In this document: positions 1 through 64,000 of the stretch, one piece after another
How positions within the stretch are numbered: position 1 is the first letter of the stretch
How the letters are laid out: every line of letters begins with the position of its first letter
Origin: a virus
Taxonomy: Duplodnaviria; Caudoviricetes
DNA length: 64,000 bases
Virus record (IMG/VR): IMGVR_UViG_3300031419_000378
Span: 13,249 to 77,248 of that record
Strand: one strand, 5' to 3'
Notes under the pieces: model-generated
Databases searched by the model: none
What the model saw: the letters and a program-made list of their open reading frames with translations, nothing else
Told to the model about the DNA's origin: nothing
Translations under genes and position numbers: made by a program

Positions 1-276
1 TGGCGTATAACGGATAGAGCCGGTTCAACCGATACGGATGTATTTGAAATCGTATATGGTGAACTTACTGCTTTTAATGCAGCTGGGCATTCATTGTCTG
101 ACTATTCGATAGATAAGGCTGACTTTGTGAAAGTATCCACTGAGGGTGCCAAGAGCTTCAGGAAAATGGTGGGTGAGATGACTACTCCCTATGATGAAGC
201 CAGAAGCTTTTTTAAAGACAGAATGACACCCATTTGCATCAAAAATGTTTTGAAGACCCTGAACAAGGGCCATTAA
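1..276 (+). CDS. Hypothetical protein, 3' part only (frame open from base 1)
   Basis: Frame +1 has no stop from 1 to TAA at 274-276; followed by a terminator. Confidence 0.6.
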   Translation, partial: WRITDRAGSTDTDVFEIVYGELTAFNAAGHSLSDYSIDKADFVKVSTEGAKSFRKMVGEMTTPYDEARSFFKDRMTPICIKNVLKTLNKGH

Positions 277-299
277 CATTTAACCGATTTACCAGATTT

Positions 300-324
300 A
301 GGCTCGCTACGGCGGGCCTTTTTT
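300..324 (+). terminator. Rho-independent terminator
   Basis: AGGCTCGC-TACG-GCGGGCCT followed by a T run. Confidence 0.75.
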
Positions 325-359
325 GTATCTAAAGCACTCTAAAAACAGAGGGAGAAATA

Positions 360-749
360 ATGGCTGAGCCATTGAGCACCAGCGCTACTGTGGGAACGGT
401 AGCTGGCTGGGGCATTGTCACGTCTGCTCTGGTGGGATTCATCACCTCTGTAGATTACTCAATCGCGTTCGGTGCGTTTGCTGGGTCGATGTGCTTTATC
501 GTCACTGCCAGCGACCTGACGCGCCGCCAGATATTCGGTTATTTCCTGTTTGGTTACGCGGCTGGCATTTTCGGTGCAGGTTTTTTCGCTGACAAAATTG
601 AGGACTATCTGGATTACCGCGAAAAACCGCTCGATGCTCTGTCAGCCGTAATCATTTCCGCTGCTGCTGTGCAAGGCTATTTCTGGCTGAAAAACGGCGG
701 CATTTCAAAACTGCCGTTCGTCAAAAAATGGATGGGGGAACAATCATGA
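360..749 (+). CDS. Putative phage holin (multi-TM)
   Basis: 129 aa hydrophobic protein, GGGAGA RBS, first gene of the lysis cluster. Confidence 0.75.
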   Translation: MAEPLSTSATVGTVAGWGIVTSALVGFITSVDYSIAFGAFAGSMCFIVTASDLTRRQIFGYFLFGYAAGIFGAGFFADKIEDYLDYREKPLDALSAVIISAAAVQGYFWLKNGGISKLPFVKKWMGEQS

Positions 750-1042
750 TTAGCCACGATCTCCTGACGGTAATTGATGTCGCCATTTGTGCAGCTATTG
801 CTCTGCGTCTGATGCTGTTCAGTAAAACGGGCAGAACGCATAAACCGGGTATCTCGTGGATTGCTGCTGGACTGATTCTGTTTTACGGCAACTTTGGACT
901 GCTCTGGTTATTCGGTCATTACCACGCCAGCGGCTGGCCGGTGGTTTTAGCGAACGCGCTCATATGTATCGCGGTGTTTGCGGCGCGTGGAAACGTTGCG
1001 CGCATTGTTTCTTACCCACTGGAGGGAAGTAGTAAAAAATGA
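746..1042 (+). CDS. Putative 3-TM holin/antiholin
   Basis: ATGA overlap with the previous stop; three hydrophobic segments; precedes the endolysin. Confidence 0.75.
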   Translation: MISHDLLTVIDVAICAAIALRLMLFSKTGRTHKPGISWIAAGLILFYGNFGLLWLFGHYHASGWPVVLANALICIAVFAARGNVARIVSYPLEGSSKK

Positions 1043-1461
1043 CAGGTAATAAAAAACCACGCGGCATCCGTAACAACAATCCTGGAAACATTCGCTGGGG
1101 CGATGAGTGGCAGGGGTTGGTACCAAAATCCCAGCGCACTGATAAATCTTTCTGCCAGTTCATCTCACCAGAATATGGTATCCGCGCTATGATCGTCATC
1201 CTGCGCAATTATCAAAATAAATACGGGCTGCGCACGGTCACCGGCATGATCAAGCGCTGGGCGCCACCTAACGAGAACAATACGCAGGCATACATCAATA
1301 GTGTGGCGCAGGCTACAAGTACTGGAGCGAATCAGCCGATTGATCTGACCGACAGCCGTAAACTGTTTCAGTTACTGCAGGCCATCATCCAACACGAAAA
1401 CGGCTCCCAACCTTACGGATTCGATGTTTTCGTTAGCGCTCTCGATCTGGCTGGCCCGTGA
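1039..1461 (+). CDS. Endolysin (lysozyme-like fold, RGIRNNNPGNIR family)
   Basis: RGIRNNNPGNIR and WAPPNEN motifs; lies between holins and Rz. Confidence 0.8.
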   Translation: MTGNKKPRGIRNNNPGNIRWGDEWQGLVPKSQRTDKSFCQFISPEYGIRAMIVILRNYQNKYGLRTVTGMIKRWAPPNENNTQAYINSVAQATSTGANQPIDLTDSRKLFQLLQAIIQHENGSQPYGFDVFVSALDLAGP

Positions 1462-1931
1462 TAGGTGCAGAACCAATGAGTAGATACTATCTGCCGATAG
1501 TCCTTATAGCTGTCATTCTGGTGCTTGGTTGGGCTGCTAACCACTATTACGATAAAGCTGTAGCTTGGAGAACAGTTGCAAAGCATGCGCAGGAAGTGAC
1601 TAGGCAGCAGGCGGCCACTATCACCGATATGAAGACGCGCCAGCGCAACGTTGCGGAACTTGATAAGAAATATACAAAGGAGATAGCAGATGCTAAAGCT
1701 AGGCTGGATGTTTTTCAGCAGTGCGTTAATTCTGGTAATTGTGGGCTGCGTGTCAAAGCCACCTGTCCAAAAGGCACCGCCGCCAGCACCACCAGCATGG
1801 ATGATGCAGCCGCCGCCAGACTTACTGACGCCGCTCAGCGGGATTATTTCATCCTGAGGGGGCGAATAATAACTAGCCAAAACATGATTATAGGTCTGCA
1901 GCAGTACATCAAAGGGCAATGTCAAAACTGA
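1458..1931 (+). CDS. Rz: Rz-like i-spanin
   Basis: N-terminal TM, coiled coil, GLRVKATCP and LTDAAQRDYFIL motifs. Confidence 0.9.
   Translation: MIGAEPMSRYYLPIVLIAVILVLGWAANHYYDKAVAWRTVAKHAQEVTRQQAATITDMKTRQRNVAELDKKYTKEIADAKARLDVFQQCVNSGNCGLRVKATCPKGTAASTTSMDDAAAARLTDAAQRDYFILRGRIITSQNMIIGLQQYIKGQCQN
1690..1857 (+). CDS. Rz1: Rz1-like o-spanin lipoprotein nested in Rz (missing from ORF track)
   Basis: Alternative frame gives 55 aa MLKLGWMFFSSALILVIVGC-VSKPPVQKAPPPAPPAWMMQPPPDLLTPLSGIISS: lipobox plus Pro-rich body. Confidence 0.9.
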   Translation: MLKLGWMFFSSALILVIVGCVSKPPVQKAPPPAPPAWMMQPPPDLLTPLSGIISS

Positions 1932-1951
1932 AAACAAAATTTTTTGATCGC

Positions 1952-1979
1952 TTGGTAAAAACAATGGTTTTCTTATACT
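1952..1979 (+). promoter_or_regulatory. Putative sigma70 moron promoter
   Basis: TTGGTA-N16-TATACT upstream of 2023. Confidence 0.45.
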
Positions 1980-2022
1980 ATGAATTTATACAAAAGGGCG
2001 GTTAAAACCGAAGTGCGAAGAT

Positions 2023-3165
2023 ATGGCTGATTTAGCTTACATAAATCCTAACATCATTACTTGGGCGCAGAATCGAGCTCGCGTTTCCGATGAGGATTTG
2101 TCTCGTGCAACGGGCGCTAAGATTGAGAAAGTTCTAAGTTGGATACATGGAGTTGACAAGCCTACTTTTTCTCAAGCACAAAAAGTGGCTGGGCGTCTAT
2201 ACATACCCTTCGCGTATCTTTTCTTACCGGAGCCACCACAAGAGGTTATTCCGTTGCCGGATTTACGCACTATGCGTAACAGAGGTATGCGTGAAAGCAT
2301 CAGTGTGGATCTTAAGGACACTATTTTTACCGTTCTAAGGCGACAGGAATGGTATAAAGATTATCTTCAAGATCAGGATGCCTCTCCTCTTGAATTTATA
2401 GGCTCTATAGATATGCAACACGATCCTAAAATTGTTGCAACTCAAATTAAAAATCATCTTGGATTAAATGCTATTGACCCATCTGGAATGAGTTGGGAAG
2501 AGTATCAGAGGACAATAATAAACGCCGCAGAAGCCGCTGGAATCCTTGTAATGAGAAGCGGAATAGTTGATAACAACACACATAGACCATTAGATATCAA
2601 TGAGTTTCGTGGCTTTGCTATTAGTGATCCAGTTGCACCTATCGTCTTCATTAATTTGAAGGATGCTCCTTCTGCGCGCTTGTTTACTTTGATACACGAG
2701 TTGGTACATTTATGGATTGGTCAAAGTGGGATCTCTACTGCCAGTGCCAATGAGGAATTGCTTGTTGAAAGATTTTGCAACCAAGTTGCCGGAGAATTCC
2801 TTGCCCCTGAAACAGATGTATTGAGATTGTGGGATGACCGAAAAGACTTAGATGTTAATGTTGCAAACCTTGCTAGGCATTTCCATGTTAGTCGTTATGT
2901 TATCATCCGTAGGGCATATGACTTAAAACTAGTTACATATGACAACTATCAAGATTACTATCGTGCTCTTATGAGACAATTTGATGAGGCCGAAGGTGGG
3001 GGAGGAAACTTTTATGCCACAGCACAAAATAAAAATAGCGCTAAATTTAGTAAAGCGTTACTTGACGAAGCTCTGAGTGGCAGGGTTTTATTGAGAGACG
3101 CTGGAAGATTGCTCGGGGTTTCCCCTGCCAAACTTAAGAAATTTGCAACGGAAATTGGTGCCTAA
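2023..3165 (+). CDS. XRE-HTH plus ImmA/IrrE-type Zn metallopeptidase
   Basis: N-terminal HTH; HELVH (HExxH) in LFTLIHELVHLW. Confidence 0.85.
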   Translation: MADLAYINPNIITWAQNRARVSDEDLSRATGAKIEKVLSWIHGVDKPTFSQAQKVAGRLYIPFAYLFLPEPPQEVIPLPDLRTMRNRGMRESISVDLKDTIFTVLRRQEWYKDYLQDQDASPLEFIGSIDMQHDPKIVATQIKNHLGLNAIDPSGMSWEEYQRTIINAAEAAGILVMRSGIVDNNTHRPLDINEFRGFAISDPVAPIVFINLKDAPSARLFTLIHELVHLWIGQSGISTASANEELLVERFCNQVAGEFLAPETDVLRLWDDRKDLDVNVANLARHFHVSRYVIIRRAYDLKLVTYDNYQDYYRALMRQFDEAEGGGGNFYATAQNKNSAKFSKALLDEALSGRVLLRDAGRLLGVSPAKLKKFATEIGA

Positions 3166-3665
3166 TGTATCTAATTGATGCGAACGTCTTTATTGAAGCC
3201 AAAAATAAATATTATCACATGACATTTTGTCCAGCCTTTTGGGACTGGCTTTTGCATGGCTGTGAAGGCGGCAGGCTATATAGCATTCAAAATATTTACC
3301 AAGAGCTTACAAATGGTAATGATGAACTCAAAACTTGGGCTCAATCCAATCGTCAGTTCTTTCTTGCGGTAAGTGATGCTCAGACCCAGCAAAATCTGGC
3401 CGCAATAGTGGCTTATATTGCTGAACAACAGAGAACGGCAGGTATGAGTGCCGGAGCTATGGATGAATTTCTTAGAGGCGCAGATACGTGGCTAATAGCT
3501 AAAGCTATGACAACTGGAGCTACAATAGTTACGCATGAGAGACTTAACCTGCAATGCAAACGTAAGTTTCTCATTCCTAACATTTGTAACCACTTTGGTG
3601 TGGCTTACACCGATACCTTTAGCCTACTTCTTGAATTGAATGCATCTTTTATAATGGCTGCTTGA
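3165..3665 (+). CDS. DUF4411-like PIN-domain protein
   Basis: MYLIDANVFI start, AD.WLIAKA and IVTHE acidic PIN motifs; translationally coupled to the peptidase. Confidence 0.8.
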   Translation: MYLIDANVFIEAKNKYYHMTFCPAFWDWLLHGCEGGRLYSIQNIYQELTNGNDELKTWAQSNRQFFLAVSDAQTQQNLAAIVAYIAEQQRTAGMSAGAMDEFLRGADTWLIAKAMTTGATIVTHERLNLQCKRKFLIPNICNHFGVAYTDTFSLLLELNASFIMAA

Positions 3666-3727
3666 AAAAGAATTTTCTCACTAATTCAAATAAAACCTCT
3701 TGCGGGTGTTTTTCTATTGGAGTAAAT

Positions 3728-3919
3728 ATGCCTCGTACCTGCCGCAACACATTTACTGCCAAAGCGAGCGAAAATCACATTGGCATTATAATCCGGTCAC
3801 AGCCTAAAATCGTTAATGGCATCATTGGTGTTGCTCAGGAGAATGGCGCTTGGGTATACCTCGCGCCTGGTGACGTGATTAATATTGAATGCGTGTCAGC
3901 AGCTTCTGAGAAAGCATAA
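3728..3919 (+). CDS. Small hypothetical phage protein
   Basis: GGAG RBS before ATG 3728 (track start at 3662 is TTG). Confidence 0.5.
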   Translation: MPRTCRNTFTAKASENHIGIIIRSQPKIVNGIIGVAQENGAWVYLAPGDVINIECVSAASEKA

Positions 3920-4077
3920 TGCTCAGGACCAGATACACAACGTCTGCATAAGCAATAGCCAGATCAATCAACTTAACAATCATAAGACCTCCGTAGTTTA
4001 TTCAATCTACCGTTAATGGTGGTTGTTCTATTGTGAGGGTTATTCCCTTCCTAATAGTGATGAATTAAGTATTACTC

Positions 4078-4125
4078 ATGGCAAAACCTGATTGGGAGGC
4101 CACCGAGTCGGCTTATGGCGCTTAA
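4078..4125 (+). pseudogene. Relic N-terminus of a terminase small subunit
   Basis: MAKPDWEATESAY then stop; resembles the MAKPDWEAIESAY start of lambdoid TerS proteins. Confidence 0.5.
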
Positions 4126-4280
4126 ATCCATCAGCAGGCTGGGCTATGATTTTTGAGTCAAGTGCCCGAGATGGCCGAGCGAGAGCTTCGACGGTACAAA
4201 GCGTGACATGAGCTACATCAGGCAGTGGTGCATGTGGCCGATACTGCATGAACGCGGGTTCGAATCCCACCCTAATAAAC

Positions 4281-4303
4281 AACCGCCTACGGGCGGTTTT
4301 TTT
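4281..4303 (+). terminator. Rho-independent terminator
   Basis: AACCGCC-TACG-GGCGGTT followed by a T run. Confidence 0.75.
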
Positions 4304-4384
4304 ATTGAAGCATTGGATGATAGCCATCCTGAGGCTGAAGTTATTGGTGAAAGTAAACTATGAAGTTCACAAGGGTTTGATCCG

Positions 4385-4676
4385 ATGCAAACACTTTTAA
4401 CAGCATTTTTGGTGTTGGTGTTGGTGTTGGTGTTGGTGTTGGTGTTGGTGTTGGTGTTGGTGTTGGTATTGGTTGGCCTGTTGGTGACAGCGTTCGGTCT
4501 GGGTCGAAGCATAGGCTAGAAAGTAGCTGAAGCCACAACAGTAGCGGAGGGGGCGGCTGTTCATGCTGAGGACTTAAAACATTGATGGGATGAAAAATCT
4601 GCAGAATATTTACGGCCAGCCTGATGCTGCTGTCTCTTATCGCTTGCATGAACGGTGGCAGCGTAAGGGTGACTGA
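4385..4676 (+). pseudogene. Decayed second i-spanin
   Basis: TM segment ending AFGLGRSIG then stop at 4519; later frames give KVAEATTVAEGAA and QPDAAVSYRLHERWQRKG. Confidence 0.55.
4411..4470 (+). repeat. (GGTGTT)9 + GGTATT hexanucleotide tandem repeat
   Basis: Directly visible in the sequence. Confidence 0.98.
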
Positions 4677-4767
4677 TATCGGTTACCAATGGGTTAGGCC
4701 AATCTATCTTAGTGACCACGATTTTAACGGCATGAGCGCCACGAAACAGATGGCGACTCTGGCGTAA
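4624..4767 (+). pseudogene. Decayed or truncated second o-spanin
   Basis: MLLSLIAC lipobox, then VTDIGYQWVRPIYLSDHD...TKQ, like the DTAC.WVKPIYL..HD o-spanin family; Cys residues lost. Confidence 0.6.
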
Positions 4768-4862
4768 AAAAAACAGGCAGATGAATTGTCAAAAAGGGCA
4801 TCTAGAGCAATAAAATTAATGAAAAAAAATTTATCATACCTCCGTAATAATTTGGAGGGTTT

Positions 4863-5240
4863 ATGCTTTTTGAAATAGCAGCAGTTGTAACCATAGTTGA
4901 TGGGTTAAAAGGGTATTTATCCAACAACAACAAAGAGAAAGTAGCGGCAGCAGCCGGGCAACTTAATGAATCAATCACCTTAACTAGACTTTATCTAAGA
5001 GATAAAAACGTTGGTAAATTTGAAGGTATCGAGCAAGAAAGAGCAGACGAAATAGCATTATCTTGGACTAAGACAGCTTCTTTGATAGGACAATTCAATC
5101 CTGATCTCGCGGAGGTTTGCATGAAAAAGGTACTTCTCTGGAGCTATCCTGATAATCAGCCGAGACAAGTTATAGTCGAAAAGGGTCTTACTCTCGCTCG
5201 TCTACAGCAGGATTTAAAAGTTCTCATGAATATGAAGTAA
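4863..5240 (+). CDS. AT-rich moron, hypothetical protein
   Basis: GGAGG RBS, own terminator immediately after the stop. Confidence 0.7.
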   Translation: MLFEIAAVVTIVDGLKGYLSNNNKEKVAAAAGQLNESITLTRLYLRDKNVGKFEGIEQERADEIALSWTKTASLIGQFNPDLAEVCMKKVLLWSYPDNQPRQVIVEKGLTLARLQQDLKVLMNMK

Positions 5241-5261
5241 CCGCCTCCGGGCGGTTTTTTT
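5239..5261 (+). terminator. Rho-independent terminator
   Basis: AACCGCC-TCCG-GGCGGTT followed by a T run. Confidence 0.75.
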
Positions 5262-5274
5262 ATTGGAGCAACGA

Positions 5275-5715
5275 ATGATAGTCTCACCAGATGCCACTGT
5301 CATTGGTGGCACCAATATACCTGGCATAATCGTTCCTGGCGCTATCGTTATTGGCGGGCAGGTCAAACCGCCTGCGGACACGATATTCATCCAGAACGAT
5401 AGTAACAAAACACCCACGTCGCCGTGGTTCGTAACGCAGATAGATAGCACGCATTACACGATGCTGAACGCAACCGCCCCTAAAGGTTGGCAATATCTTG
5501 GAGCATTCCTCGTCAGCGGAGAAACTGGCGCTCAAATCGGGCGTGCAGATGGTGCTGTCTGGACGATATCAAACCCCAGCATGGTGCAGCATATAAGCAC
5601 ATCCGCTGGTGGTCAGGCTGCCGTGAGCATACTCACAGCTGGAACCTGCACGCTGACGGTGACGTTGCGCGACATGGTTTCTACGCTGGTGATCACCGCA
5701 GTCGCCGCACCCTGA
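5275..5715 (+). CDS. Hypothetical protein with C-terminal Ig-like beta domain
   Basis: GGAG RBS at 5265; W.ISNPS...VSILTAGTCTLTVT resembles bacterial Ig-like repeats. Confidence 0.6.
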   Translation: MIVSPDATVIGGTNIPGIIVPGAIVIGGQVKPPADTIFIQNDSNKTPTSPWFVTQIDSTHYTMLNATAPKGWQYLGAFLVSGETGAQIGRADGAVWTISNPSMVQHISTSAGGQAAVSILTAGTCTLTVTLRDMVSTLVITAVAAP

Positions 5716-5728
5716 ATTAGAGGAAAAA

Positions 5729-5977
5729 ATGTCTACTGAAAATAAAACGGTGGGAACGTCCTGGACGCTCATTGCGAGCGGTGCCGATTCTATGTTGATC
5801 ACAGCTGTTGCCGGTTACGGGGATATCTGTGAATCAACCGGCATTCCGCCCGAATCCCTGTTAGGCCACCCGATTTATGCTGGTGGTGAAAAAAATAACT
5901 CATACACAGCGACGGGAGAGATTTACGGGCGGGCAGCGGCGGGATCATCACAGATGCAACTGGCATTGACGCCATAA
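5729..5977 (+). CDS. Hypothetical phage protein
   Basis: GAGG RBS, 82 aa, co-oriented. Confidence 0.65.
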   Translation: MSTENKTVGTSWTLIASGADSMLITAVAGYGDICESTGIPPESLLGHPIYAGGEKNNSYTATGEIYGRAAAGSSQMQLALTP

Positions 5978-6112
5978 AGAAATATGAAGGTGGGCGACTG
6001 CTGGCAGCGGTAACTGCCAGCAGACATCCATACCCACGGTACAGTCATGATGAGTATGAACCAAGGCCCAGCTCGCTCTGCAGAGCCGGGCCATTTTATT
6101 GGATTCTCAGAA

Positions 6113-6916
6113 ATGACCACAACAGAAAATCTTCCGCAGCTCACTATCATTTACCTATCGTTGAGCGAAATCATCCCTCATGTACGTAATGCGCGCACTC
6201 ATTCAGAAGCGCAGGTGCAGCAAATCGCCGCCAGCATTACTGAGTTCGGCTGGACTAATCCCGTACTGATAGATGAATCAGGGGATCTGATAGCAGGGCA
6301 TGGTCGTGTGATGGCTGCTGAAAAGCTCGGTATAACCGATGTGCCGGCCATCATCCTGCCGGGATTATCAGCAGAGCAAAAACAAGCCTACCGGATAGCT
6401 GATAATAAGCTGGCGCTGAATGCAGGCTGGGACACCGAACTGTTAAAGCTGGAATTTGCTGAGTTAATGGATGCGCAGTTCGACATCAGCCTGACGGGGT
6501 TCAGCCTGGAAGAGGTGGACGAATTGCTGGTGGAGGTCGAAACCGAAACCCTCAATGATGAAGATCCCTACACTGCAAAAATCGACACGCCGGTTTATGA
6601 GCCATCCGAAACAGTCCCTGCAGTTTCAGAGCTGTATGACGAAATTAAAACGCGGGATCTCCGGGAGCGCATTCAAGCGGCAGAACTCCCGCCTGAGGTA
6701 GAAAGGTTTCTGCTCAGCGCTGCAGAGCGCCACACCGTTTTTCACTTCAATAAAATAGCTGATTACTACGCATCTGCGAGTGCTGAGGTTCAGGCGCTGT
6801 TTGAGGAATCTGCTCTGGTCATAATCGACTATGAAAAGGCGATTGAACATGGATTCGTCCATCTGACAAAAAAGATGGTAGAGATCGTCCACGGTGAGGA
6901 GGAAGAGCATGCGTGA
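6113..6916 (+). CDS. ParB/Srx N-terminal domain protein
   Basis: RNARTHS...SI.EFGWTNPVLID...IAGHGR...AYRIADNKL; start 6113 preferred over 6047 because a hairpin lies at ~6064-6097. Confidence 0.85.
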   Translation: MTTTENLPQLTIIYLSLSEIIPHVRNARTHSEAQVQQIAASITEFGWTNPVLIDESGDLIAGHGRVMAAEKLGITDVPAIILPGLSAEQKQAYRIADNKLALNAGWDTELLKLEFAELMDAQFDISLTGFSLEEVDELLVEVETETLNDEDPYTAKIDTPVYEPSETVPAVSELYDEIKTRDLRERIQAAELPPEVERFLLSAAERHTVFHFNKIADYYASASAEVQALFEESALVIIDYEKAIEHGFVHLTKKMVEIVHGEEEEHA

Positions 6917-7766
6917 TGATTTCTGCGCATTCATCCTGAGCCATGGGCGCCCGGATAAAATCTATACGCTGAACCTGTTAAAAAAATCAGGCTACACGGG
7001 GAAGTATTTTATCGTCATAGACGATGAGGACACAACCCGGGAGCGTTATCAGGAATTGTTCGGCGACAAAGTGCTGGTTTTCTCAAAGAGCGATATCGCC
7101 AGCCGTTTCGATGAGGCCGACAATTTTGGTGACCGACGTTCAATTTTCTATGCCCGTAATGCCTGTTTCGATTTGGCAAGAAAAGTGGGCTGCAAATATT
7201 TTATCGAGCTGGACGATGATTACACGGCGTTTCAGTTCAGGGTTGGCAAGGAGCTTGAAAAGGACTATTGCCTGATAACCCGTCTCGACCCGGTACTGGA
7301 GGCGATGCTTGAATATTACGAGTCTATCCCGGCTAAAACTATCGCAATGGCTCAGGGTGGAGATTTCCTCGGAGATTCAAATAACGCCTCATGGCTGAAA
7401 CGGAAAGCCATGAACAGCCTGATTTGCTCCACTGACAGGGCATTTGAGTTTATTGGCCGTATCAATGAGGACGTGAACACCTACACGACACTCGGCCGCC
7501 GTGGTGAGCTATTCCTGACTATTGGAGCCGTACAGCTACTGCAGAAACCCACACAGTCGAACAGCGGCGGTATGACAGAGTTGTATCTGGCATCAGGAAC
7601 ATACGTCAAAAGTTTCTACTCTGTGATGTACTCACCATCATGCGTGAAAATCTCAACAATGGGTTTAGCCCATGAGCGTATTCATCACCGGATCAGTTGG
7701 AACAACACCGCAGTAAAAATTCTCAACGAAAAGTATAAAAAACGCCTGCCGACCGACAGGGGGTAA
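6909..7766 (+). CDS. GT-A-fold glycosyltransferase-like protein (TET-associated/GREB1-like DNA-modification family)
   Basis: ILSHGRPD start, ARNACFD, ELDDDY (DxD), GRINEDVNTY motifs; overlaps the ParB gene. Confidence 0.65.
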   Translation: MRDDFCAFILSHGRPDKIYTLNLLKKSGYTGKYFIVIDDEDTTRERYQELFGDKVLVFSKSDIASRFDEADNFGDRRSIFYARNACFDLARKVGCKYFIELDDDYTAFQFRVGKELEKDYCLITRLDPVLEAMLEYYESIPAKTIAMAQGGDFLGDSNNASWLKRKAMNSLICSTDRAFEFIGRINEDVNTYTTLGRRGELFLTIGAVQLLQKPTQSNSGGMTELYLASGTYVKSFYSVMYSPSCVKISTMGLAHERIHHRISWNNTAVKILNEKYKKRLPTDRG

Positions 7767-7768
7767 TC

Positions 7769-8020
7769 ATGCTCCCTTTGTCAAAAATTGAATCCCTCGC
7801 AGCCTTTCGAATGAACGAACAGCAGATAGCTGACGTCCTGGATATCGATCTGGTTGACCTCAAACATAACCGCGAATTGATGGGCTCATTCAGGGATGCC
7901 ATGAGGAAGGGGCGAGCGAAAGGCGAGGTAGAGCTAAGGCGTGCTTTATATGAGCGTGCGCGCAAAGGCGATGCCAGCGCATATAACGAACTAATGAGAT
8001 TATCTGTCAGTAAGGACTGA
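7769..8020 (+). CDS. Small HTH protein resembling a TerS N-terminus
   Basis: IADVLDID HTH-like segment and KGRAKG..LRRAL...A..GD motif; directly before terS. Confidence 0.55.
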   Translation: MLPLSKIESLAAFRMNEQQIADVLDIDLVDLKHNRELMGSFRDAMRKGRAKGEVELRRALYERARKGDASAYNELMRLSVSKD

Positions 8021-8021
8021 T

Positions 8022-9122
8022 ATGAGCAAACCCGACTGGAGGGCGCTGCAGTCTCAGTTTGCTGCTGCTCATGCCAGTACGGGTATATCACCCAAAGCCT
8101 GGTGTGAACAGGAGGGATTAAACTACAGCAGCGCTCGCCGCTACATAAAAAAGCCGGTAAGAAAAACTGCGCAAAAAAACTCTGAGGGAACTGCGCAAAA
8201 AACTGCGCAAAAGAAATCTGCGCAAAAATCCTCAAATGCCTCAATCAGCCAGAAGGCCGAGCCTGCAAGGGCTGCGCAAAAGAAAAGTGCGCACGTTCCG
8301 AACGCTTCCTCATTTTGCGCAGATTTAAATGCGCAGGAACAAACATTCGTGACCGAGTTTTTAAAGACCCGTGACAAATATGCGGCCTATAAAAAAGCGG
8401 GTTACACCGGCGGGGATCGCGCTGCCAGAATGCTCCATCGAAAGCCCAACATAACGCGGGCTATCAATCGCGGCCTGGAGCAGCTGCACCAAGATGCAGT
8501 GTTGAGCGGGCAGGAGGTATTGCGGCACTGGCATGAAATCGCTATTGCCGATCCCGGTGAGATTTCACAGATGCGCCGATGCTGTTGCAGGCATTGCTGG
8601 GGTGAGCGATTTCTCTATCAGTGGCGCGATATTGATGAATATGACCGCGCCGCAGAAAAAGCCATTGCCGATGGTAAGCCGCAGCCTGAATACGGCGGCC
8701 TGGGATTTATTGAGAACGATGATCCCAATCCCGATTGTCCACGTTGTGCCGGTGAAGGGGTGGCAGATGTTTATCTTGCTGATACCCGCGATATAACTGG
8801 CCCATCACGCCGCCTGATAGCCGGGGTGAAAAAATCCAAATTCGGCATTGAGATAATGATGCGCGATCAGGACGCAGCACTGAAAAATCTGGCGGCATTT
8901 CATCAACTGGCTGTCAGTGAGCAGGAGCGTGAGCTGCGCTTACTCAAGGCAGAACAGACACGTCTGGCGAATGAAAAACTCCAGGCCGAAATTGAGGCTC
9001 TGAGAAAACAACTTGCCGCAAAAAATGAGGAGGATGAGGAGCCGTTGCCGGTAGCGATAAACATTAACGTCGTGGATGCACGCGTGAGGGATGACGATGA
9101 CGGGGATTTCACCGCAACTTAA
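8022..9122 (+). CDS. terS: Terminase small subunit
   Basis: MSKPDW HTH start, AYKKAGY motif, CxxC pairs, coiled C-terminus overlapping terL. Confidence 0.85.
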   Translation: MSKPDWRALQSQFAAAHASTGISPKAWCEQEGLNYSSARRYIKKPVRKTAQKNSEGTAQKTAQKKSAQKSSNASISQKAEPARAAQKKSAHVPNASSFCADLNAQEQTFVTEFLKTRDKYAAYKKAGYTGGDRAARMLHRKPNITRAINRGLEQLHQDAVLSGQEVLRHWHEIAIADPGEISQMRRCCCRHCWGERFLYQWRDIDEYDRAAEKAIADGKPQPEYGGLGFIENDDPNPDCPRCAGEGVADVYLADTRDITGPSRRLIAGVKKSKFGIEIMMRDQDAALKNLAAFHQLAVSEQERELRLLKAEQTRLANEKLQAEIEALRKQLAAKNEEDEEPLPVAININVVDARVRDDDDGDFTAT

Positions 9123-10404
9123 TATTCCTCAGGCGCGATTCCTCGCAATGCCACATAAATTCAAAGCGTATGTCGCCGGATTCGGTTCCGGTAAAACGTG
9201 GGTCGGCTGCGGCGGGCTGTGCAAGGGCGCCTGGGAACATCCGAAAATCAATCAGGGGTATTTTGCCCCGACCTATCCGCAGATACGCGACATTTTTTAT
9301 CCCACGATTGAAGAAGTAGCGTTCGATTGGGGATTGAAGACCAAAATCAACGAGGGCAACAAAGAGGTCCATTTTTATGCTGGACGGCAGTACCGTGGAA
9401 CCACGCTCTGCCGGTCGATGGAAAAACCGCAGACGATAGTCGGTTTTAAAATCGGTAAAGCGTTGATCGATGAGCTGGACGTTCTGCCGACAAAAAAAGC
9501 GCAAATGGCCTGGCGAAAAATAATCGCCCGTATGCGTTATAAAGTTCCAGGACTGCTCAACGGCATAGACGTGACAACGACCCCAGAGGGGTTCAAGTTC
9601 GTTTACCAGCAATTTGTTAAGGCTATGAGGGAAAAGCCATCACTGGCTGGCATGTATGGTCTCATTCAGGCGTCCACGTTTGATAATGAGAAAAATCTCC
9701 CGGATGACTATATCCCATCCCTGATGGCCAGCTATCCACCTGAGCTGATCAAAGCCTACCTCAAAGGGCAATTTACCAACCTCGTTAGCGGCACCATTTA
9801 TCACCAGTTTGATCGCGTTCTGAATAACTGCGAGGAGGAAGAGCAGCCAGGGGAGCCGATCTACATCGGGATGGATTTCAACGTGGGGAAAATGACGGGG
9901 ATCGTTCACGTTCTCCGCCTGGGCCTGCCGTGTGCGGTTACTGAGATAACAAAGGGGATGGATACGCCGGACATGATTCGCATGATCAAAGAGCGTTTCT
10001 GGCTGTATGACGGCAATAATTATCGCAAAACGCGCGAAATTTATATCTATCCCGACGCCTCCGGTGATTCCCGAAAATCAATCAATGCCAGTGCAACGGA
10101 CATAGCCCAGTTAAAACAGGCTGGGTTTACCGTTGTCGTTAATGCTGCCAATCCGCCCGTAAAAGATCGCGTCAACTCAATGAATGCCATGTTCTGCAAC
10201 GGTAATGGAGTGCGGCGCTACAAGGTGAACGTTAAACGCTGTCCTGTTTACGCTGAGGCGCTTGAGCAGCAGGTATGGGGCGACAACGGCGAGCCTGATA
10301 AATCAGATGACAATGACCACCCGAACGATGCTGGTGGCTATTTCATCATTAAACAATTCCCAATAGTTAAACCGACCGGAAAAGTCACAAAATTGCGGAT
10401 GTAA
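9097..10404 (+). CDS. terL: Terminase large subunit
   Basis: Walker A GFGSGKT, LIDELD Walker B, IGMDFN RNase-H motif, DHPNDA. Confidence 0.95.
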   Translation: MTGISPQLNIPQARFLAMPHKFKAYVAGFGSGKTWVGCGGLCKGAWEHPKINQGYFAPTYPQIRDIFYPTIEEVAFDWGLKTKINEGNKEVHFYAGRQYRGTTLCRSMEKPQTIVGFKIGKALIDELDVLPTKKAQMAWRKIIARMRYKVPGLLNGIDVTTTPEGFKFVYQQFVKAMREKPSLAGMYGLIQASTFDNEKNLPDDYIPSLMASYPPELIKAYLKGQFTNLVSGTIYHQFDRVLNNCEEEEQPGEPIYIGMDFNVGKMTGIVHVLRLGLPCAVTEITKGMDTPDMIRMIKERFWLYDGNNYRKTREIYIYPDASGDSRKSINASATDIAQLKQAGFTVVVNAANPPVKDRVNSMNAMFCNGNGVRRYKVNVKRCPVYAEALEQQVWGDNGEPDKSDDNDHPNDAGGYFIIKQFPIVKPTGKVTKLRM

Positions 10405-10407
10405 TTT

Positions 10408-11796
10408 ATGCCTGATATTTCTACCCCGAATCTCGACTATAACGACATGCTGGACGCGTGGGATCTCAATGACGCGCTGATGGGCGGCACATTTTATATC
10501 CGCCAGCTCGGTGAGATTTATATGCCACGCTGGATTAATGAGGAGAAAGAGGATTACCTGCGCCGCCTGGCTATTTCGACATTACTCCCAGCCTACGAGG
10601 AAACGATCAAGCAGAACTGCGGGCGGGTTTTTGCTGACGTTGTGCAGCTGAGTGAAAACACACCTGAGCGAATAGTGGAGTACTCAAAAAATATTGATTT
10701 GGTTGGGAATCGCCTGGACGTCTGGGCTCAGGAGTTTTTTAGCCTTGGTTTGCAATATGGCCTCGTTCACGCGCTGGTTGATCATCCTCGTATTGATAAA
10801 GCTGTGGTGCGCACACGAGCAGATGAAATTGCTGCAGGCGCACGTCCCTACGTGACGATACTTAACCCTAAACAGGTTATCGGCTGGAAGTCGAAGCCGT
10901 TAAACGGTCGGATGGTGCTGACTGAATTACGTATCCGCGAGGTTGTGGTTATTGACGTCGAGAGTTTTGGTCAGAAAAAGATAGAGCAAATTCGCTACAT
11001 CCTGCCTGGTAAAGTAGAAATCTGGCGCAAAGGTGTTGGGGTAGAGGATAAAAACGTCTGGCTGCTGCATGAGGCATGGGAGACCAGCAGACAGGATATT
11101 CCGCTTGTCACTTTTTACACCAAGAGCACTGGATTTATGCGCGGTAAACCGCCGCTGCTTGAACTGGCCCACCTGAATATCAAACACTGGCAGAGTCAGA
11201 GCGAGCAGGACAACATCCTGCACGTTGCTCGTGTACCGCTTTTGGTGACGTTCGGGCTTGCTGAGGGTGAAACCTTAAAAATCGGGGCATCAAGTGCAAC
11301 GAATTTCACAGATCGGGAGCAGCAGGGCGTTGAGTACGTAGAGCATACCGGCAGCGCCATCGGTGCGGGGCAAACCTCTCTCGACACCCTGGAGGATCAG
11401 ATGCGCATGGCCGGTGCAAAACTGCTGCGTGCTGAGAATACCTCCACCAAATCCGTAGACCAGACGGAGCAGGAAACAATGCAGGAAAACTCGCCACTGT
11501 TCACGATGGCGAATTCCCTGGAGGACGCGCTGGATAACATACTGCAGATCATGGCCGAGTACATTGGCGAGCGTGATGGCGGTAATGTCGATGTGCGTAC
11601 CGAGCTGGACGTTGCAGACCAATCATTTAACGCCCCTTCAGCGCTGGCTATTCAGAGCCTGCGGCAGGGTGGCGACATACGTCCGATTGATGCGGTACGA
11701 GCCTATCAGCGCCTTAAAATCATCGACCCTGACGCTACGCCTGAGAACGTGCTGGATGAGTTGCAAAATCTGCCTGTGGTGCTGAGCGGAGGTTAA
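10408..11796 (+). CDS. Portal protein (DUF4055-like)
   Basis: 462 aa after terL; PPLLELAHLNIKHWQSQSEQDNILH motif. Confidence 0.85.
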   Translation: MPDISTPNLDYNDMLDAWDLNDALMGGTFYIRQLGEIYMPRWINEEKEDYLRRLAISTLLPAYEETIKQNCGRVFADVVQLSENTPERIVEYSKNIDLVGNRLDVWAQEFFSLGLQYGLVHALVDHPRIDKAVVRTRADEIAAGARPYVTILNPKQVIGWKSKPLNGRMVLTELRIREVVVIDVESFGQKKIEQIRYILPGKVEIWRKGVGVEDKNVWLLHEAWETSRQDIPLVTFYTKSTGFMRGKPPLLELAHLNIKHWQSQSEQDNILHVARVPLLVTFGLAEGETLKIGASSATNFTDREQQGVEYVEHTGSAIGAGQTSLDTLEDQMRMAGAKLLRAENTSTKSVDQTEQETMQENSPLFTMANSLEDALDNILQIMAEYIGERDGGNVDVRTELDVADQSFNAPSALAIQSLRQGGDIRPIDAVRAYQRLKIIDPDATPENVLDELQNLPVVLSGG

Positions 11797-11797
11797 T

Positions 11798-12910
11798 GTG
11801 GTAACCATCAACGAAACCCTGCGCGATGAGTCGATAGCTCACGCGCTGTGGATTAGCCGTTACAGCACTGGCGTGGCGGGGCGTATGTTAAAAACGCTCA
11901 ATGAGAGTGACGCCGAGCTATCGGCGCGGCTCATTGTTGCCCTGGAAACAATGGACCCTATGAGTTTCACAGTACAGCGCCTCGAAACGATGCTGGTGGG
12001 CGTGCGTGAGATTAACAGGCACGCCACCGCTGCCTATCTCAACAGCATGACGACAGAACTCCGCGATTTTGCAGAGCATGAGGCAGGATTTCAGCTGAGC
12101 CTGTTTGATGCCCTGCTGCCTGATGAGGTCAAAACCCACTATCCACTGCAGTCAGTAACTCCCGAAATGGTTTATGCCGCGGCTATGTCGAGACCATTCC
12201 AGGGGAAACTACTCAGGGAATGGGCCTCAGGTCTGGAGGCGGACAGGATGGCTCGCATATCCAACACCATCAGACAGGGTTTTTTACTCGGAGACACGAC
12301 AACACAACTGGCGAAAAAAATACGCGGCCACGCGAACCGGGGTTATCAGGATGGCGCGCTACAGATGAGCCGCAGCAACGCAGCCAGCATCGCTAAAACT
12401 GCGGTCGGCCACGTTGCAGCAACCGCCAGAGAGGAGTTCGCCAGTGTTAACGACGACCTGCTGAGCGGTAAACAGTGGCTATCGACGCTGGATAATCACA
12501 CCACGCCTACGTGCCGCATCCGGGATCGCCTGCGCTATACGCTCGCTAACAAACCTATCGGCCACAAAATCCCCTATCTGCAGGGGCCGGGTAAAATCCA
12601 TTTCTGCTGTCGCTCAACAGAGACTCTGATCCTCAAATCGGCAGCAGAGTTAGGGCTGGATATTCGTGAGATTTCAGGCACAACACGCGCCAGCATGGAT
12701 GGTCAGGTTCCGGCTGATACTGATTACAGTGGTTGGTTTACTCGCCAGCCGTATGAGCGTCAAAAGCAGATAGTCGGGCAGCAGCGCGCCAGACTGATGA
12801 GAGATGGCGGAATGTCGCCGGACCAGTTCTACACCGACAGGGGGGATTGGCTGACGCTGGCGCAATTACGGGAACGGGATGAACAAGCGTTTATTAGGGC
12901 AGGGATCTGA
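11798..12910 (+). CDS. Minor head protein (SPP1 gp7/Mu F-like)
   Basis: WLSTLDNHTTPTCRIRD and HFCCRS motifs. Confidence 0.85.
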   Translation: MVTINETLRDESIAHALWISRYSTGVAGRMLKTLNESDAELSARLIVALETMDPMSFTVQRLETMLVGVREINRHATAAYLNSMTTELRDFAEHEAGFQLSLFDALLPDEVKTHYPLQSVTPEMVYAAAMSRPFQGKLLREWASGLEADRMARISNTIRQGFLLGDTTTQLAKKIRGHANRGYQDGALQMSRSNAASIAKTAVGHVAATAREEFASVNDDLLSGKQWLSTLDNHTTPTCRIRDRLRYTLANKPIGHKIPYLQGPGKIHFCCRSTETLILKSAAELGLDIREISGTTRASMDGQVPADTDYSGWFTRQPYERQKQIVGQQRARLMRDGGMSPDQFYTDRGDWLTLAQLRERDEQAFIRAGI

Positions 12911-12911
12911 T

Positions 12912-13145
12912 ATGCATAATTCAGTGCTCCGAAACGGAGCTGGCAGCAACTTTCACTATGTAGGCGATGGGCGCGGTCGGCGATATATTTTTATTAATGG
13001 AAATAAAATAAAAAATTGTATATGGGCTGATATTAATCGGGGGATCGCAGTTTTTTGCCCCAATCCTTTCAGGGCGCATAAAACAAAAAGGGACGAAGTT
13101 TATTCGCGAAAACTTCGCGGAAAAATATTTATCGAATTTATTTAA
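12912..13145 (+). CDS. Small AT-rich hypothetical protein
   Basis: 77 aa ORF between minor head and scaffold genes, followed by a terminator. Confidence 0.55.
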   Translation: MHNSVLRNGAGSNFHYVGDGRGRRYIFINGNKIKNCIWADINRGIAVFCPNPFRAHKTKRDEVYSRKLRGKIFIEFI

Positions 13146-13173
13146 TTTTTTTACTTTTATTTTTTTCTCATGA

Positions 13174-13195
13174 GCTGCCTATGGGCGGCTTTTTT
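13174..13195 (+). terminator. Rho-independent terminator
   Basis: GCTGCC-TATG-GGCGGC followed by T6. Confidence 0.65.
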
Positions 13196-13258
13196 ATTGC
13201 CGCAATTCGGATGATGCGTGGCGCAACGGTCGGATGACCAGCTAACCAGGTAAAAGAC

Positions 13259-14023
13259 ATGAAACTGAAGACAGTTGAAGTAAACGGCAAAAACTACGCA
13301 GAAGTAGACGCAAACGGCATGCCGGTTTACGTGCATGATGATGGCAAAGAAATCGGGTTCGATGCTGCTCAGGCGGTCAGCAAAATTTCAGCCCTGAACG
13401 GCGAGGCAAAAACTCACCGCGAGGCGAAAGAGGCAGCAGAAACCAAGCTGGCAACCTACGCCAAAATCAGCGATCCGGCTAAGGCGCTTGAAGCACTGGA
13501 GCTGGCGACAAAAATCGACCAGAAAAAACTGATTGATGCCGGTGCAGTTGATCAAGTCAGAGCGGAGATCACTAAGACCTTTCAGGCCCAGCTTGATGAG
13601 GCCACCGCGCAGAGCAAAGCGCTCGAAGGCCAACTGTACGAAGCAAAAATCGGCGGCAGTTTTGCAGCATCCAAATTCATCACCGACAAACTGGCGATCC
13701 CTTCTGATTTTGTGCAGGCCCGTTTCGGGCAGTCATTTAAGTTGGAAGATGGAAAAGTTGTAGCTTATGACCCAAGCGGCAACAAAATCTATTCGCGCTC
13801 AAAACCCGGTGAGCTTGCCAGCTTCGATGAAGCACTGGAACACTTGGTTGAGCAGTATCCGCAGAAAGATCACATCCTCAAAGCCAGCGGAAACAGTGGT
13901 GGTGGCTCACAGCAAACCCAGCATGCAGCAGGCCAGAAAACCATGAAGCGCTCTGCATTCGACTCGCTGGACCCTTCCGCAAGACAGGCGGCGCTGGCCG
14001 ATAAAATCACCATCGTTGACTAA
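13259..14023 (+). CDS. Capsid scaffolding protein (DUF6651-like)
   Basis: Coiled, Ala/Lys/Glu-rich protein immediately before the capsid gene. Confidence 0.75.
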   Translation: MKLKTVEVNGKNYAEVDANGMPVYVHDDGKEIGFDAAQAVSKISALNGEAKTHREAKEAAETKLATYAKISDPAKALEALELATKIDQKKLIDAGAVDQVRAEITKTFQAQLDEATAQSKALEGQLYEAKIGGSFAASKFITDKLAIPSDFVQARFGQSFKLEDGKVVAYDPSGNKIYSRSKPGELASFDEALEHLVEQYPQKDHILKASGNSGGGSQQTQHAAGQKTMKRSAFDSLDPSARQAALADKITIVD

Positions 14024-14112
14024 TTTTGCTGCGCCCCCGGATGGGGGCCAGTGCCAGAGCTGGATAGCTCAGATAACCCTCGTTTAATTATTTTCACAGG
14101 AAATTTTCATTT

Positions 14113-15249
14113 ATGTCTAACACCCTCACCGGGTTAATCCCAACTATCTACACCGCTCTGGATATTGTTTCCCGCGAACAGGTTGGATTTATTCCTGCCG
14201 TGGCACGAAATCCTAAAGCCGACGCCGCTGCCAAAGGGCAGACGGTATCAGCGCCGGTTGCACCTGCGGCCACAACTGTAGACATTGAGCCAGGCCCAAC
14301 GGCGCCAGACGATGGCAATCAGGCTATCGGTAACGTTGATGTCGTCATTACTAAATCCAAAATGGCCCCTGTTAAATGGAATGGTGAGGAGCAGCTGGCG
14401 CTTGGCCCAGCAGGCACCTACAACACTATTCTCGCCGATCAGTTCACCCAGGCATTTCGCGCCATTGCAAACGAAGTTGATGCTGATCTTGCATCGCTTT
14501 ATTACGGTTCATCCCGCGCAATCGGCACCATCGGCACAACGCCTTTCGGCATCAAAGAGGAACTGACTGATTTTGCTCAGGCTCGTCAGGTGCTGGAGGA
14601 CAACGGTTCACCAACAACAAACCTTCAAATGGTGCTGGGTTCGTCAGCCATCGCGAATTTGCGCGGGAAACAATCAGTGTTGTTTAAAACTAACGAAGCT
14701 GGCACTGATGAGCTGCTGCGTGAGGGCATTATCGGACGTATTGAGGGCTTTAACCTTCATAACTCAGCCGGTATTAAAAAGGTTGGCGCTACTACTGCAG
14801 CTGGCTACCTGGTCAATGGCAGCAAAGAAGAAGGCGACGTTTTTATTTCGATCGATACGGGCACTGGTGAAATTGCCCAGGGTTCTGTCGTCACCTTCGC
14901 TGGTGATAGCCACCGCTATGTGGTGCTTGCCGCTACTGCAACGACTATCACGTTCAGTGCGCCGGGATTGCGTCAGGATCTGGCAGATAATACCGAAATC
15001 ACTGTGCAAGGCGGGTTCGTGCCAAACATGGCATTTGATCGCAACGCCTTTATTCTTGCCTCGCGCACTCCGGCAATGCCAAAAGGTGGGGACTCAGCAG
15101 ATGACATTATGACAGCAACTGATCCTGTATCGGGTATTACGTTCCAGGTTGCGCTGTATCGCCAGTATCGCCAGGTGCGTTACGAGGTTGGTCTGGCGTG
15201 GGGTGTGGCGTCAGTCAAACCTGCACATTCAGCGATCATTCTCGGTTAA
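14113..15249 (+). CDS. Major capsid protein (P22 coat-like)
   Basis: 378 aa; position after scaffold; QVRYEVGLAWGV C-terminal motif. Confidence 0.85.
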   Translation: MSNTLTGLIPTIYTALDIVSREQVGFIPAVARNPKADAAAKGQTVSAPVAPAATTVDIEPGPTAPDDGNQAIGNVDVVITKSKMAPVKWNGEEQLALGPAGTYNTILADQFTQAFRAIANEVDADLASLYYGSSRAIGTIGTTPFGIKEELTDFAQARQVLEDNGSPTTNLQMVLGSSAIANLRGKQSVLFKTNEAGTDELLREGIIGRIEGFNLHNSAGIKKVGATTAAGYLVNGSKEEGDVFISIDTGTGEIAQGSVVTFAGDSHRYVVLAATATTITFSAPGLRQDLADNTEITVQGGFVPNMAFDRNAFILASRTPAMPKGGDSADDIMTATDPVSGITFQVALYRQYRQVRYEVGLAWGVASVKPAHSAIILG

Positions 15250-15252
15250 TCC

Positions 15253-15272
15253 AGGGGCTTCGGCCCCTTTCT
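15253..15272 (+). terminator. Terminator after the capsid gene
   Basis: AGGGGC-TTCG-GCCCCT followed by T residues. Confidence 0.75.
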
Positions 15273-15288
15273 TATTTCTGGAGGGCAT

Positions 15289-15756
15289 ATGGCGAATTTA
15301 ACGAAAGAGCAACGCGCGGCGCGTCAGGCGGAAGAGCTTCAAAAGCAGCAGGCGGAGCAACAGCAGTTGGAACAGCAGCGTACCGAGTTAGACCAGCAAC
15401 GGCAGGAGCTGGAACAGCAGCAACAGCAACTCATTTTGCAGCAGGAGCAACTGGCGCAGGATCAGCAGCAACTGAATCAGGAGCGTCAGCAGCTCGAACA
15501 GGACCGCCAGAAATTTGATGATGAGCGAAATCTGGCGCTCTTGCAGGCTTCACTTAATAAACCGGTGGCAGGCGAACAGAGCGATGTGGATGCCAATGGC
15601 GTATCAACATTTACGCCGTCTGTTGAAAGCGCCGCCACCGTTACGATGGTGCGCCAATTTCCGGAATTCCCTGGCGGCCCTACCGAGGCCAGAGTTCACT
15701 CCGATAACGTCCATAAATGGATCGAGCATGGCTGGCTGGTGGTCGCCGAGGGCTAA
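15289..15756 (+). CDS. Gln-rich coiled-coil virion-associated protein
   Basis: GGAGG RBS; heptad QQQLEQQ repeats; GGPT.A.VH...V.KW...GW tail. Confidence 0.7.
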   Translation: MANLTKEQRAARQAEELQKQQAEQQQLEQQRTELDQQRQELEQQQQQLILQQEQLAQDQQQLNQERQQLEQDRQKFDDERNLALLQASLNKPVAGEQSDVDANGVSTFTPSVESAATVTMVRQFPEFPGGPTEARVHSDNVHKWIEHGWLVVAEG

Positions 15757-15758
15757 AT

Positions 15759-16151
15759 ATGCGCACGTTCATCACAATTGCACAGGTGGACGCGTTATTA
15801 GGGACAGGGTGGACAGAAGACAGCAAAAAATCGCGCTCTGTGCTGTCTGCCAACGCGTGGATGAATGGCCTGAATCTGCATCTAAAAGGTGAAGCCATTC
15901 CTGAAAACGTGGTGCTGGCGGGTGCCTACGCTGCGCAGGCTGCTGCCAATGGCGGGTTATTCCAGCAGAAAACTGACTCCGGCGTACTCACCAGCCGCTC
16001 TGTAGAGGTTGATGGGGCTAAAGTCTCGAAATCCTATTCAGCGCTATCCACCAACAGCACCGCCTTGCTCGATTCAGACTTACAACTGGCGCTGGCGCTA
16101 CTGCGACCCTATGGGGCCAGTACATCGCAAATACGCGTTAACAGGGGGTAA
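15759..16151 (+). CDS. Head-tail adaptor
   Basis: Position in the head-tail cluster; 130 aa. Confidence 0.65.
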   Translation: MRTFITIAQVDALLGTGWTEDSKKSRSVLSANAWMNGLNLHLKGEAIPENVVLAGAYAAQAAANGGLFQQKTDSGVLTSRSVEVDGAKVSKSYSALSTNSTALLDSDLQLALALLRPYGASTSQIRVNRG

Positions 16152-16153
16152 CG

Positions 16154-16537
16154 GTGGGTATTCGTGACGAGTTGCAGGCAGAGATTGCTGCAGCATTTGA
16201 TGATGATTTGAAAGATGCGGTTTGTGAGTTTTCAGGGGCGAGTTTTTCAGAAACCAGCGTTGATCCGGTAACGGAGCAGATTACCGGCGAAAAAATCAGT
16301 TATTCAGGTCGTGGCGTGCTGTCCCGATACCGGCTGGACAGTGTTGATGGTGTCAACATCCTGCGCGGTGACCTGAAGCTTACAGCGCTGACAAACGAAG
16401 TGAGCCGCGAACCGGGAGTGGATCACCTTATCACTGCGCCAGACCTGATTACTGGCAAATCCCAGCAATACAAAATCATCAGCGCCGATACAGATCCGAC
16501 GCTGGCGGCCTACCTTTTGCAACTTCGGAGGGCGTGA
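16154..16537 (+). CDS. Head closure protein
   Basis: Position; beta-rich 127 aa. Confidence 0.6.
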   Translation: MGIRDELQAEIAAAFDDDLKDAVCEFSGASFSETSVDPVTEQITGEKISYSGRGVLSRYRLDSVDGVNILRGDLKLTALTNEVSREPGVDHLITAPDLITGKSQQYKIISADTDPTLAAYLLQLRRA

Positions 16538-17170
16538 GTGGGAAAATCGTGGGATTTCGATCCCGTTTCGTTTGCGGGACTCGTTGAGGAGGATGTAGGC
16601 AAAAAACAGCGCGCAATCGCTATCCAGTTTTTAAACAGCGTTGTACTCAGATCACCTGTTGGAAATCCCGAATTATGGGCCATCAACAGTGCGCAGGTTC
16701 GTCAGCGTGATCGTGTAAGTGATATTAATCACGCACTCAGAAACAGCGATGAGCACGGCACAGCAGATAAAAATGGTAACAGGAGGATTAAAAAGGGCCA
16801 CAAAGTCACGCTCGCAAAAGCGGTGTATAGCGCTAACACAGGGCCATTTGGCCCGAAGAAGCCGCGCAAGATGCAACGGGGACAGGGAGAGATTTACCGG
16901 CCACCTGATTATCGCGCCGGTACATTTCGGGCCTCGCATTTCGTGAGCATAGACCAGCCCAGCAATTGGGTTCCTGCAGAACCGGATCCGGGAGGTGCAA
17001 AAACTATCGAGGCTGGTGTTGCAACCATATCCACCGCCCCGAATTTCTCAAAAATTTATATCCAGACAAATCTGCCGTACTCCGTCGCGCTCGAAAACGG
17101 GCATTCCAAACAGGCACCAACCGGCGTCTATGCCGTGTCGTTTAACGATATTGTCCAGGCCTACAAATGA
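16538..17170 (+). CDS. Neck protein (HK97 gp10-like) with basic insertion
   Basis: SPVGNP...GTFRAS and NLPY...LENGHSKQAP.G motifs. Confidence 0.7.
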   Translation: MGKSWDFDPVSFAGLVEEDVGKKQRAIAIQFLNSVVLRSPVGNPELWAINSAQVRQRDRVSDINHALRNSDEHGTADKNGNRRIKKGHKVTLAKAVYSANTGPFGPKKPRKMQRGQGEIYRPPDYRAGTFRASHFVSIDQPSNWVPAEPDPGGAKTIEAGVATISTAPNFSKIYIQTNLPYSVALENGHSKQAPTGVYAVSFNDIVQAYK

Positions 17171-17559
17171 CGTTCACAGAAATCAGAGAGGCCATCACCA
17201 GACGGATGACGGCCCAGACGGCTATTCCTGCTGATGCGGTGACATATCCGAATGGACCAGTTTTCGATCCGTCAGGGCGGGCTATATGGGCGCGACTGAA
17301 TGACATATCAGGGCTGTCAGGCGCTAATGAAATCGGTGCGGGGGCGGTAGTCCATCGCACAGGTGTGATCATCATTCAGTTGTTCGTTCCAGCGGGTTCT
17401 CGCTCGCTCCTCATCACTCAGACCGCTGACAAAATCCGGGAGCTATTCGAGTTTCAGGATGATGGGCGGCTGAGCTACTTCTCAGTTTCAACGGTGCCAG
17501 CGGGTGAAACCGATGGCTGGTATCAGCTGAATCTGCAAATCCCTTATCGGGCTATTTAA
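17167..17559 (+). CDS. Tail terminator protein
   Basis: Position before tail tube; G.IIIQLFVP.G.G motif. Confidence 0.7.
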   Translation: MTFTEIREAITRRMTAQTAIPADAVTYPNGPVFDPSGRAIWARLNDISGLSGANEIGAGAVVHRTGVIIIQLFVPAGSRSLLITQTADKIRELFEFQDDGRLSYFSVSTVPAGETDGWYQLNLQIPYRAI

Positions 17560-17583
17560 CCTATTCAAAATGGAGGTGTCCGC

Positions 17584-18528
17584 ATGTCCAGCGGCGCTAA
17601 GGTCGTCTCGGCCTATATTCGGGAAGCCACCGCAGGTGTCACACCTGCGGCAGGCGTATGGAATCTGCTCAAACGCACATCATGGGGTATTGCTCCCGAC
17701 CAGAGCACTGACGATAACGACGAGATCGGCGGCTCTCGCATGGCTCAAGGCAAAAGCATGGGCACCGTTGATGTCGGGGGCGATGTCGAAACTAAATTCC
17801 GCTGGGGCCAGCATGATGAATTTCTTGCGTCTTGTTTCGGTGCGGAGTGGGTTGATGATGTGCTGACGATGGGCAATGACCGTATTGCATTCAGTATGGC
17901 CACGTATGCCTCTGACATCGGCGTAGCGTCCATTGCTCGTGGCTGTCAGGTTGGCACGTTCAAAATGGAAATCCCAAATGATGGCGACATTACTGCAACC
18001 ATTACCGTTGCCGGTCTGGACTGGGATTCAAATGCCGACAGCAAAAGTTATTTTTCTGAGCCATCAGATAATGCAGGGGATCTGCGTTACTCCTTTAAAA
18101 ACGTCTCAGATATCAGTCTGAACGGCGTTGATGGTGGCAGCGGATTCTGTATTGATTCATTCGATATCTCATTTGATAACAACCTGCAGACTCAGCGCTG
18201 TATCGGTACTGGCTCAGCGTTCGCTGGTGCAAATATACAGACCACATTCACGCCGTCAGGCTCTATTACTCTGTCATGGTCAAAAGCTGCGTGGGTGGTG
18301 TGGAGCAAAAGCCTGACCGGGGCAACAGTGCCATTCAGTTTTGCTATCGCCAACGATGAAGGTTCGTACATGTTCGATTTTCCAAAAGTTCAGGTGGCCG
18401 GCGACTGGCCGGATGGTGGTAATACGGAAATCATTCAGGTTCAACTGGATATCACCGCAGCAGACGTTTCACCGACTATTACCCGTAAAGCCGCAGCAAG
18501 CGCGGACGACGACAGCGATCCTGCTTAA
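17584..18528 (+). CDS. Major tail tube protein
   Basis: 314 aa between tail terminator and chaperone. Confidence 0.85.
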   Translation: MSSGAKVVSAYIREATAGVTPAAGVWNLLKRTSWGIAPDQSTDDNDEIGGSRMAQGKSMGTVDVGGDVETKFRWGQHDEFLASCFGAEWVDDVLTMGNDRIAFSMATYASDIGVASIARGCQVGTFKMEIPNDGDITATITVAGLDWDSNADSKSYFSEPSDNAGDLRYSFKNVSDISLNGVDGGSGFCIDSFDISFDNNLQTQRCIGTGSAFAGANIQTTFTPSGSITLSWSKAAWVVWSKSLTGATVPFSFAIANDEGSYMFDFPKVQVAGDWPDGGNTEIIQVQLDITAADVSPTITRKAAASADDDSDPA

Positions 18529-18561
18529 CAGGCAGGCTGAGTATTTACAGGAAGGTTTTTA

Positions 18562-19077
18562 ATGTTATTGATTTCAGAAAAAATTGATTTAAATGGCGAG
18601 CGCTGGATCGGTGAAAAAGAAGGGCTGGAGAAGGGGTTGCGGCTTAAAGTCGGCAGCATACAAAACCCGGAATATCGGTCCCGTAATGCATTAATTCGCC
18701 GCCACATGGATAAACTGGACGCCACCTATAACGTTGGCACCAGTGAATTCATTCTGTCACAGGTAGGTGATATTGATTCCAGCGATGATCTGCTGATCGA
18801 GAACTGCGCCCGATATTTATTGCTCGACTGGCAGGGCGTTGGCGAGATGATAGGCGGCAAAGCCCAGGCGATTGACTATACCCCTGAAAAGGGGATTTTG
18901 CTGCTGCAGGCACAGCCCACCCTATACTGGATTATCCTGTCCGTTGCCGCCCAGATTGCCGAGGGCAAACAGAAGCAGGTTGAGGATACCGTGGGAAAGT
19001 ACTCGAAGCCCAAAAATGGCTCCAGGAGTTCGGCGGCGAGAAATCGGAGAAGGCGCGCTGGCGCCGCGAACAATTAA
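18562..19077 (+). CDS. Tail assembly chaperone (gpG-like)
   Basis: Between tail tube and tape measure; contains slippery G-GGA-AAG in frame. Confidence 0.8.
   Translation: MLLISEKIDLNGERWIGEKEGLEKGLRLKVGSIQNPEYRSRNALIRRHMDKLDATYNVGTSEFILSQVGDIDSSDDLLIENCARYLLLDWQGVGEMIGGKAQAIDYTPEKGILLLQAQPTLYWIILSVAAQIAEGKQKQVEDTVGKYSKPKNGSRSSAARNRRRRAGAANN
18993..18999 (+). other. Programmed -1 frameshift site GGGAAAG
   Basis: Same heptamer as the lambda G/T site, correctly phased (GTG GGA AAG); -1 frame open to 19349. Confidence 0.85.
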
Positions 19078-19349
19078 AACTGCCTCCCATACCTGAGCCA
19101 GATTTCGACAGTGTCTGCTCTGAAATCCTTTCTGCCTATTCCGTCATATCACGCCAGCGCCGATATGCGGGTTCTAACGCCGTTCCTCTTCCCATCAGCT
19201 GTGCTGAAATAGCCGGTTTTCTTACCTCACATCGCCTGATGATAGATCGAGATGAGTTTGAGGCGTCGATATACGCCCTTGATGATGCGTTTCGAACGAA
19301 CTGGGCTGAGCAACAGGAGAGGATTAGAAGGAAACAAAAAAATAAATAA
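18993..19349 (+). CDS. gpT-like frameshift extension (missing from ORF track)
   Basis: -1 frame reads GKVLEAQKWLQEFGGEKSEKARWRREQLKLPPIPEPDFD...RRKQKNK-stop. Confidence 0.8.
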   Translation, partial: GKVLEAQKWLQEFGGEKSEKARWRREQLKLPPIPEPDFDSVCSEILSAYSVISRQRRYAGSNAVPLPISCAEIAGFLTSHRLMIDRDEFEASIYALDDAFRTNWAEQQERIRRKQKNK

Positions 19350-19355
19350 AAAAAT

Positions 19356-19378
19356 GCCTGCTTTTGCGGGCTTTTTTT
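19356..19378 (+). terminator. Terminator-like hairpin
   Basis: GCCTGC-TTTT-GCGGGC followed by T7. Confidence 0.6.
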
Positions 19379-19392
19379 ATCTGGAGTAAAAA

Positions 19393-22300
19393 ATGTCTGA
19401 AACCGAGTCCAGGCTTGCGGTCGTTATTGACAGTACGGGCGCTGAGAAAAATGCAGTAAACCTCACGACAGCGCTTCAGGGATTGACCGAGTGGGGGCAG
19501 AAAGCGGCTTCCAGTGCCAATAAAGTCACAAAAGCTTCTGAAGATGAAAAGACTGCTTTAGAAAAATTAAAAACTGCTATCGATCCAGTCGGTGCAGCGA
19601 TCAACACAGTCGGCCGCAGATTTTCAGAACTAAAAAAATATTTCGATAAAGGTTTAATCGACAAAGAAGAATTCGATTTTCTTGCCAAAAAATTAAACGA
19701 AACCACCGAGGAATTAAGCGGCGTTGCTCAGGCACAGCGCGAGGCTGAAAAAGCAGGCAGAGCCGCGGCAGCACAGCAGCAGGCGCAGGCACGCGCATTC
19801 GACGCGATGCTGGCGAAAATCGATCCTCTGGCAGCTTCACTCAAAAATCTGGATCAGCAGCAGCGCGCCCTGGCTGAAGCTGCGACGGGTGGCAGGCTGA
19901 ACCTTGAGGAGTTCGATGCTTACTCCGCGAAACTGGCTGAAGCACGCCGGGAATTAACTGGCGAGGCCCAGGCAGAACGCGATGCTGAAAAAGCGCATAG
20001 AGCGCAGGTTGCTGCACTTCAGGCAACACTCGATAAGCTGGATCCGCTGGCGGCGGCCCTTAAAAACCTCGAAGCCCAGCAGCGCACTCTTTCTAAGGCT
20101 TTGTCGTCGGGTAAAATCAACGCCGAGCAGTACGATAACTACAGCAAGAAATTGGCAGAAGCACGTCGCGAAGTAACCGGTGAGGCGAAGGCGGAGCGGG
20201 AGGCTATCAAAGCCCATGAGGAGCAGCGCGCAGCACTCCAGCGGCTGGTTGCTCAGCTCGATCCTGTCAGCGAGAGTTTTCGACGTCTGGAGCAGCAGCA
20301 ACAGCAACTGGATAAGGCAAAATCAACGGGCCTTCTTTCAACAGACTCTTACTCTAAATTGTCCGGCACCCTGAGTGAAATGCGTGCTGAGCTGGAAAAA
20401 TCGCAGACTCAGCTGGCAAGAACGGGCATGTCCGCTAAACAAACCGCCTGGGCCATGCGCATGATACCGGCCCAGATGACCGACATTGTAGTGGGCCTCT
20501 CAACCGGTCAGTCTCCGTTCATGATTCTGATGCAGCAGGGCGGCCAGCTTAAGGACATGTTTGGCGGTATCGGTCCTGCCATCAAGGGCATGGCAACTTA
20601 TGTGGCTGGTTTAATCAATCCGGCCACGCTTGCCGCTGGCGCTGTCGGTGTTCTGGGGCTGGCCTATTATAAAGGGCAGCAGGAGCAGGACCGGTTTAAT
20701 CAGTCTCTGACGTTAACCAATAATCTGGTCGGAAAAACTGCCAGCGAACTGGTAGCTATGTCCTCGCGTGTAGCCGCCACCGCAAACTCAACTACCGGCG
20801 CAGCGTCGGCAGTGATTAACGAACTGGTCGGCACTGGTAAAGTTGCGGGCGACGAACTGGAGCGCGTGGCAACCGCGATAGTTGAGATTACGCGTGAAAC
20901 GGGTATCTCTACCGACGAGCTGGTGGGGAATTTTAATGAGCTATCAGGTAAGCCACTTAGTGCACTGGTCAGCCTAAACGATAAATATCATTTCCTGACG
21001 CTGGCGACGTATAACCAGGTTAAGGCGCTGCAGGATGAGGGCAACCAGCAGGAGGCCGCGCGCGTTGCAACTGAGGCGTACGCAAGCGCGATGCAGCAAC
21101 GCTCTCAGGAGATCCACAACAACCTCGGATCGCTTGAGCGCGCATGGAATTCCCTGGCAAATGCTGCCGGTAATGCTTGGGATAAAATGCTGGATATTGG
21201 CAGAGGCCAGTCACCGGCTGACGCACTGGCTACGCTCAACAAAAACATAGCAGATGCACAGAAACGTCAGGCAGAGGGCGGAATCTGGAACAGATTTACG
21301 GCCAATGCCAATGGCTACAACCTGCCTGAGATGATCAAACAGCGTGATGAGCTGCAGGCACAAATCACAACGCAGGATGTTCTAACCGGCGCGATCACTA
21401 AGCACGACCAGGCGCAGCAAAAACTGGTCAAAACTCAGATCGAGGCAGACAGAGCCAACGAGCTATTTCTCAGCAATGCCGAGCGCCGTAATAAAGCGAT
21501 AAAGGAGCAGAAAAAGTTTCTGGATGCGGGAGCAATTAGCGCGCAGCAATACGCTAATAATGTCCAGCGCATCAATGAAATGTATAAAGATCCGAAACCG
21601 GCTAAAACTCCTAAAACGCCGAAAGCCAAAGCGTACAGAGAGGATGCAGGGGCGCGTCTGCTGGAATCTATTCATCAGCAAACTGCAGCACTAAATGCGC
21701 AGCTCGTTTCGGCTGACAAGCTTTCATCAGCAACTCAGAAACGCATCAAATTTGAGCAGCAGATTTCAGAGCTGAAGGGGAAGGCCAAACTCACCACGGA
21801 CCAAAAATCATTACTGGCGCAATCAGACGAAATCATTCAAGCGTATAAAGCTCAGGAGGCACTGCAGGCCCAGGTAACGACGCTGACGGATTTCCACAAA
21901 ATGCAGTTGGCCGTTCGTGACCAGGTTCAGAAGACAAACGACCTGCTGACTACCCGGCTTGCGCTGCTCGAAAAGGCCAAAGCCACCGGACAACTCAAGC
22001 CCGGTGAGTATGACAAAACCAAGGCCGATATTTATAAAAATACGCCTGTGACGTTGCCAAAAACTGTCACACAGGTCACCGGGACGCTGGCACCGCAGGG
22101 CGGCCAGTTATCAGGATCGTATGGAGGTATGCAGACCCAACTTAATCAGGTGATGCAGGCACAACAGCAACTCCAGCTCTGGCTGCAGCAGCAGCAGGCC
22201 GCTTACGCTCAGGCTGCGCAGATCACCACCGAAGGCGAGGCCAGAATGACGGCCATCAGGCAGAAAGCGGCAGAGGCTAATCAGGCGCTGGAAACGCAGA

Positions 22301-22980
22301 AAACTACGCTGATTAACACGGCCACGCAGAGCATGATGGACAGCAGCCTTTCTATCTTGGCGACGGGATTTGGTGAGCAGTCGGGGATCTATAAAGCAGC
22401 GTTTGCAGCGAGCAAGGCGTTCGCTATTGCTCAGTCTCTGGTCTCCATCCAGCAGGGTATTGCGATGGCTGCGGCGAACCCATTCCCGTATAACATCGCG
22501 GCAATGGCATCAGTTGCGGCGGCAACAGCCAGCATTGTTTCTGACCTCTCATCGGTTGCTGGTGTGGGTTTCAAAAGCGGCGGCTTCACCGGTAGCGGAG
22601 GAGTTAACGACATTGCCGGGGTAGTACATGGCAAGGAATACGTTTTTGATGCTGCCGCAACTAAAAGCATCGGTGTTTCAAATCTTGATAACATCCGCAA
22701 AAACGGGCTGGACGCCACTTTGTCACGCGAGGGATATGGAACCGGCGCGACAAACGTGTCTGGAGATACTGTTTCAACTAAGCAGAATTTTAATTTTACT
22801 GGCTCGCCCATTTCCATAAATGGTAACCCGTCTGATACCACGATTGCGCTCGTCAGGCAGGCACAAATTGAGGGGGCTAAACAGGGTTATGAAATGGTCG
22901 CCAAACATCTGGCAAGCGGGCAGGGTAAGGTCTCGAAAGCGCTGGGTAATGGCTGGAACACAAAACGGAGAATCGGCTAA
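19393..22980 (+). CDS. Tail tape measure protein
   Basis: 1195 aa Ala/Gln-rich helical; [21 protein letters not shown]; internal 73-aa repeats. Confidence 0.95.
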
Positions 22981-23453
22981 TGGCGGATATTTTTTATCCT
23001 CATGATTATCTGCCTATGCCGCTGCAGGACGGCTATGGGTTTGAACCAATAGATCCGCTGCTGCGTACCACTATGACGTCAGGCAGGGCGCGCCAGCGCC
23101 GTCGCTATCTATCAACTCCCACCAATGCCTCAGTAACCTGGCAATTTTTGAATCAGGGGGCGGCTCAGTATTTCGAATTGTGGTACCGCTACATCCTGAA
23201 AGACGGGGTGAACTGGTTTTACATGAAACTGCAGACCCCAATCGGGCTGGATGATTATAAATGCCGGTTCATGGGTATTTATAAAGGGCCGACCCTGGTT
23301 CCTCCGCATTACTGGCAGTACACGGCAACGCTGGAATTATGGGACAGGCCCACGATTGATAGCTCATGGGGTGAGTTCCCTGATTACATTGTCAACGCCA
23401 ATATTATTGATCTGGCTCTGAATAGAGAGTGGCCCAAAAATGACGGTACTTAA
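22980..23453 (+). CDS. Distal tail/minor tail protein
   Basis: Follows TMP; SGRARQRRRY motif. Confidence 0.75.
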   Translation: MADIFYPHDYLPMPLQDGYGFEPIDPLLRTTMTSGRARQRRRYLSTPTNASVTWQFLNQGAAQYFELWYRYILKDGVNWFYMKLQTPIGLDDYKCRFMGIYKGPTLVPPHYWQYTATLELWDRPTIDSSWGEFPDYIVNANIIDLALNREWPKNDGT

Positions 23454-23922
23454 CAGGCTTTACGCCTCTGGCGGCAGTGAGGTCATCCTTGAGACGCTGG
23501 AAATTAATGTCGCCGGTAAAACGCACTGGCTGGCTGGCGGATGGACTGATTTCACCGCCACAATCGAGACGGGGGAGGTAAAAACCTTTACTGCCTGCGG
23601 CATAGATATCGCCCTGCCTGCAAAAAACGCAGACGGTACTCAGGATCTCAATTTTGCTATCTGCAATGTGGATGGGGTTGTTTCATCAGAGGTGAGAGAC
23701 GCGATCAATAATCTGCAGGATGCATATCTGATTTACCGCTGCTTCATTTCAACCGACAGATCAGCACCAGCCAATGTTCCCTATACGCTCAAGATTAAAT
23801 CTGGTTACTGGACGGCGGTTGAGGTTCAGTTCACAGCCGGTTATATGAACGTACTCGATACAGCCTGGCCGCGCTGGCGTTACACGCTCCCGGAATTTCC
23901 GGGACTGCGCTACATTTCCTGA
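23440..23922 (+). CDS. Tail tip protein (DUF1833-like)
   Basis: Position; WPR.RYT...FPGLRY C-terminus. Confidence 0.75.
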   Translation: MTVLNRLYASGGSEVILETLEINVAGKTHWLAGGWTDFTATIETGEVKTFTACGIDIALPAKNADGTQDLNFAICNVDGVVSSEVRDAINNLQDAYLIYRCFISTDRSAPANVPYTLKIKSGYWTAVEVQFTAGYMNVLDTAWPRWRYTLPEFPGLRYIS

Positions 23923-23943
23923 TTCTTCCAAAAAGGTTTTATT

Positions 23944-24324
23944 TTGTTCAATCCTGAAAAATACCTTTCAGCTGTATGGCTGGAGGGCGGGCGCACTTTT
24001 CCCGAAATTGACTGTTTCGGGCTAATTAACGAAATACGGCGCGACATGAATTTACCCGCCTGGCCTGAATTTGCCGGTGTAACAAAAAACGATGACGGCC
24101 TAAACCGAGAGGCACTGAAGCTGATGAAAACACTCACGCGCTGTGAGCCTCAGGTTGGCGCAGGCGTGGCATGTTACACCGGTAGTCTGGTGACGCATGT
24201 GGCGATCATCGTCAGTATCGACGGCATGCTATTTGTCGCCGAGTGCAACCCTAAACTCAATGTAACTTTCATGTCATTAGCCCGATTTAAACGGCGATTT
24301 GTTAAGGTTGAATTCTGGCTATGA
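23944..24324 (+). CDS. Tail tip NlpC/P60-like protein (gpK-like), TTG start
   Basis: GGR...IDCFGL and THVAI catalytic-type motifs. Confidence 0.75.
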   Translation: MFNPEKYLSAVWLEGGRTFPEIDCFGLINEIRRDMNLPAWPEFAGVTKNDDGLNREALKLMKTLTRCEPQVGAGVACYTGSLVTHVAIIVSIDGMLFVAECNPKLNVTFMSLARFKRRFVKVEFWL

Positions 24325-27038
24325 CTATCCGCATTTATCCCTCTCGTTTGCCTGGTGAGCCTCTGGAAACACATTGCCACGATGCTATGACGCTGCATGA
24401 ATGGATGACCGCTAACGTCAGCGGCTACAGCATTAATCGCGAACAGCCGGTGACAGTCGAAATTAATGGCCGGCGTCTTTTTCCTGAAAAATGGAACATA
24501 GATATTCTCAGGCCTTCTGATGATGTCAGAATTTATCCTGTGCCGCGTGGTGCTGTAGCACTTGCCTGGGTTGCGGTCGCAATGGCAGTCGCATCTGCGG
24601 CATATGCAATTTTCTCTGCCAGAGGAATGGATAGCTCTTATCAGTCTGTGGGTTCTGGCTCTTCACTGGATCTAAATCCCGCTAAGGCGAACAGTCCCGC
24701 GCTGGGTGACCCAATCAGAGAGGTTTTTGGCAAGCATCAAATCTACCCGGATTACGTTGTGTCACCAGTCGGCCGTTTTGACTCAAATGATCCTGAAAAA
24801 TATGTCGTAAGCCTTTTCGTTTGCCTTGGAGTAGGAAATTTTTCTTTCTCCGAGGGTGATCTCAGGGTGGGCTCCACACCGGTCACATCGCTGGGGGATG
24901 GATTTAGTTATGCGGTTTTTCCTCCAGGATCAAATGTTGGCGGTGATGAAAGGACAGAGAATTGGTTTATCTCAACTGAGGTTGGGGGGACTTCGAGCGG
25001 CAGCGGCCTTGATATGGGTACTACAGCGCCTGAAACCGATGACATTTTGGCTGACTCAATTACGGTCGCAGGTGGCTCACTAACGTTCAGTAACCTCGTC
25101 ACAGACGATGACGGTGGATCGACGTCCAATGACAATAAATTGCCAGAAAGCTGGATTGTGGGCGCTTCTGTAACGCTCATTGTGCCTGACTCATTCAGTG
25201 TCACAACCAGCGGGCTTTACAGCCAGATTACTGGCGCCAGTCTTAGTGAACTGGCCCCCTATGTCGGCATGCCTGTTTCTCTGGTTTATAACAGCATCAC
25301 CTATTCTCTGCTGATTGCCAGCTACACGCCAGCATCTGAGGAAACGCAGGCGTCGGTAACACTGGCTTATGAGGGCAGCAATGGCGCAGCATTCTCAGGC
25401 ATCCCGGAGGGTATGCAACGAATTTCCCTGAGTCATTCCGGGAGCAATTATCGACTGCTCACTACTGATGGTGCATCGGTGACAGTGGCACGGTTGATTA
25501 ATGGAGTTCAGGACGGAACATGGCCCGGATTCAGCGCCCGCACTTCTCTCGATTTTCAGGCTACGGGCATCAATGACAATGAGAAATGGCTGGGGCCGTT
25601 TCTTGCCTGTCCTGAGAATGAAACCACCAACTGTTTTGAGGTAAATTTTTCTTTTCCGTCAGGAATTTGCGGATTTAAAGATAACGGAAAGAAAAAGGAT
25701 CGCACCGTCAAACTGGAACTTCAATATCGAGTCTATGGTTCCGGGGAGGGCTGGACCTCCAAAAAATATAGCTACAAAAATAAATCTATAAACGGCCTGG
25801 GTTACACCGAGAGAATCACAACCAGCAAATCAGGGCTGGTGGAGGTCCGTTGCCGCCGAACCAACGAGCAGGGCGAGAAAAATTGCCGCGATAGCGCATA
25901 CTGGCAGGCATTGAGAGCGCGCCTACCGGCGCGCCCAGCAAGCTATAAAGGCGTCACTACAATGGCTGTTAGTGTCGAAACAGGCGGTAAATTAGCTGCT
26001 CAGTCGGATCGTCGCATAAATGCTGTGGTAACACGTCAATACGATAGGGGAACAGCCAGAACCGTTTCAGGAGCATTGTTTCACGTATTGGATAGCCTGA
26101 GTATGGCTGCCGATGAAACCACCATAAACTCCCTCGAACAAACCTACTGGACCCCACGCCATGAATATTTCGATTTCAGTGCAGACTCTGATAGCACTTC
26201 TGCGCTTGATATTCTTCAAGCGATAACGAATGCAGGGATGAGCTATTTTCTGCTGTCTGATGGACTGGCATCGGCAGGGCGTGAAGGAGTGAAAACCTGG
26301 ACCGGAGCGATAACACCGCAGGAAACTACTGAGGAACTAAAAACCACGTTCACTCTGCCATCACAGGATGATTATGATGGTGTTGACGTTACCTACATCA
26401 ATGGTGATACGTGGTCAGAGGAAACCATACAGTGCCGGTTACCTGACAGGCCGACGCCATTAAAAATCGAGAACTACAAACTCGACGGCGTACTGGATAA
26501 GGATCGGGCATATCGTATCGGCATGCGCCGTTTAATGGGCTATCGGTATGAAAAACTGACTCACAACGTCTCCACTGAAATGGACGGCCTCTGTTATGAG
26601 TACATGGACCGCGTTGTTCTCGCAGACGATATACCGGGTCATGACACTATAAGTTGTTTGATAGTTGCGGCCACGTCAGATGGTAAAACTCTGTCGCTAA
26701 CGCTAAGTGAGCCTCCAGACTGGAATTTCACTAATCCCGTGTGCCTTATACGGCTGCAGGACGGGACTGCAACGGGCCTCATTAAACCAACATTTATTGA
26801 TGAGTTCAGTCTGAGCGTTCCGCTTACAGCTGCACTGGCATTCGATGAATGGATTATGGACGATCCGGCCGTCGAACCGCCCCGGCTGATTTTCTGCAGT
26901 TCCCAGCGGGTTGGATATGACGCGCTTCTGAAAGAAATAACCCCCTCGTCTGACGGCACCTGCGAAATCACCGCGACGCAATATACCCCACTCAAATATC
27001 AGTATGACGACGCCAGCTATCCCGGCGACGTTTCCTAA
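24321..27038 (+). CDS. Central tail/host-specificity protein (gpJ-like)
   Basis: 905 aa; typical tail-tip hub position and size. Confidence 0.85.
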   Translation: MTIRIYPSRLPGEPLETHCHDAMTLHEWMTANVSGYSINREQPVTVEINGRRLFPEKWNIDILRPSDDVRIYPVPRGAVALAWVAVAMAVASAAYAIFSARGMDSSYQSVGSGSSLDLNPAKANSPALGDPIREVFGKHQIYPDYVVSPVGRFDSNDPEKYVVSLFVCLGVGNFSFSEGDLRVGSTPVTSLGDGFSYAVFPPGSNVGGDERTENWFISTEVGGTSSGSGLDMGTTAPETDDILADSITVAGGSLTFSNLVTDDDGGSTSNDNKLPESWIVGASVTLIVPDSFSVTTSGLYSQITGASLSELAPYVGMPVSLVYNSITYSLLIASYTPASEETQASVTLAYEGSNGAAFSGIPEGMQRISLSHSGSNYRLLTTDGASVTVARLINGVQDGTWPGFSARTSLDFQATGINDNEKWLGPFLACPENETTNCFEVNFSFPSGICGFKDNGKKKDRTVKLELQYRVYGSGEGWTSKKYSYKNKSINGLGYTERITTSKSGLVEVRCRRTNEQGEKNCRDSAYWQALRARLPARPASYKGVTTMAVSVETGGKLAAQSDRRINAVVTRQYDRGTARTVSGALFHVLDSLSMAADETTINSLEQTYWTPRHEYFDFSADSDSTSALDILQAITNAGMSYFLLSDGLASAGREGVKTWTGAITPQETTEELKTTFTLPSQDDYDGVDVTYINGDTWSEETIQCRLPDRPTPLKIENYKLDGVLDKDRAYRIGMRRLMGYRYEKLTHNVSTEMDGLCYEYMDRVVLADDIPGHDTISCLIVAATSDGKTLSLTLSEPPDWNFTNPVCLIRLQDGTATGLIKPTFIDEFSLSVPLTAALAFDEWIMDDPAVEPPRLIFCSSQRVGYDALLKEITPSSDGTCEITATQYTPLKYQYDDASYPGDVS

Positions 27039-27041
27039 TTA

Positions 27042-27065
27042 AACCCGCTTAGGCGGGTTTTTTTT
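27042..27065 (+). terminator. Terminator-like hairpin
   Basis: AACCCGC-TTAG-GCGGGTT followed by a T run. Confidence 0.7.
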
Positions 27066-27074
27066 GAGGCAAAA

Positions 27075-29477
27075 ATGACGACCTACAACACACGTAATCC
27101 GCTGGGTTCTTCCGCGGCGAAAGACTTATATGACAACGCGCAGAATCTCGACCACTTTGTTAATGATTTAGATCGGGTCGAGTGGGCTGATCGGTTTGGT
27201 GTGCTGCGTAAAACCTGGTGGGGAATGGAAACCGATTTCCAGAACCAGATGGAAGACCAGGAGCACCGGTTTGTGGTTCAGCTGCATAATCAGGCCGACC
27301 GGTTCAACGTTTTTATTCAGAACTCTGGGTATTCAGTTGTCGGTGACTATGAGAATGGACCGCTCACGATTAATGAATACAACCAGATCATTCGGTACCA
27401 GGGCGAGTTTTATAAACTAACCGCCTCTACAGATATTCCATGGGCGACTACCGGTAACGATTCAACCTCATGGGAGGCAGACTCAGCGCATCTGGTAGCG
27501 ATTGGTGATGCTGCATTGCGTCAGGAACTCGCTGCTGAGGATGGGCTGAAACAGGTAGGGCAATGTCCCGACATTTACACGCTGCGTTCGATAGAGCCAG
27601 AGGTGGATGGACAGCGTATTTTTGTGCGCGAATATGCAATTCGCACTGGAAGAGGCGGTGGGACATTCATTTATTGGGAGGACGACATTACGTCTGCAGA
27701 CGATGGTGGATACATCATTGTTACCAATGGCGGTAAGCGCTGGCGGCGCGATTGTGACCCGAGTGATTTGCACATTGAGCATTTTGGCGCAATACCGGAT
27801 GGAAAAACTGATTGTATCGATGCGATCAGAATGATGGACTCATGGAGTCAATCTCAGGCCGATAATTGCAGCCTCATTGGTGTCCAGTTCCCTGGCGGCG
27901 ATTTTGCTGTTTCATCATGGGACACCAGCGGCACATACCGCAGTCTGTTCAGGCTCGCAGGGGCTGGTGGTCAGTTTTATGGGTACAATAACCCGACAAA
28001 ACTGATTTTTATTGGTGATGCCGGCTCGATTGCATTTTCAGTACAGTCGCGTCGCGTAGAAATCGTCAATCTCGAAGTTTATGGCCAGTATGATATTGAC
28101 GACAAAGCCAGGGGTTTTTTCAAAAATATCTGCCCCGCAGGGCAGTATATTCGCGTCTCAAATTTTAGAGCATCCTATGTTGGGGGGCGGTTATTTCAGT
28201 TAATGGACACGCTGGATGCGAAATTTGACCAGTTTTATACGAGCTACACCTATGACAATATCTTCAGAGTTCTGGCTTCGGGAACAACTTCGGGTGGCTG
28301 GAACCACTCCACAGCAATTGAACTAACGAATTTTAACATCCAGCATCACCTATGTGAGGAAAGCCAGCAGGGGGCATTATTCATACCTAACTGCGGTCAG
28401 TCTCTGATATGGAATGGCTGGATAGAACACTGCACGTATCCGGGTAATCTCACCATGGGGCAATGGAATATTCATTCGCTTTCGATGGAGACTAACACCA
28501 ATCCCCTTTATATGTCTCAGAGCCGCTTCATGAATTACCTGTTCAGTAACCCTACTGGAAAAGGGATTGATGTTGACACGCAAATGACGGTCGCTTACGA
28601 CACCGGAGAATATACTTCCCGGTCAGTATCCACCTATGAAAAGGGCTTTGGAGAATGGAACACACACGGATTATATTTAAACTCGCCGGTTCGTTTTGAC
28701 TTTAATGCCACTCAGAAATATGTATCCAATATAACTTCTTCAGCCATCTGGGTATACGTGGGACATTTTTTCCTGCCAACGCTGGCTCAAACGATGAATA
28801 TTAGGGTCAGTGGCAGGACAGGCTACAGCACAGCTTCAGCGCTGGCAGGTATAGACGGCAGTGCTGTAATTTCCATTCAGAACAGGGGGTCAACAGCTTC
28901 AACCGTTTCCTGGCACTCACCCCGCAACGGGTGCATTCTCGATGTTGTTTATACACAACCCTATGAACGTGACACTCACATTTACGTAAAAATTCCGGCG
29001 TATTCTCGTGTAGGTTTCTTTGTAGAAACAAATGGCCTTTTGAGAAAAGACACCGGTACGCCTACTTACATACAGTGGGATATGTCAACAGTAGCGGATA
29101 TTTCCGCACTGAAAACGCAGGATGCTGTATCGACATGCAGTATGGGTACTACAAGCGCAGGTCTGATCGCTGATGGCGAAAACAATCTGCTCTATCTCTA
29201 TTCAGCTGCTGATACGGTCGGAGAGCTTGACGTGCTCAAGCTGGGCGTAAACGACAAAATAAAAAGCTTACCTTTAATGTCAGGAGGTGCATGGAAACTT
29301 CCTGTCTATTACTTCGAAGATCTTCCTGATGCTGCCAGTAACTGGTGGTCAATTTGTATCTGCAGAGCGTTTATCGGCGCGGATAACGTCGTTTATAAAA
29401 CACAGGTCGTACACAGTGACGGAATCTACTGGCGACCACAGCAAAACCCATCAACATATATTATAGGGTCTGCATAA
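27075..29477 (+). CDS. Tailspike with beta-helix domain resembling AmsF/WceF exopolysaccharide enzymes
   Basis: Phage-anchor N-terminus TYNT.NPLGS...DL.DN; HFGA.PDGKTD; WNHSTAIELTNFN, NGWIEHC..PG, GQW.I..LSME recalled from AmsF/WceF. Confidence 0.75.
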   Translation: MTTYNTRNPLGSSAAKDLYDNAQNLDHFVNDLDRVEWADRFGVLRKTWWGMETDFQNQMEDQEHRFVVQLHNQADRFNVFIQNSGYSVVGDYENGPLTINEYNQIIRYQGEFYKLTASTDIPWATTGNDSTSWEADSAHLVAIGDAALRQELAAEDGLKQVGQCPDIYTLRSIEPEVDGQRIFVREYAIRTGRGGGTFIYWEDDITSADDGGYIIVTNGGKRWRRDCDPSDLHIEHFGAIPDGKTDCIDAIRMMDSWSQSQADNCSLIGVQFPGGDFAVSSWDTSGTYRSLFRLAGAGGQFYGYNNPTKLIFIGDAGSIAFSVQSRRVEIVNLEVYGQYDIDDKARGFFKNICPAGQYIRVSNFRASYVGGRLFQLMDTLDAKFDQFYTSYTYDNIFRVLASGTTSGGWNHSTAIELTNFNIQHHLCEESQQGALFIPNCGQSLIWNGWIEHCTYPGNLTMGQWNIHSLSMETNTNPLYMSQSRFMNYLFSNPTGKGIDVDTQMTVAYDTGEYTSRSVSTYEKGFGEWNTHGLYLNSPVRFDFNATQKYVSNITSSAIWVYVGHFFLPTLAQTMNIRVSGRTGYSTASALAGIDGSAVISIQNRGSTASTVSWHSPRNGCILDVVYTQPYERDTHIYVKIPAYSRVGFFVETNGLLRKDTGTPTYIQWDMSTVADISALKTQDAVSTCSMGTTSAGLIADGENNLLYLYSAADTVGELDVLKLGVNDKIKSLPLMSGGAWKLPVYYFEDLPDAASNWWSICICRAFIGADNVVYKTQVVHSDGIYWRPQQNPSTYIIGSA

Positions 29478-29774
29478 ATGAGCATTACCGTAAAACAGGA
29501 AATTCAGACAACGACGAATTATGAAAATTTTGGTGTAAGTGTTGAGGGTATATTGGCAACTACCGAAATAACATACACCATCGAACGAATTGATAATTTT
29601 GACGGGAAATTGGCGACCGGCGTGTTCACTGTCCAAATCGGAGAAACTTACTCAAGCGAACGATTCCGTTTCATATTTAAGTACAGCGGCGAAGGGAACC
29701 CGCTGGACCAAGCCGAAAATGCGCTTAAAGAATGGTTTGATTCGCAGGCGTCGAGCGCGGCGATAGAGGAGTGA
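29478..29774 (+). CDS. Hypothetical tail-associated protein
   Basis: Starts 1 nt after the tailspike stop. Confidence 0.65.
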   Translation: MSITVKQEIQTTTNYENFGVSVEGILATTEITYTIERIDNFDGKLATGVFTVQIGETYSSERFRFIFKYSGEGNPLDQAENALKEWFDSQASSAAIEE

Positions 29775-29801
29775 TATGTGTTGAAAGCGATTGATCAGTT
29801 G

Positions 29802-29831
29802 TACCGATCAATATGAAGAAATTGATCGGTA
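29802..29831. repeat. Perfect 11-bp inverted repeat TACCGATCAAT-N8-ATTGATCGGTA
   Basis: Directly visible; an extra half-site ATTGATCAGT lies at 29790-29799. Confidence 0.85.
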
Positions 29832-29895
29832 GAATGTTTTAGTAATGCGGTAAGTGTAGGGATATATTTGAATGCAGTTAGAGGGAGCTAATTGC

Positions 29896-30006
29896 ATGAA
29901 GGCTAAAACAGGGTGGAAGCTAATATTTGCAGGGTGTGTGATAGCGTGGTTAATAATAATGGTGCTTGTGGTTAATCTTTGTAGTAAATACTTTGATTGT
30001 TTTTGA
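29896..30006 (+). CDS. 36-aa single-TM peptide (missing from ORF track)
   Basis: GAGGGAG RBS; MKAKTGWKLIFAGCVIAWLIIMVLVVNLCSKYFDCF; terminator follows. Confidence 0.5.
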   Translation: MKAKTGWKLIFAGCVIAWLIIMVLVVNLCSKYFDCF

Positions 30007-30020
30007 TCTGCCAACACCAG

Positions 30021-30044
30021 ACCCGGCTTTCGCCGGGTTTTTTT
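30021..30044 (+). terminator. Rho-independent terminator
   Basis: ACCCGGC-TTTC-GCCGGGT followed by a T run. Confidence 0.8.
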
Positions 30045-30151
30045 ACTTTTAAATAAAAATTTATGGAACGCGCCTCGCCTGACTGAGCCTTAGTCCTGTA
30101 TTTTCTAAACGACGGAATTACAATGACGCCTCTCACATAGTAGGAGGCATT

Positions 30152-30340
30152 ATGGAACAGGAATTCGAGGCGCAAGCCTATGACGCAGCATGCAGAGCAA
30201 TTGGAGAGGCTGTCTGGCAACTGGTTACTGGTGGGGAGCCAGTGAGACCGGCTAACATTGCCAGCAGAATTCTGGCTCTTTCAGAGAGTCGTGATGATCT
30301 GGCGGCCAGCATTGCATTGTCGGTGCTTTTAAAGGCCTAA
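30152..30340 (+). CDS. Small prophage hypothetical protein
   Basis: AGGAGG RBS, 62 aa. Confidence 0.65.
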   Translation: MEQEFEAQAYDAACRAIGEAVWQLVTGGEPVRPANIASRILALSESRDDLAASIALSVLLKA

Positions 30341-30387
30341 AAGGCGACGGCTCAGGCAATACAAATCCAATCTTCAAAGCAATCAAT

Positions 30388-30411
30388 GTCCGCTTTGTGC
30401 CAGAAGCGGGC
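30388..30411 (+). repeat. 24-bp palindromic cassette repeat, forward copy A1
   Basis: GTCCGCTTTGTGCCAGAAGCGGGC. Confidence 0.9.
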
Positions 30412-30459
30412 CTTGCTAAGATCAATTGAGTTAATTAACCAAACACAGATCAGTCCGTT

Positions 30460-31653
30460 TTATCTCATATTCGCAATATTTATTTCATCATATTCTTGGA
30501 GTTCAACCGTCACACGTATTATTGGAAATTTTCTAGGTCTATATTTACCAATTACAGTTGTCTTGACAGGAGGATAAAGCTGCAAAATATCACTCACACC
30601 ATTGAATAGAGGCCGAAATTTTTTTGATGAAACCATCCCTAATAATATTTTTTCCACTAAATAACTAAACGAAAGATGAGGATTTGTCTGCATGGTATAA
30701 AATAACAATTTAACAACAGATTGGCCGTTCAAGCCGAATGATTTCAATAGCGTAATTAGCTGAGGAGCATGAAGACACATTCTCGATGATATTATACGAT
30801 TTTGAGTTGTGACACTAGATGGGAAATAGGACGGCTTTCCGAGTTGCTTGCTGCGGGCAAGAACATGGTGCACTACCCTTTCCCATGCGGAATTGAAATA
30901 GCGGGCGTTATCAAAATACTCCCCAACCTGACTGCCAGCGACATTATTATTCTGATAAAAACCACTGAGCAACGATCCTAGAGTTTTGTCACATGGATCA
31001 TTCATTAAAGCTTTTCCAACCATCCATCGGCAAGGCCAGATCGGTGATGAGTTAGCATTTCTCGTCGAGGCAGCAACTCCATACCAAGCAAATCGACAGG
31101 GATCAGAATTTGGAGCCTTAGTTAAGTCAACATTACTCTCTTCAACTTTAGTTGTATTGGATGAATATGATATGTCAAATTTTGACCATTTACTATAAAG
31201 CTCAAATTCTTTATAGGTGCTATTTTTTTTCGAAGAATCATATTTCGTGACAGGAACATGGCACACTTGGCTTTCTTTTTCCGTTATTTTTGCCTGTAAA
31301 ATAAACGCTTTATTTCTTTCGCTTAATACACTTTGTGATTGCATGTCAATAATCTTTTCATCAAAGATAAACATTGCATCGCCAAGTTCAACTTTCTTAT
31401 CAAATGGTTTTCCACTGCATAATTTTGCGTAAGGTGCCTTGTCAATCCAGCACAACTGAGAGTTTACATCAATAAAAAGTCTGGGGTTTTTTTGTTTCTC
31501 ATGCTTGTAAATTATTTCTGATAGTTCATCCAGAAAACGTGGTGTAAACAATGCTCCAAGTTGTGTTAGCTCGCCGCCAGTTACATTCCGGCACATCTTA
31601 TTTATAAGATCATCAATCTCTTTCGCCATATTCTCACCACTCACTTTAAACAC
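30460..31653 (-). CDS. Putative PD-(D/E)XK nuclease-fold protein
   Basis: VELGDAMF...FILQAKI fits the E..D...QxK restriction-endonuclease motif; AT-rich. Confidence 0.55.
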   Translation of the reverse strand: MFKVSGENMAKEIDDLINKMCRNVTGGELTQLGALFTPRFLDELSEIIYKHEKQKNPRLFIDVNSQLCWIDKAPYAKLCSGKPFDKKVELGDAMFIFDEKIIDMQSQSVLSERNKAFILQAKITEKESQVCHVPVTKYDSSKKNSTYKEFELYSKWSKFDISYSSNTTKVEESNVDLTKAPNSDPCRFAWYGVAASTRNANSSPIWPCRWMVGKALMNDPCDKTLGSLLSGFYQNNNVAGSQVGEYFDNARYFNSAWERVVHHVLARSKQLGKPSYFPSSVTTQNRIISSRMCLHAPQLITLLKSFGLNGQSVVKLLFYTMQTNPHLSFSYLVEKILLGMVSSKKFRPLFNGVSDILQLYPPVKTTVIGKYRPRKFPIIRVTVELQEYDEINIANMR

Positions 31654-31746
31654 CCCTTAACATTGTAAATTTTAAATAAAAATCAGACCATCATCATATA
31701 ATAGTTTACAGACTTCTCTCTCTGCTACTACTGGAGGATAAGCTGA

Positions 31747-32109
31747 ATGCTTCTGGATAAGCTCAAATTACTCGAATGCAGCCTTCACGGTGATTGGCGC
31801 AACGATGGGGAGTGGCTTGAGCAGCTTCTCCACCCTGAATTTAAGGAGATTACCCGGTCAGGCGTGATGGTTGACCGTTCAGTAACGATCTCGTCACTAT
31901 TAAACGAGAAAAAGTCATCGCCTATTATAAGCAGCGATTTCTGGCTCACTGAAATGGGGAGTGGCTGCGCCATTCTTCACTACCGTACGTCTTGTGCTGA
32001 CGGAAGCCATCCTGCATTGCGCTCCTCATGCTGGTTGTATTCGGAGGAAGGCCAGTGGACTCTGTTTTTTCATCAGGCCACGCCTGCAGCATGTAGCCTA
32101 GGTTTGTGA
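31747..32109 (+). CDS. DUF4440/NTF2-like protein
   Basis: LLHPEF.EI..SG and RSSCW...W...FHQ.TP. Confidence 0.8.
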   Translation: MLLDKLKLLECSLHGDWRNDGEWLEQLLHPEFKEITRSGVMVDRSVTISSLLNEKKSSPIISSDFWLTEMGSGCAILHYRTSCADGSHPALRSSCWLYSEEGQWTLFFHQATPAACSLGL

Positions 32110-32183
32110 TCGAACACTATACTCGCTGGCAGGCTCATTAAACACTGCCAGTTGTCTGTTATTTGATGTAGTCATCAGTAAAT

Positions 32184-32207
32184 GTCCGCTTTTCGCTCAT
32201 AGCGGAC
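32184..32207 (-). repeat. 24-bp palindromic repeat, inverted copy B1
   Basis: GTCCGCTTTTCGCTCATAGCGGAC. Confidence 0.9.
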
Positions 32208-32226
32208 CTTTAATCTTACATGTACG

Positions 32227-32415
32227 TTATCGATTTCCACAGACATCAACTTTTTCACCTGTAAGTCTTTCAACCATCTCCAATGCGTCCGGATCGCCAT
32301 GCCAGGCCATGCAACTTAAACAGTCTCCGCCACAGTCAAAATTCAATGTGTCTGGTGTCTTACTCATTGGCTGATTACAGGTCTGGCAATTGCTTTCTTT
32401 CACTGGAAGTGGCAT
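32227..32415 (-). CDS. Small Cys-rich putative Zn-binding protein
   Basis: CxxC, DCGGDCLSCMA, GDPD. Confidence 0.55.
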   Translation of the reverse strand: MPLPVKESNCQTCNQPMSKTPDTLNFDCGGDCLSCMAWHGDPDALEMVERLTGEKVDVCGNR

Positions 32416-32462
32416 CCGTTTTTAGATTTTTATTTCTATGTTACCTAACATATCACCCTTAA

Positions 32463-32525
32463 ATCCGTTCCTCACTCATAGCGGACTCTAGCCTGCCGTC
32501 AGTCCGCTTTGTGCCAGAAGCGGAC
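32463..32525. repeat. 63-bp doublet: inverted repeat B2 + 15-nt linker + forward repeat A2
   Basis: ATCCGTTCCTCACTCATAGCGGAC-TCTAGCCTGCCGTCA-GTCCGCTTTGTGCCAGAAGCGGAC. Confidence 0.9.
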
Positions 32526-32657
32526 GTTAGTAACGTCGGAGCTGCATAAATTAGAGGGGAGAAGGTTAAACAAAGGGATGAGATCACTTTCACAGTAAAA
32601 AAAGTAAATTTATGTTATCCATGACTATCTCATGCTATAAAAATCACCCATGGATAA

Positions 32658-33908
32658 ATGCACTTCGATACAAGGAACTATTGGATGGACTTTTTCGAAA
32701 TTGACGAAGATACTGATTTAGACCTCCTTCATTTCAAATTTAAGGATCTGAATAACCAGTTAGGGTACGTCGGTGCTAAAGAGGTTGTTTCTTCTTGGGG
32801 AAATGACTTTTATGATCGCGATAAAAAAGCTAAAAAAGAATTTCAAACATCGTTTCACTCTACTTTTTGGGAGCTCTATCTTCACGCAGTACTGAAGGAA
32901 ATGAACTTCAAAGTTAGCGAAAAGCATAATCGACCAGACTTTATCGTCGAAGCCCCCAAAGAGATGTACATTGAAGCAGTAGTGTCAGAGATTAAAAAAG
33001 ATGGTACTCCTGAAAAACTACGAACTCTAGAGGATGTTGAGGCCAACTTACGGCCGATTAAAACCAAGCGTGAGTTTACAGATATCATCGATGAGGCAAT
33101 ATCACGTCATTCTAACTCCCTAAAATCAAAGCTAGGAAAATACACTGGATATACACGCAAAGATAATACGCCTATTAAAGGATACGTCGATTGTAATTGG
33201 GTTTCGCCTAAGGCTCCATATATAATAGCCTTATCCTCCCATGACCAAATTGCCTATGGCAGAGAATTTATTTATTCCATGTTTGCTTTACTGTATGGGC
33301 ACTATTACGACCCAGAAAATAAAGTATACACCAAAAAAAATAAAATTAAGAAACCCGGCACTGATTCGGATTTAAATCTTGGAATTTTTTTTAACCCAGA
33401 ATTCAAAGAAGTTTCAGCGGTTTTATTTTGCAACACACTGACATTAGGTAAACTCTCTTCGCTACATAAATCAGAAAAAATAAATTTCGATACAGTTCTA
33501 AACATTAGATATTTGCAAGATGAACCGCATTTTCGTGTGCATGAAGTAACACCAGAAAATCCCGAGCAATTACTTGATGGTCTGTACATATTCCATAACC
33601 CACTTGCCAAAAACAAAATAGATTTCGATCTATTTAATAAGTTAGCACAATTCTCTGTGGACGAATATGGGCCACATCAAATTGGCAATTATCCTCTACT
33701 AGTGTCTAGGTTTCACACCAATATGTTGCCTAGTTCAATAATCCCAAGTATAAAGACTGATGCTTTTTCAAGCTACAACCCAGAGTACTGTATGCGAGAA
33801 CTCAAAAAAGAGAGCTGTCTTTTAAAGCCCGCTAAAAGCGAAAGGATCAGGCAAAAGAAAAAAAGGACAAATAAAATCGCGAAGACTTCCCGCAGAAAAA
33901 ATAGATGA
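32658..33908 (+). CDS. Putative PD-(D/E)XK-fold protein
   Basis: FHSTFWELYL...RPDFIV...YIEAV; AT-rich single-gene cassette. Confidence 0.55.
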   Translation: MHFDTRNYWMDFFEIDEDTDLDLLHFKFKDLNNQLGYVGAKEVVSSWGNDFYDRDKKAKKEFQTSFHSTFWELYLHAVLKEMNFKVSEKHNRPDFIVEAPKEMYIEAVVSEIKKDGTPEKLRTLEDVEANLRPIKTKREFTDIIDEAISRHSNSLKSKLGKYTGYTRKDNTPIKGYVDCNWVSPKAPYIIALSSHDQIAYGREFIYSMFALLYGHYYDPENKVYTKKNKIKKPGTDSDLNLGIFFNPEFKEVSAVLFCNTLTLGKLSSLHKSEKINFDTVLNIRYLQDEPHFRVHEVTPENPEQLLDGLYIFHNPLAKNKIDFDLFNKLAQFSVDEYGPHQIGNYPLLVSRFHTNMLPSSIIPSIKTDAFSSYNPEYCMRELKKESCLLKPAKSERIRQKKKRTNKIAKTSRRKNR

Positions 33909-33981
33909 GAAACTTTAATTTCATCAACTATTTATCAGCGCTAAATCTTCCCTCACAGCAAACTTGATGACTACTAACCCT

Positions 33982-34005
33982 GTCTGCAGCGTGCCAGAAG
34001 CGGAC
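33982..34005 (+). repeat. Palindromic repeat, degenerate forward copy A3
   Basis: GTCTGCAGCGTGCCAGAAGCGGAC. Confidence 0.8.
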
Positions 34006-34173
34006 AGGGTTGGACTGTATATAGTTCATGCTACCTCTACTTGCGTTACCAGATAATTTAGTCACTACAAAGCTAAAAATCTTGGTAAATGATTTAGTCA
34101 GTCATTCAATCATCGCACGTTTATTGCATCACTTAGGTTGTATTAGAATAGCCATATTATTTAGGAGACGATC

Positions 34174-35064
34174 ATGTTTAAGTATGCCGTAAACTCGCTA
34201 GCAGATTATGTTTCAACAGTTACAGAAATAGTAAATGAAGTCGATGACATATGGTTTAGAGGACATGCTTGCGCTTCATATAGATTAGCACCTTCGGTAT
34301 TACGTGATACCGTTCCTTTAACTGATGCCAGAGGTAATAGGGTCGAAAATGGTCAGGTGATACGTTCAGAGGGCGGTCATGTAACAGGTCTTAGTCCCGA
34401 AAATATGTTTTATGAATTTAAGTCTCGAGCGGTTCCTTTTTTGAATCGAGAGCCCTCAAATAATTTTGAGTGGATGTTCTTGATGCAGCACTATGGCGTA
34501 CCAACGAGGCTGTTAGACTGGACGACAAACGCCTTAGTTGCGTTATTCTTTGCTATCGAATCAAATCCTACCTCTGACGAAGAGAGGCATTACAACGAAT
34601 GGCCCTCGCAAAATTTTATGGAAAGCGATGAGTTTTGCTCGGAAGGAGCTGCTGTTTTTGCCATAAGCCCATCAGAATTGAATTATCTAACAGTCTCAAA
34701 CAGATCAAAAATTTATATTTGTGAAGAGGCTGATAAATGGAGTCATTACTTCGATCCAATGAATAAAAAAGATGGTTGTAATTTTCTTCCAATTGCAGTC
34801 CAATCAAGTCATATTGATACGAGAATAAGATCACAATCGGGCCACTTTACATTACATGGTTCAAATACATGGGAATTAGACTATTATGATGAGCTTCGTA
34901 AAATTATACATAAAATATTTATACCATATGAAGTGGTACCCCAAATGCTTAAAGATTTGCAAGCTCTAGGTATAACGGAGTCATTTATATATCCGGGACT
35001 AGAATCGTTGTCGCGAGATATCAAAAGAAGCGAAGTTTTTAAATTCAACGGCAAAAAGCTTTAG
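34174..35064 (+). CDS. FRG-domain protein
   Basis: WFRGH, MQHYGVPTRLLDWTTNALVALFFA, RIRSQSGHF. Confidence 0.9.
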   Translation: MFKYAVNSLADYVSTVTEIVNEVDDIWFRGHACASYRLAPSVLRDTVPLTDARGNRVENGQVIRSEGGHVTGLSPENMFYEFKSRAVPFLNREPSNNFEWMFLMQHYGVPTRLLDWTTNALVALFFAIESNPTSDEERHYNEWPSQNFMESDEFCSEGAAVFAISPSELNYLTVSNRSKIYICEEADKWSHYFDPMNKKDGCNFLPIAVQSSHIDTRIRSQSGHFTLHGSNTWELDYYDELRKIIHKIFIPYEVVPQMLKDLQALGITESFIYPGLESLSRDIKRSEVFKFNGKKL

Positions 35065-35105
35065 CATTTCATTACAACCTGCTAGCCGCTGAACATGGAG
35101 TCAAT

Positions 35106-35168
35106 GGCGGCTTATCGCTCATAGCGGACATTGGGCTGGATAGCGTCCGCATTGTGCCAGAAGCGGAC
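35106..35168. repeat. 63-bp doublet B3-15nt-A4
   Basis: GGCGGCTTATCGCTCATAGCGGAC-ATTGGGCTGGATAGC-GTCCGCATTGTGCCAGAAGCGGAC. Confidence 0.9.
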
Positions 35169-35460
35169 GTAGCTAACAATATTTTGTAAGGAGCAACTGG
35201 GGCAGTTCAGCGCGCCACAGTAATTCGCTGCGCAGGAAGTTAAGCTGCTTATATAAGTTTTTCCAAAAATTTAATTTTTAGCATCTGGCGTAAAGAAAAC
35301 CTACGTATTGCGAAAGAAAATTCTAATTAGGGGCTTAGGTTAGGTAATTGTGAGATAGGAGGTGGGATTTAGGAATTTGGCTATATAAGGAATCGAATAG
35401 AATGGCTCTAAATATTAAGAGCCATCACAATACAAAGCACGCTACATTAAAAAAATAAAA

Positions 35461-36213
35461 TTAGCCATCATCTTGAATGGAACAAATACAATTTGCTAGC
35501 CGTGTCGGCTTTAAAAGTCGATAAGCATATTTTCCTTTTAAACTCTGAATATGCCCTAACAATGTGTATCCACTACGTCTTGATAAGTTACTTTTTAAAT
35601 CGGATTCAACTTTAGTATAGTCTTTCACAAAAGCATTGTTTGGTGACTCAATCATTGCTTCTATAATATCAGCCAACCCTTTAAAACCCATTTTTAAATT
35701 ATCTAGAGCGACCACATTTAACTCTTCAATGGCTAGCGTCAAGTCAGGACTTATATCAGTTACACTATCACCTTGAAAAGCGACAACCCATTGCCCATGA
35801 GCAATCCTATTCCTGAGTGCACTTGGCGTTTTCACATAGTCAATGATTAATTTTTTAATATAAGTATCAGCGGAAGATAATTGAACGGAATTGAATGTTG
35901 GTGCTGATAAAACTTTAGCCTTAGCTACTTTTAAGCATCTACGCCATTGAGCTTCCATTCCTTTTAATTTTTTTATACTCTCTATTTCGCTTAATTCAAA
36001 ACCATAAGGAGTATGAATTAATTTTGAGAATAACGCTTCAGTCCAAGCAGAATAAATTAGCGAAAGAGTTTTCGTATGGATTCTTGCCTCAGTATCTCGA
36101 TCATTTTTTAAGGCAAGATTCAAACTAATCTTAGCGATGCGCCAAGCTCGATCTAATTCTTTTATGTTCTTTGTTTGAGATTGGAACACGATAAGTTGTT
36201 GGGCTCTATCCAT
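35461..36213 (-). CDS. HEPN-like protein (RX4H motif), putative RNase
   Basis: LRNRIAHG motif in an all-helical 250-aa protein; N-terminal YSAWTEA. Confidence 0.6.
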   Translation of the reverse strand: MDRAQQLIVFQSQTKNIKELDRAWRIAKISLNLALKNDRDTEARIHTKTLSLIYSAWTEALFSKLIHTPYGFELSEIESIKKLKGMEAQWRRCLKVAKAKVLSAPTFNSVQLSSADTYIKKLIIDYVKTPSALRNRIAHGQWVVAFQGDSVTDISPDLTLAIEELNVVALDNLKMGFKGLADIIEAMIESPNNAFVKDYTKVESDLKSNLSRRSGYTLLGHIQSLKGKYAYRLLKPTRLANCICSIQDDG

Positions 36214-36275
36214 AACGCGCCTTAGGATGAAGTTTGCGACTCACAAGTATGGAAAAAACACTTAGAAAATATTTT

Positions 36276-36364
36276 TTCCATACCTGGAATTGAACCAGGA
36301 ACCTCCTTCAAACCTCAATAGATGCAGATTTAAAGGCGCTCTACCAAATTTGAGCTATATGGGC
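36276..36364 (-). ncRNA. tRNA-like RNA (89 nt) with extended, non-canonical anticodon arm
   Basis: GCCCATA-TA-GCTC-AAATTTGGTA-GAGC-G-CCTTT-[22 nt]-GAAGG-AGGTT-CCTGG-TTCAATT-CCAGG-TATGGAA; perfect D and T arms, 5/7 acceptor pairs, no CCA. Confidence 0.7.
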
Positions 36365-36393
36365 ATAGTTATAGTTACAAGCATGTTAAGTTT

Positions 36394-36399
36394 TGTCAA
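36394..36399 (-). promoter_or_regulatory. Consensus -35 hexamer TTGACA upstream of the tRNA-like element
   Basis: 29 nt upstream of the predicted 5' end; -10 box imperfect. Confidence 0.4.
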
Positions 36400-36575
36400 G
36401 TTTTTTTTCGGCAAACCAATGTTCAGCTATATAATGGCTGTAATCGACTAAAGCATGAGTAGGAAATTCAGACTGAAAACTATCATTAATGCTATAAAAT
36501 AAAGCTAGCTGCGCTGACCTGTTTCCTGTTGTTTAATATGCCACGTTTTAAGTAAAACTTCATCATACTGCGAAT

Positions 36576-36650
36576 GTCTTCTCTTCGCTCATAGCGGACA
36601 TTGTGGCGGACATTGAGCCGGATAGCGTCCGCTTTGTGCCAGAAGCAGAA
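36576..36650. repeat. Doublet B4-A5 with a 12-nt partial duplication and 15-nt linker
   Basis: GTCTTCTCTTCGCTCATAGCGGAC-ATTGTGGCGGAC-ATTGAGCCGGATAGC-GTCCGCTTTGTGCCAGAAGCAGAA. Confidence 0.85.
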
Positions 36651-36787
36651 GTAACGCAGGATCAGTACAAGTTAATCAACGAAATCTTGGCCATAGCTTT
36701 TGCGTTATTAATCTAAATAATGGACATTCATGCCGGATGATTTGAAAATCGTAAGTCTATGATTTACTTATTCGGACATTAAAGTAG

Positions 36788-37219
36788 ATGAGCCAAAAAT
36801 TAGAATTCATGTTGTTAGCGCTTGAAAAATCACGTCTAGCGCTCCCAGGCTGTAGACCAAATCCACCCGTTGGGTGCGTGATCGTCCATAACGGGCAGGT
36901 GGTTTCCGATGGCTTCACTCAACATCCAGGTCATCATCACGCAGAGATAGACGCCATTTCAAAACTAGAGGTTCCAATTGGTGAATGTGAAATCTTTGTC
37001 ACACTGGAACCATGCTCCTTTCAAGGAAGAACCCCATCCTGTGCATTGACTCTTGCTGAACTAAAACCACACCATGTCTATGTAGCCATTGAAGACCCGC
37101 ATTCCAGAAACAATGGAGAAGGGCTGAGAATTTTAAAAAATGCAGGGGTCAGCTTTACCTTAGGAATTGGAAAAAGAGAAGTGGAGAAGTTCTTATCGCC
37201 TTATTTGGTGAAGTCCTGA
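36788..37219 (+). CDS. Stand-alone Zn-dependent deaminase (RibD N-terminal-like)
   Basis: PNPPVG, HAE, TLEPCS...TPSC; no reductase domain. Confidence 0.85.
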   Translation: MSQKLEFMLLALEKSRLALPGCRPNPPVGCVIVHNGQVVSDGFTQHPGHHHAEIDAISKLEVPIGECEIFVTLEPCSFQGRTPSCALTLAELKPHHVYVAIEDPHSRNNGEGLRILKNAGVSFTLGIGKREVEKFLSPYLVKS

Positions 37220-37260
37220 CAGTTTAAATACAACAAAACAGTGCCGGCCATGAAAATTAT

Positions 37261-37323
37261 GTCCGCTCTTCACTCAAAGCGGACAAAGGGCTGGTTAGCG
37301 TCCGCTTAGTGCCAACAGCGGAC
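37261..37323. repeat. 63-bp doublet B5-15nt-A6
   Basis: GTCCGCTCTTCACTCAAAGCGGAC-AAAGGGCTGGTTAGC-GTCCGCTTAGTGCCAACAGCGGAC. Confidence 0.9.
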
Positions 37324-37452
37324 CTAGATAATCGCCAGTGGTAATTGCTGATAATCCTCATCAGTCCAGATAGTAGCCTTAAGGTTGTGCCATCATGTTC
37401 ATGAACGTTAAAGTTGCTCAAAATGATTATAGGTAAGATTAGGAAGTAACTT

Positions 37453-37920
37453 ATGGCACGTCGAAGTGAATTAAAAGGTATAGCGATTGCTATTAATGGG
37501 AGTTTTGTAAGCAGAAACAACGACTTAAATGGATACTGGTCAATAGGCAAGATTAAATCATTCGCTCTTGATAACGGCCTTACCTCAGTGACTTTTCCTC
37601 TCACCCTTCCTATGACCAACTCCGCATCAAATCTGCAAAACCATACGGTTAACCGCTACGCCAAAATGCTCAAGAGCCTATTAAATAAACAAAAATTACC
37701 TAGCCTCTGGGTAAGCAACGCGGTCATTACAATCGACTTTGATGCTAAAGCGGGACATGCAAAATTGTATGAAGACACCACCTCAGGCGACCTTTTCCAA
37801 TGCACCTGTAAGATAACTGATGATATTGACCGAGATTACTCATCCATAATGTATGGGCGTTGCTTGCCGCATTCTGTAGTTCGAGAGTTAAAATCGACTC
37901 GAAATTCACCATCATTTTAA
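37453..37920 (+). CDS. Hypothetical protein (single-gene cassette)
   Basis: 155 aa; stop codon abuts repeat B6. Confidence 0.7.
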   Translation: MARRSELKGIAIAINGSFVSRNNDLNGYWSIGKIKSFALDNGLTSVTFPLTLPMTNSASNLQNHTVNRYAKMLKSLLNKQKLPSLWVSNAVITIDFDAKAGHAKLYEDTTSGDLFQCTCKITDDIDRDYSSIMYGRCLPHSVVRELKSTRNSPSF

Positions 37921-37921
37921 C

Positions 37922-37945
37922 TTCCGCTCCTCGCTCATAGCGGAC
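37922..37945 (-). repeat. Palindromic repeat, inverted copy B6
   Basis: TTCCGCTCCTCGCTCATAGCGGAC. Confidence 0.9.
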
Positions 37946-38033
37946 ATCGGTCTGCACATCTGAGCACTGCCGCCTGTAGCGTCTTATACTCATTTCAGGA
38001 GTTGAAAAACGCTGGTCAAAATGGAGCATTGCA

Positions 38034-38411
38034 ATGGCCTTTCAGAACCCCGCCCAGAACTACACTGAAACGCGCCTGAACTTGGGCGATCTGGTCTATC
38101 TTTCACCTTACTCAACCTATCTGATGCGTAGCGAAAGCGACTGTCCCGGTGCCGGGATTGTCAAAGGATCTGTGCTGGCCATTGATCGCGCGCTGACACC
38201 AGCGCACGGTCAGCTTATCGTTGCTGAGTTTGACGGGGAGCTTTCGCTGAGGCGGCTGCTTCTCAATCCTGTTCCCGCCTTGCAGGCGCTGGACGCGGAC
38301 GAGACTATAACGCTGCTTGATGTAAGCCAGGCGCTTCCTGTGTGGGGTGTGGTCGCTTATGCCCTTACCGATATAGCGGGAGTGGGATTCAACGGACCAG
38401 CAGGAGAATAA
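38034..38411 (+). CDS. umuD: UmuD'-like (HumD-type) protein lacking the N-terminal arm and catalytic dyad
   Basis: Starts MAFQNPAQNY (UmuD GFPSPA.DY); no GDSM serine; SLRRL in place of T.KRL; precedes umuC. Confidence 0.75.
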   Translation: MAFQNPAQNYTETRLNLGDLVYLSPYSTYLMRSESDCPGAGIVKGSVLAIDRALTPAHGQLIVAEFDGELSLRRLLLNPVPALQALDADETITLLDVSQALPVWGVVAYALTDIAGVGFNGPAGE

Positions 38412-38413
38412 TT

Positions 38414-38643
38414 ATGTTTGCGCTGGCCGACGCCAATAATTTTTACGCCTCCTGCGAAACTGTATTCAGACCCGACCTTCGTGGCAAACCCATTGTCGTT
38501 GTGTCCAACAACGACGGCTGCGTTATCGCACGCTCAGCGGAGGCAAAGCGCATGGGCATCAAAATGGCCGCTCCGCTGTTTAAAAATGAGCGTTACTTTC
38601 GTGAGAACGGCGTTCATGTATTCAGCTCCAACTACGAGCTGTA
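38414..38643 (+). pseudogene. umuC: umuC 5' fragment, interrupted
   Basis: MFALADANNFYASCE...FSSNYEL, then premature TAG created by the insertion. Confidence 0.9.
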
Positions 38644-38714
38644 GTAAGTTAAGTGGAATGCAACATTGATTGGGTAAACTTTGAGCAGCAATGCTGTTGT
38701 CAGAGGTAAACACA

Positions 38715-39698
38715 ATGATGATTCCACCAAACGAGGATGTGCTGGTACTGGCGGAGCGCTGGCTGAAACTGCTGTCCGACCTGGGCCGGGCTCAGACCAC
38801 ACTCTCCGCCTACCGCAGTGCCCTCAGCCATTATTTTGCATTCTGCAGCCAGAACAGCATTGAACCTGAAAAGGCCCGGTTTGAAGACCTGGCCGCCTAC
38901 ATCAGCCCTCAGTTACCCGGCATGCCTTTTCCCGCAGCCAGCGCCACGCTCCAGCTGCGCCTTTCTGTGATCCGTCTCTGGTATGACTTTCTGCTTTATC
39001 AGGATATATGCAGTCTCAATCCGCTACCCCGTGCGGGTTTACCCGGCGTCATTTATACCGGGCGGGGGCTGGTCCCGCGTATCACCCGCTTACCCGTAAT
39101 ACCTGATGATGAGCAATGGCTGAAATTTCTTAAACATGTTTCAACTGCCTCCCTGCGTGACCGGCTGATGCTCGCGCTTGCCTATTTTGGTGCACTCCGC
39201 CGTGCAGAGGTGACAGCCCTGGCGCTTGAGGATATCGACCCTGCGCATCGCCTGATCCGTATCCGCCCGGAAACAACGAAAAGCAGGCGGGAAAGAATTA
39301 TTTGTTATGGTCCGGACGTGACGCCGGTACTGGCAAATCATTTTCGGCAGCTGAAGCAGGCTGGCTGGACACAGGGTGCGCTGTTCCGTTCATTTTCTGA
39401 TCGTAATTATGGCACACCCCTTTCTGTGTGGAACTGGAGTAAAACCGTACGCAGATGGGCTCTGGATACCGGGCTTCCACAGATTACAACACATACCTTC
39501 CGCCATCTTCGTCTGACCCATCTGGCGCGGGCCGGCTGGAAACTGCATGAGCTGGCGACTTATGCAGGACACAGGGATCTGCGCACCACACAAATTTATA
39601 TCCATCTGTCAGGTTACGATCTGGCTGGCCGGATAGCCGCAGCCGTGGCTGAAACCGACAGGAAAGTCGCCGGACTTATTTTTCAGGAGCCTTACTGA
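38715..39698 (+). CDS. Tyrosine recombinase (XerD-like, small partner)
   Basis: LRRAE, HTFRH, GHRDLRTTQIY catalytic residues. Confidence 0.9.
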   Translation: MMIPPNEDVLVLAERWLKLLSDLGRAQTTLSAYRSALSHYFAFCSQNSIEPEKARFEDLAAYISPQLPGMPFPAASATLQLRLSVIRLWYDFLLYQDICSLNPLPRAGLPGVIYTGRGLVPRITRLPVIPDDEQWLKFLKHVSTASLRDRLMLALAYFGALRRAEVTALALEDIDPAHRLIRIRPETTKSRRERIICYGPDVTPVLANHFRQLKQAGWTQGALFRSFSDRNYGTPLSVWNWSKTVRRWALDTGLPQITTHTFRHLRLTHLARAGWKLHELATYAGHRDLRTTQIYIHLSGYDLAGRIAAAVAETDRKVAGLIFQEPY

Positions 39699-41821
39699 TG
39701 AATGAAAAAACGGCCAGAGTCACTTATGTGCCTTTTAAACGCACAGATTATCAGCTGAGAGATGCGTTAAGTCCTGAGGAAAGAGACGCAATAAGTACAG
39801 GCTACCGGCGGTCAGCTGCGCTCGACCAGCCAGGTTCTCTGCCGTTTTTGCTGTTGCCTCTGCAGGACATTGCCTCACGCAGCAGTATCAGTGCCAGACT
39901 TGTCAGAATTACCATACTTACAGTTCTTGCAGAAACACACCGGGCGGGTCAGCCCTGCTGGCTGTGGACGCAGGAAAGGTGGTTAACGCTCTGTCAGCAA
40001 CACAGTTCCGGCAGGCCTTTGCTTGCTGCTTTTGCCTTTCATCTCGGCCCGTTTCCCTCTCCGTTAAGCCTGCCAGTGCATGGTGCACCTTCGCTGTACG
40101 CCAGTGCCATCTATGGCCGGATTTTTGTCAGCCATGAACTTAACCGGCTGACAGACGTTCTGATCTCACTGGGATATGTCGGGCAGAATCAGAAACACAA
40201 TCTGTCGGGTATGCTGGGTGTTCTGATGCTGATGAATAATGATCCGCAACTTGAAAATTTTACGACAGAACTGCTGTGGCGGGGGCAGAACTGTCACGAC
40301 CGGGGGATCGCAAGAGTTACAGGAAAAATATCCTATGCACTTGCTGCTATGGGGATTATAAAAAGCCCCCTGAGAATGCGTAATTATAAAGAGTGGCATG
40401 AAAAGCCAACAGAAGGTATCGCGCCTGACTGGGCCCGATGGTGCCGGAAGTGGCGGGAAACGTCGGTACTCCGCCCCCGCTCCAGAGAAACTCAGTACAG
40501 TTTCATTCTCCGCTGCGGCCTGTGGCTTGCCCGGGAAAAGCCGGAAATATGCGAACCGTCTGACTGGACAATGGAAACCTGCGCCAGCTTTATTGCAATG
40601 GTTGGCCGACTGAAAGTGGACGAGCTGTCACTGGACACAAATAAAGGGGGCAGGCGTTCAAACCGCTCAGGAAAGCCCCTGATGCCGCATTCCCGCAGCC
40701 GGTTTGTTTATGCAGTTCGCCGTTTTATGCTTGATTATGAAAGCTGGGGCTGGGGGAAATTAAAATTCAGTCCGGCCCGTCATTTGTCCTCGCCTGACAC
40801 ACCGCTGTTTCGTCAGGGCGTGAATCCCCGCGTCATTGATGATCCGGTCTGGCTGAAACTGGTCTGGGCAAGCCTGAATCTGCGTAAAGAAGATCTGCTG
40901 AGCGAAATTCATTATCCCCTGTCTATGCTTCAGGCTATGGCGGTTATCTGGACACATGCAGGGCTGCGACAGAACGAGCTGATGCGTCTGACAATGAACT
41001 GTATTACTCCACAGGCGGATGACATTCTGCAGGAAAACGGTGGTGCTATCCCGGCGGGCACTTTGTGCTATCTCAGCGTGCCGGCCGGCAAAACCTCTAA
41101 AGCTTTTGTTAAGCCGGTCTCGGCTGTAGTGAAAAAATATGTAGATATCTGGCTCAGTGAGCGTCCTCAGGAGCAGGCAGCACTTACGGATGAACGCACC
41201 GGCGAAAAAGTTCGTTTCCTGTTTCAGAATCGGGGTAAACCGGTGGGCAGGGACATAATAAATCTCACTGTTATTCCGGTTCTCTGCGCCAGAGCAGGAA
41301 TGCCTGCGGAAGATTCACGCGGTCCCATTACAAGCCACCGAGGCCGTGCTTCTGCCGTTACAGCACTGGCCAGTGTTACCGGGGGCATGTCTTTACATGA
41401 GCTGATGCAGTGGTCAGGTCACTCATCCGCACAGTCGACAATGCATTATATCCGCATCCGTCCGACTCAGCTGGCAGCATCGTTCGTAAAAGCAGACAGG
41501 GTCGCTCATATGATCAGCGTGCTGATTGACCACGATCCGGAAGCCGCGAGTCTGACCGGCCCCTCAACGTACTATGATCTGGGTGACTCATACTGCACGA
41601 ACCCCTTCTGGAGCAGCTGTCAGCACCGGATGGCCTGCATCGGTTGCGATTTTAACCTGCTCAAACAGAGCGCGCGCGGACTGATACTGGAAAGCAAAGC
41701 CTCTGTCAGACGTTACCTTGAGGAAGTTCCGCTCACACCCGATGAGAGAGCCATCGTGGAACAGGACGCAGAGAAAATTGAACAGGCTCTTAAAAGGTTG
41801 TCCCTCAAACCCGAAGGGTAA
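39698..41821 (+). CDS. Large tyrosine recombinase with long N-terminus and C-terminal Cys cluster
   Basis: GLRQNE, SHRGR, GHSS...MHY; CTNP...C.HRMAC..C; coupled to the previous gene. Confidence 0.85.
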   Translation: MNEKTARVTYVPFKRTDYQLRDALSPEERDAISTGYRRSAALDQPGSLPFLLLPLQDIASRSSISARLVRITILTVLAETHRAGQPCWLWTQERWLTLCQQHSSGRPLLAAFAFHLGPFPSPLSLPVHGAPSLYASAIYGRIFVSHELNRLTDVLISLGYVGQNQKHNLSGMLGVLMLMNNDPQLENFTTELLWRGQNCHDRGIARVTGKISYALAAMGIIKSPLRMRNYKEWHEKPTEGIAPDWARWCRKWRETSVLRPRSRETQYSFILRCGLWLAREKPEICEPSDWTMETCASFIAMVGRLKVDELSLDTNKGGRRSNRSGKPLMPHSRSRFVYAVRRFMLDYESWGWGKLKFSPARHLSSPDTPLFRQGVNPRVIDDPVWLKLVWASLNLRKEDLLSEIHYPLSMLQAMAVIWTHAGLRQNELMRLTMNCITPQADDILQENGGAIPAGTLCYLSVPAGKTSKAFVKPVSAVVKKYVDIWLSERPQEQAALTDERTGEKVRFLFQNRGKPVGRDIINLTVIPVLCARAGMPAEDSRGPITSHRGRASAVTALASVTGGMSLHELMQWSGHSSAQSTMHYIRIRPTQLAASFVKADRVAHMISVLIDHDPEAASLTGPSTYYDLGDSYCTNPFWSSCQHRMACIGCDFNLLKQSARGLILESKASVRRYLEEVPLTPDERAIVEQDAEKIEQALKRLSLKPEG

Positions 41822-41825
41822 AACG

Positions 41826-41849
41826 GGCCGCTATGTGCCAGAAGCGGAC
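41826..41849 (+). repeat. Palindromic repeat, forward copy A7, 4 nt after the recombinase stop
   Basis: GGCCGCTATGTGCCAGAAGCGGAC. Confidence 0.9.
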
Positions 41850-41978
41850 GTTAATGTATTACCTGTTCAGAAGCAGATTAGTCATTTTAAGTCATCAACA
41901 GAGTGCCAAGATGATTAAATTAATGTTTGACGCTGACTATATTTCTATTATTCTGGAAATATAGTTATTGGAGCCAGC

Positions 41979-42314
41979 ATGGACTTACATACCGCAGCAA
42001 ACGCACTTCGGGAGCTGGGCCACCCGACCCGTCTCAGCATATACCGGGAGCTGGTCAGGGCGGGTCATCACGGCCTGCCGGTTGGCGAACTACAGAAGCA
42101 CCTTGAGATTCCTGCCTCCACGCTCAGCCATCATCTTTCTGCGCTGATGTCTGCTGGCCTCATAAGTCAGGAACGGCAGAGCCGAACCCTGTTCTGCAGG
42201 CCCTGTTATGCGCAGCTTGAGCAGCTGATGGCTTTTCTGACTGAAGAGTGCTGCGCCGGCGGCAGCGACTGCAGCCTGTCTGCCGCGATGCCCCTTAAAG
42301 AGACTCCATTGTGA
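41979..42314 (+). CDS. arsR: ArsR/SmtB family regulator
   Basis: LGHPTRL.IYR.L, STLSHHL..L, C-terminal EECC. Confidence 0.85.
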
Positions 42315-43033
42315 ATAACGTGAATGATGCCTTGAACAATATCGATCCGACGCTCCTGGATGCGCCCCTTACGGAAGAGAAGCTGAAGGCTGCAGAAGTG
42401 CCACACCCGCCCCGTATCCTGATGCTCTACGGTTCGTTGCGGGAACGCTCTTACAGCCGGCTCACCACGGAAGAAGCTGCCCGGTTGCTGACGGCTATGG
42501 GCGCGGAGGTGAAAATATTTAATCCGTCCGGCCTGCCGCTGCCGGATGATGTACCTGAAACGCACCCGAAGGTTGCAGAGCTGCGCGAACTGGTACTCTG
42601 GTCAGAAGGGATGGTCTGGTGCTCTCCTGAGCGTCACGGTGCCATGACCGGCATCATGAAGACGCAAATTGACTGGATACCCCTGACGTCCGGGGCGGTC
42701 CGGCCATCGCAGGGGAAAACCCTTGCAGTCATGCAGGTCAGCGGCGGCTCACAGTCGTTCAACGCCGTAAACCAGATGCGCATTCTCGGGCGCTGGATGC
42801 GAATGATTACCATCCCGAACCAGTCATCTGTGGCAAAAGCCTGGGCCGAGTTTGATGAGGACGGTCGCATGAAACCTTCACCGTATTACGACCGCATCGT
42901 GGACGTCATGGAGGAACTGATGAAGTTCACCCTGCTGACGCGCGGGCGAAGCAACTACCTGACCGACCGCTACAGTGAAAGAAAAGAGAGTGCCACTCAG
43001 CTCTCAGAGCGGGTCAACCAGCGCAGCATATAA
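42311..43033 (+). CDS. arsH: Arsenical resistance protein ArsH
   Basis: [34 protein letters not shown]. Confidence 0.95.
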
Positions 43034-43059
43034 AAAAGCCGGCAGATGCCGGCTTTTTT
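43032..43059. terminator. Bidirectional terminator
   Basis: A6-GCCGGC-AGAT-GCCGGC-T6 between convergent arsH and arsC. Confidence 0.85.
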
Positions 43060-43091
43060 CACACTCGTTATGTCCGCAGCCTGGTGAATAA

Positions 43092-43520
43092 TCAGTGGCT
43101 GACGCGATGACCGTGCTCATCAATGACCACTTCGCCATCCTCTTTGGTAAAGGCTCCCTGCTGCGGATCTGGCAGAATGTCGAGAACCGCTTCGGACGGA
43201 CGGCAGAGCTTCGTGCCGAGCGGCGTCACCACCACCGGGCGATTAATAAGGATCGGATGAGCCAGCATGGCATCGAGCAGTTCGTTATCGCTGAAGCGGT
43301 CTTCTGCCAGGTCGAGCTGCTCGTACGGTTCGGTATTCTTGCGCAGCAGGGCGCGTACGCTGATGCCCATGTCCGCAATCAGCTTCTTCAGCTCGTCGCG
43401 GGACGGCGGTGTTTCCAGATACAGAATAACCTTGGGTTCGGTGCCGCTGTTGCGGATAAGCGCTAGGGTGTTGCGGGACGTCCCGCACGCCGGGTTGTGA
43501 TAAATGGTGATGTCAGTCAT
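43092..43520 (-). CDS. arsC: Arsenate reductase (glutaredoxin type)
   Basis: IYHNPACGTSRNTL, HPILINRP. Confidence 0.95.
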   Translation of the reverse strand: MTDITIYHNPACGTSRNTLALIRNSGTEPKVILYLETPPSRDELKKLIADMGISVRALLRKNTEPYEQLDLAEDRFSDNELLDAMLAHPILINRPVVVTPLGTKLCRPSEAVLDILPDPQQGAFTKEDGEVVIDEHGHRVSH

Positions 43521-43569
43521 AAGCGGTACTCCGTAAAGGCGCTGCACAGTCGCAACACCGGGGTTAAGG

Positions 43570-44853
43570 TTAAACAGACAGGCGCAGAGCCAGCGCGGCC
43601 AGCGTCACAAAAAGTACCGGCAGGGTTATCACGATACCCACGCGGAAGTAGTAGCCCCAGCTGACAGTAATGTTTTTTTGCGCCAGTACGTGCAGCCACA
43701 GCAGGGTAGCGAGGCTGCCGATGGGGGTGATTTTCGGGCCGAGGTCGCAGCCGATGATGTTGGCGTAAATCATCGCCTCCTTCACCACGCCCTGCGCGGT
43801 GCTGCCGTCAATCGAAAGCGCGCCAACGAGCACGGTAGGCATGTTGTTCATGACAGAAGAGAGCGCCGCCGTCAGGAAACCGGTGCCGAGCGTTGCGCCC
43901 CAGACGCCGTGCTCTGCAAACCGGTTCAGGGCGGCAGAAAGGTAATCAGTCAGGCCGGCGTTACGAAGACCGTACACCACCAGATACATGCCCAGCGAGA
44001 AGATAACAATCTGCCAGGGCGCGCCTTTCAGCACCTTGATGGTATCAATCACGTGTCCTTTGCGGGCAACCAGCCAGAGAACACACGCCGCCACCGCTGC
44101 CACCAGGCTTACTGGCACGCCGAGTGGTTCGAGAGCAAAGAAGCCGACTAGTAGCAGGATGAGAACAATCCAGCCGGTTCTAAAAGTGCGCGCATCGCGA
44201 ATGGCCTCACGCGGCGCCTTCAGTTTCGCCAGGTCGTAGGTGGCCGGGATATCCCTGCGGAAAAACAGGTGCAGCGTGACCAGCGTGGCGGCAACCGAGG
44301 CGATATTTACCGGCACCATTACCGAGGCATACTCGCTGAAACCCAGCTTAAAGAAGTCCGCCGTGACGATGTTCACCAGGTTCGACACGATGAGCGGCAG
44401 GCTGGAGGTGTCGGCGATGAAACCTGCTGCCATCACAAACGCCAGCGTGGCACCGGGGCTGAAGCCCAGCGCCAGCAGCATGGCGATAACGATAGGCGTC
44501 AGAATAAGCGCCGCCCCGTCATTGGCGAACAGGGCGGCTACCGCCGCACCCAGCAGAACGATACAGGTGAACAGCAGCCGGCCTTTTCCGCCCCCCCAGC
44601 GGGAAACGTGCAGCGCCGCCCACTCAAAAAAGCCGGACTCGTCGAGCAGCAGGCTGATGATGATGACGGCAATAAAGGTAGCCGTAGCGTTCCAGACAAT
44701 CTGCCAGACCACCGGAATATCCCCAATCTGTACTACGCCGGTCAGGAGCGCCAGAGCCGCACCGATGACTGCACTCCAGCCAATACTGAGGCCCTTCGGC
44801 TGCCAGATAACCAGTATCAGCGTCAGGACGAAAATCGCACCCGCCAGAAACAT
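43570..44853 (-). CDS. arsB: Arsenite efflux pump ArsB
   Basis: 427 aa multi-TM; [27 protein letters not shown]. Confidence 0.95.
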
Positions 44854-44951
44854 ACCTTCTCCTTTTTAAATAAAGTTGCCCGTTGATCCGGGCAGATGAT
44901 TATCCCGCACAAAACACATTCAAAAAATCGCATATATGATGGCAAAATTTT

Positions 44952-45305
44952 TTAAATGCAGACAGGCTTGCCGTTGGTGGTTGCGTTATCGCGTTCAGCC
45001 TGCTGGCTGAGCTTAAGGATGTCATCCCGCTGGCACAGATAAGTCTGTTCAATCACTGCTGCTGCCCAGGCTGGCATGTGCGGAGACAAACGGTAATGGA
45101 TCCACTTGCCGTCTCGTCGGTCGACAAGCAGGCCACTTTCTCTCAGTAAAGCCAGGTGACGGGAAATTTTGGGTTGTGATTCTTTCAGCGTGGATGAAAG
45201 CTCGCAGACGCAGAGTTCACCTTTTTCGCGCAGTAACAGCACCAGGCTGAGCCGGGTTTCGTCAGACAGGTTTTTGAAAAGCTGCAGGGGCATAAATGGT
45301 GGCAT
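44952..45305 (-). CDS. arsR: Arsenical repressor ArsR
   Basis: LSDETRL, ELCVCEL, SQPKISRHLA; AGGAG RBS before 45305. Confidence 0.9.
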   Translation of the reverse strand: MPPFMPLQLFKNLSDETRLSLVLLLREKGELCVCELSSTLKESQPKISRHLALLRESGLLVDRRDGKWIHYRLSPHMPAWAAAVIEQTYLCQRDDILKLSQQAERDNATTNGKPVCI

Positions 45306-45542
45306 GACATTCTCCTGAATTACAGAGTCCAGTGTCGTTTCCAGGACTGCGCATGTCAATTTTATATTCGATTAAGCATATATGTTAAGGCGGTCATCAT
45401 GGTCTGTGACAGTCATCAGGTGCACGGGCTGTTCACAGTGGCAGATACGGTAACAGAAAGCAGTCTCGAGGCGAGCAGTCAGCTGCACAGCCTGGACGTC
45501 AGAACGTCCAGGCTGTTCGGGGAAAAGGTACATACGGTGCTG

Positions 45543-45832
45543 GCCCGCGCCGATATCGGCTTTGCCGTGGGCGCAATGCGCACAGATACCGCCATCGAAA
45601 CTGCCGACGGGGCTCTGACGGAGGATGACTTACGTAAAATTCCGGCCTTTGTCCGGCTCTCCAGGAGACATACGGCGTGCTGGTCAGGAACATCATTATG
45701 GCAGTTGGCATCAAGGCAGCATTTCTGGCCCTGACCATTGCCGGAATGGGGACCATGTGGATGGCGGTGTTCGCGGATGTGGGTGCAAGTCTGCTTGTAG
45801 TGGTAAACGGCCTGCGCCTGTTGCGTCAGTAG
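45543..45832 (+). pseudogene. C-terminal remnant of a ZntA/CadA-type P1B ATPase
   Basis: ADIGFA.GA..TDTAIETAD, then frameshift to TMWMAVFADVGASLLVVVNGLRLLR. Confidence 0.85.
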
Positions 45833-46071
45833 CCGGATCGGCTGCCCGTCGGGTGGGTACTGCAGATAATGTCGCTTTTCGCGTACACCAAAACCCTTGC
45901 CACCTGAACAGCTTACAGGGCATGTTCAGGCAGCCCTGTCTTTTGTTGCGCATTATCTGTTACTACTGCGTTTTTCCCGCAAAAGGTCAGGCAGGGCTGG
46001 CGACGACAATTTTTTGCTTTCCGGCGTATGAAGTAGCTGTCCCTTGCTTCGTACCGTGGATGACAGAAAAT

Positions 46072-46398
46072 TCATGCTGCCATATTTCTGCACTCCTGAG
46101 CACAATGATGGCATGCTTCTGCGCATTTTTTACAGTGTTCGTGCTCATGCTGGCCGCACTCATCCCCGCATTTCTGGCAGGCTTCAGCGCAGATCCTGCA
46201 GATTTCTGTAGCAAACTCACTGTCAAGCGTCATTAATTTTGCCGCCATCCTGCAGATACTTGCGCACTGCATGTCCTGGCTTATGCATTCACGCATCATA
46301 TCGAGCTGAGGCTCCTTCAGGCACGATGCGACACAGTAATCACAGGTTGCGGCACAGATGTAGCAGGCTTCAATGCAGTTGCGATAATGCTCTGACAT
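46072..46398 (-). CDS. Four-helix-bundle Cys-rich copper storage protein (Csp3/DUF326-like)
   Basis: Repeated CxxxC/CxxC motifs, no signal peptide. Confidence 0.85.
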   Translation of the reverse strand: MSEHYRNCIEACYICAATCDYCVASCLKEPQLDMMRECISQDMQCASICRMAAKLMTLDSEFATEICRICAEACQKCGDECGQHEHEHCKKCAEACHHCAQECRNMAA

Positions 46399-46688
46399 AT
46401 TGTCCTCTCTCACTCGGCTTATTTGCGAATAAGTGGTAAGCCTGGAACAAAATCATCATTGGCGCAAAGATACCGCTGTACTCAGCACGGCCGGCAGTTT
46501 AACGATGCGGAAAGCGAGAAGGCAGTAAAAAAGAGCCCGTCGCAGCAAGACGGGCCGGCTCACGTAAGCCTTGAAAGAAGATTTACCGGAAAAAGTATTA
46601 ATGATGAGGGTAAAACACAACCACATCCCGGAGCAGTGACAGAAACGGACAGAAGATACCGGGCGAACCTTCTGTCCGGTACGACCCG

Positions 46689-46919
46689 TTATTTTTCCTG
46701 CTGCATCATCCTGCGGTGCATATCAATGATGCTCTGATGTGCTGCAGAATTTGCATTATCCATACTCTGGTGCGCCAGGATGGCACGCTCATGTTCATTC
46801 ATCATGGCAACAGCGTTATTAGTTACCTGACCGTCCGGCTCTGAAACAGGATGCGGCTGTGCCCATACTGATGAGGCAGAAAACAGGGCCAGAAGAGAAA
46901 CAAACATTAATTTTTTCAT
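46689..46919 (-). CDS. Periplasmic His/Met-rich metal-binding protein (PcoE/SilE-like)
   Basis: Signal peptide; MMNEHERA..AHQSM...HQSIIDMH. Confidence 0.7.
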   Translation of the reverse strand: MKKLMFVSLLALFSASSVWAQPHPVSEPDGQVTNNAVAMMNEHERAILAHQSMDNANSAAHQSIIDMHRRMMQQEK

Positions 46920-47016
46920 GTCGGCAGTCCTTACGATTAAAAGTTAAATAATGGCGGGCCGGATGCTCTCCGGCTTCAGTCATTTTTATCGTACAGGAGA
47001 AAAATGCTTCCGATCG

Positions 47017-47075
47017 AAAATGACAGAAATGTAATGTAAAAACAGTAAGTTCCAACATTACACAATTGTAATCAT
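47017..47075. promoter_or_regulatory. Putative CusR/PcoR-type copper boxes in the divergent promoter region
   Basis: AAAATGACAGAAATGTAATG and ATTACACAATTGTAAT resemble ATGACA-N4-TGTCAT. Confidence 0.5.
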
Positions 47076-47205
47076 GTCCGTCTTTCAGCTGTGATAGCTT
47101 TCCGGTAACAAAAAATAAACTTCCTGAACGGTAAGCACGGCTTGTGCTTGCGGAGCGGAGAGATTTTTTCTCCCGGGATACTGTGAATTTTGCCGGAGCT
47201 CAGTC

Positions 47206-49026
47206 ATGGAACTTAAAAGTTCACGACGTAATTTTATTAAAGGGATAACCGCCGCCGGTCTCGTGGGCGGCCTGGGGCTGAGAACGTTTGATGCGCTCTC
47301 GGCGGTAAGCCTGATGCAGTCCCGCACGCTGACCGGGACCGACTTTGATCTGTTTATCGGCGAAACACCACTGAATATCACCGGTAAGACCCGTTATGCA
47401 AAAACCATAAATGCGGGTCTTCCGGGGCCGCTGCTGCGCTGGAAAGAAGGCGACACTGTCACGCTAAGGGTAAAAAACCGCCTGTCAGAGCCGACCTCTG
47501 TTCACTGGCATGGCATTATCCTGCCGGCAAATATGGATGGCGTACCGGGTCTCAGTTTTCACGGTATCGAACCGGACGACACGTATGTTTACTCCTTTAA
47601 AATAAAGCAGAACGGAACTTACTGGTATCACAGCCATTCCGGTCTGCAGGAGCAGGAAGGAGTATACGGTCCGATTATTATCGATGCCGCTGAACCTGAG
47701 CCGTTTCAGTGGGACAGCGAGCAGGTAGTGCTGTTGACCGACTGGTCTGATGAAAAAGCCTCAGACATTCTCGCAAAACTGAAAAAGCAGTCAGATTATT
47801 ACAACTTCGCTAAACCCACCGCTACCGACTTTTTCCGTGATGCGCGGGAGAAAGGCCTCGCGAATACGCTGGCTGACCGGAAAATGTGGGCTGAAATGAA
47901 GATGAACCCGACAGATCTGGCCGACGTCAGTGGTTTCACATACACCTACCTGATGAACGGACAGGGACCCGGTAAAAACTGGACCGGTCTGTTCCGTAAA
48001 GGTGAGAAAGTACGCCTGCGCTTCATTAACGGCTCGGCCATGACTTATTTTGACGTTCGTATTCCCGGTCTGAAAATGACGGTCGTGGCTGCAGACGGAC
48101 AGTATGTCACCCCCGTGTCCGTTGATGAGTTCCGTATCGCCGTTGCCGAAACCTACGATGTGATCGTAGAGCCGACTGATGATGCTTACACTATTTTTGC
48201 TCAGTCTATGGACCGCAGCGGCTATGCGCGTGGCACGCTTGCCGTCCGGGGGGGGCTGTCAGCAACGGTTCCGAAACCCGATCCGCGTCCCTGGCTGACC
48301 ATGGATGATATGGGCATGGGCGGGATGGATCATGGCAGCATGGGCGGGATGGATCACAGTCAGATGCAGGGCATGAACGGCGGCGATATGCAGAGTATGG
48401 ATGGTTCAGATATACCAGCCCCTCCAACAGACAGCATGGCGGGAATGGATCACAGCGCCATGAGCGGTATGGATCACGCAAGCATGGCTGGCATGAGTGA
48501 CATGCAAAAACACCCGGCTTCCGAAACGAATAACCCTCTGGTCGATATGCAGGCAATGATGCCGTCAGCAAAATTAAATGACCCGGGCATCGGTCTGCGT
48601 AATAACGGCAGAAAAGTTCTGACTTATGCTGACCTGAAAAGTACGTTTGAGGATCCGGACGGCCGTGAACCCTCCCGTACTATCGAACTGCACCTTACGG
48701 GGCATATGGAAAAGTTTGCCTGGTCTTTCAACGGTATCAAATTCTCAGATTCAGAACCGGTTACGCTCCGCTACGGTGAACGCGTTCGTATCGTACTGGT
48801 CAACGACACCATGATGACGCACCCCATTCATCTTCACGGTATGTGGAGTGATCTTGAAGACGAGGATGGCAACTTCCAGGTACGTAAACATACCATTGAT
48901 ATGCCTCCGGGAACCCGCCGCAGCTATCGCGTCACGGCTGACGCACTCGGGCGGTGGGCCTATCACTGCCATCTTCTTTTCCATATGGAAACGGGCATGT
49001 TCCGTGAAGTCCGGGTCATTGAATGA
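47206..49026 (+). CDS. copA: Multicopper oxidase CopA/PcoA
   Basis: Tat SRRNFI, HWHG, WYHSH, HPIHLHG, HCHLLFH; MDH repeats. Confidence 0.95.
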
Positions 49027-49060
49027 GGTACTGCTGATGTCAGTTTCAGGGTGGAGTGAT

Positions 49061-49969
49061 ATGAAAAAGAATGTGTCGCGTTCTGCGGCAGGATTGCTGG
49101 TTTGGTCTGCACTTGCCGGAACGACGTTTACACCCGTCTATGCCGCGCCAGCGCATAACATGCAGCAGCATGATATGTCAGGGATGGAACATTCTGCTAT
49201 GGGCGGGATGGAGCCGATGGATGGTATGGAGTCCATGCAACCCGCTGCGTCAGCAGAAAGCAGAACGCCCATCCCGCCGGTTACCGAGGCTGACCGTAAG
49301 GCGGCATTTCCGGATGTCCACGGTCATAAAGTTCATGACAGCAGCGTGAATTACTTTCTGCTTGCCGATCAGCTGGAATGGCAGAAAAACAACGATCCTG
49401 GCGGATTCAGCTGGGATGTGAGCGGCTGGATTGGGGGTGACATTGACCGGCTCTGGATGCGCAGCGAAGGCGAAACCAGCGACGGTAAAGCTGAATCCGC
49501 AGAAGTGCAGGCACTGTGGGGACATGCCATTACGCCCTGGTGGGACGTGGTTGCCGGGGCCCGACAGGATTTCCGGCCCGGAAAGCCCCAGACCTGGCTT
49601 GCCGCCGGCCTGCAGGGAATGGCCCTTTACAATTTTGAAACCGAGCTGACAGCGTTTGCCGGCGAGAAGGGGCGAACTGCGCTGAGGCTGGAGGCGGATT
49701 ACGATGTGCTGCTGACCAACCGTCTGATCCTGCAGCCTTCCTTTGAAGCCAATCTTTACGGGAAAGATGATGAAGCGCGTGAAACCGGTAAGGGACTGTC
49801 CAGTACGGAACTCTCACTGCGCCTTCGCTACGAGGTGAAACGTGAGTTTGCTCCATACGTCGGGGTTTCCTGGAGCCAGCTTTACGGTAATACCGCCGAT
49901 ATGGCTGCCCGTGAAGGAGAAAAAGATAACGAAGTGCGTTTCCTTCTCGGGGCACGCATGTGGTTCTGA
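49061..49969 (+). CDS. copB: Outer membrane copper resistance protein CopB/PcoB
   Basis: GGAG RBS at 49053; DQLEW, GLRLRYE-like, terminal WF. Confidence 0.9.
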
Positions 49970-50000
49970 TGCAGTTAATTCAAACAAGACAGGTATTATA

Positions 50001-50381
50001 ATGAAACATTCATCTGCTAAGTATTTCATCGCTGTTGTGGCTTCTGTCACTGCTTTCGCTGTCCAGGCACATCCTGAACTGGCTTCATCAGTGCCTTCAG
50101 ACAAGGCACAGGTTGCGGCTCCTTCAAAAGTAGAGCTTCACTTCACCGAAAATCTGGTGACCAAATTCTCTGGCGCACGTCTGATAATGACTGCCATGCC
50201 GGGCATGTCATCGCACGCGCCAATGCCTGTTGCAGCTAAAGTTGCAGCCGGCAGCGATCCCAAAACCATGATTATCACGCCGGCAAAGCCGCTGCCCGCC
50301 GGGACTTATAAGGTGGAATGGCGTGCGGTGTCATCTGACACACATCCCCGTACCGGCAACTACAGTTTTAGCGTGAAGTAA
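50001..50381 (+). CDS. copC: Periplasmic copper chaperone CopC
   Basis: Signal peptide, mature HPEL, MTAMPGM, DTH. Confidence 0.95.
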   Translation: MKHSSAKYFIAVVASVTAFAVQAHPELASSVPSDKAQVAAPSKVELHFTENLVTKFSGARLIMTAMPGMSSHAPMPVAAKVAAGSDPKTMIITPAKPLPAGTYKVEWRAVSSDTHPRTGNYSFSVK

Positions 50382-50385
50382 TGCT

Positions 50386-51318
50386 ATGAACGATCAGACT
50401 TTTATTGTCATCCGGTTTCTTCTTTACCTTGATCTTATGGTTCTTTTTGGCCTGCCTTTATTTGAGCTTTATGCCCTGAAAGGCGTCTTAAAAAAACCGG
50501 TATCTTTGTTCAGCGTCTGGTCGTTCTTTTTCACGCTCATTTCTGCCGGGATTGTGTTGTCACTGGCAAACATGCTGCTGGTTGCCCAGTCTATGAGCGG
50601 TGTCAGCGACCCCGGTGAGCTGACTCTGCACATTATTGAAATGGTGGTCGGCGAGACCGCTGTTGGCATGAGCTGGGTTGTCCGGCTCGTTGCCCTGACC
50701 ATCGCCTTTGTCGGGCTCGGTCTGCGGCTCAGGAATGCCGTACTTTCACGTTATGTTTTGATGCTGGCAGGCGGTACGGCGCTGGCGACCCTGGCGTGGG
50801 GGGGGCATGCAGCCATGAATGACGGTGTGAGCTATTACGTCCATTTGTTGAGCGATATTGTTCATCTTTCCGCAGCCGGTGCCTGGGTAGGAGCCCTGAC
50901 GGCTTTTACCGTTCTGCTGAGTATAAAAAAAGCCAGTAAAGCGGCTTATGCACTGCAGCTGTCCGGGGCATTAACGGGATTTGCCCGTGCCGGCACGGTT
51001 ATTGTGATAAGCATCGTGATCACGGCAGTGGTTAATTTCGTGCTTATCACAGAAAAGCCACTGAGCACTTTGCCGGGAAGCGTTTACGGCCTGCTGCTGG
51101 TAATAAAGACCGCTCTGTTTTTTCTGATGTTATTGCTGGCTGCCGCCAACCGCTTCCGGCTTGCACCAAAGCTGGAAAATGCCCTGCTTCAGGGCCACTA
51201 TAAGGCGGGTATTGCACTGATGCGTAAAAGCATTATTACAGAATTTACCGTAGCGGTACTGATACTGGCAATTGTTGCCTGGCTGGGCACCCTGTCGCCA
51301 GGAACCGGTATGGAGTAA
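50386..51318 (+). CDS. copD: Inner membrane protein CopD
   Basis: Multi-TM; GHAA, HL.AAGAW.G, LAAANRF. Confidence 0.9.
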   Translation: MNDQTFIVIRFLLYLDLMVLFGLPLFELYALKGVLKKPVSLFSVWSFFFTLISAGIVLSLANMLLVAQSMSGVSDPGELTLHIIEMVVGETAVGMSWVVRLVALTIAFVGLGLRLRNAVLSRYVLMLAGGTALATLAWGGHAAMNDGVSYYVHLLSDIVHLSAAGAWVGALTAFTVLLSIKKASKAAYALQLSGALTGFARAGTVIVISIVITAVVNFVLITEKPLSTLPGSVYGLLLVIKTALFFLMLLLAAANRFRLAPKLENALLQGHYKAGIALMRKSIITEFTVAVLILAIVAWLGTLSPGTGME

Positions 51319-51344
51319 CAATTAACTGCAGGAAAAAACGCATC

Positions 51345-52025
51345 ATGACAACCATGCTGATTGTTGAGGATGAACTGAAGACCGGTACTTACCTGAAGCA
51401 GGGACTCCAGGAAGCAGGCTATGACGTGACCCTGGTGAACGACGGGCGTCAGGGCCTGGAGCATATTCTGCGACAGCATTATGACCTGATAATCCTGGAC
51501 GTCATGCTGCCCTCAATGGACGGCTGGGATATCCTGCAGCAGATGCGCATGGCACGCCACGAAGAGCCCGTCCTGTTCCTGACGGCCAGAGATAACGTCA
51601 GCGAAAAAATTAAAGGGCTCGATCTGGGCGCGGATGATTACCTGCTAAAACCTTTCGATTTTGCCGAGCTTCTGGCCCGTATCCGCACGCTGCTCAGGCG
51701 TAACCGTACACAGGCTTCAGGAAACCACAGCATTGCAGATCTGATCATGGACGCCTCCCGCCGGACCGTGAGCCGGTCGGGGAAAAAAATTCACCTGTCT
51801 ACCAAAGAGTTTGTGCTGCTTGAGTTGTTGTTACAGCGAACCGGGGAGGTTTTGCCAAGAAACCTGCTTTCCTCCCTGGTCTGGAATATTAATTTTGAAA
51901 GCGATACCAATGTCATTGACGTTGCCGTCAGGCGGCTTCGCAGCAAGGTAGATGATGACTTTACGCCAAAGCTCATTCATACCGTGCGGGGCATCGGTTA
52001 TGTTCTGGAGATACGTGAAGAGTGA
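51345..52025 (+). CDS. Heavy-metal response regulator (CopR/CusR/PcoR)
   Basis: Receiver LDVMLP, GADDYL.KPF, OmpR-type C-terminus. Confidence 0.9.
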   Translation: MTTMLIVEDELKTGTYLKQGLQEAGYDVTLVNDGRQGLEHILRQHYDLIILDVMLPSMDGWDILQQMRMARHEEPVLFLTARDNVSEKIKGLDLGADDYLLKPFDFAELLARIRTLLRRNRTQASGNHSIADLIMDASRRTVSRSGKKIHLSTKEFVLLELLLQRTGEVLPRNLLSSLVWNINFESDTNVIDVAVRRLRSKVDDDFTPKLIHTVRGIGYVLEIREE

Positions 52026-53428
52026 AGCGTAACTGGTCCCTGACTACACGGCTGAGCGTGATATTTGCCGGTGTAATGATGTCTGCCTGGCTTCTTTCCA
52101 GTGTCCTGCTTGTTGCTGCCCTGAGCAGCTATTTTCGCCATCAGGATGCCGCACTGTTGACAGGAAAGCTTGAGCTGGCAACCGAACTACTGGAAAGTGG
52201 AGCTGATTCCGGGCAGCCAGACAGTGCTTCGCTTGCACGCAAGGTTGCCGATGCCATGGTAGGTCACAGCGGATTGTATCTGTCGATTAAAACGTCGGAT
52301 AACCGGTTACTTGCCGACTATTCCTCGCCCGGTTTTCCGCTTCCTTACGGACGTTTTGCCAGCGAAGCCGCATATCCGGATACGATGCAGACAGTAGAGG
52401 ATGAAGGCTGGCGTTATAATGTTATTGTCAGAAAAATCAGTGCGCAGAAAGCAGGCGGACAACATGATGTCCTGATAACAGCCGCTTATGATACCGGCTT
52501 TCATGATGAATTTATCAGCCAGCTCAAAAAATGGCTGATTTGGTTCAACGGCGGGCTGATGTTCATTTCGGTATTACTGGGCTGGTTTGTCACAAGGATG
52601 GGTCTCAAGCCGCTGAATGAATTAAACCGTCTGGCCTCCGCTGTCACCATCAACAACCTCAGTAAACGTCTTCCTGCGCACAATCTGCCGGCCGAGCTGA
52701 TGGCTACCGTGGCTGAATTCAACAGCATGCTTGAAAGGCTGGAGAAATCCTTCAGGCGCCTTTCTGAGTTTTCATCGGACATTGCCCATGAGCTGCGTAC
52801 GCCTGTCAGTAACCTGATGATGCAGACGCAGGTTGCCCTGTCCCGGGATCGTGATGCAGCCAGTTACCGGGAGGTACTTTTCTCTAATCTGGAAGAGCTG
52901 AGCCGGCTTGCAAGAATGAGCAGCGACATGCTTTTTCTGGCGAAGTCAGAAAATGGCCTGATGATACTGGAGAAGCAGAACGTCTCCTTGCACGAAGAAC
53001 TCGAGGAACTGATTGATTTCTTCGAGCCTCTTGCTGGTGAAAGTCATAAAACGCTGAAGCTTAAAGGTGATGCTCTCGTCAGAGGCGATCGCCTGATGCT
53101 GCGTCGTGCGCTGAGTAATCTGATCACCAACGCCATAAAATATTCTCTGCCGGGCTCTGCCATATCCGTATCAGCAGAGCATAACTCGGACAGGGCCTTT
53201 GTACATATTTCCAATCACACAGAAGATATTGCACCGGAAAGTCTGGGCCGACTGTTTGACCGTTTTTACCGGGGCGATGCATCCAGGCAGCATAATACGG
53301 ATGGCGCGGGACTCGGTCTTTCTATTACGCGGTCCATTTTGCTGGCCCATGAAGGCGATCTGCAGGTAGCCGTGAATGATAATGTCATTACGTTCACGGC
53401 CATCATGCCGGCAACAGAGGGACCGTAA
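52022..53428 (+). CDS. Heavy-metal sensor kinase (CopS/CusS/PcoS)
   Basis: HAMP, AHELRTP, N box, FDRFYR, GAGLGL. Confidence 0.9.
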   Translation: MKRNWSLTTRLSVIFAGVMMSAWLLSSVLLVAALSSYFRHQDAALLTGKLELATELLESGADSGQPDSASLARKVADAMVGHSGLYLSIKTSDNRLLADYSSPGFPLPYGRFASEAAYPDTMQTVEDEGWRYNVIVRKISAQKAGGQHDVLITAAYDTGFHDEFISQLKKWLIWFNGGLMFISVLLGWFVTRMGLKPLNELNRLASAVTINNLSKRLPAHNLPAELMATVAEFNSMLERLEKSFRRLSEFSSDIAHELRTPVSNLMMQTQVALSRDRDAASYREVLFSNLEELSRLARMSSDMLFLAKSENGLMILEKQNVSLHEELEELIDFFEPLAGESHKTLKLKGDALVRGDRLMLRRALSNLITNAIKYSLPGSAISVSAEHNSDRAFVHISNHTEDIAPESLGRLFDRFYRGDASRQHNTDGAGLGLSITRSILLAHEGDLQVAVNDNVITFTAIMPATEGP

Positions 53429-53554
53429 TAACAAAATTTTCCGGGCTAAAATTTCATGATTTGAACTGCTCTGTATCAAGGTTATGTTCCCGGACATATG
53501 AAAGGATGCCCGGGAAAACCTGAAGTAAATATCTTACCTATGAGGAGTTACCTT

Positions 53555-53905
53555 ATGAAAAAACCGCATATGATTCTTGCCTCCCTGCTGTTTGTCCTGC
53601 CGGCTGCGGTTATGGCTCAGCAACCGGCCTCAAAAATGACGCATGAGATGAGCATGTCTCCGGCATCAAAAGAGTACATGTCAGGTATGCAAAAGATGCA
53701 CAGTAGCATGATGAATGCCCTGAAGGAGCAGGACGCTGACAGGGCGTTTGCCAAAGGCATGATCGAGCATCACAGGGGCGCGATTGCCATGGCTGAAACG
53801 GAGCTGAAATACGGGAAAGATCCGGAAATGAAGAAGATGGCAGAAGATGTCATCAAGGCACAGAAAAGTGAAATAGAGCACATGGAAGCGTGGCTGAAAA
53901 AATAA
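53555..53905 (+). CDS. DUF305/CopM-like periplasmic metal-binding protein
   Basis: Signal peptide, MI.HH.GAI.MA motif. Confidence 0.85.
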   Translation: MKKPHMILASLLFVLPAAVMAQQPASKMTHEMSMSPASKEYMSGMQKMHSSMMNALKEQDADRAFAKGMIEHHRGAIAMAETELKYGKDPEMKKMAEDVIKAQKSEIEHMEAWLKK

Positions 53906-54044
53906 CGGTCATCCGGCTTTATAAACGCTCTGAAGGGTTCTGCCCAAAGAATCCTTCAGTAAGCTTGCATCCATTATACACTCAGCTAAACAGGTTTAAT
54001 TTTACAGCGTCATCATACAGATATATCTGACGCCATTACGTTAA

Positions 54045-54263
54045 AGCCTGATTATCACCAACTGATATTCAGGGATACCCCACATATTGGCGCTGGCCTG
54101 GCTGCCCAGCTCGCGCTGTCCGGGAATAAGCGCCTCCGGATAAAGCGATTCCGGCAGGCCCGAACGCCACATAAGGGAATCCAGGGTGCTGAGGAAGTAG
54201 GGATTGAGCGCTCGGGCCGCTGTATCGCATGAGTAGCCGGCAATGCTGCCGCCAATTAGCGAG
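54045..54263 (-). pseudogene. Internal fragment of a TraU-like ICE gene
   Basis: Untracked frame: LNPYFLSTLDSLMWRSGLPESLYPEALIPGQRELG...NMWG. Confidence 0.65.
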
Positions 54264-54285
54264 GTGGCCGGATGTCTGTGAGTTG

Positions 54286-54573
54286 TCAGTAGGAAGAAAG
54301 GAGGTCAGAACGATCCCCTCGTGTCGTCGGATGCGAAATTACAATAAATTCTACGGGAGACTCAGTGTCGTTTCTGGCTTGATGCTTTGACCCCGGTGGA
54401 ATTTCTAGCCCCTGCAGGGCTTTAATTTTGCGCATTTCACCTTCCAACTCTATTGAAAGAATGCCATTGAGAACAAAGAAAAACTGTCTGGAAACGGAGT
54501 GAAAATGTCGCTTTTCAGAAGTGCCGGGAGGCATTTTTTCATGAATAACCAACCTGTCTTGACGGTTTACCAG
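54286..54573 (-). pseudogene. 5'-truncated cupin-domain gene fused to an IS110 remnant
   Basis: EKMPPGTSEKRHFH...FFFVLNG...IPPG.KHQ..N cupin motifs. Confidence 0.75.
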
Positions 54574-54927
54574 ATAACGCAGCATTAACTCTAATGCCAG
54601 CTCTGCATCCTGCGGGTCATCTTTAGCGCCGCTGGGCGAGAAGGCTTGCCGGTAACGAGCCAGGGACAAAGCGTGGACGGGGAAAACGGTGATAAAGGGA
54701 TATTTTTGAAGAGCATATACCACGGGGCCCTTCTTCAGCTCGAGAGCTATGGCGATTCTGCCTTTTACTTTCTGGTGTAACTCGGTAAGCCAGACATCAA
54801 GCGCTTCTGGTGTATGTTCAATCACATGGAATACGCGTTCACCGTTTTTAAACTGAACACAGACATCGTGTTTTTTATCTGCCCAGTCCAGACCAACATG
54901 TGCAGCGAACTGATTAGTCGCGGTCAT
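54574..54927 (-). pseudogene. IS110-family recombinase, N-terminal DEDD domain only
   Basis: VGLDWADKKHDVC, IALE, GAKDDPQDA; C-terminal domain absent. Confidence 0.8.
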
Positions 54928-55146
54928 CACCAACTCCTCTTCATCGGGGATTGGTATGCATTCCACGCTCTTCGAAAGAAATATAGCCAGCAGTTTATCT
55001 GCATGTCCTGAGTATTCGTTAGCGAACGTGGAGCACCTACTGGCTCGAAAGAAAAGCGGCGATCATCGCATGATTCTCGCTCAATATTCGTAACCAGTAA
55101 GCGCATACCCTGAATCACTTCAAAGTGTAATTCTCAGGGTGCGAAT

Positions 55147-55170
55147 GACTATATTTCGCTCAGAGCAGCC
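55147..55170 (-). repeat. Degenerate inverted palindromic repeat B7 near the element's right end
   Basis: AAT-GACTATATTTCGCTCAGAGCAGCC; shares the TTTCGCTCA.AGC.G.C core with B1. Confidence 0.55.
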
Positions 55171-55213
55171 ATCAAATCCGAAATAGTCCTGTAGATTTTC
55201 CATTCCACATAAA

Positions 55214-56246
55214 CGGCGACATGTCAGCACGCATGATGGCCATTCTGGGCGAGATGGCTGCGGGTCAGGAAGTCTACTCCATTGATGAGTCATTTCTGGA
55301 CGTTACCGGGATTGGCAACATTATCCCGCTCGAGACATTCGGGCAACAGATGCGCGAGCGCATTCGAAAGGAAACCGGGCTAATAATCGGCGTGGGATTC
55401 GCGCCTACTAAAGCGCTGGCCAAACTTGCTAACCACGCGGCCAAAAAGTGGACACAGACGAACGGTGTTGTGGACCTGTCTGACAGAAGCCGCCAGCGAA
55501 AGCTCCTGTATCTGACAGATGTCAGCGATATATGGGGAATTGGACAGCGTATCAGTAAACGGCTAAACGAGCTGGGAATAACAACGGCTTTGCAGCTTGC
55601 AGACAGCAACATCAGCATGATAAGGAAAAATTTTGACGTTATCGTTGAGCGGATTACGCGCGAGCTGAACGGCGAGTCCTGCATAGCTCTTGAAGATGCG
55701 CCGCCGCCCAAACAGCACATACTGAACTCGCGATCATTTGGCGAGAGAGTAACAAAACTGGAAGACATGCAGCAGGCTATCGTGCTGTATGCCACGCGTG
55801 CGGCGGAAAAGCTCAGGGAGCAGAATTCGCGCTGCCGCCATATTAGCGTGTCAGTTGCTACCGGCAGGCATGGCGATGAGCCGCGATACTCTAATACTGC
55901 ATCATGCATCTGCGACTATCCGACCAATGATACGCGGGACATTATTGAATTAGCGCTTCGCGGGCTTAGCACTATCTGGCGTGATGGCTTTCGGTACGCC
56001 AAAGCAGGGGTGATGCTAGGTGACTTTTACCAGTCAGGCACGACGCAGTTTGACATGTTCAGTGAGCAGCAGCCGCATGCAAACTCAGATGCACTGATGG
56101 CAGCCCTAGACGGTATCAATCGCTCAGGAAAAGGCAAGGTATGGTTTGCAGGGCAGGGAAATCGTGACAGTTTATGGCAGATGAAGCGAGAAATGCTGTC
56201 GCCACGCTACACAACAAGGATAAAAGATATTCCAAAAATAAAATAA
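55214..56246 (+). pseudogene. umuC: umuC 3' fragment
   Basis: GDMSAR, YSIDESFLD, SRSFG, W.MKREMLSPRYTT. Confidence 0.9.
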
Positions 56247-56291
56247 CCTTTAACTGATAAAGCGAAGGTGGATCGGACATGACTGTGTAAG

Positions 56292-56315
56292 GTCCGCTAG
56301 GTGCCAGAAGCGGAC
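56292..56315 (+). repeat. Palindromic repeat, forward copy A8
   Basis: GTCCGCTAGGTGCCAGAAGCGGAC. Confidence 0.9.
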
Positions 56316-56430
56316 ATTGCTAACATAGCGATATGCCCATTCCCCCGTGCATGCAGAACAAAGAGGTTACGATTCACGGGCAATTGGATATATAGTATAA
56401 AAAAATTAGTAAACTGAGGAAGCTATATGA

Positions 56431-57123
56431 ATGGAAAATAAAATAACTGTCAGAAAAAAGGATTCTATATATTTAAGTATGTTGCTTGGTAAAGATATCA
56501 AAGAGGGAGCTGTACTTGCAACGTTATCATCTGAAAAGCTGGTGGAATCAATTGATTATATAAAAATCAAAGAAGCGTACTCAAAAGCACATGATATTAG
56601 AAAGTTTGAGATAGATTTGTATTGGAAACGAGCGAATTACTTTTGGGTTTTCATGACAGCCCTATCCGGCTTGATTGGATTTTCATTTAATAGTGACAAT
56701 GATTATATAAAATTATTGTCACCTGCACTCTGTATCATGGGTTTTATTTTTGGGTTAGCATTTTTGGCAGCTAACCAAGGTAGTAAATTTTGGCAAGAAA
56801 ACTGGGAGAAGAACTTAGATATGTTAGAGTTCTATGTATCTGGTGACTTATACAAAATTACTGCAAAACTCAAACTAACAAAACCATCTGTTAGTAAAAT
56901 TAATATTTACATAGCAAAAACATTATGTTTACTGTGGGTGGTTGTCTTTGTGTATTCACTGTCTTTTTCATTCTTCTCTATAGAAAGCCCGAGTCATTCC
57001 TTTATATTCATCTGCATATATTCCTTTGTGTCAATCGCAATTCCAACTTTATTTTGGAGTAAAGTAAAAAGCTCAAGTATATCATCTTATAAAGCTGAGT
57101 TTGAAAAGCGAAATGTTAGTTAA
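56431..57123 (+). CDS. AT-rich 4-TM membrane protein, putative defence effector
   Basis: FEIDLYWKRANYFW and GSKFWQENWE motifs, which I associate with RipA-like membrane proteins (unverified). Confidence 0.6.
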   Translation: MENKITVRKKDSIYLSMLLGKDIKEGAVLATLSSEKLVESIDYIKIKEAYSKAHDIRKFEIDLYWKRANYFWVFMTALSGLIGFSFNSDNDYIKLLSPALCIMGFIFGLAFLAANQGSKFWQENWEKNLDMLEFYVSGDLYKITAKLKLTKPSVSKINIYIAKTLCLLWVVVFVYSLSFSFFSIESPSHSFIFICIYSFVSIAIPTLFWSKVKSSSISSYKAEFEKRNVS

Positions 57124-57470
57124 CGTCCCATTTCAACCCATTATCATGGTTCTCATGATCATAATTCTCATGATTATAATTCTCCTTCAGTAAATCTAGG
57201 GTTATACGCTCTCATGAATTCCAAGCAAGTTCGGGATGCTGAACTTGCTTAAACTCAATTTAGTATTGAATCCCTTCCTCGGTGTTACTAACCTCGAAAA
57301 GCCCTAATTTAATGTATCAATCTTCATTGCTTCCTCCACAAGCCTTGATTACGTGTATCGCGTTGATTACTTCGTTTGAGAGCTGTGTTAAAAGACTGTG
57401 ATTTGCTCCCTAGAAATGAATACGCGGTTTCATTAGCATATTCTTCACCTACTACCTGATCATTATTAAC

Positions 57471-57494
57471 GTCCGCTCCTCTCTCATAGCTGTT
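57471..57494 (-). repeat. Degenerate inverted palindromic repeat B8
   Basis: GTCCGCTCCTCTCTCATAGCTGTT. Confidence 0.7.
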
Positions 57495-57656
57495 AGGAGC
57501 AGACTCAATAACGCGCTAATCACACCAGGTTGCGTGGTGGGTGATTTGAAATTAGTCACAAGTGCCTGAACGCGCCAACTAAAAACTCCAGCCTCATCGA
57601 AACCATTACACATTTCTCACCCACTTCACCTTGTTTTGACCCCTTGTCTGATACTA

Positions 57657-57672
57657 CTGTTTAACTATACAG
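57657..57672. promoter_or_regulatory. LexA (SOS) box
   Basis: CTGT-TTAACTAT-ACAG. Confidence 0.75.
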
Positions 57673-57695
57673 TCAATATTAAGGAAGGTGTTATC

Positions 57696-57970
57696 ATGCC
57701 TCGTTATCACGAGATTAAGGATGCATTTGTCAGCGCTATTCATCGCGTCGCTATGTAGTCACCACGAAGGAATTTGTACGGCAGCTGGAGCGGGTTAACT
57801 GGCACTTCAGCCTAAGTGAGGCCAACCAGTGGATAAAGGCGAATACATGTACTTTCCGTGATGTCACCACTCAGTAAGGCGAGGCTAAGACTTACGCCCA
57901 ATTCAACCCTAACGGGGAAACATGATATGGATTAGTCTCAACTGCTACCGACTACACTTAACAATGCAAT
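57696..57970 (+). pseudogene. Decayed small prophage ORF plus umuD-like start
   Basis: MPRYHEI..AF, NWHFSL.EANQWI, FNPNG with internal stops; ATG GAT TAG..ATDY at 57927. Confidence 0.55.
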
Positions 57971-58407
57971 AGCGAAATCCGAATCCTCATAGGTAGCTAT
58001 GATAATATAATTTGAGTTAATATACCTCATAGATTCACTCTGGCAGACCGCTTTGTTATCCTTGTGTTGAAGGATACAATTGCATACCAATTAGAGGGTT
58101 AGCTGCAGTCGGCACAGATCTTCTTGACCTGAATTTTTCCATAGATCGGCAAGACCATTGGCAGAGAAGGGCTATTAAACATAATTGTGCTTTATCAAGC
58201 AACACAACAAAGCATAATGCTTTATGCATTTTAAAAACGACAAATACAATAAAAACCGCAAGAAATTAAAAAATAGTTATAAATATTTAAAAAAAAGGAA
58301 AGGAAAGGAAAGGAAAAGCTTCAGGTTGGAACTGAAGCTTTATGGACTTATATCAAATACACATCATTTATGTAGCTGATATGCATCTAAGAATAGAAAG
58401 TTTGATC

Positions 58408-59277
58408 TCAAGGTTTTTTTGGCGCTTTTATTTTCATAGGATCATTTGTTTTTGGTATTTTTAGATTTTCACTAAAAAACATAGCTTCAGAACCCTTATA
58501 CCTATCTTGTGCGCTGTAATTTATACCATACATTAAATGTGGGGTTTTATATAACTCGCGAATTTCTGGCGTATTATCGTAAGATACTATCCAAGGCGTC
58601 TTTATAACTTGTTGGACAACTTTTGAAACCGCGACATGATCCTTATGATTGTAGTGATTAATATACAAACCTTTGCCTTTAACATAATACGGCGGATCTA
58701 AGTAAGTTAGTGAATTAGGAGGTAAGTCATTAACTATTTTATTTATGAAGTCTATAGCATCAAGATTATGTAACTCGATTTTATCTCTTTCTAAATGAAT
58801 ATTTTGAATGCGAGAGATAAGATCCTTTTTATTATATCTAGCATCAATCTTCCAATGCCCATCTTGATTTTTACCACCGATAACGCCAGCCTTTAAAATC
58901 CCAGAGCGATTTGTTCTGTTAAGGAAAAAAGTTGAGAAACCTATGGTTACTAAATCATATTCTTTAGCATTATTCATAATTTCTTTCTGTTTATACCACT
59001 CATCAATACTGACTGAAGTAGTTTCAATCAGAGTGCATAGAGCATCAGCATTATTCAGGACAGAATGCCAGAAAGCATAAACAGAAATATTGATGTCATT
59101 AAGTATGATTTTCTCTGCAACATTGAGATCAAGCAATTTCAATGCAAGACCAGCCCCACCTGCATATGGTTCTGCATAATAAATAGGTGATAGGTTATTA
59201 TCATCAATAACGTTTAACATGAAATTTGTTAATTTGCCTTTGCCGCCAGGATAGCGTAGTGGGGTATTGAAACGCAT
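58408..59277 (-). CDS. Dam-family (D12 class) N6-adenine methyltransferase
   Basis: TPLRYPGGK, EPYAGG, ND, DPPY. Confidence 0.9.
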   Translation of the reverse strand: MRFNTPLRYPGGKGKLTNFMLNVIDDNNLSPIYYAEPYAGGAGLALKLLDLNVAEKIILNDINISVYAFWHSVLNNADALCTLIETTSVSIDEWYKQKEIMNNAKEYDLVTIGFSTFFLNRTNRSGILKAGVIGGKNQDGHWKIDARYNKKDLISRIQNIHLERDKIELHNLDAIDFINKIVNDLPPNSLTYLDPPYYVKGKGLYINHYNHKDHVAVSKVVQQVIKTPWIVSYDNTPEIRELYKTPHLMYGINYSAQDRYKGSEAMFFSENLKIPKTNDPMKIKAPKKP

Positions 59278-59356
59278 AAGATACCTCTAAAAACTTAGCA
59301 TGTATTGTAGCAAAAAAAAGGCTTCATGGCCATTACATAAAGCCCTTTAATATCAG

Positions 59357-61090
59357 CTAGTTATCAGAAAGATAGCTATGTACCAAAGCAGAGTCTACAC
59401 CATGCCCAGAAATCATAACTGCTCTGAGATTTTTTATAAAATTACTTTTGTATTTTTCGGAAGCTTGAACGTGACATTGAACCCAATATCGATAAGGGTT
59501 ACTTTTAACAGGCCCATCAACCAATTCACGGAACTCAGGCGTATGCGCAAAATCTTTAAAGATTTTTCTTACCTGTCCCAAGATGCCTCTATTACCAAGT
59601 TTATATACGCTAATGGATTCTGAGAGGGTTATTGGAGCATCTCCTAATCGTAATGTATTGACAATCTCTCTGGCGATCTTAGAAAAAACAGCTTTCGTGA
59701 AACGTTGATTATTATCCCAGTATTTATCATCAGGAGGTAAGTTATATAAAAACTCAAATATCATTTGATCTGGAGGGAGAAAATGTGGCAAAAGACATAG
59801 ATTTTTCTCTTTGATAGCCTTCTTTGCATTTGCCCCTTTATCATTTATTACGTCGCCGTCGAGAACAATTAAACTCTTAGATGTAAACTCAGGGATTTTC
59901 CTTGCCATTAGATCCATTATAGCACTACAGCTAATATTTATATTGCCAAGAAGATTTAGAACTTTATTGGTTTTCCGGTCAACTACTAGCTGTCTAAAAA
60001 AATCGTATCCTTCGCGGTCTTCAAAATAGACGCTAATTTTAGGGAGATTAATTCCACTATCGATCTTAACTGTTTGGACGTGTAGATCTGCATTAATATC
60101 TGTCCAAGATAAGTTGTCACGATTTTTTATGCTGCCATAAGTGTCTGTTAAATAAATTGTTTTAAAGGAACCTTCGTCTTGTTTTGCTCTATTGTAAACA
60201 TCCTCAATAATCAATGGTGAATGAGAGGTCATTATAATTTGCAGATCATATTGCTTAGCTGCTTTAGTTAGAATTTTAATTAATTCCGATTGGGCTGCTG
60301 GAAACAGACCCGCATCTGCTTCATCAATTAAAAAAACCCCACCGTGATAGTTCGGATAAGTTTCTTTAAGTCTTTTGAAAGAAAAAATCGCCTGAATAAT
60401 CTGTCCGACATTATCTTCTCCGACAGACACAGATTGATGGTCGTAATTATCACCATGAACGACCATTGAATCAATTACACCTTGAGTGGCTGTTACAGAT
60501 TTGCCACTTGATTTTAACAATAATTGATTGTTCATTATTCTAATATCGTCAGCGTTATCCTTAATATATTGCACGTCTCTAGTTGAATAATCTGTTCTTA
60601 ATGTAATTGGAAGCAGTCTTGCTAAACTTAAGAATATGACTGGATGCGTTACATTTCGGCTTTGATTTATATCTGGGATCCCATCATTACCTCTAACAAT
60701 AGGCCTTGCCATTGTCCTATCTTTATATTCATAAAGACCTAGTGTAAGCTTATCTAGATGTTTATTAACTGTTGCATCATATAAATTAATCTTGACGCTC
60801 ATAGAGCCAGCAGCATCAAATTCTTCAGATAATCTAAAATGCTCTTGAAATGGTGACTTGAAATTTTTATTGGTTAATGTTTTATATTCAGTTAATGAAG
60901 TCGATGCTTGTCTTGAAAGATCTTTCGAAAAACTAAAAATCTGCGCAACAATACCAAGAATTGATGATTTAGATGTGCCATTTTTTCCACAAATGACGGT
61001 CAGTTTATTACCAAATTCTATGTTAACGTTATTCAAACCTCTAAATTTTTCAACTTGAATTTTATTCAGTTTAGTAATCGCATTTGCCAT
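59357..61090 (-). CDS. ABC-type ATPase with C-terminal TOPRIM-like domain (OLD-like)
   Basis: FRGL, GKNGTSKS, SVGE, LIDEAD, TSHS; VYFED and LDGD TOPRIM acidic motifs. Confidence 0.8.
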   Translation of the reverse strand: MANAITKLNKIQVEKFRGLNNVNIEFGNKLTVICGKNGTSKSSILGIVAQIFSFSKDLSRQASTSLTEYKTLTNKNFKSPFQEHFRLSEEFDAAGSMSVKINLYDATVNKHLDKLTLGLYEYKDRTMARPIVRGNDGIPDINQSRNVTHPVIFLSLARLLPITLRTDYSTRDVQYIKDNADDIRIMNNQLLLKSSGKSVTATQGVIDSMVVHGDNYDHQSVSVGEDNVGQIIQAIFSFKRLKETYPNYHGGVFLIDEADAGLFPAAQSELIKILTKAAKQYDLQIIMTSHSPLIIEDVYNRAKQDEGSFKTIYLTDTYGSIKNRDNLSWTDINADLHVQTVKIDSGINLPKISVYFEDREGYDFFRQLVVDRKTNKVLNLLGNINISCSAIMDLMARKIPEFTSKSLIVLDGDVINDKGANAKKAIKEKNLCLLPHFLPPDQMIFEFLYNLPPDDKYWDNNQRFTKAVFSKIAREIVNTLRLGDAPITLSESISVYKLGNRGILGQVRKIFKDFAHTPEFRELVDGPVKSNPYRYWVQCHVQASEKYKSNFIKNLRAVMISGHGVDSALVHSYLSDN

Positions 61091-61698
61091 GGACGCTCCC
61101 AGCTGTCATTGATGGTTACAAGTGGTAACTGATAGTTTACAAATAACCTTTTATCTCTTAAAGACGTTCTTGTCCATCATATTCATTAAATATCTATGTT
61201 TGGCTGCCTATGTGAATTAACCGCCCCGATTTCTGGTTGAAGGCGATATTGCCATTTTTTTAATACATTGAGGATCTTGACCAGCAATGGGTTATTGTGG
61301 CAAGTACCTTTGTCTGCAAGAAGTTACGGTTATAACGGGCATAATCACCTCGGTCATAAACAGTATGGCCTTTTAGCCACAGATCCTAGCACTTAACACT
61401 GCTGTTAATGTTACATGCAGGAGGACAAGGAAGTGGATTTACAATGGCGGCAAATGAAGTGAAGAGACTTAGTAGACAAGAGAGGGAGCTGTAAAAGAAA
61501 CCGATATATTCATAACGGGCTCTAAAAAGGATACATATCGCTTCAATACTGGTTGAGCAGGCAGGCGGTCCTATGCATAGCGCTGTGAACTCATTCATTA
61601 ACACAACTGGAGTGCTCAACAAAATCATCAGTAATTACTCCTTTTCGGTACTTAATAAGCTAAGCTTTTCCTTGAAATAACCTTATTTAGTTTTATAA

Positions 61699-62568
61699 CT
61701 AAAAACTTATATCCCACCATCGTTGATCTTTTTCAAACCATGTTGGCGTTAACTTTTCTTTTTCTTCTTTAGTGATAGGTGGTGCCATAAGGGAAGGGGA
61801 GTCTTTTATTAAAGAGTAGACTACAAGTCTTTCTTCGTCATAAAAATCTTGATTCTGTTCAATAAGAAGACTAAAGCATGATGATATCCACAACGTGGTG
61901 ATAATGCTTAATGTAATCAGCAATCTTGCAAATTGTCTGGTTAAAGAAAGTCCCGATTTAATGCTTATAAAAAACATAATAATGGCAAAAAGAAAAGAGA
62001 ATTTAAGTAATAAAAGGATCTGATACCAAATATTTGCGCGCTTGTTGGCAGGATCAGTCTTTGAATTTGGCTTAACATCCTCAAGCGCCACAAAGTATGC
62101 CTCGCTTACACTATCGGCCATTGGATATTTTCGGAGCAGTGCGAGTTGCCGATTTTCAGAAAGATGCTTTTCAATAACAATATCAGGATAGTAATGAATT
62201 TGGGGAGGCATGTTGTCAACCAAACTCGATATTGGTCCGTTAATAAGATACATGCAAGCTACAAGTACAACAAGTGAAATAGCTGGAACTAATTTCGTAA
62301 GTCCGTAAGGTTCAATGAGACTGTGGGCTATCTCAAGTTTTTTACTGTATTTTTTAATGTTTGTAACAATCTTATGCAGCAGTTTATTTGTTCCTTGCGG
62401 ATGAAAGTAATAAGCCATGAAATATGCGATGACAACAATCGCTAACGGGGGCCATGCAAATGACCAAATATCTTGCACCATCTTTGTAATATCATTGAAC
62501 TGCACGGTTCCTCCTCGAGCATTTAATACCATAATATTTTCATAAAACATATTAAAATATTTATACAT
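61699..62568 (-). CDS. AT-rich membrane protein, hypothetical
   Basis: 289 aa with about four hydrophobic segments; true start may be internal. Confidence 0.6.
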   Translation of the reverse strand: MYKYFNMFYENIMVLNARGGTVQFNDITKMVQDIWSFAWPPLAIVVIAYFMAYYFHPQGTNKLLHKIVTNIKKYSKKLEIAHSLIEPYGLTKLVPAISLVVLVACMYLINGPISSLVDNMPPQIHYYPDIVIEKHLSENRQLALLRKYPMADSVSEAYFVALEDVKPNSKTDPANKRANIWYQILLLLKFSFLFAIIMFFISIKSGLSLTRQFARLLITLSIITTLWISSCFSLLIEQNQDFYDEERLVVYSLIKDSPSLMAPPITKEEKEKLTPTWFEKDQRWWDISF

Positions 62569-62826
62569 TAAATTAGGCTGTTTAACCTAATATAATTCTA
62601 AAAACGTAACAGATTTTAAATTAATCACTTTTTTGTTTAGGTATAGATTTTAAGCAATAGTTTTTTCCTTGTACACTGTGGGTACGTATGGTCTCAATCA
62701 TGGCTGATAGTGGATAAGGATTGGGTTAGTTAGCCGCAAGTTTATCAGATAATGAAAAAATATTATATGTATATAGGGTTTACAATTTTGAGATCCTTTT
62801 CGACTTCATCATAACTCGTGGTATTT

Positions 62827-62842
62827 CTGTACATCTATACAG
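62827..62842. promoter_or_regulatory. LexA (SOS) box
   Basis: CTGT-ACATCTAT-ACAG. Confidence 0.75.
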
Positions 62843-62859
62843 TGATCTGAGGGGAGATT

Positions 62860-63385
62860 ATTTAATGAATAAATGGCGTGTGCTTGAGCTCCATTAAACC
62901 ACAGTTAGGCAGTGGATGCATTTTCATGACATATGAGTTCGTTTTAGCGCTAGTGTCGGCTAACTGGCACCCTAGCCTAAATGCAGCCAATCAGTGGTAA
63001 AAAAATACAACCACTTATGCGTGATGTATTGCTTTATGGAAAGTTAGACTAAATCGTATATGTAGTTAAGCCCTAACGGGTAGGATATCTGACATGGGAT
63101 TATCTTAACCAGCAACAGAGTACGTCAAACCTGCTTACCTTAAATACTTTGTTTAGTGCTGTTCCAGCCAGCCAGTATGAAGCGCATCATCGTACCTGAA
63201 TAATTTGTGTTGGTAGACCGAGCGGTTAAGGGTAAGCCATGCGATGCTGCTGCTTTTAACTCGGCAGCTACCGATAGTTAGAAGGATTGTTCAGCAGAGG
63301 GATTATCACCTAGGGCGACAACAGATCGACGAGTAAGGGCTGAAGAGGATAGTGCTGCTGGGTAATGTCACTGTTACTATCGTGT
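62860..63385 (+). pseudogene. Second decayed small ORF plus umuD-like module
   Basis: NWHPSLNAANQW-stop and CCCTAACGG match the 57696 relic; MGLS*PATEYV at 63094. Confidence 0.5.
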
Positions 63386-63448
63386 CGGTATTTCAAAAGC
63401 TGAGGCCTACATTATAAATCCGGTAGCTCCCGCCATAATTTTTTTAAT

Positions 63449-63466
63449 TGTACACACCCGTGTACA
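63449..63466. other. Palindrome TGTACAC-ACCC-GTGTACA near the probable right boundary of the prophage/island
   Basis: Directly visible; lies between decayed phage DNA and an intact housekeeping-type gene. Confidence 0.45.
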
Positions 63467-63564
63467 TAGTAAAAAATCAGTTACAAAAATCCGCTAAAAA
63501 ATCCTCTAATTACAAAGCTAACCGGCATATTACTGTTATAGTTGCACTTTATATGGGAGGAACC

Positions 63565-64000
63565 ATGAGCGAACTGATTGATATTTTTACAAGTCACAAA
63601 AGTGAACGTAGTTTCACTGAGCAACCTGTCGATGAAGCTGTGCTGGATCGGATTATCAGTACCGCTTATCGCGCACCTACATCAGTAAACTCGCAGCAGG
63701 TTTCTGTGGTGATCACGCGTGATGCCGGACGTCGCGCACAGATCGCCGCCATTGCAGGCGGTCAGCCGTGGATTGCCAAAGCACCGGTGTTTATCACCTT
63801 TGTGCTGGATATGCATAAATCAGCCGTGGGAATGGCCGCGGTCGATCAACAGCAGATCGCTCATCAGAGCATAGAGAGTATCGTTTCGGGTTCTACCGAT
63901 ATCGGTATCGCGCTGGGGTCGGTAATGGCGGCTGCGCGTGCGGAAGGTCTGGGGATTGTGCCAATTGGCGGTATCCGTCGCGACCCGCAGGCGATGATTT
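63565..64000 (+). CDS. NfsA/FRP-family nitroreductase, 5' part (runs off the window; missing from ORF track)
   Basis: GGAGG RBS; SHKSERSF, APTSVNSQQ, GGQPWI..AP, GLGIVPIGGIR. Confidence 0.85.
   Translation, partial: MSELIDIFTSHKSERSFTEQPVDEAVLDRIISTAYRAPTSVNSQQVSVVITRDAGRRAQIAAIAGGQPWIAKAPVFITFVLDMHKSAVGMAAVDQQQIAHQSIESIVSGSTDIGIALGSVMAAARAEGLGIVPIGGIRRDPQAMI

Follow-up and report, generated by a model that had tools for sequence, protein, structure and literature searches.

Palindrome-bounded gene units in a Pantoea-type phage look like an integron-like gene-exchange system with a tiny candidate recombinase

What delimits, and possibly exchanges, the genes packed between positions 30388 and 57494 of this phage DNA? 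The window that we analyzed is a 64,000-nt stretch of a viral record (IMGVR_UViG_3300031419_000378, positions 13,249 to 77,248). In this Pantoea-type phage, the array follows the tail genes. In the region 30388-57494 the palindrome GTCCGC-N12-GCGGAC occurs in 14 clear and 2 decayed copies with two types of loop, A and B, all co-oriented on the + strand, which bears out the 16-copy array described in an earlier note on this DNA. Between the palindromes lie units of one or two genes, and B-linker-A doublets connect one unit to the next, as listed here for the main array.

30388-30411, + strand: A site that stands alone as left border of the whole slot, 47 nt past the last backbone ORF
30460-31653, - strand: cargo, 397-aa protein, no family match
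31747-32109, + strand: cargo, 120-aa protein, weakly DUF4440-like
32184-32207, + strand: B site
32227-32415, - strand: cargo, 62-aa Cys-rich protein
32463-32525, + strand: junction doublet of B (32463-32486), 15-nt linker and A (32502-32525)
32658-33908, + strand: cargo, 416-aa PD-T7-5-type defence protein (PADLOC, E 1.2e-61)
33982-34005, + strand: A site, left half decayed, no preceding B site
34174-35064, + strand: cargo, 296-aa FRG-domain protein, PADLOC candidate PDC-S15
35106-35168, + strand: junction doublet of B, 15-nt linker and A
35461-36213, - strand: cargo, 250-aa protein, function unknown
36576-36650, + strand: junction doublet of B, 27-nt linker with 12-nt internal duplication, and A
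36788-37219, + strand: cargo, 143-aa cytidine/dCMP-type deaminase
37261-37323, + strand: junction doublet of B, 15-nt linker and A, folding as a single long hairpin
37453-37920, + strand: cargo, 155-aa protein, function unknown
37922-37945, + strand: B site
56292-56315, + strand: A site, 45 nt past the umuC stop
56431-57123, + strand: cargo, 230-aa 8xMP membrane protein
57471-57494, + strand: B site, right arm decayed, right border of the slot

Of four junctions previously described as B-15 nt-A, three (32463/32502, 35106/35145 and 37261/37300) have this spacing, and the one at 36576/36627 has the 27-nt linker. The cargo had also been called rich in defence-type domains; with defence calls made by PADLOC and domain calls by Pfam, two cargo genes, those for the 416-aa and FRG proteins, are defence or candidate-defence genes according to PADLOC, and the proposed PD-(D/E)XK and HEPN domains were not reproduced by Pfam. 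A site is missing at some unit borders, for instance at 31654-31746 and on the left of the FRG match.

The A copies (consensus GTCCGC-nnn-GTGCCAGAA-GCGGAC) start at 30388, 32502, 33982, 35145, 36627, 37300, 41826 and 56292, each on the + strand. B copies (consensus GTCCGCTyTTCrCTCAtAGCGGAC) with no more than 2 arm mismatches start at 32184, 32463, 35106, 36576, 37261 and 37922; the copy at 57471 retains a perfect left arm and the B loop with a decayed right arm, and at 55147 nothing remains but the loop and a portion of the right arm. With up to 3 mismatches allowed, the A pattern had 7 matches in the window versus 0.00 expected, and the arm-only pattern had 10 versus 0.06. The phage late region had been reported to be free of copies, and its sole arm match (20827) was indeed at chance level with an unrelated loop. 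The statement that the reverse complement of B matches A is ambiguous: the two loops agree at 7/12 positions when inverted and at 5/12 when compared directly, so that A and B are better taken as two site types with common arms.

The sites behave as protein-binding DNA, not RNA, because their arms lack covariation, their loop length is fixed, no Rfam family matched them and no T-runs were found 3' of them. Loop length was 12 nt in 382 sites and 13 nt in 55, and among 60 sites with one mismatch per arm, 14 had the two mismatches opposite each other in one base pair, against a chance expectation of 10; 10 of these 14, or 10/60 overall, were compensated, a count close to chance, and thus the arms do not covary. 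A role in RNA or transcription, in which the sites separate independently expressed morons as terminators, insulators or processing hairpins and mark module ends only for that reason, would fit the ability of each site to fold as a 7-8-bp hairpin, the position of B sites 2-75 nt past stop codons and the possession by forward cargo genes of their own upstream region of 115-170 nt. We nevertheless regard such a role as very improbable: besides the features just given, only 2/14 sites had a terminator-like score and site orientation is unchanged whichever strand carries the cargo. A promoter consensus was likewise not found within the A or B sites.

The earlier note had proposed an integron-like stacking of single-gene modules, a reading that would have failed had cargo homologues elsewhere lacked the same flanks, had the repeats been scattered like ordinary REPs or had cassette order been invariant; it survived all three tests. 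Six cargo units were found again elsewhere, on plasmids of Pantoea or Raoultella, with the same flanks and other neighbors. The deaminase stretch from A start to B end (36627-37284) recurs alone on plasmid pJZ2-02, while the stretch 37261-37945 with the 155-aa unit is 99.3% identical on pCB1C, where both neighbors differ, 4/5 mismatches fall within B-site positions 1-12 and three other cassettes occupy the deaminase position of the window. The unit 35212-36602 (250-aa cargo) has a 94.5%-identical counterpart on a Raoultella plasmid, with a match that stops at the B-site end; the B...B-A unit 32183-32528 (62-aa cargo) is also present on P. agglomerans megaplasmids, and the unit 31730-32210 (DUF4440-like cargo) on a P. 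dispersa plasmid, ending at the B site. As the sixth case, an 8xMP homologue (37% identical) stands behind an A site on the Raoultella plasmid. In addition, the FRG protein is 96% identical on Klebsiella plasmids with a match that stops inside the B site, and the junction doublet 32463-32525 on its own matches many Pantoea plasmids. Across 226 loci, 183 of 753 internal similarity breakpoints lay within 30 bp of a site, a 12-fold excess over the 15.5 ± 3.4 expected (maximum over 200 randomizations, 24). The related phage L144 has the same backbone and A site with a single 2.8-kb A...B unit as opposed to the 27 kb of the window, similarity of the backbones resuming at 57542, and the ends of the slot in three phage backbones carry a lone A and a lone B site. 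Copies group in islands, with no genome-wide scatter: Pantoea and Citrobacter genomes have 0-9 each, confined to islands and mobile elements, and Alphaproteobacteria have 56-141 per genome. No excised circles, empty sites or inversions were seen, the joints in metagenome contigs being only short matches to other doublets.

Between the B site at 37922 and the A site at 56292 the array is interrupted by a umuDC block, as follows.

38034-38641, + strand: umuD (38034-38411) and the N-terminal 76 umuC codons (38414-38641)
38642-55202, + strand: 16.6-kb element inserted in umuC
38691-39698 and 39698-41821, + strand: tyrosine recombinases of the element, 335 aa and 707 aa
41826-55170, + strand: the element's own slot, with A (41826-41849), ars and cop operons and decayed B (55147-55170)
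55203-56246, + strand: C-terminal part of umuC, residues 74-419 of the intact homologue

The umuC halves overlap briefly (residues 74-76), and an interruption with so short an overlap is the behavior of a site-specific transposon. The copies at 41826 and 55147, previously counted as members of the main array, form a nested slot inside the transposon that splits umuC. The 335- and 707-aa recombinases, which the earlier note had considered as possible drivers of the array, belong to this transposon and are unlikely to run it. An A site that begins 5 nt past the stop of the 707-aa gene and cargo that closes with a decayed B might suggest them as the array enzymes, yet we give this only the slightest chance: homologues were absent from about 200 other site-bearing loci, and on Pantoea plasmids the pair is always within umuC, with cargo that varies beyond window position ~41796 and an A site that is usually missing. 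On the P. agglomerans plasmid L232, umuC is also followed by an A site.

A different enzyme is a likely candidate for the sites. sYR is a ~200-aa tyrosine recombinase consisting of the PF00589 catalytic domain only, without a core-binding domain, whose R, K, HxxR, H and Y positions are recognizable in the sequence. In the Erwiniaceae, hybrid B and A half-sites flank the sYR gene in 9/9 loci, and conservation among these begins at ...CTCAT in B and ends past GTGCCA in A; distinct viral loci picked by the protein alone have hybrid half-sites in about 13/18. All 16 sites near sYR in the enteric lineage point the same way as the gene, both copies in the alphaproteobacterium G002 lie mid-array, and the junction linker of the window resembles the 3' flank of sYR. 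The Pantoea-family and alphaproteobacterial proteins are 52% identical and their A sites nearly identical. At the genome level, co-occurrence of the exact A motif and sYR was weak in Erwiniaceae (5/13 versus 24/138; Fisher p = 0.08), only 1/18 sYR-bearing genomes of the alphaproteobacterial family had the exact motif, and genome G001 holds 56 sites with sYR only as a relic. Alternatively, sYR could be parasitic and do no more than target these sites, much as some IS elements and group II introns do with attC.

We infer, with a probability of roughly 60%, that the 24-bp palindromes are double-strand recombination sites at which sYR in trans swaps cassettes, and that the window holds a recombinase-less array. 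Each site consists of two 7-bp inverted arms (GTCCGCT/AGCGGAC) around a 10-bp center of the A or B kind; a cassette comprises the right half of A, cargo and the left half of B, and cassettes are joined by a junction unit that combines the right half of B with the left half of A across a ~15-nt linker, a position that the sYR gene occupies elsewhere. Because sYR is absent from the 77-kb record (it was also not found in related plasmid loci), it would act in trans, from the host or another element, exchanging strands in the centers of like sites (A/A, B/B) and thereby excising, inserting and swapping cassettes among phages, plasmids, transposons and islands. The crossover position is suggested by the pCB1C mismatches and by the limits of conservation at the Erwiniaceae sYR loci. 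Simple chemistry does not account for how the doublets arose, given that the A and B centers differ. The array, comparable to an integron CALIN, would fill a hotspot behind the tail-spike gene and have grown to 27 kb by stacking of about 9 cassettes and a plasmid-type umuDC block, itself hit by the transposon with its own A...B slot.

Two other readings bear on the same observations. Module shuffling at borders has been proposed before for lambdoid boundary sequences and T4 PeSL motifs, and no dedicated enzyme would be needed if the 24-63-bp boundary sequences served as microhomology for general or Red/RecET-type homologous recombination. Such exchange would equally give breakpoints at conserved sites and agrees with the missing sYR and its weak co-occurrence; however, it leaves unexplained the constancy of arms and loop length from Alpha- to Gammaproteobacteria, the nesting of a recombinase gene exactly between half-sites with conservation ending in their centers, and the arm-center-arm layout of tyrosine-recombinase core sites, and we hold it to be unlikely. 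That the 63-bp doublet is instead the mobile unit, a REP/BIME- or REPIN-like selfish or structural repeat with an autonomous sYR form, cassettes being merely the genes between insertions, seems to us distinctly doubtful. The better conservation of the junction unit (inner half-sites and linker) than of the cargo-side half-sites in the window, the linker's similarity to the sYR flank, the many plasmid matches of the doublet alone and the high alphaproteobacterial copy numbers speak for it, whereas cargo and sites travel as units, one slot holds different cargo, slot ends are lone sites, copies cluster in islands, doublet-only insertion polymorphism was not found and neither G001 nor G002 has a Y1/RAYT gene.

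The inferred recombination system thus looks like an integron-like gene-exchange system, not an integron, with a tiny unstudied recombinase. With integrons and CALINs it shares arrays of mostly one-gene cassettes with imperfect palindromes as borders, the same cassettes in different arrays, a tyrosine recombinase, recombinase-less arrays and anti-phage cargo. Unlike integrons, it has, as had been claimed earlier, no IntI (integron-integrase models scored far below cut-off) and no attC boxes, and it also lacks a GTTRRRY motif; it has two site types and doublets, a candidate enzyme of ~200 aa without a core-binding domain whose gene sits at an in-array junction rather than beside attI and Pc at one end, cargo that may lie on either strand and brings its own upstream region, and a distribution in phages and Alphaproteobacteria. 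The pdif modules of Acinetobacter plasmids (XerC/XerD sites) are likewise small gene modules in many contexts with ~24-28-bp arm-center-arm sites and a recombinase supplied in trans, but the present sites, presumably unlike dif in sequence, are all co-oriented and not alternating, their junctions are doublets and the candidate enzyme is not XerCD. REP/BIME and REPIN-RAYT systems also pair palindromic units with conserved linkers and flank an enzyme gene with repeat units; here, the enzyme belongs to the PF00589 tyrosine recombinases instead of the Y1 HUH transposases, the GTAG head is missing, enterobacterial genomes have few copies and only in islands and mobile elements, and the units bound exchangeable cargo. 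The T4-type PeSL (promoter-early stem-loop) is similarly a short conserved stem-loop bordering shuffled accessory genes in phage hyperplastic regions, but it carries an early promoter and is thought to work via homologous recombination, whereas A and B lack a promoter consensus and have an associated recombinase.

A further close likeness is the Z/fun hotspot of P2, which has the same bounding sites: in P2 (AF063097), fun(Z) is enclosed by an A site (15335-15358) directly behind gene G and by a B-like site some 110 nt ahead of the pF activator site. Nilsson, Karlsson and Haggard-Ljungquist reportedly described in 2004 (Mol Biol Evol 21:1) inverted repeats at the borders of the Z/fun (G-FI) hotspot in P2-like coliphages; since the A and B sites found here also enclose fun(Z), these repeats were probably already noted then. 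The P2 case concerns one slot in one family of phages, and no enzyme is named for it, whereas the array of the window comprises 16 sites, lies in an unrelated backbone, includes junction doublets and has a second slot nested inside a transposon, and the same sites occur on plasmids and in alphaproteobacterial arrays with a candidate recombinase identified. P2-like contigs have the same G-gene end, then an A site, followed by varied cargo.

Across the window, which spans bases 13249-77248 of a 77-kb IMG/VR virus record, the A motif was found at 7 positions when up to three mismatches were allowed, against 0 expected, and the arm-only pattern GTCCGC-N12-GCGGAC at 10 positions, against 0.06 expected. 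A scan tolerating two mismatches in the arms returned 14 sites of two loop types, A and B, which together with two decayed B copies recover the 16-site array of a 24-bp palindrome claimed in an earlier note; the finding of A and B sites is real. In the arm scan of the window, all eight A copies lay on the plus strand, all sites shared one orientation, and the 30-kb late region was free of copies, the last as had been reported from first inspection. The array comes after a tail-spike gene and is laid out as cargo units (cassettes) between A and B sites, with B-linker-A doublets at junctions.

Sites, array units and the interrupted umuC gene of the window
A sites, loop TTTGTGCCAGAA, plus strand (arm scan): 30388, 32502, 33982, 35145, 36627, 37300, 41826, 56292
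B sites, loop TCTTCGCTCATA (arm scan): 32184, 32463, 35106, 36576, 37261, 37922
Decayed B copies: 55147, 57471
27075-29477: EPS-depolymerase-type tail spike
Array unit 1: A, then 397-aa gene (minus strand) and 120-aa gene, then B
Array unit 2: 62-aa gene (minus strand), then B-A
Array unit 3: 416-aa gene (PD-T7-5), then A
Array unit 4: FRG protein gene (PDC-S15), then B-A
Array unit 5: 250-aa gene (minus strand) and tRNA-like element, then B-A
Array unit 6: deaminase gene, then B-A
Array unit 7: 155-aa gene, then B, followed by umuD and umuC
Last array unit, after umuDC: A, then 8xMP membrane protein gene, then B
38414-38641: umuC residues 1-76, N-terminal part of the split gene
55203-56234: umuC residues 74-419, C-terminal part of the split gene

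Three of the four junctions originally described as B-15 nt-A were confirmed as such, and the other proved to be B-27 nt-A with a 12-nt internal duplication. The duplication in this third linker (36600-36626) is in tandem (GCGGACATTG-nn, twice), as if exchange at the B arm had slipped or taken place more than once. In the window doublets, the inner halves (CTCATAGCGGAC, linker, GTCCGCnTTGTGCCA) were almost invariant and the cargo-side halves decayed. Because the arms showed no covariation among the sites in the collected loci and loop length was constant, core sites bound by a protein are a better fit than hairpins in RNA. On folding, one doublet formed a single long hairpin and the rest formed two hairpins, a result that leaves the choice between a single- and a double-stranded substrate undecided. 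At a permissive threshold, no Rfam family matched the sites between 29.5 and 58.5 kb; a spurious partial match to AbsR28 came from a strong intrinsic terminator (9-bp GC stem and T-run) at 30019-30050, which ends the tail-spike region ~340 nt ahead of the first A site.

Like integron cassettes, the cassettes bounded by these sites recurred in different arrays. On plasmid pJZ2-02, the stretch shared with the deaminase unit begins at the first base of A and stops at the last base of B; the 250-aa unit is present on a Raoultella plasmid at 94.5% identity, ending where B ends and adjoining a B-A doublet and other cargo; the 62-aa unit occurs on P. agglomerans megaplasmids as B...B-A, preceded by an HNH gene; and similarity to a DUF4440-like unit on a P. 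dispersa plasmid stops at its B site. Positions 37261-37945, which hold the 155-aa unit, matched plasmid pCB1C at 99.3% identity, with 4 of 5 mismatches confined to the opening 12 nt of the B site on the left, an asymmetry like that of the window doublets, and the unit has a GNAT gene rather than the deaminase on its left there and a further cassette rather than umuD after it. The contig of a related phage, L144, has the same backbone as far as the A site and again from 48 nt beyond the last B, with one 2.8-kb A...B unit between the shared stretches. Over 226 loci, 183 of 753 internal megablast breakpoints fell within 30 bp of a site, compared with 15.5 ± 3.4 expected; a megablast search of the phage collection with the array gave no match. 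Homologous exchange at conserved borders is a possible alternative reading, as is REPIN-like spread of the doublet, but against the latter stand whole-cassette differences between loci and slot ends marked by a lone A and a lone B. The metagenome contigs on the array had joint sides of <30 nt that derived from other doublets; they give no verdict on excision, and no recombination product was observed among them. Depth spikes, and contigs that diverge where sites end, tell no more than that the sites repeat in those metagenomic communities. In doublets such as 37261-37323, joining the cargo-side halves, left of B and right of A, would yield a perfect 9-bp stem, GTCCGCTTC...GAAGCGGAC; a hairpin of this kind would be the expected mark of a circularised cassette junction, and its 'empty' short-loop form was found in none of the 226 loci.

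The exact A motif (21 specified bases) was present in >120 genome contigs and 70 viral contigs, usually with a B-like hairpin 15-22 nt upstream. Among 151 Erwiniaceae genomes, 29 carried any A site, with 0-9 copies each, and the arm-only pattern on Pantoea and Citrobacter chromosomes was close to control level. Two alphaproteobacterial genomes (G001 and G002) held 56 and 141 perfect palindromes, clustered in islands where small, mostly unannotated genes stand in rows and have between them either single sites or doublets whose linker is 21 nt long. The cassette reading passes the tests of refutation set by its first proposer: the repeats are not scattered genome-wide in Enterobacterales in the manner of ordinary REPs, the deaminase, 155-aa and 250-aa units keep the same flanks beside other neighbours (on pJZ2-02, pCB1C and the Raoultella plasmid, respectively), and cassette order varies, as seen in pCB1C and in the single unit of L144.

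The recombinases at 38715-41821 had been raised as possible drivers of the array, a role that was not borne out. A 16.6-kb insert in umuC opens with tyrosine recombinases of 335 and 707 aa, both PF00589, and bears its own slot, in which an A site (41826) and a decayed B (55147) enclose ars and cop operons. This pair was not found in other site-bearing loci and recurs within umuC, at the same insertion point, on many Pantoea plasmids, where the cargo downstream of the 707-aa gene varies; it was accordingly ruled out as the array enzyme. The two recombinases belong to a separate transposon, which may be of the Tn554 type, defined by a TnpA/TnpB-like pair of tyrosine recombinases that inserts at one specific target gene; no TnpC was seen in 38642-55202. 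At the transposon joint, umuC residues 74-76 occur twice. In comparison loci L232 and L233, members of this transposon family were seen, and plasmid ZJU23 carries fluoride export (crcB), enolase and phosphoglycerate mutase genes as cargo. Upstream of umuD on plasmid pAR1aC (L233, 8455-12268), small defence- or toxin-type genes occupy the place of the window's array, namely TIR, an RNase A-like CDI toxin with its immunity gene, and PLD, and no A or B sites were recognisable in that stretch.

Two further routes to an enzyme also failed: open reading frame clustering around 200 site-bearing loci yielded only common families beside alphaproteobacterial sites, a ~327-aa family among them, and a RAYT/Y1 transposase was rejected since neither G001 nor G002 yielded PF01797. 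The candidate that we favor is sYR, a tyrosine recombinase of ~200 aa. In G002, a 210-aa PF00589 protein is encoded in two copies, each mid-array, with the sites left of the gene in one orientation and those to the right in the opposite one. The two genes (L209, 7534-8430; L210, 7499-8440) are identical, and between flanking B sites that form the same mirror-image arrangement they point opposite ways; the segment with the gene may thus be capable of inversion. Homologues with 52% identity occurred in 13 of 151 Erwiniaceae genomes, and in all nine aligned loci both edges of the conserved block fall at site centres: it begins within a B-like site (...CTCATAAGGGAC) and ends within an A-like one, where the hairpin AGGGCTG...CAGCCCT and then GTGCCA form the last conserved stretch before the sequences diverge. 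From 65 viral loci found by protein alone, 28 full-length matches gave 18 distinct flank contexts, about 13 of which had B/A half-site flanks; in the enteric lineage, 16 of 16 nearby sites were co-oriented with the gene. Because it is flanked by B- and A-like half-sites, the sYR unit takes exactly the place of the 15-nt linker, which resembles the 3' flank of sYR.

The protein belongs to the tyrosine recombinase superfamily: PF00589 is recorded on all listed homologues, the catalytic residues R-K-HxxR-H/W-Y are readable in the Pantoea-family protein P0122, and sYR aligns to the catalytic part of XerA, XerC and XerD only. It has no N-terminal core-binding domain, since only ~35 residues precede the catalytic domain. 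Relatives number at least 8000, and sYR reached no NCBIfam cut-off. The gene is absent from the 77-kb record and from the related plasmids pAR1aC, pCB1C, ZJU23 and the Raoultella plasmid, and genome-wide co-occurrence of sYR with the exact A motif was weak and not significant. More distant sYR lineages have site variants with GGCCAGAA centres and GGCAGC arms, in copies too few to call co-variation.

An integron has an IntI integrase, a tyrosine recombinase with an integron-specific extra domain, beside its array, whereas the best match to the integron-integrase models in the window, the 335-aa protein, scored 59 bits where the cut-off is 265; sYR did not match these models. Direct reading of all 16 sites revealed neither R/L boxes nor a GTTRRRY core, so that GTCCGC-N12-GCGGAC differs from attC (R''-L''...L'-R', with GTTRRRY at the crossover), and the earlier view that attC cores and IntI are lacking was borne out. 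Unlike REP/BIME-RAYT systems, with hundreds of extragenic chromosomal copies and a repeat-flanked Y1 (HUH) transposase, the sites are few per Erwiniaceae genome and flank a PF00589 recombinase gene. Nor do they alternate in orientation as pdif (Xer) modules do, and on reading they show no likeness to dif, which consists of a XerC arm, a 6-bp centre and a XerD arm. In the P2 Z/fun hotspot, the same palindromes stand at both borders of the G-FI insert: phage P2 has an A site at 15335-15358, directly behind gene G, and, near 17440 and ahead of pF, a B-like one. These enclose fun(Z), which argues that the Z/fun hotspot repeats are this same system. The repeats are reportedly discussed in a 2004 paper by Nilsson whose title begins 'Site-specific recombination links...'. 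The sites were probably glimpsed in P2 twenty years ago, and no description of an sYR-type enzyme for the cassette system was found in the literature searched; full-text searches with the motif letters and with descriptive phrases returned nothing relevant.

The preferred reading of the window is a recombinase-less array belonging to a cassette system that resembles integrons but is not one. We give roughly even odds (about 0.5) to the broader proposal that this is a second system of gene-cassette capture and exchange, independent of integrons, in which a minimal ~200-aa enzyme acts on 24-bp A/B sites in Gamma- and Alphaproteobacteria alike, and probably in further phyla, as the long-missing cargo-swap mechanism of 'defence hotspots' in phages, satellites and plasmids, such as P2 Z/fun. 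Variable hotspots in phages and plasmids are reservoirs of anti-phage systems, and to our knowledge the way in which their cargo is exchanged is unsettled. In the present case one can put names to the units and their exact borders, to the likely points of crossover and to a candidate enzyme, which turns the matter into one that can be addressed at the bench. If sYR works as proposed, it would supply a rule for delimiting and mining cassettes, many of whose genes here belong to no known family, would explain why the same small genes occur in unrelated phages, plasmids and transposons, and would enrich the toolbox by a site-specific recombinase of very small size whose site is 24 bp long. The window is a good specimen for such work: with 16 sites it has the largest array seen among the enterobacterial phages examined, whole cassettes set it apart from its close relatives, and it contains a nested slot within a transposon.

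A third site type, not seen in the window, has the same arms and a 13-nt loop (TTTACCCCCGAAA; for example, at position 6742 of locus L128 and 601 of locus L214) and is common in Alphaproteobacteria, with 55 copies in the loci examined. Within the 250-aa cassette, the tRNA-like element (36275-36364, minus strand) scored 34.7 bits against the Rfam tRNA model (gathering threshold, 29) and has 26 nt where the 11-nt anticodon arm should be; ARAGORN called no tRNA there, and the element is kept along with the cassette on the Raoultella plasmid.

Follow-up and report, generated by a model that had tools for sequence, protein, structure and literature searches.

A gene for a single-HEPN protein and the tRNA-shaped RNA that leads into it form a small mobile module which, by sequence comparison, is shared by phages and by members of at least 13 bacterial phyla. 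The module probably serves, under the control of its RNA, as a toxin or in defense against phages. Tentatively, and with somewhat less than even confidence, we favor its reading as a type III-like toxin/RNA-antidote module, similar in architecture to AbiF-AbiFr and with a different protein family and RNA. This reading draws on sequence, on structural models and on analogy with known systems.

The HEPN gene and its cassette

The copy described here is found in a virus of the Caudoviricetes (IMG/VR record IMGVR_UViG_3300031419_000378), in the 64,000-nucleotide stretch that was analyzed as a whole (positions 13,249 to 77,248 of the record), hereafter the window. All the components are on the minus strand. 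The first is a sigma-70-like promoter (36371..36399) with TTGACA at 36399-36394, a 17-nt spacer and AACTAT at 36376-36371. It is followed by the tRNA-like leader domain (36275..36364), identified through Rfam, RNAfold and covariation, and by an alternative 17-bp hairpin (36247..36283) that begins at the last T-stem base, takes in the 3' acceptor strand and an A-run, and ends with the complementary downstream strand. A spacer (36214..36246) containing the Shine-Dalgarno sequence AAGG (36223-36220) then leads to the gene, and its 33 nt compare with a family median of 14 nt. The gene itself (ORF 35461..36213, ATG at 36213) codes for a 250-aa single-HEPN protein with the motif RNRIAH at 35814-35797. 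The first-pass annotation of this DNA had placed the tRNA-like element 62 nt upstream of a co-oriented 250-aa protein with this motif, and had stated that the cassette holds no other gene. Both points are correct, the gap to the ATG being 62 nt and the only other ORFs of at least 40 aa in the cassette being short antisense ones. The promoter, the hairpin (36283-36247) and a stretch of about 200 nt (35180-35382) had gone unmentioned there.

The cassette is bounded on the left (35086..35179, plus strand) and on the right (36556..36661, plus strand) by copies of a repeat with GTCCGC/GCGGAC palindromes, and nine co-oriented copies of the repeat core are present in the record. The predicted fold of the boundary repeat is a long hairpin with imperfections (z -2.9), and the repeat may be attC-like. 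The best match to the integron integrase profile TIGR02249 in the 77-kb record, which is possibly incomplete, reached 38 bits versus a cut-off of 265, and membership in an integron was rejected since the record contains no IntI. In relatives of the cassette the stretch at 35180-35382 is absent. The flanks of their contigs diverge from the window at ca. 35383 and at 36595-36599, and on the left side they continue with the same family of boundary repeats.

A leader with the elbow of a tRNA and a closed anticodon arm

The cloverleaf had already been noticed in the first inspection, and its D arm, T arm and 11-bp/10-nt anticodon arm were all recovered at 36364-36275. RNAfold of the tRNA-like domain also gave a cloverleaf. 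It starts with the 5' acceptor strand GCCCATA (36364-36358) and a D arm GCTC/GAGC (36355-36338) with GG in the loop. The "anticodon" arm (36305..36336) consists in the window of CCTTTAAATCT, a 10-nt loop in which RNAfold places two extra pairs, and AGGTTTGAAGG. After a 5-nt variable loop comes the T arm CCTGG-TTCAATT-CCAGG (36299-36283). As also described before, the acceptor forms five of its seven pairs (36362-36358 with 36282-36278), leaving positions 1-2 and 71-72 unpaired, and CCA is missing, with AAAA in its place. The Rfam tRNA model RF00005 matches the element with 34.7 bits (E value of 4.4e-5, gathering threshold 29), with 26 nt where the model expects 11. A pseudo-tRNA score had been anticipated from ARAGORN. 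At default settings there was no call at the element, and the anticipated result appeared only with introns allowed, as a pseudo "tRNA-Stop(tta) i(27,4)".

Across the family, what is kept is the elbow. In an alignment of 30 sequences, nucleotides U8, A14, G18, G19, T54-C56, A58 and C61 are invariant, and so is the T-loop motif GTTC.A..C. The acceptor and T stems covary, and the acceptor pairs are formed in 100% of these 30 sequences and in 95.9% of the cases in a larger set of 88 leaders. The ends and the anticodon arm are not those of a functional tRNA. Positions 1-72 and 2-71 are unpaired in 29/30 and 23/30 sequences, respectively, so that the 7-bp acceptor stem is not formed, and the 3' side runs on as AAAG/AAAA into the hairpin and not into a CCA end. 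An anticodon arm with a 5-bp stem and a 7-nt loop was found in one leader out of 88, and U33 in none. Instead, the arm is a capped stem in 87/88 leaders, with hairpin loops of 3 to 4 nt in 67 of 86 from the same set. By this comparison of sequences, the 11-bp stem with a 10-nt loop is peculiar to the window copy, and the family rule is a short capped stem. The loss of the anticodon loop in 87 of the 88 leaders would fit a decoy that cannot be cut at that place. There is one tRNA-like unit per locus, and no tandem repeats were found in the leader. In the predicted fold of the window copy we noticed, post hoc, that GCGCCUU (the end of the D stem plus the start of the anticodon stem) could pair over 7 bp with the Shine-Dalgarno region AAGGCGC.

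Promoter and transcript

The -10 hexamer of the window promoter ends 7 nt before position 1 of the tRNA-like domain. A generic promoter scan omits this promoter because AACTAT matches only 3/6 positions. A match of at least 8/12 is present in 61/88 leaders (18% of shuffled upstream sequences also reach 8/12), and 45 of these 61 have exactly the same 7-nt distance as the window between the end of the -10 and position 1. This geometry places the predicted start of the transcript at position 1 of the tRNA-like domain, so the tRNA fold would be the first to form during transcription. The RNA is the 5' leader of the HEPN-gene mRNA and not a separate gene. The gene was found in RNA libraries of relatives as assembled contigs, and one metatranscriptome contig covers everything from the promoter to the end of the gene. 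Others end at 36186, 36238 and 36277; since contigs cannot show the starts, ends, strand or level of an RNA, we rest no claim of processing on them.

An alternative hairpin

The 17-bp hairpin reuses the 3' acceptor strand, and its formation and that of the acceptor helix are mutually exclusive. It is part of the RNAalifold consensus, with compensatory changes in 17/17 pairs and 95.9% of cells paired, and a 6-bp extension outside the structure of the model is paired in 96.2% of cells (88 leaders). In the window, the hairpin pairs are intact (6/6 and 11/11). Computed for the full-length leader, the hairpin state is favored over the tRNA fold by a median of 14.5 kcal/mol. There is no U-tract after the hairpin and a terminator scan was empty at this place, so that a canonical intrinsic terminator was rejected.

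These features could be accounted for by a purely cis-acting strand-exchange riboswitch, the main rival of the antidote reading and in our view only slightly less likely. The 17-bp hairpin would be the default state and would keep translation low. A tRNA-binding factor would capture the transient tRNA-like conformer and alter translation or mRNA decay, and the RNA would never act as a free antitoxin. The factor might be a phage protein or a tRNA enzyme of the host, or the HEPN dimer might in this way regulate its own synthesis. The two exclusive pairings both covary and are both intact in 77/88 leaders, as expected of a switch, but the divergent branch L075 has the tRNA-like RNA without the hairpin. 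A start at position 1, with the tRNA fold forming first, also suits this reading, as does the proximity of the hairpin end to the start codon (median of 14 nt in the family). In 52 leaders the ribosome-binding region comes out as more accessible in the tRNA state, with the reverse in 7, although the difference is modest (0.54 versus 0.37) and purely computed. An extension of the hairpin into the T arm, which would cover a GGA(A/G) Shine-Dalgarno, is possible in about half of the leaders (68% paired, versus 24 to 59% in slid controls), whereas the Shine-Dalgarno of the window copy, 20 nt past the end of the hairpin, is left uncovered. That the hairpin buries the ribosome-binding site is therefore false for the window and partly supported in the family. 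Finally, if translation were leaky, the product of a lone HEPN toxin gene would have to be neutralized all the same, and it has no other partner.

A bolder version, which we think rather unlikely, is that the leader represents a sensor of a new class, namely a strand-exchange riboswitch that mimics a tRNA. Its tRNA-shaped face would be shown briefly during transcription, and the captor, either the HEPN dimer or a phage-encoded tRNA-directed enzyme, would decide between a silent hairpin and an RNA open for translation or neutralization. Toxin output would in this way be coupled to the state of tRNA handling during infection.

It appears quite improbable that the tRNA-like domain serves the processing or stability of the mRNA, as a signal that enzymes of host tRNA maturation (RNase P, RNase E or Z, TruB/TrmA) read before they cut or protect the mRNA, and that it is unlinked to the activity of the protein. 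The canonical T and D loops should be recognizable by the tRNA machinery, but with the predicted start at position 1 there would be nothing for RNase P to remove. The contig ends at 36238 and 36277, near the 3' end of the tRNA-like domain, and a low depth over this domain are weak hints in its favor, both from contigs of the RNA libraries of one study. It leaves unexplained why the leader is restricted to one gene family and why the anticodon loop has been systematically closed.

The protein is a probable HEPN-like ribonuclease

The window protein belongs to phrog_12663, a group of unknown function, and its homologs form 247 representative clusters. No family was assigned to it by Pfam (no match at E values up to 10), NCBIfam or PADLOC. 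The relatives share the motif RN..AHGQ, in agreement with Rx4-6H. Among 79 of them R134 and N135 are invariant, and each of A138, H139, G140 and Q141 is shared by at least 90%. When the 25 most-matched of 59 Pfam families were considered for the same 79 relatives, HEPN families (HEPN_Swt1, AbiU2) gave weak matches. The AF2 model of the 250-aa protein has a pLDDT of 93.9. VIA structure searches with this model put HEPN toxins on top with Z scores of 8.3 to 7.0. HEPN domains made up most of the best 14 matches of a wide search, among them 5yep_B (Z 8.3, rmsd of 3.6 over 132 aligned residues), 1jog_A (8.1), 8xdj_A (8.0) and the HEPN domain of sacsin (7.2), and 8yuf_B was matched with a Z of 8.1. 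These values are moderate for a helical protein, for which scores below ca. 13 are not decisive. A Foldseek search of the PDB was empty at E values of 0.001 or lower, and a profile search of PDB sequences returned only noise. From the motif and the model, the protein is a probable HEPN-like ribonuclease.

A homodimer is predicted with an ipSAE of 0.87, versus 0.04 for the best of three controls. The runs agree in at least 80% of the contacts, with a pLDDT of ca. 87. The mark set for this tool was reached by 20/30 solved homodimers and by 1/23 proteins solved as single chains. The predicted interface is formed by residues 137-144, N16 and 44-60, and the modeled dimer has the R-N...H motif at the interface, a prediction that may owe part of its strength to likeness with solved HEPN dimers.

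Conservation of the leader-gene pair

The first-pass annotation had suggested looking for a covarying tRNA-like element upstream of homologous genes, and this is what we found. The leader precedes the gene, on the same strand, in 92 of about 94 informative loci from at least 13 phyla plus phages, and a strict T-loop motif is present upstream of the gene in 95/102 loci. The pair persists with proteins down to 25 to 30% identity. Genomes with the gene have a single leader match (75 to 97 bits), located at the gene, and the next matches (44 bits or less) are real tRNAs. The leader was not found in 150 other genomes of the class. The order promoter, leader and gene is conserved, in one transcription unit as in type III systems. 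No neighboring gene was common to more than 4/84 loci, so the RNA is the only conserved partner, and the defense genes PD-T7-5 and PDC-S15 are found among the neighbors. Mobile elements often carry tRNA fragments, and ARAGORN makes no default call here, but a decayed tRNA gene or integration-site remnant lying next to the gene by chance has a likelihood close to nil, since 92 loci from at least 13 phyla agree in position, strand and spacing, every helix has compensatory changes, the T-loop motif recurs in 95/102 loci and the promoter geometry is conserved. We found no description of a tRNA-like RNA paired with a HEPN gene in the literature searched, which left most subscription journals outside.

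A putative mechanism

The proposal made at first inspection, a tRNA mimic paired with a HEPN toxin, stands in so far as the pair is conserved, its stems covary, the protein has a HEPN signature and there is no protein partner. It has to be amended in that the RNA is an mRNA leader with an alternative hairpin. In the antidote reading that we favor, the module would be a self-contained RNA-protein unit with its own promoter, carried as cargo by phages, cassette arrays and defense islands. Transcription would begin at position 1 of a leader that keeps all the elbow nucleotides of a tRNA, but has a capped stem where the anticodon loop would be and lacks CCA at its frayed end. The protein would act as a dimeric HEPN ribonuclease, and the tRNA-shaped conformer, in cis or freed from the mRNA, would bind the dimer as a non-cleavable substrate look-alike and keep it inactive, a type III-like antitoxin role as that of AbiFr or RCd22 for AbiF. 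Once transcribed, the downstream strand could take the place of the 5' acceptor strand and trap the full-length mRNA in the 17-bp hairpin near the ribosome-binding site, which would cap the amount of toxin made per RNA. If the supply of RNA were lost, or the RNA captured during infection, the nuclease would be freed. Toxicity, RNA binding, neutralization and defense by the module are, at this point, what we infer.

Several observations weigh against the antidote reading. The tRNA fold is thermodynamically disfavored in the full-length leader (median of +14.5 kcal/mol), a stable trans-acting tRNA-like RNA would need processing or termination, and a simple antitoxin does not need a conserved switch. 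The HEPN fold match is moderate (Z of about 8), Foldseek was empty and the Pfam HEPN matches are weak. Given that the RNA leads an mRNA and has a hairpin that forms at the expense of the tRNA fold, the support for a cis-regulatory role is no weaker than that for a trans antitoxin.

Relationship to known systems

The closest parallel is AbiF. A single-HEPN toxin neutralized by a cis-encoded upstream RNA has been described for AbiF-AbiFr (PbAbiF, PDB 8VZ6; Zilberzwige-Tal et al. 2025, as cited in PMC12737573) and for AbiFCd-RCd22 of C. difficile (bioRxiv 10.1101/2025.04.15.648962). According to these sources (PMC12737573; 10.1101/2025.04.15.648962), AbiF systems have a dimeric HEPN protein, an RNA under the same promoter that acts as antitoxin in cis and in trans, no protein antitoxin, and a location on prophages and mobile elements. 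The module described here likewise has a single-HEPN protein (a predicted dimer), a structured RNA directly upstream under the same promoter, and no protein partner. However, the window protein has no Abi_2 (PF07751) match in Pfam at E values up to 10, the 25 Pfam families most often matched by the 79 relatives, out of 59, do not include Abi_2, and no AbiF chain appeared in the profile or structure searches of the PDB. The RNA is also different, being a tRNA look-alike with a conserved, mutually exclusive hairpin. A cmscan of 35000-36800 against all Rfam at E values up to 10 gave no match to the abiF RNA motif (which we take to be RF03085), and only tRNA at the element.

In type III toxin-antitoxin systems (ToxIN, CptIN and TenpIN), involved in abortive infection, an RNA gene precedes the endoribonuclease toxin gene within one transcription unit. 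The module has this order too, but its leader lacks tandem RNA repeats, there is no canonical terminator between RNA and gene, and the protein is HEPN-like and not of the ToxN-like fold. The best structural matches are HEPN-MNT toxins (7ae2/7ae6/7ae8, 5yep and 8xdj), which share the Rx4-6H motif with the module protein, as do PrrC and RloC; unlike these, the module has neither an ATPase/sensor domain nor an MNT partner. PrrC and RloC cleave tRNA in the anticodon loop and the 7ae2-type toxin trims it at the 3' end, and it is at these two sites that the mimic departs from a tRNA. The tRNA-like domains of YrlA (Y-RNA-like) and tmRNA keep the acceptor/T/D elbow with the anticodon arm replaced, and the leader does the same. 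Their partners (Rsr/Ro60 and SmpB) are different, no Y RNA or tmRNA match was found at the element in Rfam, and in the module the mimic is the leader of an mRNA and contains a switch.

It was only in 2025 that a cis-encoded RNA was demonstrated to restrain HEPN toxins (AbiF), which are regarded as the ancestors of Cas13. If our reading is true, the module would be a second, independent HEPN-plus-RNA lineage, with a conformational switch supported by covariation, and the fact that the RNA mimics a tRNA would point directly at tRNA as the likely substrate. With one promoter, one RNA and one protein in about 1 kb, it is compact, widespread and readily tested. It may offer a tractable model for an RNA mimic gating a nuclease, for co-transcriptional folding that sets the toxin:antidote ratio, and for the cargo of phage cassette arrays.

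A tRNA-shaped element precedes the HEPN-motif gene

On the minus strand of the window, a tRNA-like element (36364-36275) precedes a HEPN-motif ORF of 250 aa (36213-35461, minus strand; RNRIAH at 35814-35797). The acceptor, D, anticodon, variable and T parts of the element can all be read from the sequence. GCCCATA faces TATGG in the acceptor with 5/7 positions paired, the D arm is GCTC/GAGC with GG in the loop, the anticodon arm carries a 10-nt loop on an 11-bp stem, the variable loop has 5 nt, and the T arm is CCTGG-TTCAATT-CCAGG. There is no CCA, and the distance to the ATG at 36213 is 62 nt. The first-pass annotation had described this aberrant cloverleaf and its placement on the same strand as the RNRIAH ORF, and both descriptions are confirmed. 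The Rfam tRNA model recognizes the element with 34.7 bits (E 4.4e-5; curated cut-off, 29 bits), 26 nt replacing its anticodon region. With ARAGORN, from which a pseudo-tRNA score had been anticipated, the default mode called no tRNA here, and the mode allowing introns returned a nonsense “tRNA-Stop”.

RNA and gene form one conserved unit

The protein family (247 representative clusters) is rare yet very broad: one-genome-per-species contigs yielded 236 matches and viral contigs 17. Among its phyla are Pseudomonadota, Cyanobacteria, Desulfobacterota, Nitrospirota, Myxococcota, Acidobacteriota, Chloroflexota, Bacteroidota, Bacillota, Verrucomicrobiota, Fibrobacterota, Patescibacteria and Campylobacterota. 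At the first four distant loci examined, Rfam and ARAGORN located a tRNA-like element 38 to 47 nt upstream, on the strand of the gene. The co-occurrence of RNA and homologues, which the first-pass annotation had proposed to check, extends much further: 95/102 loci carry a strict T-loop word in the 320 nt upstream (chance expectation, ~0.001 per locus), and a covariance model built from 30 leaders detected the full-length leader in 92 loci. Those without a model match are contigs cut at the gene, apart from two real exceptions. At the first (L008:2400-3400, a Desulfonema MAG), no leader precedes the HEPN gene, which has an AGGAGG/TTG start of its own; a complete leader with promoter lies downstream and convergent, just 3' of the gene on the opposite strand and pointing back into it, possibly an inversion or an antisense arrangement. 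The second (L075:2411-2500) is a divergent Pantoea member (30% identity) whose tRNA-like RNA, only 11 nt ahead of the ATG, ends in CACC and has a full acceptor stem and an “anticodon” loop of 8 nt, without the alternative hairpin described below; it may represent a subtype lacking the switch.

The leader is specific to this gene. When five whole genomes were scanned, the four with a full-leader locus gave 75 to 97 bits each, at the known gene locus, the fifth (the Pantoea member) had a best match of 40 bits, and the next matches elsewhere were ordinary tRNAs (≤44 bits). No match at E ≤1e-8 was obtained in 150 other genomes of the class. Since no neighboring protein is common to more than 4/84 loci, the module consists of the RNA and one protein, conserved together as a unit.

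Promoter and tRNA body of the leaders

A sigma-70-like promoter scoring at least 8/12 was found in 61/88 leaders, a score reached by 18% of shuffled sequences, and 45 of these 61 place the end of the -10 hexamer exactly 7 nt ahead of tRNA position 1. The window copy (TTGACA, 17 nt, AACTAT) has the same geometry; therefore, G36364 should be the first nucleotide of the primary transcript, which would leave RNase P without anything to trim. The alignment of 30 leaders shows no variation at U8, A14, G18 and G19 or in the T-loop. The T stem of the leaders is 100% paired, pairing is consistently absent at positions 1-72 and 2-71, and the acceptor helix is 5 bp long. Covarying stems had been suggested as something to look for in homologous RNAs, and this helix shows abundant compensatory changes. 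The “anticodon” arm mostly has 4 to 7 pairs and, in 67/86 hairpins, a loop of 3 to 4 nt; 5 bp with a 7-nt loop occurs in only 1/88 leaders and U33 in 0/88. The long arm of the window copy is a peculiarity of its lineage.

An alternative hairpin competes with the acceptor helix

One side of a 17-bp hairpin (36283-36247 in the window), absent from the first-pass annotation, consists of the final base of the T stem, the 3' acceptor strand and the AAAG that follows; a downstream strand provides the other side. Compensatory changes occur at 17/17 pairs, with 95.9% of cells paired; for the 6 pairs competing with the acceptor helix, which lay outside the structure of the covariance model, the figure is 96.2% in 88 leaders. 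The two helices cannot coexist, and both pairings are intact in 77/88 leaders and in the window copy. Because the 3' strand is common to two partners, the leader is a three-strand exchange switch. With one or the other helix enforced in folding, the hairpin state is the more stable by a median of 14.5 kcal/mol, so the tRNA fold must be kinetic, protein-stabilized or formed in a shortened RNA.

From the end of the hairpin to the start codon there is a median of 14 nt, and the computed openness of the ribosome-binding region is slightly higher in the tRNA state (0.54 versus 0.37). About half of the leaders allow the hairpin to be extended into the T arm and to cover a GGA(A/G) Shine-Dalgarno sequence; the window hairpin cannot do so because its spacer is 33 nt. 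There, GCGCCUU (36339-36333; D-stem end, position 26 and anticodon-stem start) is fully complementary to AAGGCGC (36224-36218), which includes the Shine-Dalgarno sequence. This pairing, which occurs in the hairpin state when its minimum-energy fold is predicted, was seen post hoc, and the relatives to compare are near-identical.

The protein probably has a HEPN fold

The window protein had no match among curated families (Pfam, NCBIfam and PADLOC) and matches a PHROG of unknown function. Across 79 relatives N16, R134 and N135 are invariant, and T47, E59, W90, A138, H139, G140, Q141 and S190 nearly so. Its AlphaFold2 model is confident (pLDDT 93.9). Foldseek gave no PDB match at E ≤0.001; an exhaustive structural aligner placed HEPN domains first, among them 5yep_B (Z 8.3), 1jog_A (Z 8.1), 8xdj_A (Z 8.0), the HEPN domains of AbiA (Z 7.6) and sacsin (Z 7.2), and 7ae2_A (Z 7.2), and a second structural search gave 8yuf_B (Z 8.1). 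For a helical protein such Z values (~8) are modest, so a HEPN fold is likely, not proven. A homodimer was predicted with an ipSAE of 0.87, where the best of three controls reached 0.04 (runs agree; pLDDT ~87), its interface including residues 137-144 and other conserved residues. The mark of this tool is reached by 20/30 solved homodimers versus 1/23 proteins solved as single chains. HEPN RNases are built as such dimers, and likeness to them may partly account for the pass.

The module travels as a cassette in a phage

In this 77-kb viral record, phage structural genes extend to ~29.5 kb and are followed by a co-oriented array of palindromic repeats bounding single genes. The arrangement is integron-like, and a search of the record found no integron integrase. 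Nine co-oriented GTGCCAGAAGCGGAC-core repeats and inverted partners lie at 30385-37947, 41805-41860 and 55127-56326; the genes they bound are single, unrelated and mostly of defense type. Neighboring cassettes encode a PD-T7-5 homologue (32658-33908; E 1.2e-61) and a PDC-S15/FRG-domain protein (34174-35064; E 2e-53), and a lone RibD-like deaminase domain is found at 36788-37219. The HEPN module is the sole minus-strand gene among the cassettes, an orientation that its own promoter makes affordable. Contigs of relatives lose homology to the window at ~35383 and 36595-36599, with the same repeat family next on the left, indicating that the module moves as a cassette. The left boundary repeat is separated from the point at which relatives' cassettes start by ~200 non-coding nt (35180-35382), which may be a remnant of another cassette. 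Further along (38034-41821), two tyrosine recombinases come directly after a UmuD-like gene and a UmuC-like N-terminus; the first has 335 aa, the second 707 aa and a weak GmtZ-like match. The order suggests that a multi-recombinase element was inserted into umuC.

Possible mode of action

We tentatively favor a type III-like toxin/RNA-antidote pair. The main rival, a possibility to be taken seriously if somewhat doubtful, is a switch that works purely in cis, with a tRNA-binding factor or the HEPN protein itself as its reader. A processing signal is improbable and would leave the exclusivity of the leader to this gene family unexplained. A tRNA relic is excluded.

No pairing of a HEPN gene with a tRNA-like RNA was found described in a literature search covering few subscription journals. 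AbiF-AbiFr and AbiFCd-RCd22 come closest: the module would share their logic of a HEPN toxin and a cis-encoded structured RNA, but it differs from them in protein family and in RNA. Abi_2 was matched neither by the window protein nor among the 25 most-matched of 59 Pfam families in the 79 relatives, and cmscan against all Rfam (E up to 10) found no abiF motif in 35000-36800. As a toxin/RNA-antidote pair, the module would have its tRNA body recognized by the putative HEPN dimer; the mimic would fill the dimer while offering no anticodon loop or CCA end for cutting, and the hairpin would throttle translation of the full-length mRNA.

Follow-up and report, generated by a model that had tools for sequence, protein, structure and literature searches.

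Our analysis of the 64,000-nt stretch of DNA considered here (the window, positions 13,249 to 77,248 of virus record IMGVR_UViG_3300031419_000378) indicates that its umuC gene is interrupted by an element of 16,570 bp (16.6 kb), the exact unit 38644-55213. From its sequence and that of its relatives, we consider it likely to be a site-specific integrative element, active now or until recently, of a two-recombinase family that homes to umuC/rulB. The element is real but largely ordinary, a fresh copy of a family known from Pseudomonas, Pantoea and Erwinia, and the family is not new, having already been published as rulB integron-like elements, as the umuDC island and as fragment R4'. As a single finding it adds little: a family already known to home to the gene for an error-prone polymerase, on plasmids, ICEs and megaplasmids, is seen with one more cargo, arsenic and copper resistance. 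The limits of the element and its core site are now defined to the base, and the palindromes that bound the cargo are the only part that could yield something new. The features on which the argument draws are as follows.

38034..38411, + strand: umuD, an S24 peptidase of 125 aa, first gene of the target operon (open reading frame list; annotated as S24 family peptidase in near-identical contexts).
38414..38643, + strand: 5' fragment of umuC, codons 1-76 plus TA of Tyr77 (junction reading).
38644..38648, + strand: GTAAG, an invariant 5-nt segment that with the preceding A makes up the putative 6-bp core-site spacer (30 distinct left junctions identical; sits between both arms in the joined-ends form on contig L065).
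38649..38660, + strand: left 12-nt arm, recombinase-proximal (junction comparison).
38715..39698, + strand: small tyrosine recombinase, 327 aa (335 aa from the ATG at 38691), XerC/XerD-like, with a SAM-like N domain and a catalytic domain (Pfam PF00589, PF02899).
39698..41821, + strand: large tyrosine recombinase, 707 aa (Pfam PF00589 at residues 404-588).
41826..41849, + strand: type A 24-bp palindrome, 4 nt past the large-recombinase stop codon (subfamily homology ends here).
41979..45359, mixed strands: arsenic resistance cargo, arsR-arsH (+) and arsC-arsB-arsR (-) (Pfam; RefSeq names in the identical copy).
46072..53905, mixed strands: copper resistance cargo, a four-helix-bundle Cu-binding protein (-) and copA, copB, copC, copD, copR, copS and a DUF305 protein (+) (open reading frame list, Pfam, RefSeq names in the identical copy).
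54286..54966, - strand: N-terminal piece of an IS110-type transposase fused to a cupin domain (Pfam PF01548, PF07883).
55145..55172, + strand: type B degenerate palindrome (subfamily homology resumes here and continues to the right end).
55201..55213, + strand: right 12-nt arm (55201-55212) plus an ambiguous A (55213) (junction comparison).
55214..56246, + strand: 3' fragment of umuC, third base of codon 77 to the stop (junction reading, rejoined frame, natural allele).

The umuC reading runs through 38414-38643 to end in ...CTG TA and resumes at 55214 as C GGC GAC ATG, while the insertion immediately supplies the in-frame stops TAG TAA after the 5' fragment. Removing 38644-55213 rejoins the gene into an open frame of 1263 nt (420 codons), which is equal in length and 96% identical to an uninterrupted umuC from a Pantoea megaplasmid, with identical sequence across the joint. 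The sequence-only reading, made before any comparison with other genomes, had proposed an exact insertion in umuC, inverted ends and no target duplication, and all three proposals hold: the deletion yields an intact gene with the same joint as the natural allele, the left end consists of GTAAG and a 12-nt arm to which the right arm is an 11/12 inverted match, and nothing is duplicated except the one ambiguous A at 55213. Across loci the element lies after the TA of the Tyr codon in an SSNYxLY motif, always in one orientation, and judging from the junction sequences, precise loss would give a Tyr codon (TAY) again in every case examined. Precise loss of the element would be expected to restore Pol V.

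The same codon and the same ends are found again and again in umuC alleles that share 35-97% protein identity, with 30 left and 18 right junctions that are distinct, and this recurrence is far above chance. About 35 related loci, ranging from Pantoea (Enterobacterales) to Pseudomonas and Sphingomonadales, have the recombinase pair after umuC codon 76 plus TA; the match to UmuC ends at residue 76 in the window, in pDC3000A, in pPV989-94 and in about 30 other loci. The suggestion that this is a umuC-targeting family is thus borne out by the tabulated insertion sites. The ends are invariant in the family, the cargo is unrelated between members, and sizes range over 4.8-16.6 kb (about 4.2 kb in pDC3000A). 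The only genes conserved throughout are the two recombinases, and the smallest relatives, of 4.2-4.8 kb (pDC3000A and L048), consist of the pair plus one or two cargo genes, in agreement with the earlier claim of a two-recombinase element that has neither a third core gene nor conjugation genes. The recombinase genes start 50-75 nt downstream of the umuC stump, they overlap (the large one starts on the stop of the small one, ATGA), and cargo begins within about 160 nt after the pair.

Both recombinase frames in the window are intact and the catalytic residues are present; some relatives (L007, L032 and L045) have frameshifted recombinases. The start of the small recombinase is most likely 38715, since a ribosome-binding site precedes it and since the RefSeq annotation of an identical copy places it there. 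The small protein is, as judged from its sequence, a full-length XerC/D-like recombinase, with matches to the XerC and XerD models that fall far under the cut-offs and a match to the XerD structure 1a0p as well. Among 11 homologues of 53-93% identity, the large recombinase keeps R424, H547, R550, H575 and Y584 invariant, together with a Cys/His cluster at 633-650. In a poor structure model of this protein (mean pLDDT 56), residues 244-356 align with the XerD and lambda Int core-binding domains at Z about 10, and this match is the sole usable part of the model; in the same model residues 143-228 give weak matches to Xer core-binding domains, and a C-terminal helical hairpin matches many unrelated chains. 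For both members of the pair, Pfam and NCBIfam return generic integrase matches only, and the homologue search generic names only.

How could one tell a mobile element from a passenger of the DNA around it? The whole 16,570 bp occurs, at the same codon, without gaps and 99.946% identical, in plasmid pAR1aC of P. agglomerans AR1a (NZ_CP059090.1), a 99-kb MOBF conjugative plasmid whose umuDC operon has diverged to 79-80% identity, and the identity falls exactly at both ends of the element. The same pattern is seen for a 10,984-bp relative: its copies in four umuC alleles are 99.92-99.97% identical, while the flanks reach no more than 85% identity and in some cases give no detectable nucleotide match. 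One alternative is that the element is an immobile relic whose spread depends entirely on its surroundings, through homologous recombination of the umuDC operon around it or through the vehicle that carries it. This would fit the lack of direct movement evidence for the window copy, the IS110 remnant that it contains and the frameshifts in the three relatives. However, the sharp step from 99.95% to about 80% identity at both ends, its recurrence in four backgrounds for the shorter relative, and the intact recombinase frames with their catalytic residues make the relic very improbable.

The joined ends themselves were found as an exact sequence once, on a 121-kb metagenome contig (L065), where they lie between cargo genes and a recombinase pair. 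This sequence may represent a joint of tandem copies and not a free circle. Among the assembled contigs of four public runs, aligned over 38200-55600, there was neither a circle nor an excision product of the element. One contig that skips the element was considered as such a product and rejected: it has a TAT codon (T for C) and different flank letters, and is another intact allele.

Two further alternatives concern the kind of element rather than its mobility. The sequence-only reading had taken the short segment at the left end for a coupling sequence of the Tn916/Tn554 type, that is, one brought from the previous flank, and had predicted that its 5-6 nt would vary between insertions. That prediction failed: GTAAG is the same in all 30 distinct left junctions and matches neither umuC flank. 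Since a TnpC-like third gene is also not conserved, the smallest members being pair and cargo only, a Tn916/Tn554-type transposon is quite unlikely. A strand-biased circularizing integrative element (SE) or a GInt-like element, which would move by copy-out and leave no empty site, is quite unlikely too. SEs likewise combine a small with a large recombinase, their inverted ends are imperfect and their joined form contains a 6-bp spacer; as here, that spacer is identical with the 6 nt beside the recombinase-proximal end. One SE (with tmexCD-toprJ) also targets umuC. However, neither the SE core genes (tfp, srap) nor the GInt genes (ginC, ginD) have a counterpart in an element whose recombinase genes overlap and are followed directly by cargo, and the SE rule, by which the old spacer goes to the distal end and 6 bp of target to the proximal end, is the opposite of all junctions here. 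The three-recombinase rulB elements, for their part, use another codon (the Asp of SNxDGC) and make a 3-bp repeat. We also considered whether the tmexCD-toprJ element in umuC belongs to the family of the window element and rejected this, the published element being an SE; a weak Klebsiella match followed for this question is another subfamily, cut by an IS.

For the integrative element of the umuC/rulB-homing family, by contrast with the coupling-sequence reading, GTAAG is best read as part of the spacer in a 12-6-12 core site of the joined-ends form. We propose that the small XerC/D-like and the large 707-aa recombinase would act jointly on this core site (arm, AGTAAG, arm), which would then recombine with the umuC site. 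Only one base, the first A in the spacer, is common to the core site and the umuC site, and every natural junction has the spacer at the left end and umuC bases at the right end. This uniformity suggests that the exchange is probably fixed at the border between right arm and spacer, and a spacer that stays constant speaks for such a fixed point, probably of single-strand exchange, and against a coupling-sequence mechanism. Replication might complete the reaction after exchange of one pair of strands, as for CTX phage at dif; alternatively, the heterology might be tolerated with a strong strand bias. This strand-exchange model is drawn only from the uniform natural junctions, many of which share ancestry.

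What would drive the recombinase genes? From the umuD coding sequence to the recombinase genes we found no promoter-like site, and the pair, having no recognisable promoter of its own, would presumably be transcribed by read-through from the umuDC promoter. Of 27 family loci, 19 have a LexA box ahead of umuD, so that for most family members mobility would be coupled to the SOS response. In the window copy there is no LexA box (CTGT-N8-ACAG) upstream of umuD, and SOS control of this copy was therefore rejected. The idea that a host SOS operon drives the recombinases has already been published (PMC4542609, citing Arnold 2001 and Jackson 2011; PMC4458695; PMC5971314).

The cargo deserves separate consideration because of the two 24-bp palindromes that bracket it. 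Among members of the subfamily, homology stops exactly at type A and resumes exactly at type B, the latter lying 45-70 nt before the right end; one relative has two cassettes with a B-then-A doublet between them. In Pantoea megaplasmid arrays both palindromes bound single-gene cassettes, the umuDC operon itself among them, and one palindrome-bounded cassette also occurs on Klebsiella plasmids, where homology ends within the palindrome. Contig joints in other runs break at 41849, the end of the type A palindrome. The palindrome sequences had no match in the published literature that was searched. Integrons have an IntI-type integrase with an attI site next to it and cassettes bounded by attC. 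Under the integron-integrase model, whose cut-off is 265 bits, the small recombinase reaches 59 bits and is therefore not IntI; yet the cargo is bounded by two types of palindrome at which homology between relatives breaks. Because the palindromes bracket the cargo and also delimit nearby cassettes, they hint at cassette exchange, and we raise tentatively the rather doubtful idea that the umuC-homing element of this palindrome subfamily doubles as a mobile gene-capture platform. Should the pair or another partner recombine the palindromes, a site-specific transposon would here carry an integron-like cassette system of a non-IntI kind. The frame at 54286..54966 within the cargo is, to all appearances, the remnant of a transposase that no longer works, and the identical copy annotates its cupin part alone.

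Turning to the genomic setting, the record that contains the window holds a lambdoid prophage with integrase, Q, terminase, head and tail genes. A search for an attachment repeat found none, no similar phage was found at the DNA level, and Pantoea megaplasmids match the window at its right end. For these reasons we do not claim packaging of the island by a free phage as its vehicle.

Among known systems, the closest are the rulB "integron-like elements" of Pseudomonas syringae, described on pDC3000A and as the 4.3-kb avrPpiA1 insert (Arnold 2001 and Jackson 2011, as cited in PMC4542609). The element of pDC3000A has homologous small and large recombinases (54% and 55% identity by tblastn), is inserted after codon 76 of the UmuC homologue in the same orientation, and has its recombinase gene about 60 nt from the stump. 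Its cargo is a single type III effector, whereas the window element carries 13 kb of arsenic and copper resistance in Pantoea-type host DNA and belongs to a subfamily with cargo-bracketing palindromes. The passages on the syringae elements in those papers apparently do not define a 12-6-12 core or an invariant spacer. The "umuDC island" of ICEPan, P. vagans C9-1, pEB102 and pEI70 (De Maayer 2015, PMC4458695) is likewise inserted in umuC beside "XerC/XerD orthologues", and its authors also proposed stress-driven expression or excision; however, it is 11 kb long, carries fluoride-resistance and glycolysis genes, and its right end is without the type B palindrome. Fragment R4' of pPV989-94 (PMC5971314) belongs to the same family, its recombinases being 89-90% identical to the window pair. 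The record of pAR1aC annotates the genes of the copy there without describing an element.

More distant systems share either the target or the machinery. The three-recombinase rulB elements (ILE-FH1/FH4 on pWW0, GInt-like; Rhodes 2014, PMC4542609), whose site-specific integration has been shown experimentally, use the same target gene and have their recombinase genes beside the 5' stump. However, they have three recombinases plus tetR (in GInt, ginD/tetR) as against two here, and they insert at the GAT of SNxDGC (codon 34 in window numbering) with a 3-bp direct repeat, as against codon 77 with no repeat; both site and machinery are different. The Tn554 family and the SEs (PMC10214605) resemble the window element in that they are target-specific, pair an ordinary with a large RHRY recombinase and have a 6-bp unit at the joint. 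Compared by gene content and ends, the Tn554 family has tnpC beside tnpA and tnpB, and SEs have four core genes (intA-tfp-intB-srap), whereas the window family conserves two genes with no third, and its spacer, unlike theirs, is constant and stays at the proximal end. IMEX, which exploit host XerCD at dif, have no recombinase of their own, whereas the window element encodes its own pair and targets umuC. Taken together, three different codons among the first 80 of umuC/rulB serve as insertion sites for recombinase systems, at least three in number, that are unrelated or only distantly related; as a landing pad on conjugative DNA the gene is thus unusually crowded.

Our analysis indicates that umuC is split as the sequence-only reading had it, and the ends, the arms (the 12-nt inverted ends of the element) and the junction bases are confirmed in the window sequence. 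Joining 38414-38643 to 55214-56246 yields an open frame of 420 codons, and pPagL15_1, a Pantoea agglomerans megaplasmid, carries an intact umuC of equal length that is 96% identical overall and reads identically at the joint. The element is therefore 38644-55213 (16,570 bp), give or take a single shared A. The earlier claim that there is no target duplication beyond one ambiguous A is thus borne out by the pPagL15_1 allele and by the element's two junctions, where we found none. The umuC stump is closed by TAG TAA supplied by the insertion.

Features of the umuC locus and its surroundings (window coordinates)
30388-37945: palindromes in the AT-rich array, delimiting single genes
37922 and 56292 (56292-56315): palindromes bracketing the umuDC operon, arranged likewise on pPagL15_1
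38034-38411: umuD, upstream of umuC
38414-38643: 5' part of umuC, breaking off at ...AAC TAC GAG CTG TA
From 38644: left end of the element, GTAAG and then the 12-nt arm
38715-39698 (start at 38691 with the upstream ATG): small tyrosine recombinase, XerC/XerD-like, scoring far under equivalog cut-offs
39698-41821: large tyrosine recombinase, 707 aa, overlapping the small gene by ATGA
41826-41849, with a degenerate copy near 55145-55172: palindromes bracketing the element cargo
Arsenic cargo: arsR-arsH; arsC-arsB-arsR
Copper cargo: four-helix-bundle copper-binding protein; copABCD; copRS; DUF305 protein
54286-54966, minus strand: remnant open frame, N-terminal part of an IS110-family transposase fused to a cupin domain
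55201-55212: right arm, an 11/12 inverted match to the left arm, then one A, then C GGC GAC ATG

Scanning a single genome for each species, we obtained 48 loci, and the predicted umuC-targeting family is real: wherever the flank suffices, the recombinase pair sits at the same codon. The UmuC match stops at residue 76, TA, GTAAG and the arm come next, and the small recombinase gene starts 50-75 nt downstream of the umuC stump. On the right side, relatives show the arm and an A, then C or T, then the remainder of umuC. These ends are common to 30 distinct left and 18 distinct right junctions, in UmuC alleles of 35-97% protein identity and in hosts that include Pantoea, Erwinia, Kluyvera, Chimaeribacter, Pseudomonas and Sphingomonadales. 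A few copies (L030, L033 and L039) adjoin non-umuC DNA or a very short umuC remnant. A nested arrangement was seen on contig 9 of a Pantoea eucrina genome (L060-L064, about 38.4-80.8 kb), where one element appears to hold a umuDC operon as distal-end cargo and a second element splits that operon, so that the right end and the umuC 3' part each occur twice in succession.

How could the ends be exchanged? The sequence-only reading had expected one umuC codon with a variable 5-6-nt coupling segment; the codon stood, but GTAAG is invariant in the 30 distinct left junctions and is unrelated to either umuC flank, from which it is not derived. When the ends are joined, the arms enclose a 6-bp spacer, AGTAAG, the same arm-spacer-arm arrangement as in dif, lox and comparable core sites. 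The exact joined-ends sequence was found once in the metagenome collection (L065, contig Ga0265780_10000131, 8095-8124). On one side of it are cargo genes (a D-serine-dehydratase-like gene, a LysR regulator and ornithine cyclodeaminase), on the other a recombinase pair with 77% identity, so the joint is of the tandem or attP type; a degenerate version is present in Xenorhabdus. The umuC target has only the first A in common with the spacer, and all natural junctions carry the element spacer at the left end and umuC bases at the right end. Because every one shows this same placement, the exchange point would be fixed where the right arm meets the spacer. Either a single strand pair might be exchanged and replication finish the event, or there might be a strong strand bias.

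The element begins with its two tyrosine-recombinase genes. In an alignment of 11 homologues of the large recombinase (53-93% identity), R424, H547, R550, H575 and Y584 are kept, as is a Cys/His cluster at 633-650. A structure model, weak except for a confident all-helical N-terminal extension, suggests that the residues following this extension, 244-356, form a Xer/lambda-type core-binding domain. The smallest relatives carry nothing beyond the pair except one or two cargo genes, and no third gene is conserved, in agreement with the earlier remark that two recombinases but no third accessory gene can be seen.

Sequence identities suggest that the element is mobile between unlike backgrounds. 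It is 99.946% identical, full length and gap-free, to the element on pAR1aC, a plasmid of Pantoea agglomerans AR1a, whose flanking umuD and umuC are only 79-80% identical to those of the window. A fluoride-resistance relative of 10,984 bp was compared across four backgrounds: the element itself is 99.92-99.97% identical, the umuC flanks no more than 85%, and some flanks lack any detectable nucleotide match. The drop coincides exactly with the element ends, a pattern that fits a unit moving whole and site-specifically rather than by homologous exchange.

The source record is classed as viral and holds a lambdoid prophage (window 1-29477 plus the preceding 13 kb, L059) with genes for an integrase, a repressor-type HTH protein, a Q antiterminator, terminase, portal, P22-type coat, tape measure and an EPS-depolymerase tail protein. 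The phage collection contains no DNA-level relative, and the coat shares 73-80% identity with the coat proteins of Klebsiella, Salmonella and Escherichia siphoviruses. Since the island lies about 9 kb past the last tail gene, within the AT-rich array, since the right end of the window matches Pantoea megaplasmids, and since the natural empty umuC allele is also megaplasmid-borne (pPagL15_1), we read the locus as megaplasmid DNA beside a prophage.

Canonical LexA boxes lie upstream of umuD in 19 of 27 relatives compared and are absent there in the class of the window copy. SOS coupling is therefore plausible in the family at large but has no support in this copy. The stretch separating the umuD coding region from the recombinase genes holds no promoter-like site. 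Two perfect LexA-box-like sites (CTGT-N8-ACAG; 57657-57672 and 62827-62842) occur in the AT-rich region right of umuC.

A question separate from umuC insertion is posed by the 24-bp palindromes, of which there are two types with a common stem and different loops. Subfamily homology stops just past the first cargo palindrome and restarts at the second, contigs of other samples break at 41849, and one relative (L003) has two consecutive cassettes, all of which suggests cassette exchange. Each Pantoea genome examined has about 10 clustered copies per type, some clusters far from any recombinase pair. The FRG-domain gene cassette (34082-35123) recurs at 96% identity in many Klebsiella IncFIB/HI1B plasmids; the homology ends inside the type B palindrome, as if the cassette had moved independently. 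The transposase-cupin frame is probably a scar left by an IS formerly near the type B palindrome.

Insertions of this kind have a history. The umuC homologue of Pseudomonas, rulB, has been named an insertion hotspot since Arnold 2001, and Jackson 2011 gave effector-carrying rulB inserts the name integron-like elements and suggested that LexA controls their integrase (both as cited in PMC4542609). On pDC3000A a recombinase pair 54% identical to the window's occupies the same codon, its cargo being a single type III effector. De Maayer 2015 described an 11-kb umuDC island containing "XerC and XerD orthologues" and proposed that stress could drive expression or excision (PMC4458695), and Xu 2018 likewise reported such an insertion on pPV989-94 (PMC5971314). 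Three-recombinase elements (Rhodes 2014, PMC4542609), in contrast, use a different codon, the Asp of SNxDGC, which we confirmed on pWW0. A distant two-recombinase subfamily (pSE11-2 6561-16115 and pKpNDM1; about 35% identity, related arm motifs) is inserted in umuC near codon 42, facing the other way; its cargo of WYL, ThiF and MPN-type genes resembles a defence system. The tmexCD-toprJ units in umuC are strand-biased circularizing integrative elements with four core genes, whereas the window family lacks even a third. The sequence-only reading was correct on family and target and mistaken on the variable segment, and the window element is a further copy of an already described kind rather than a novel one.
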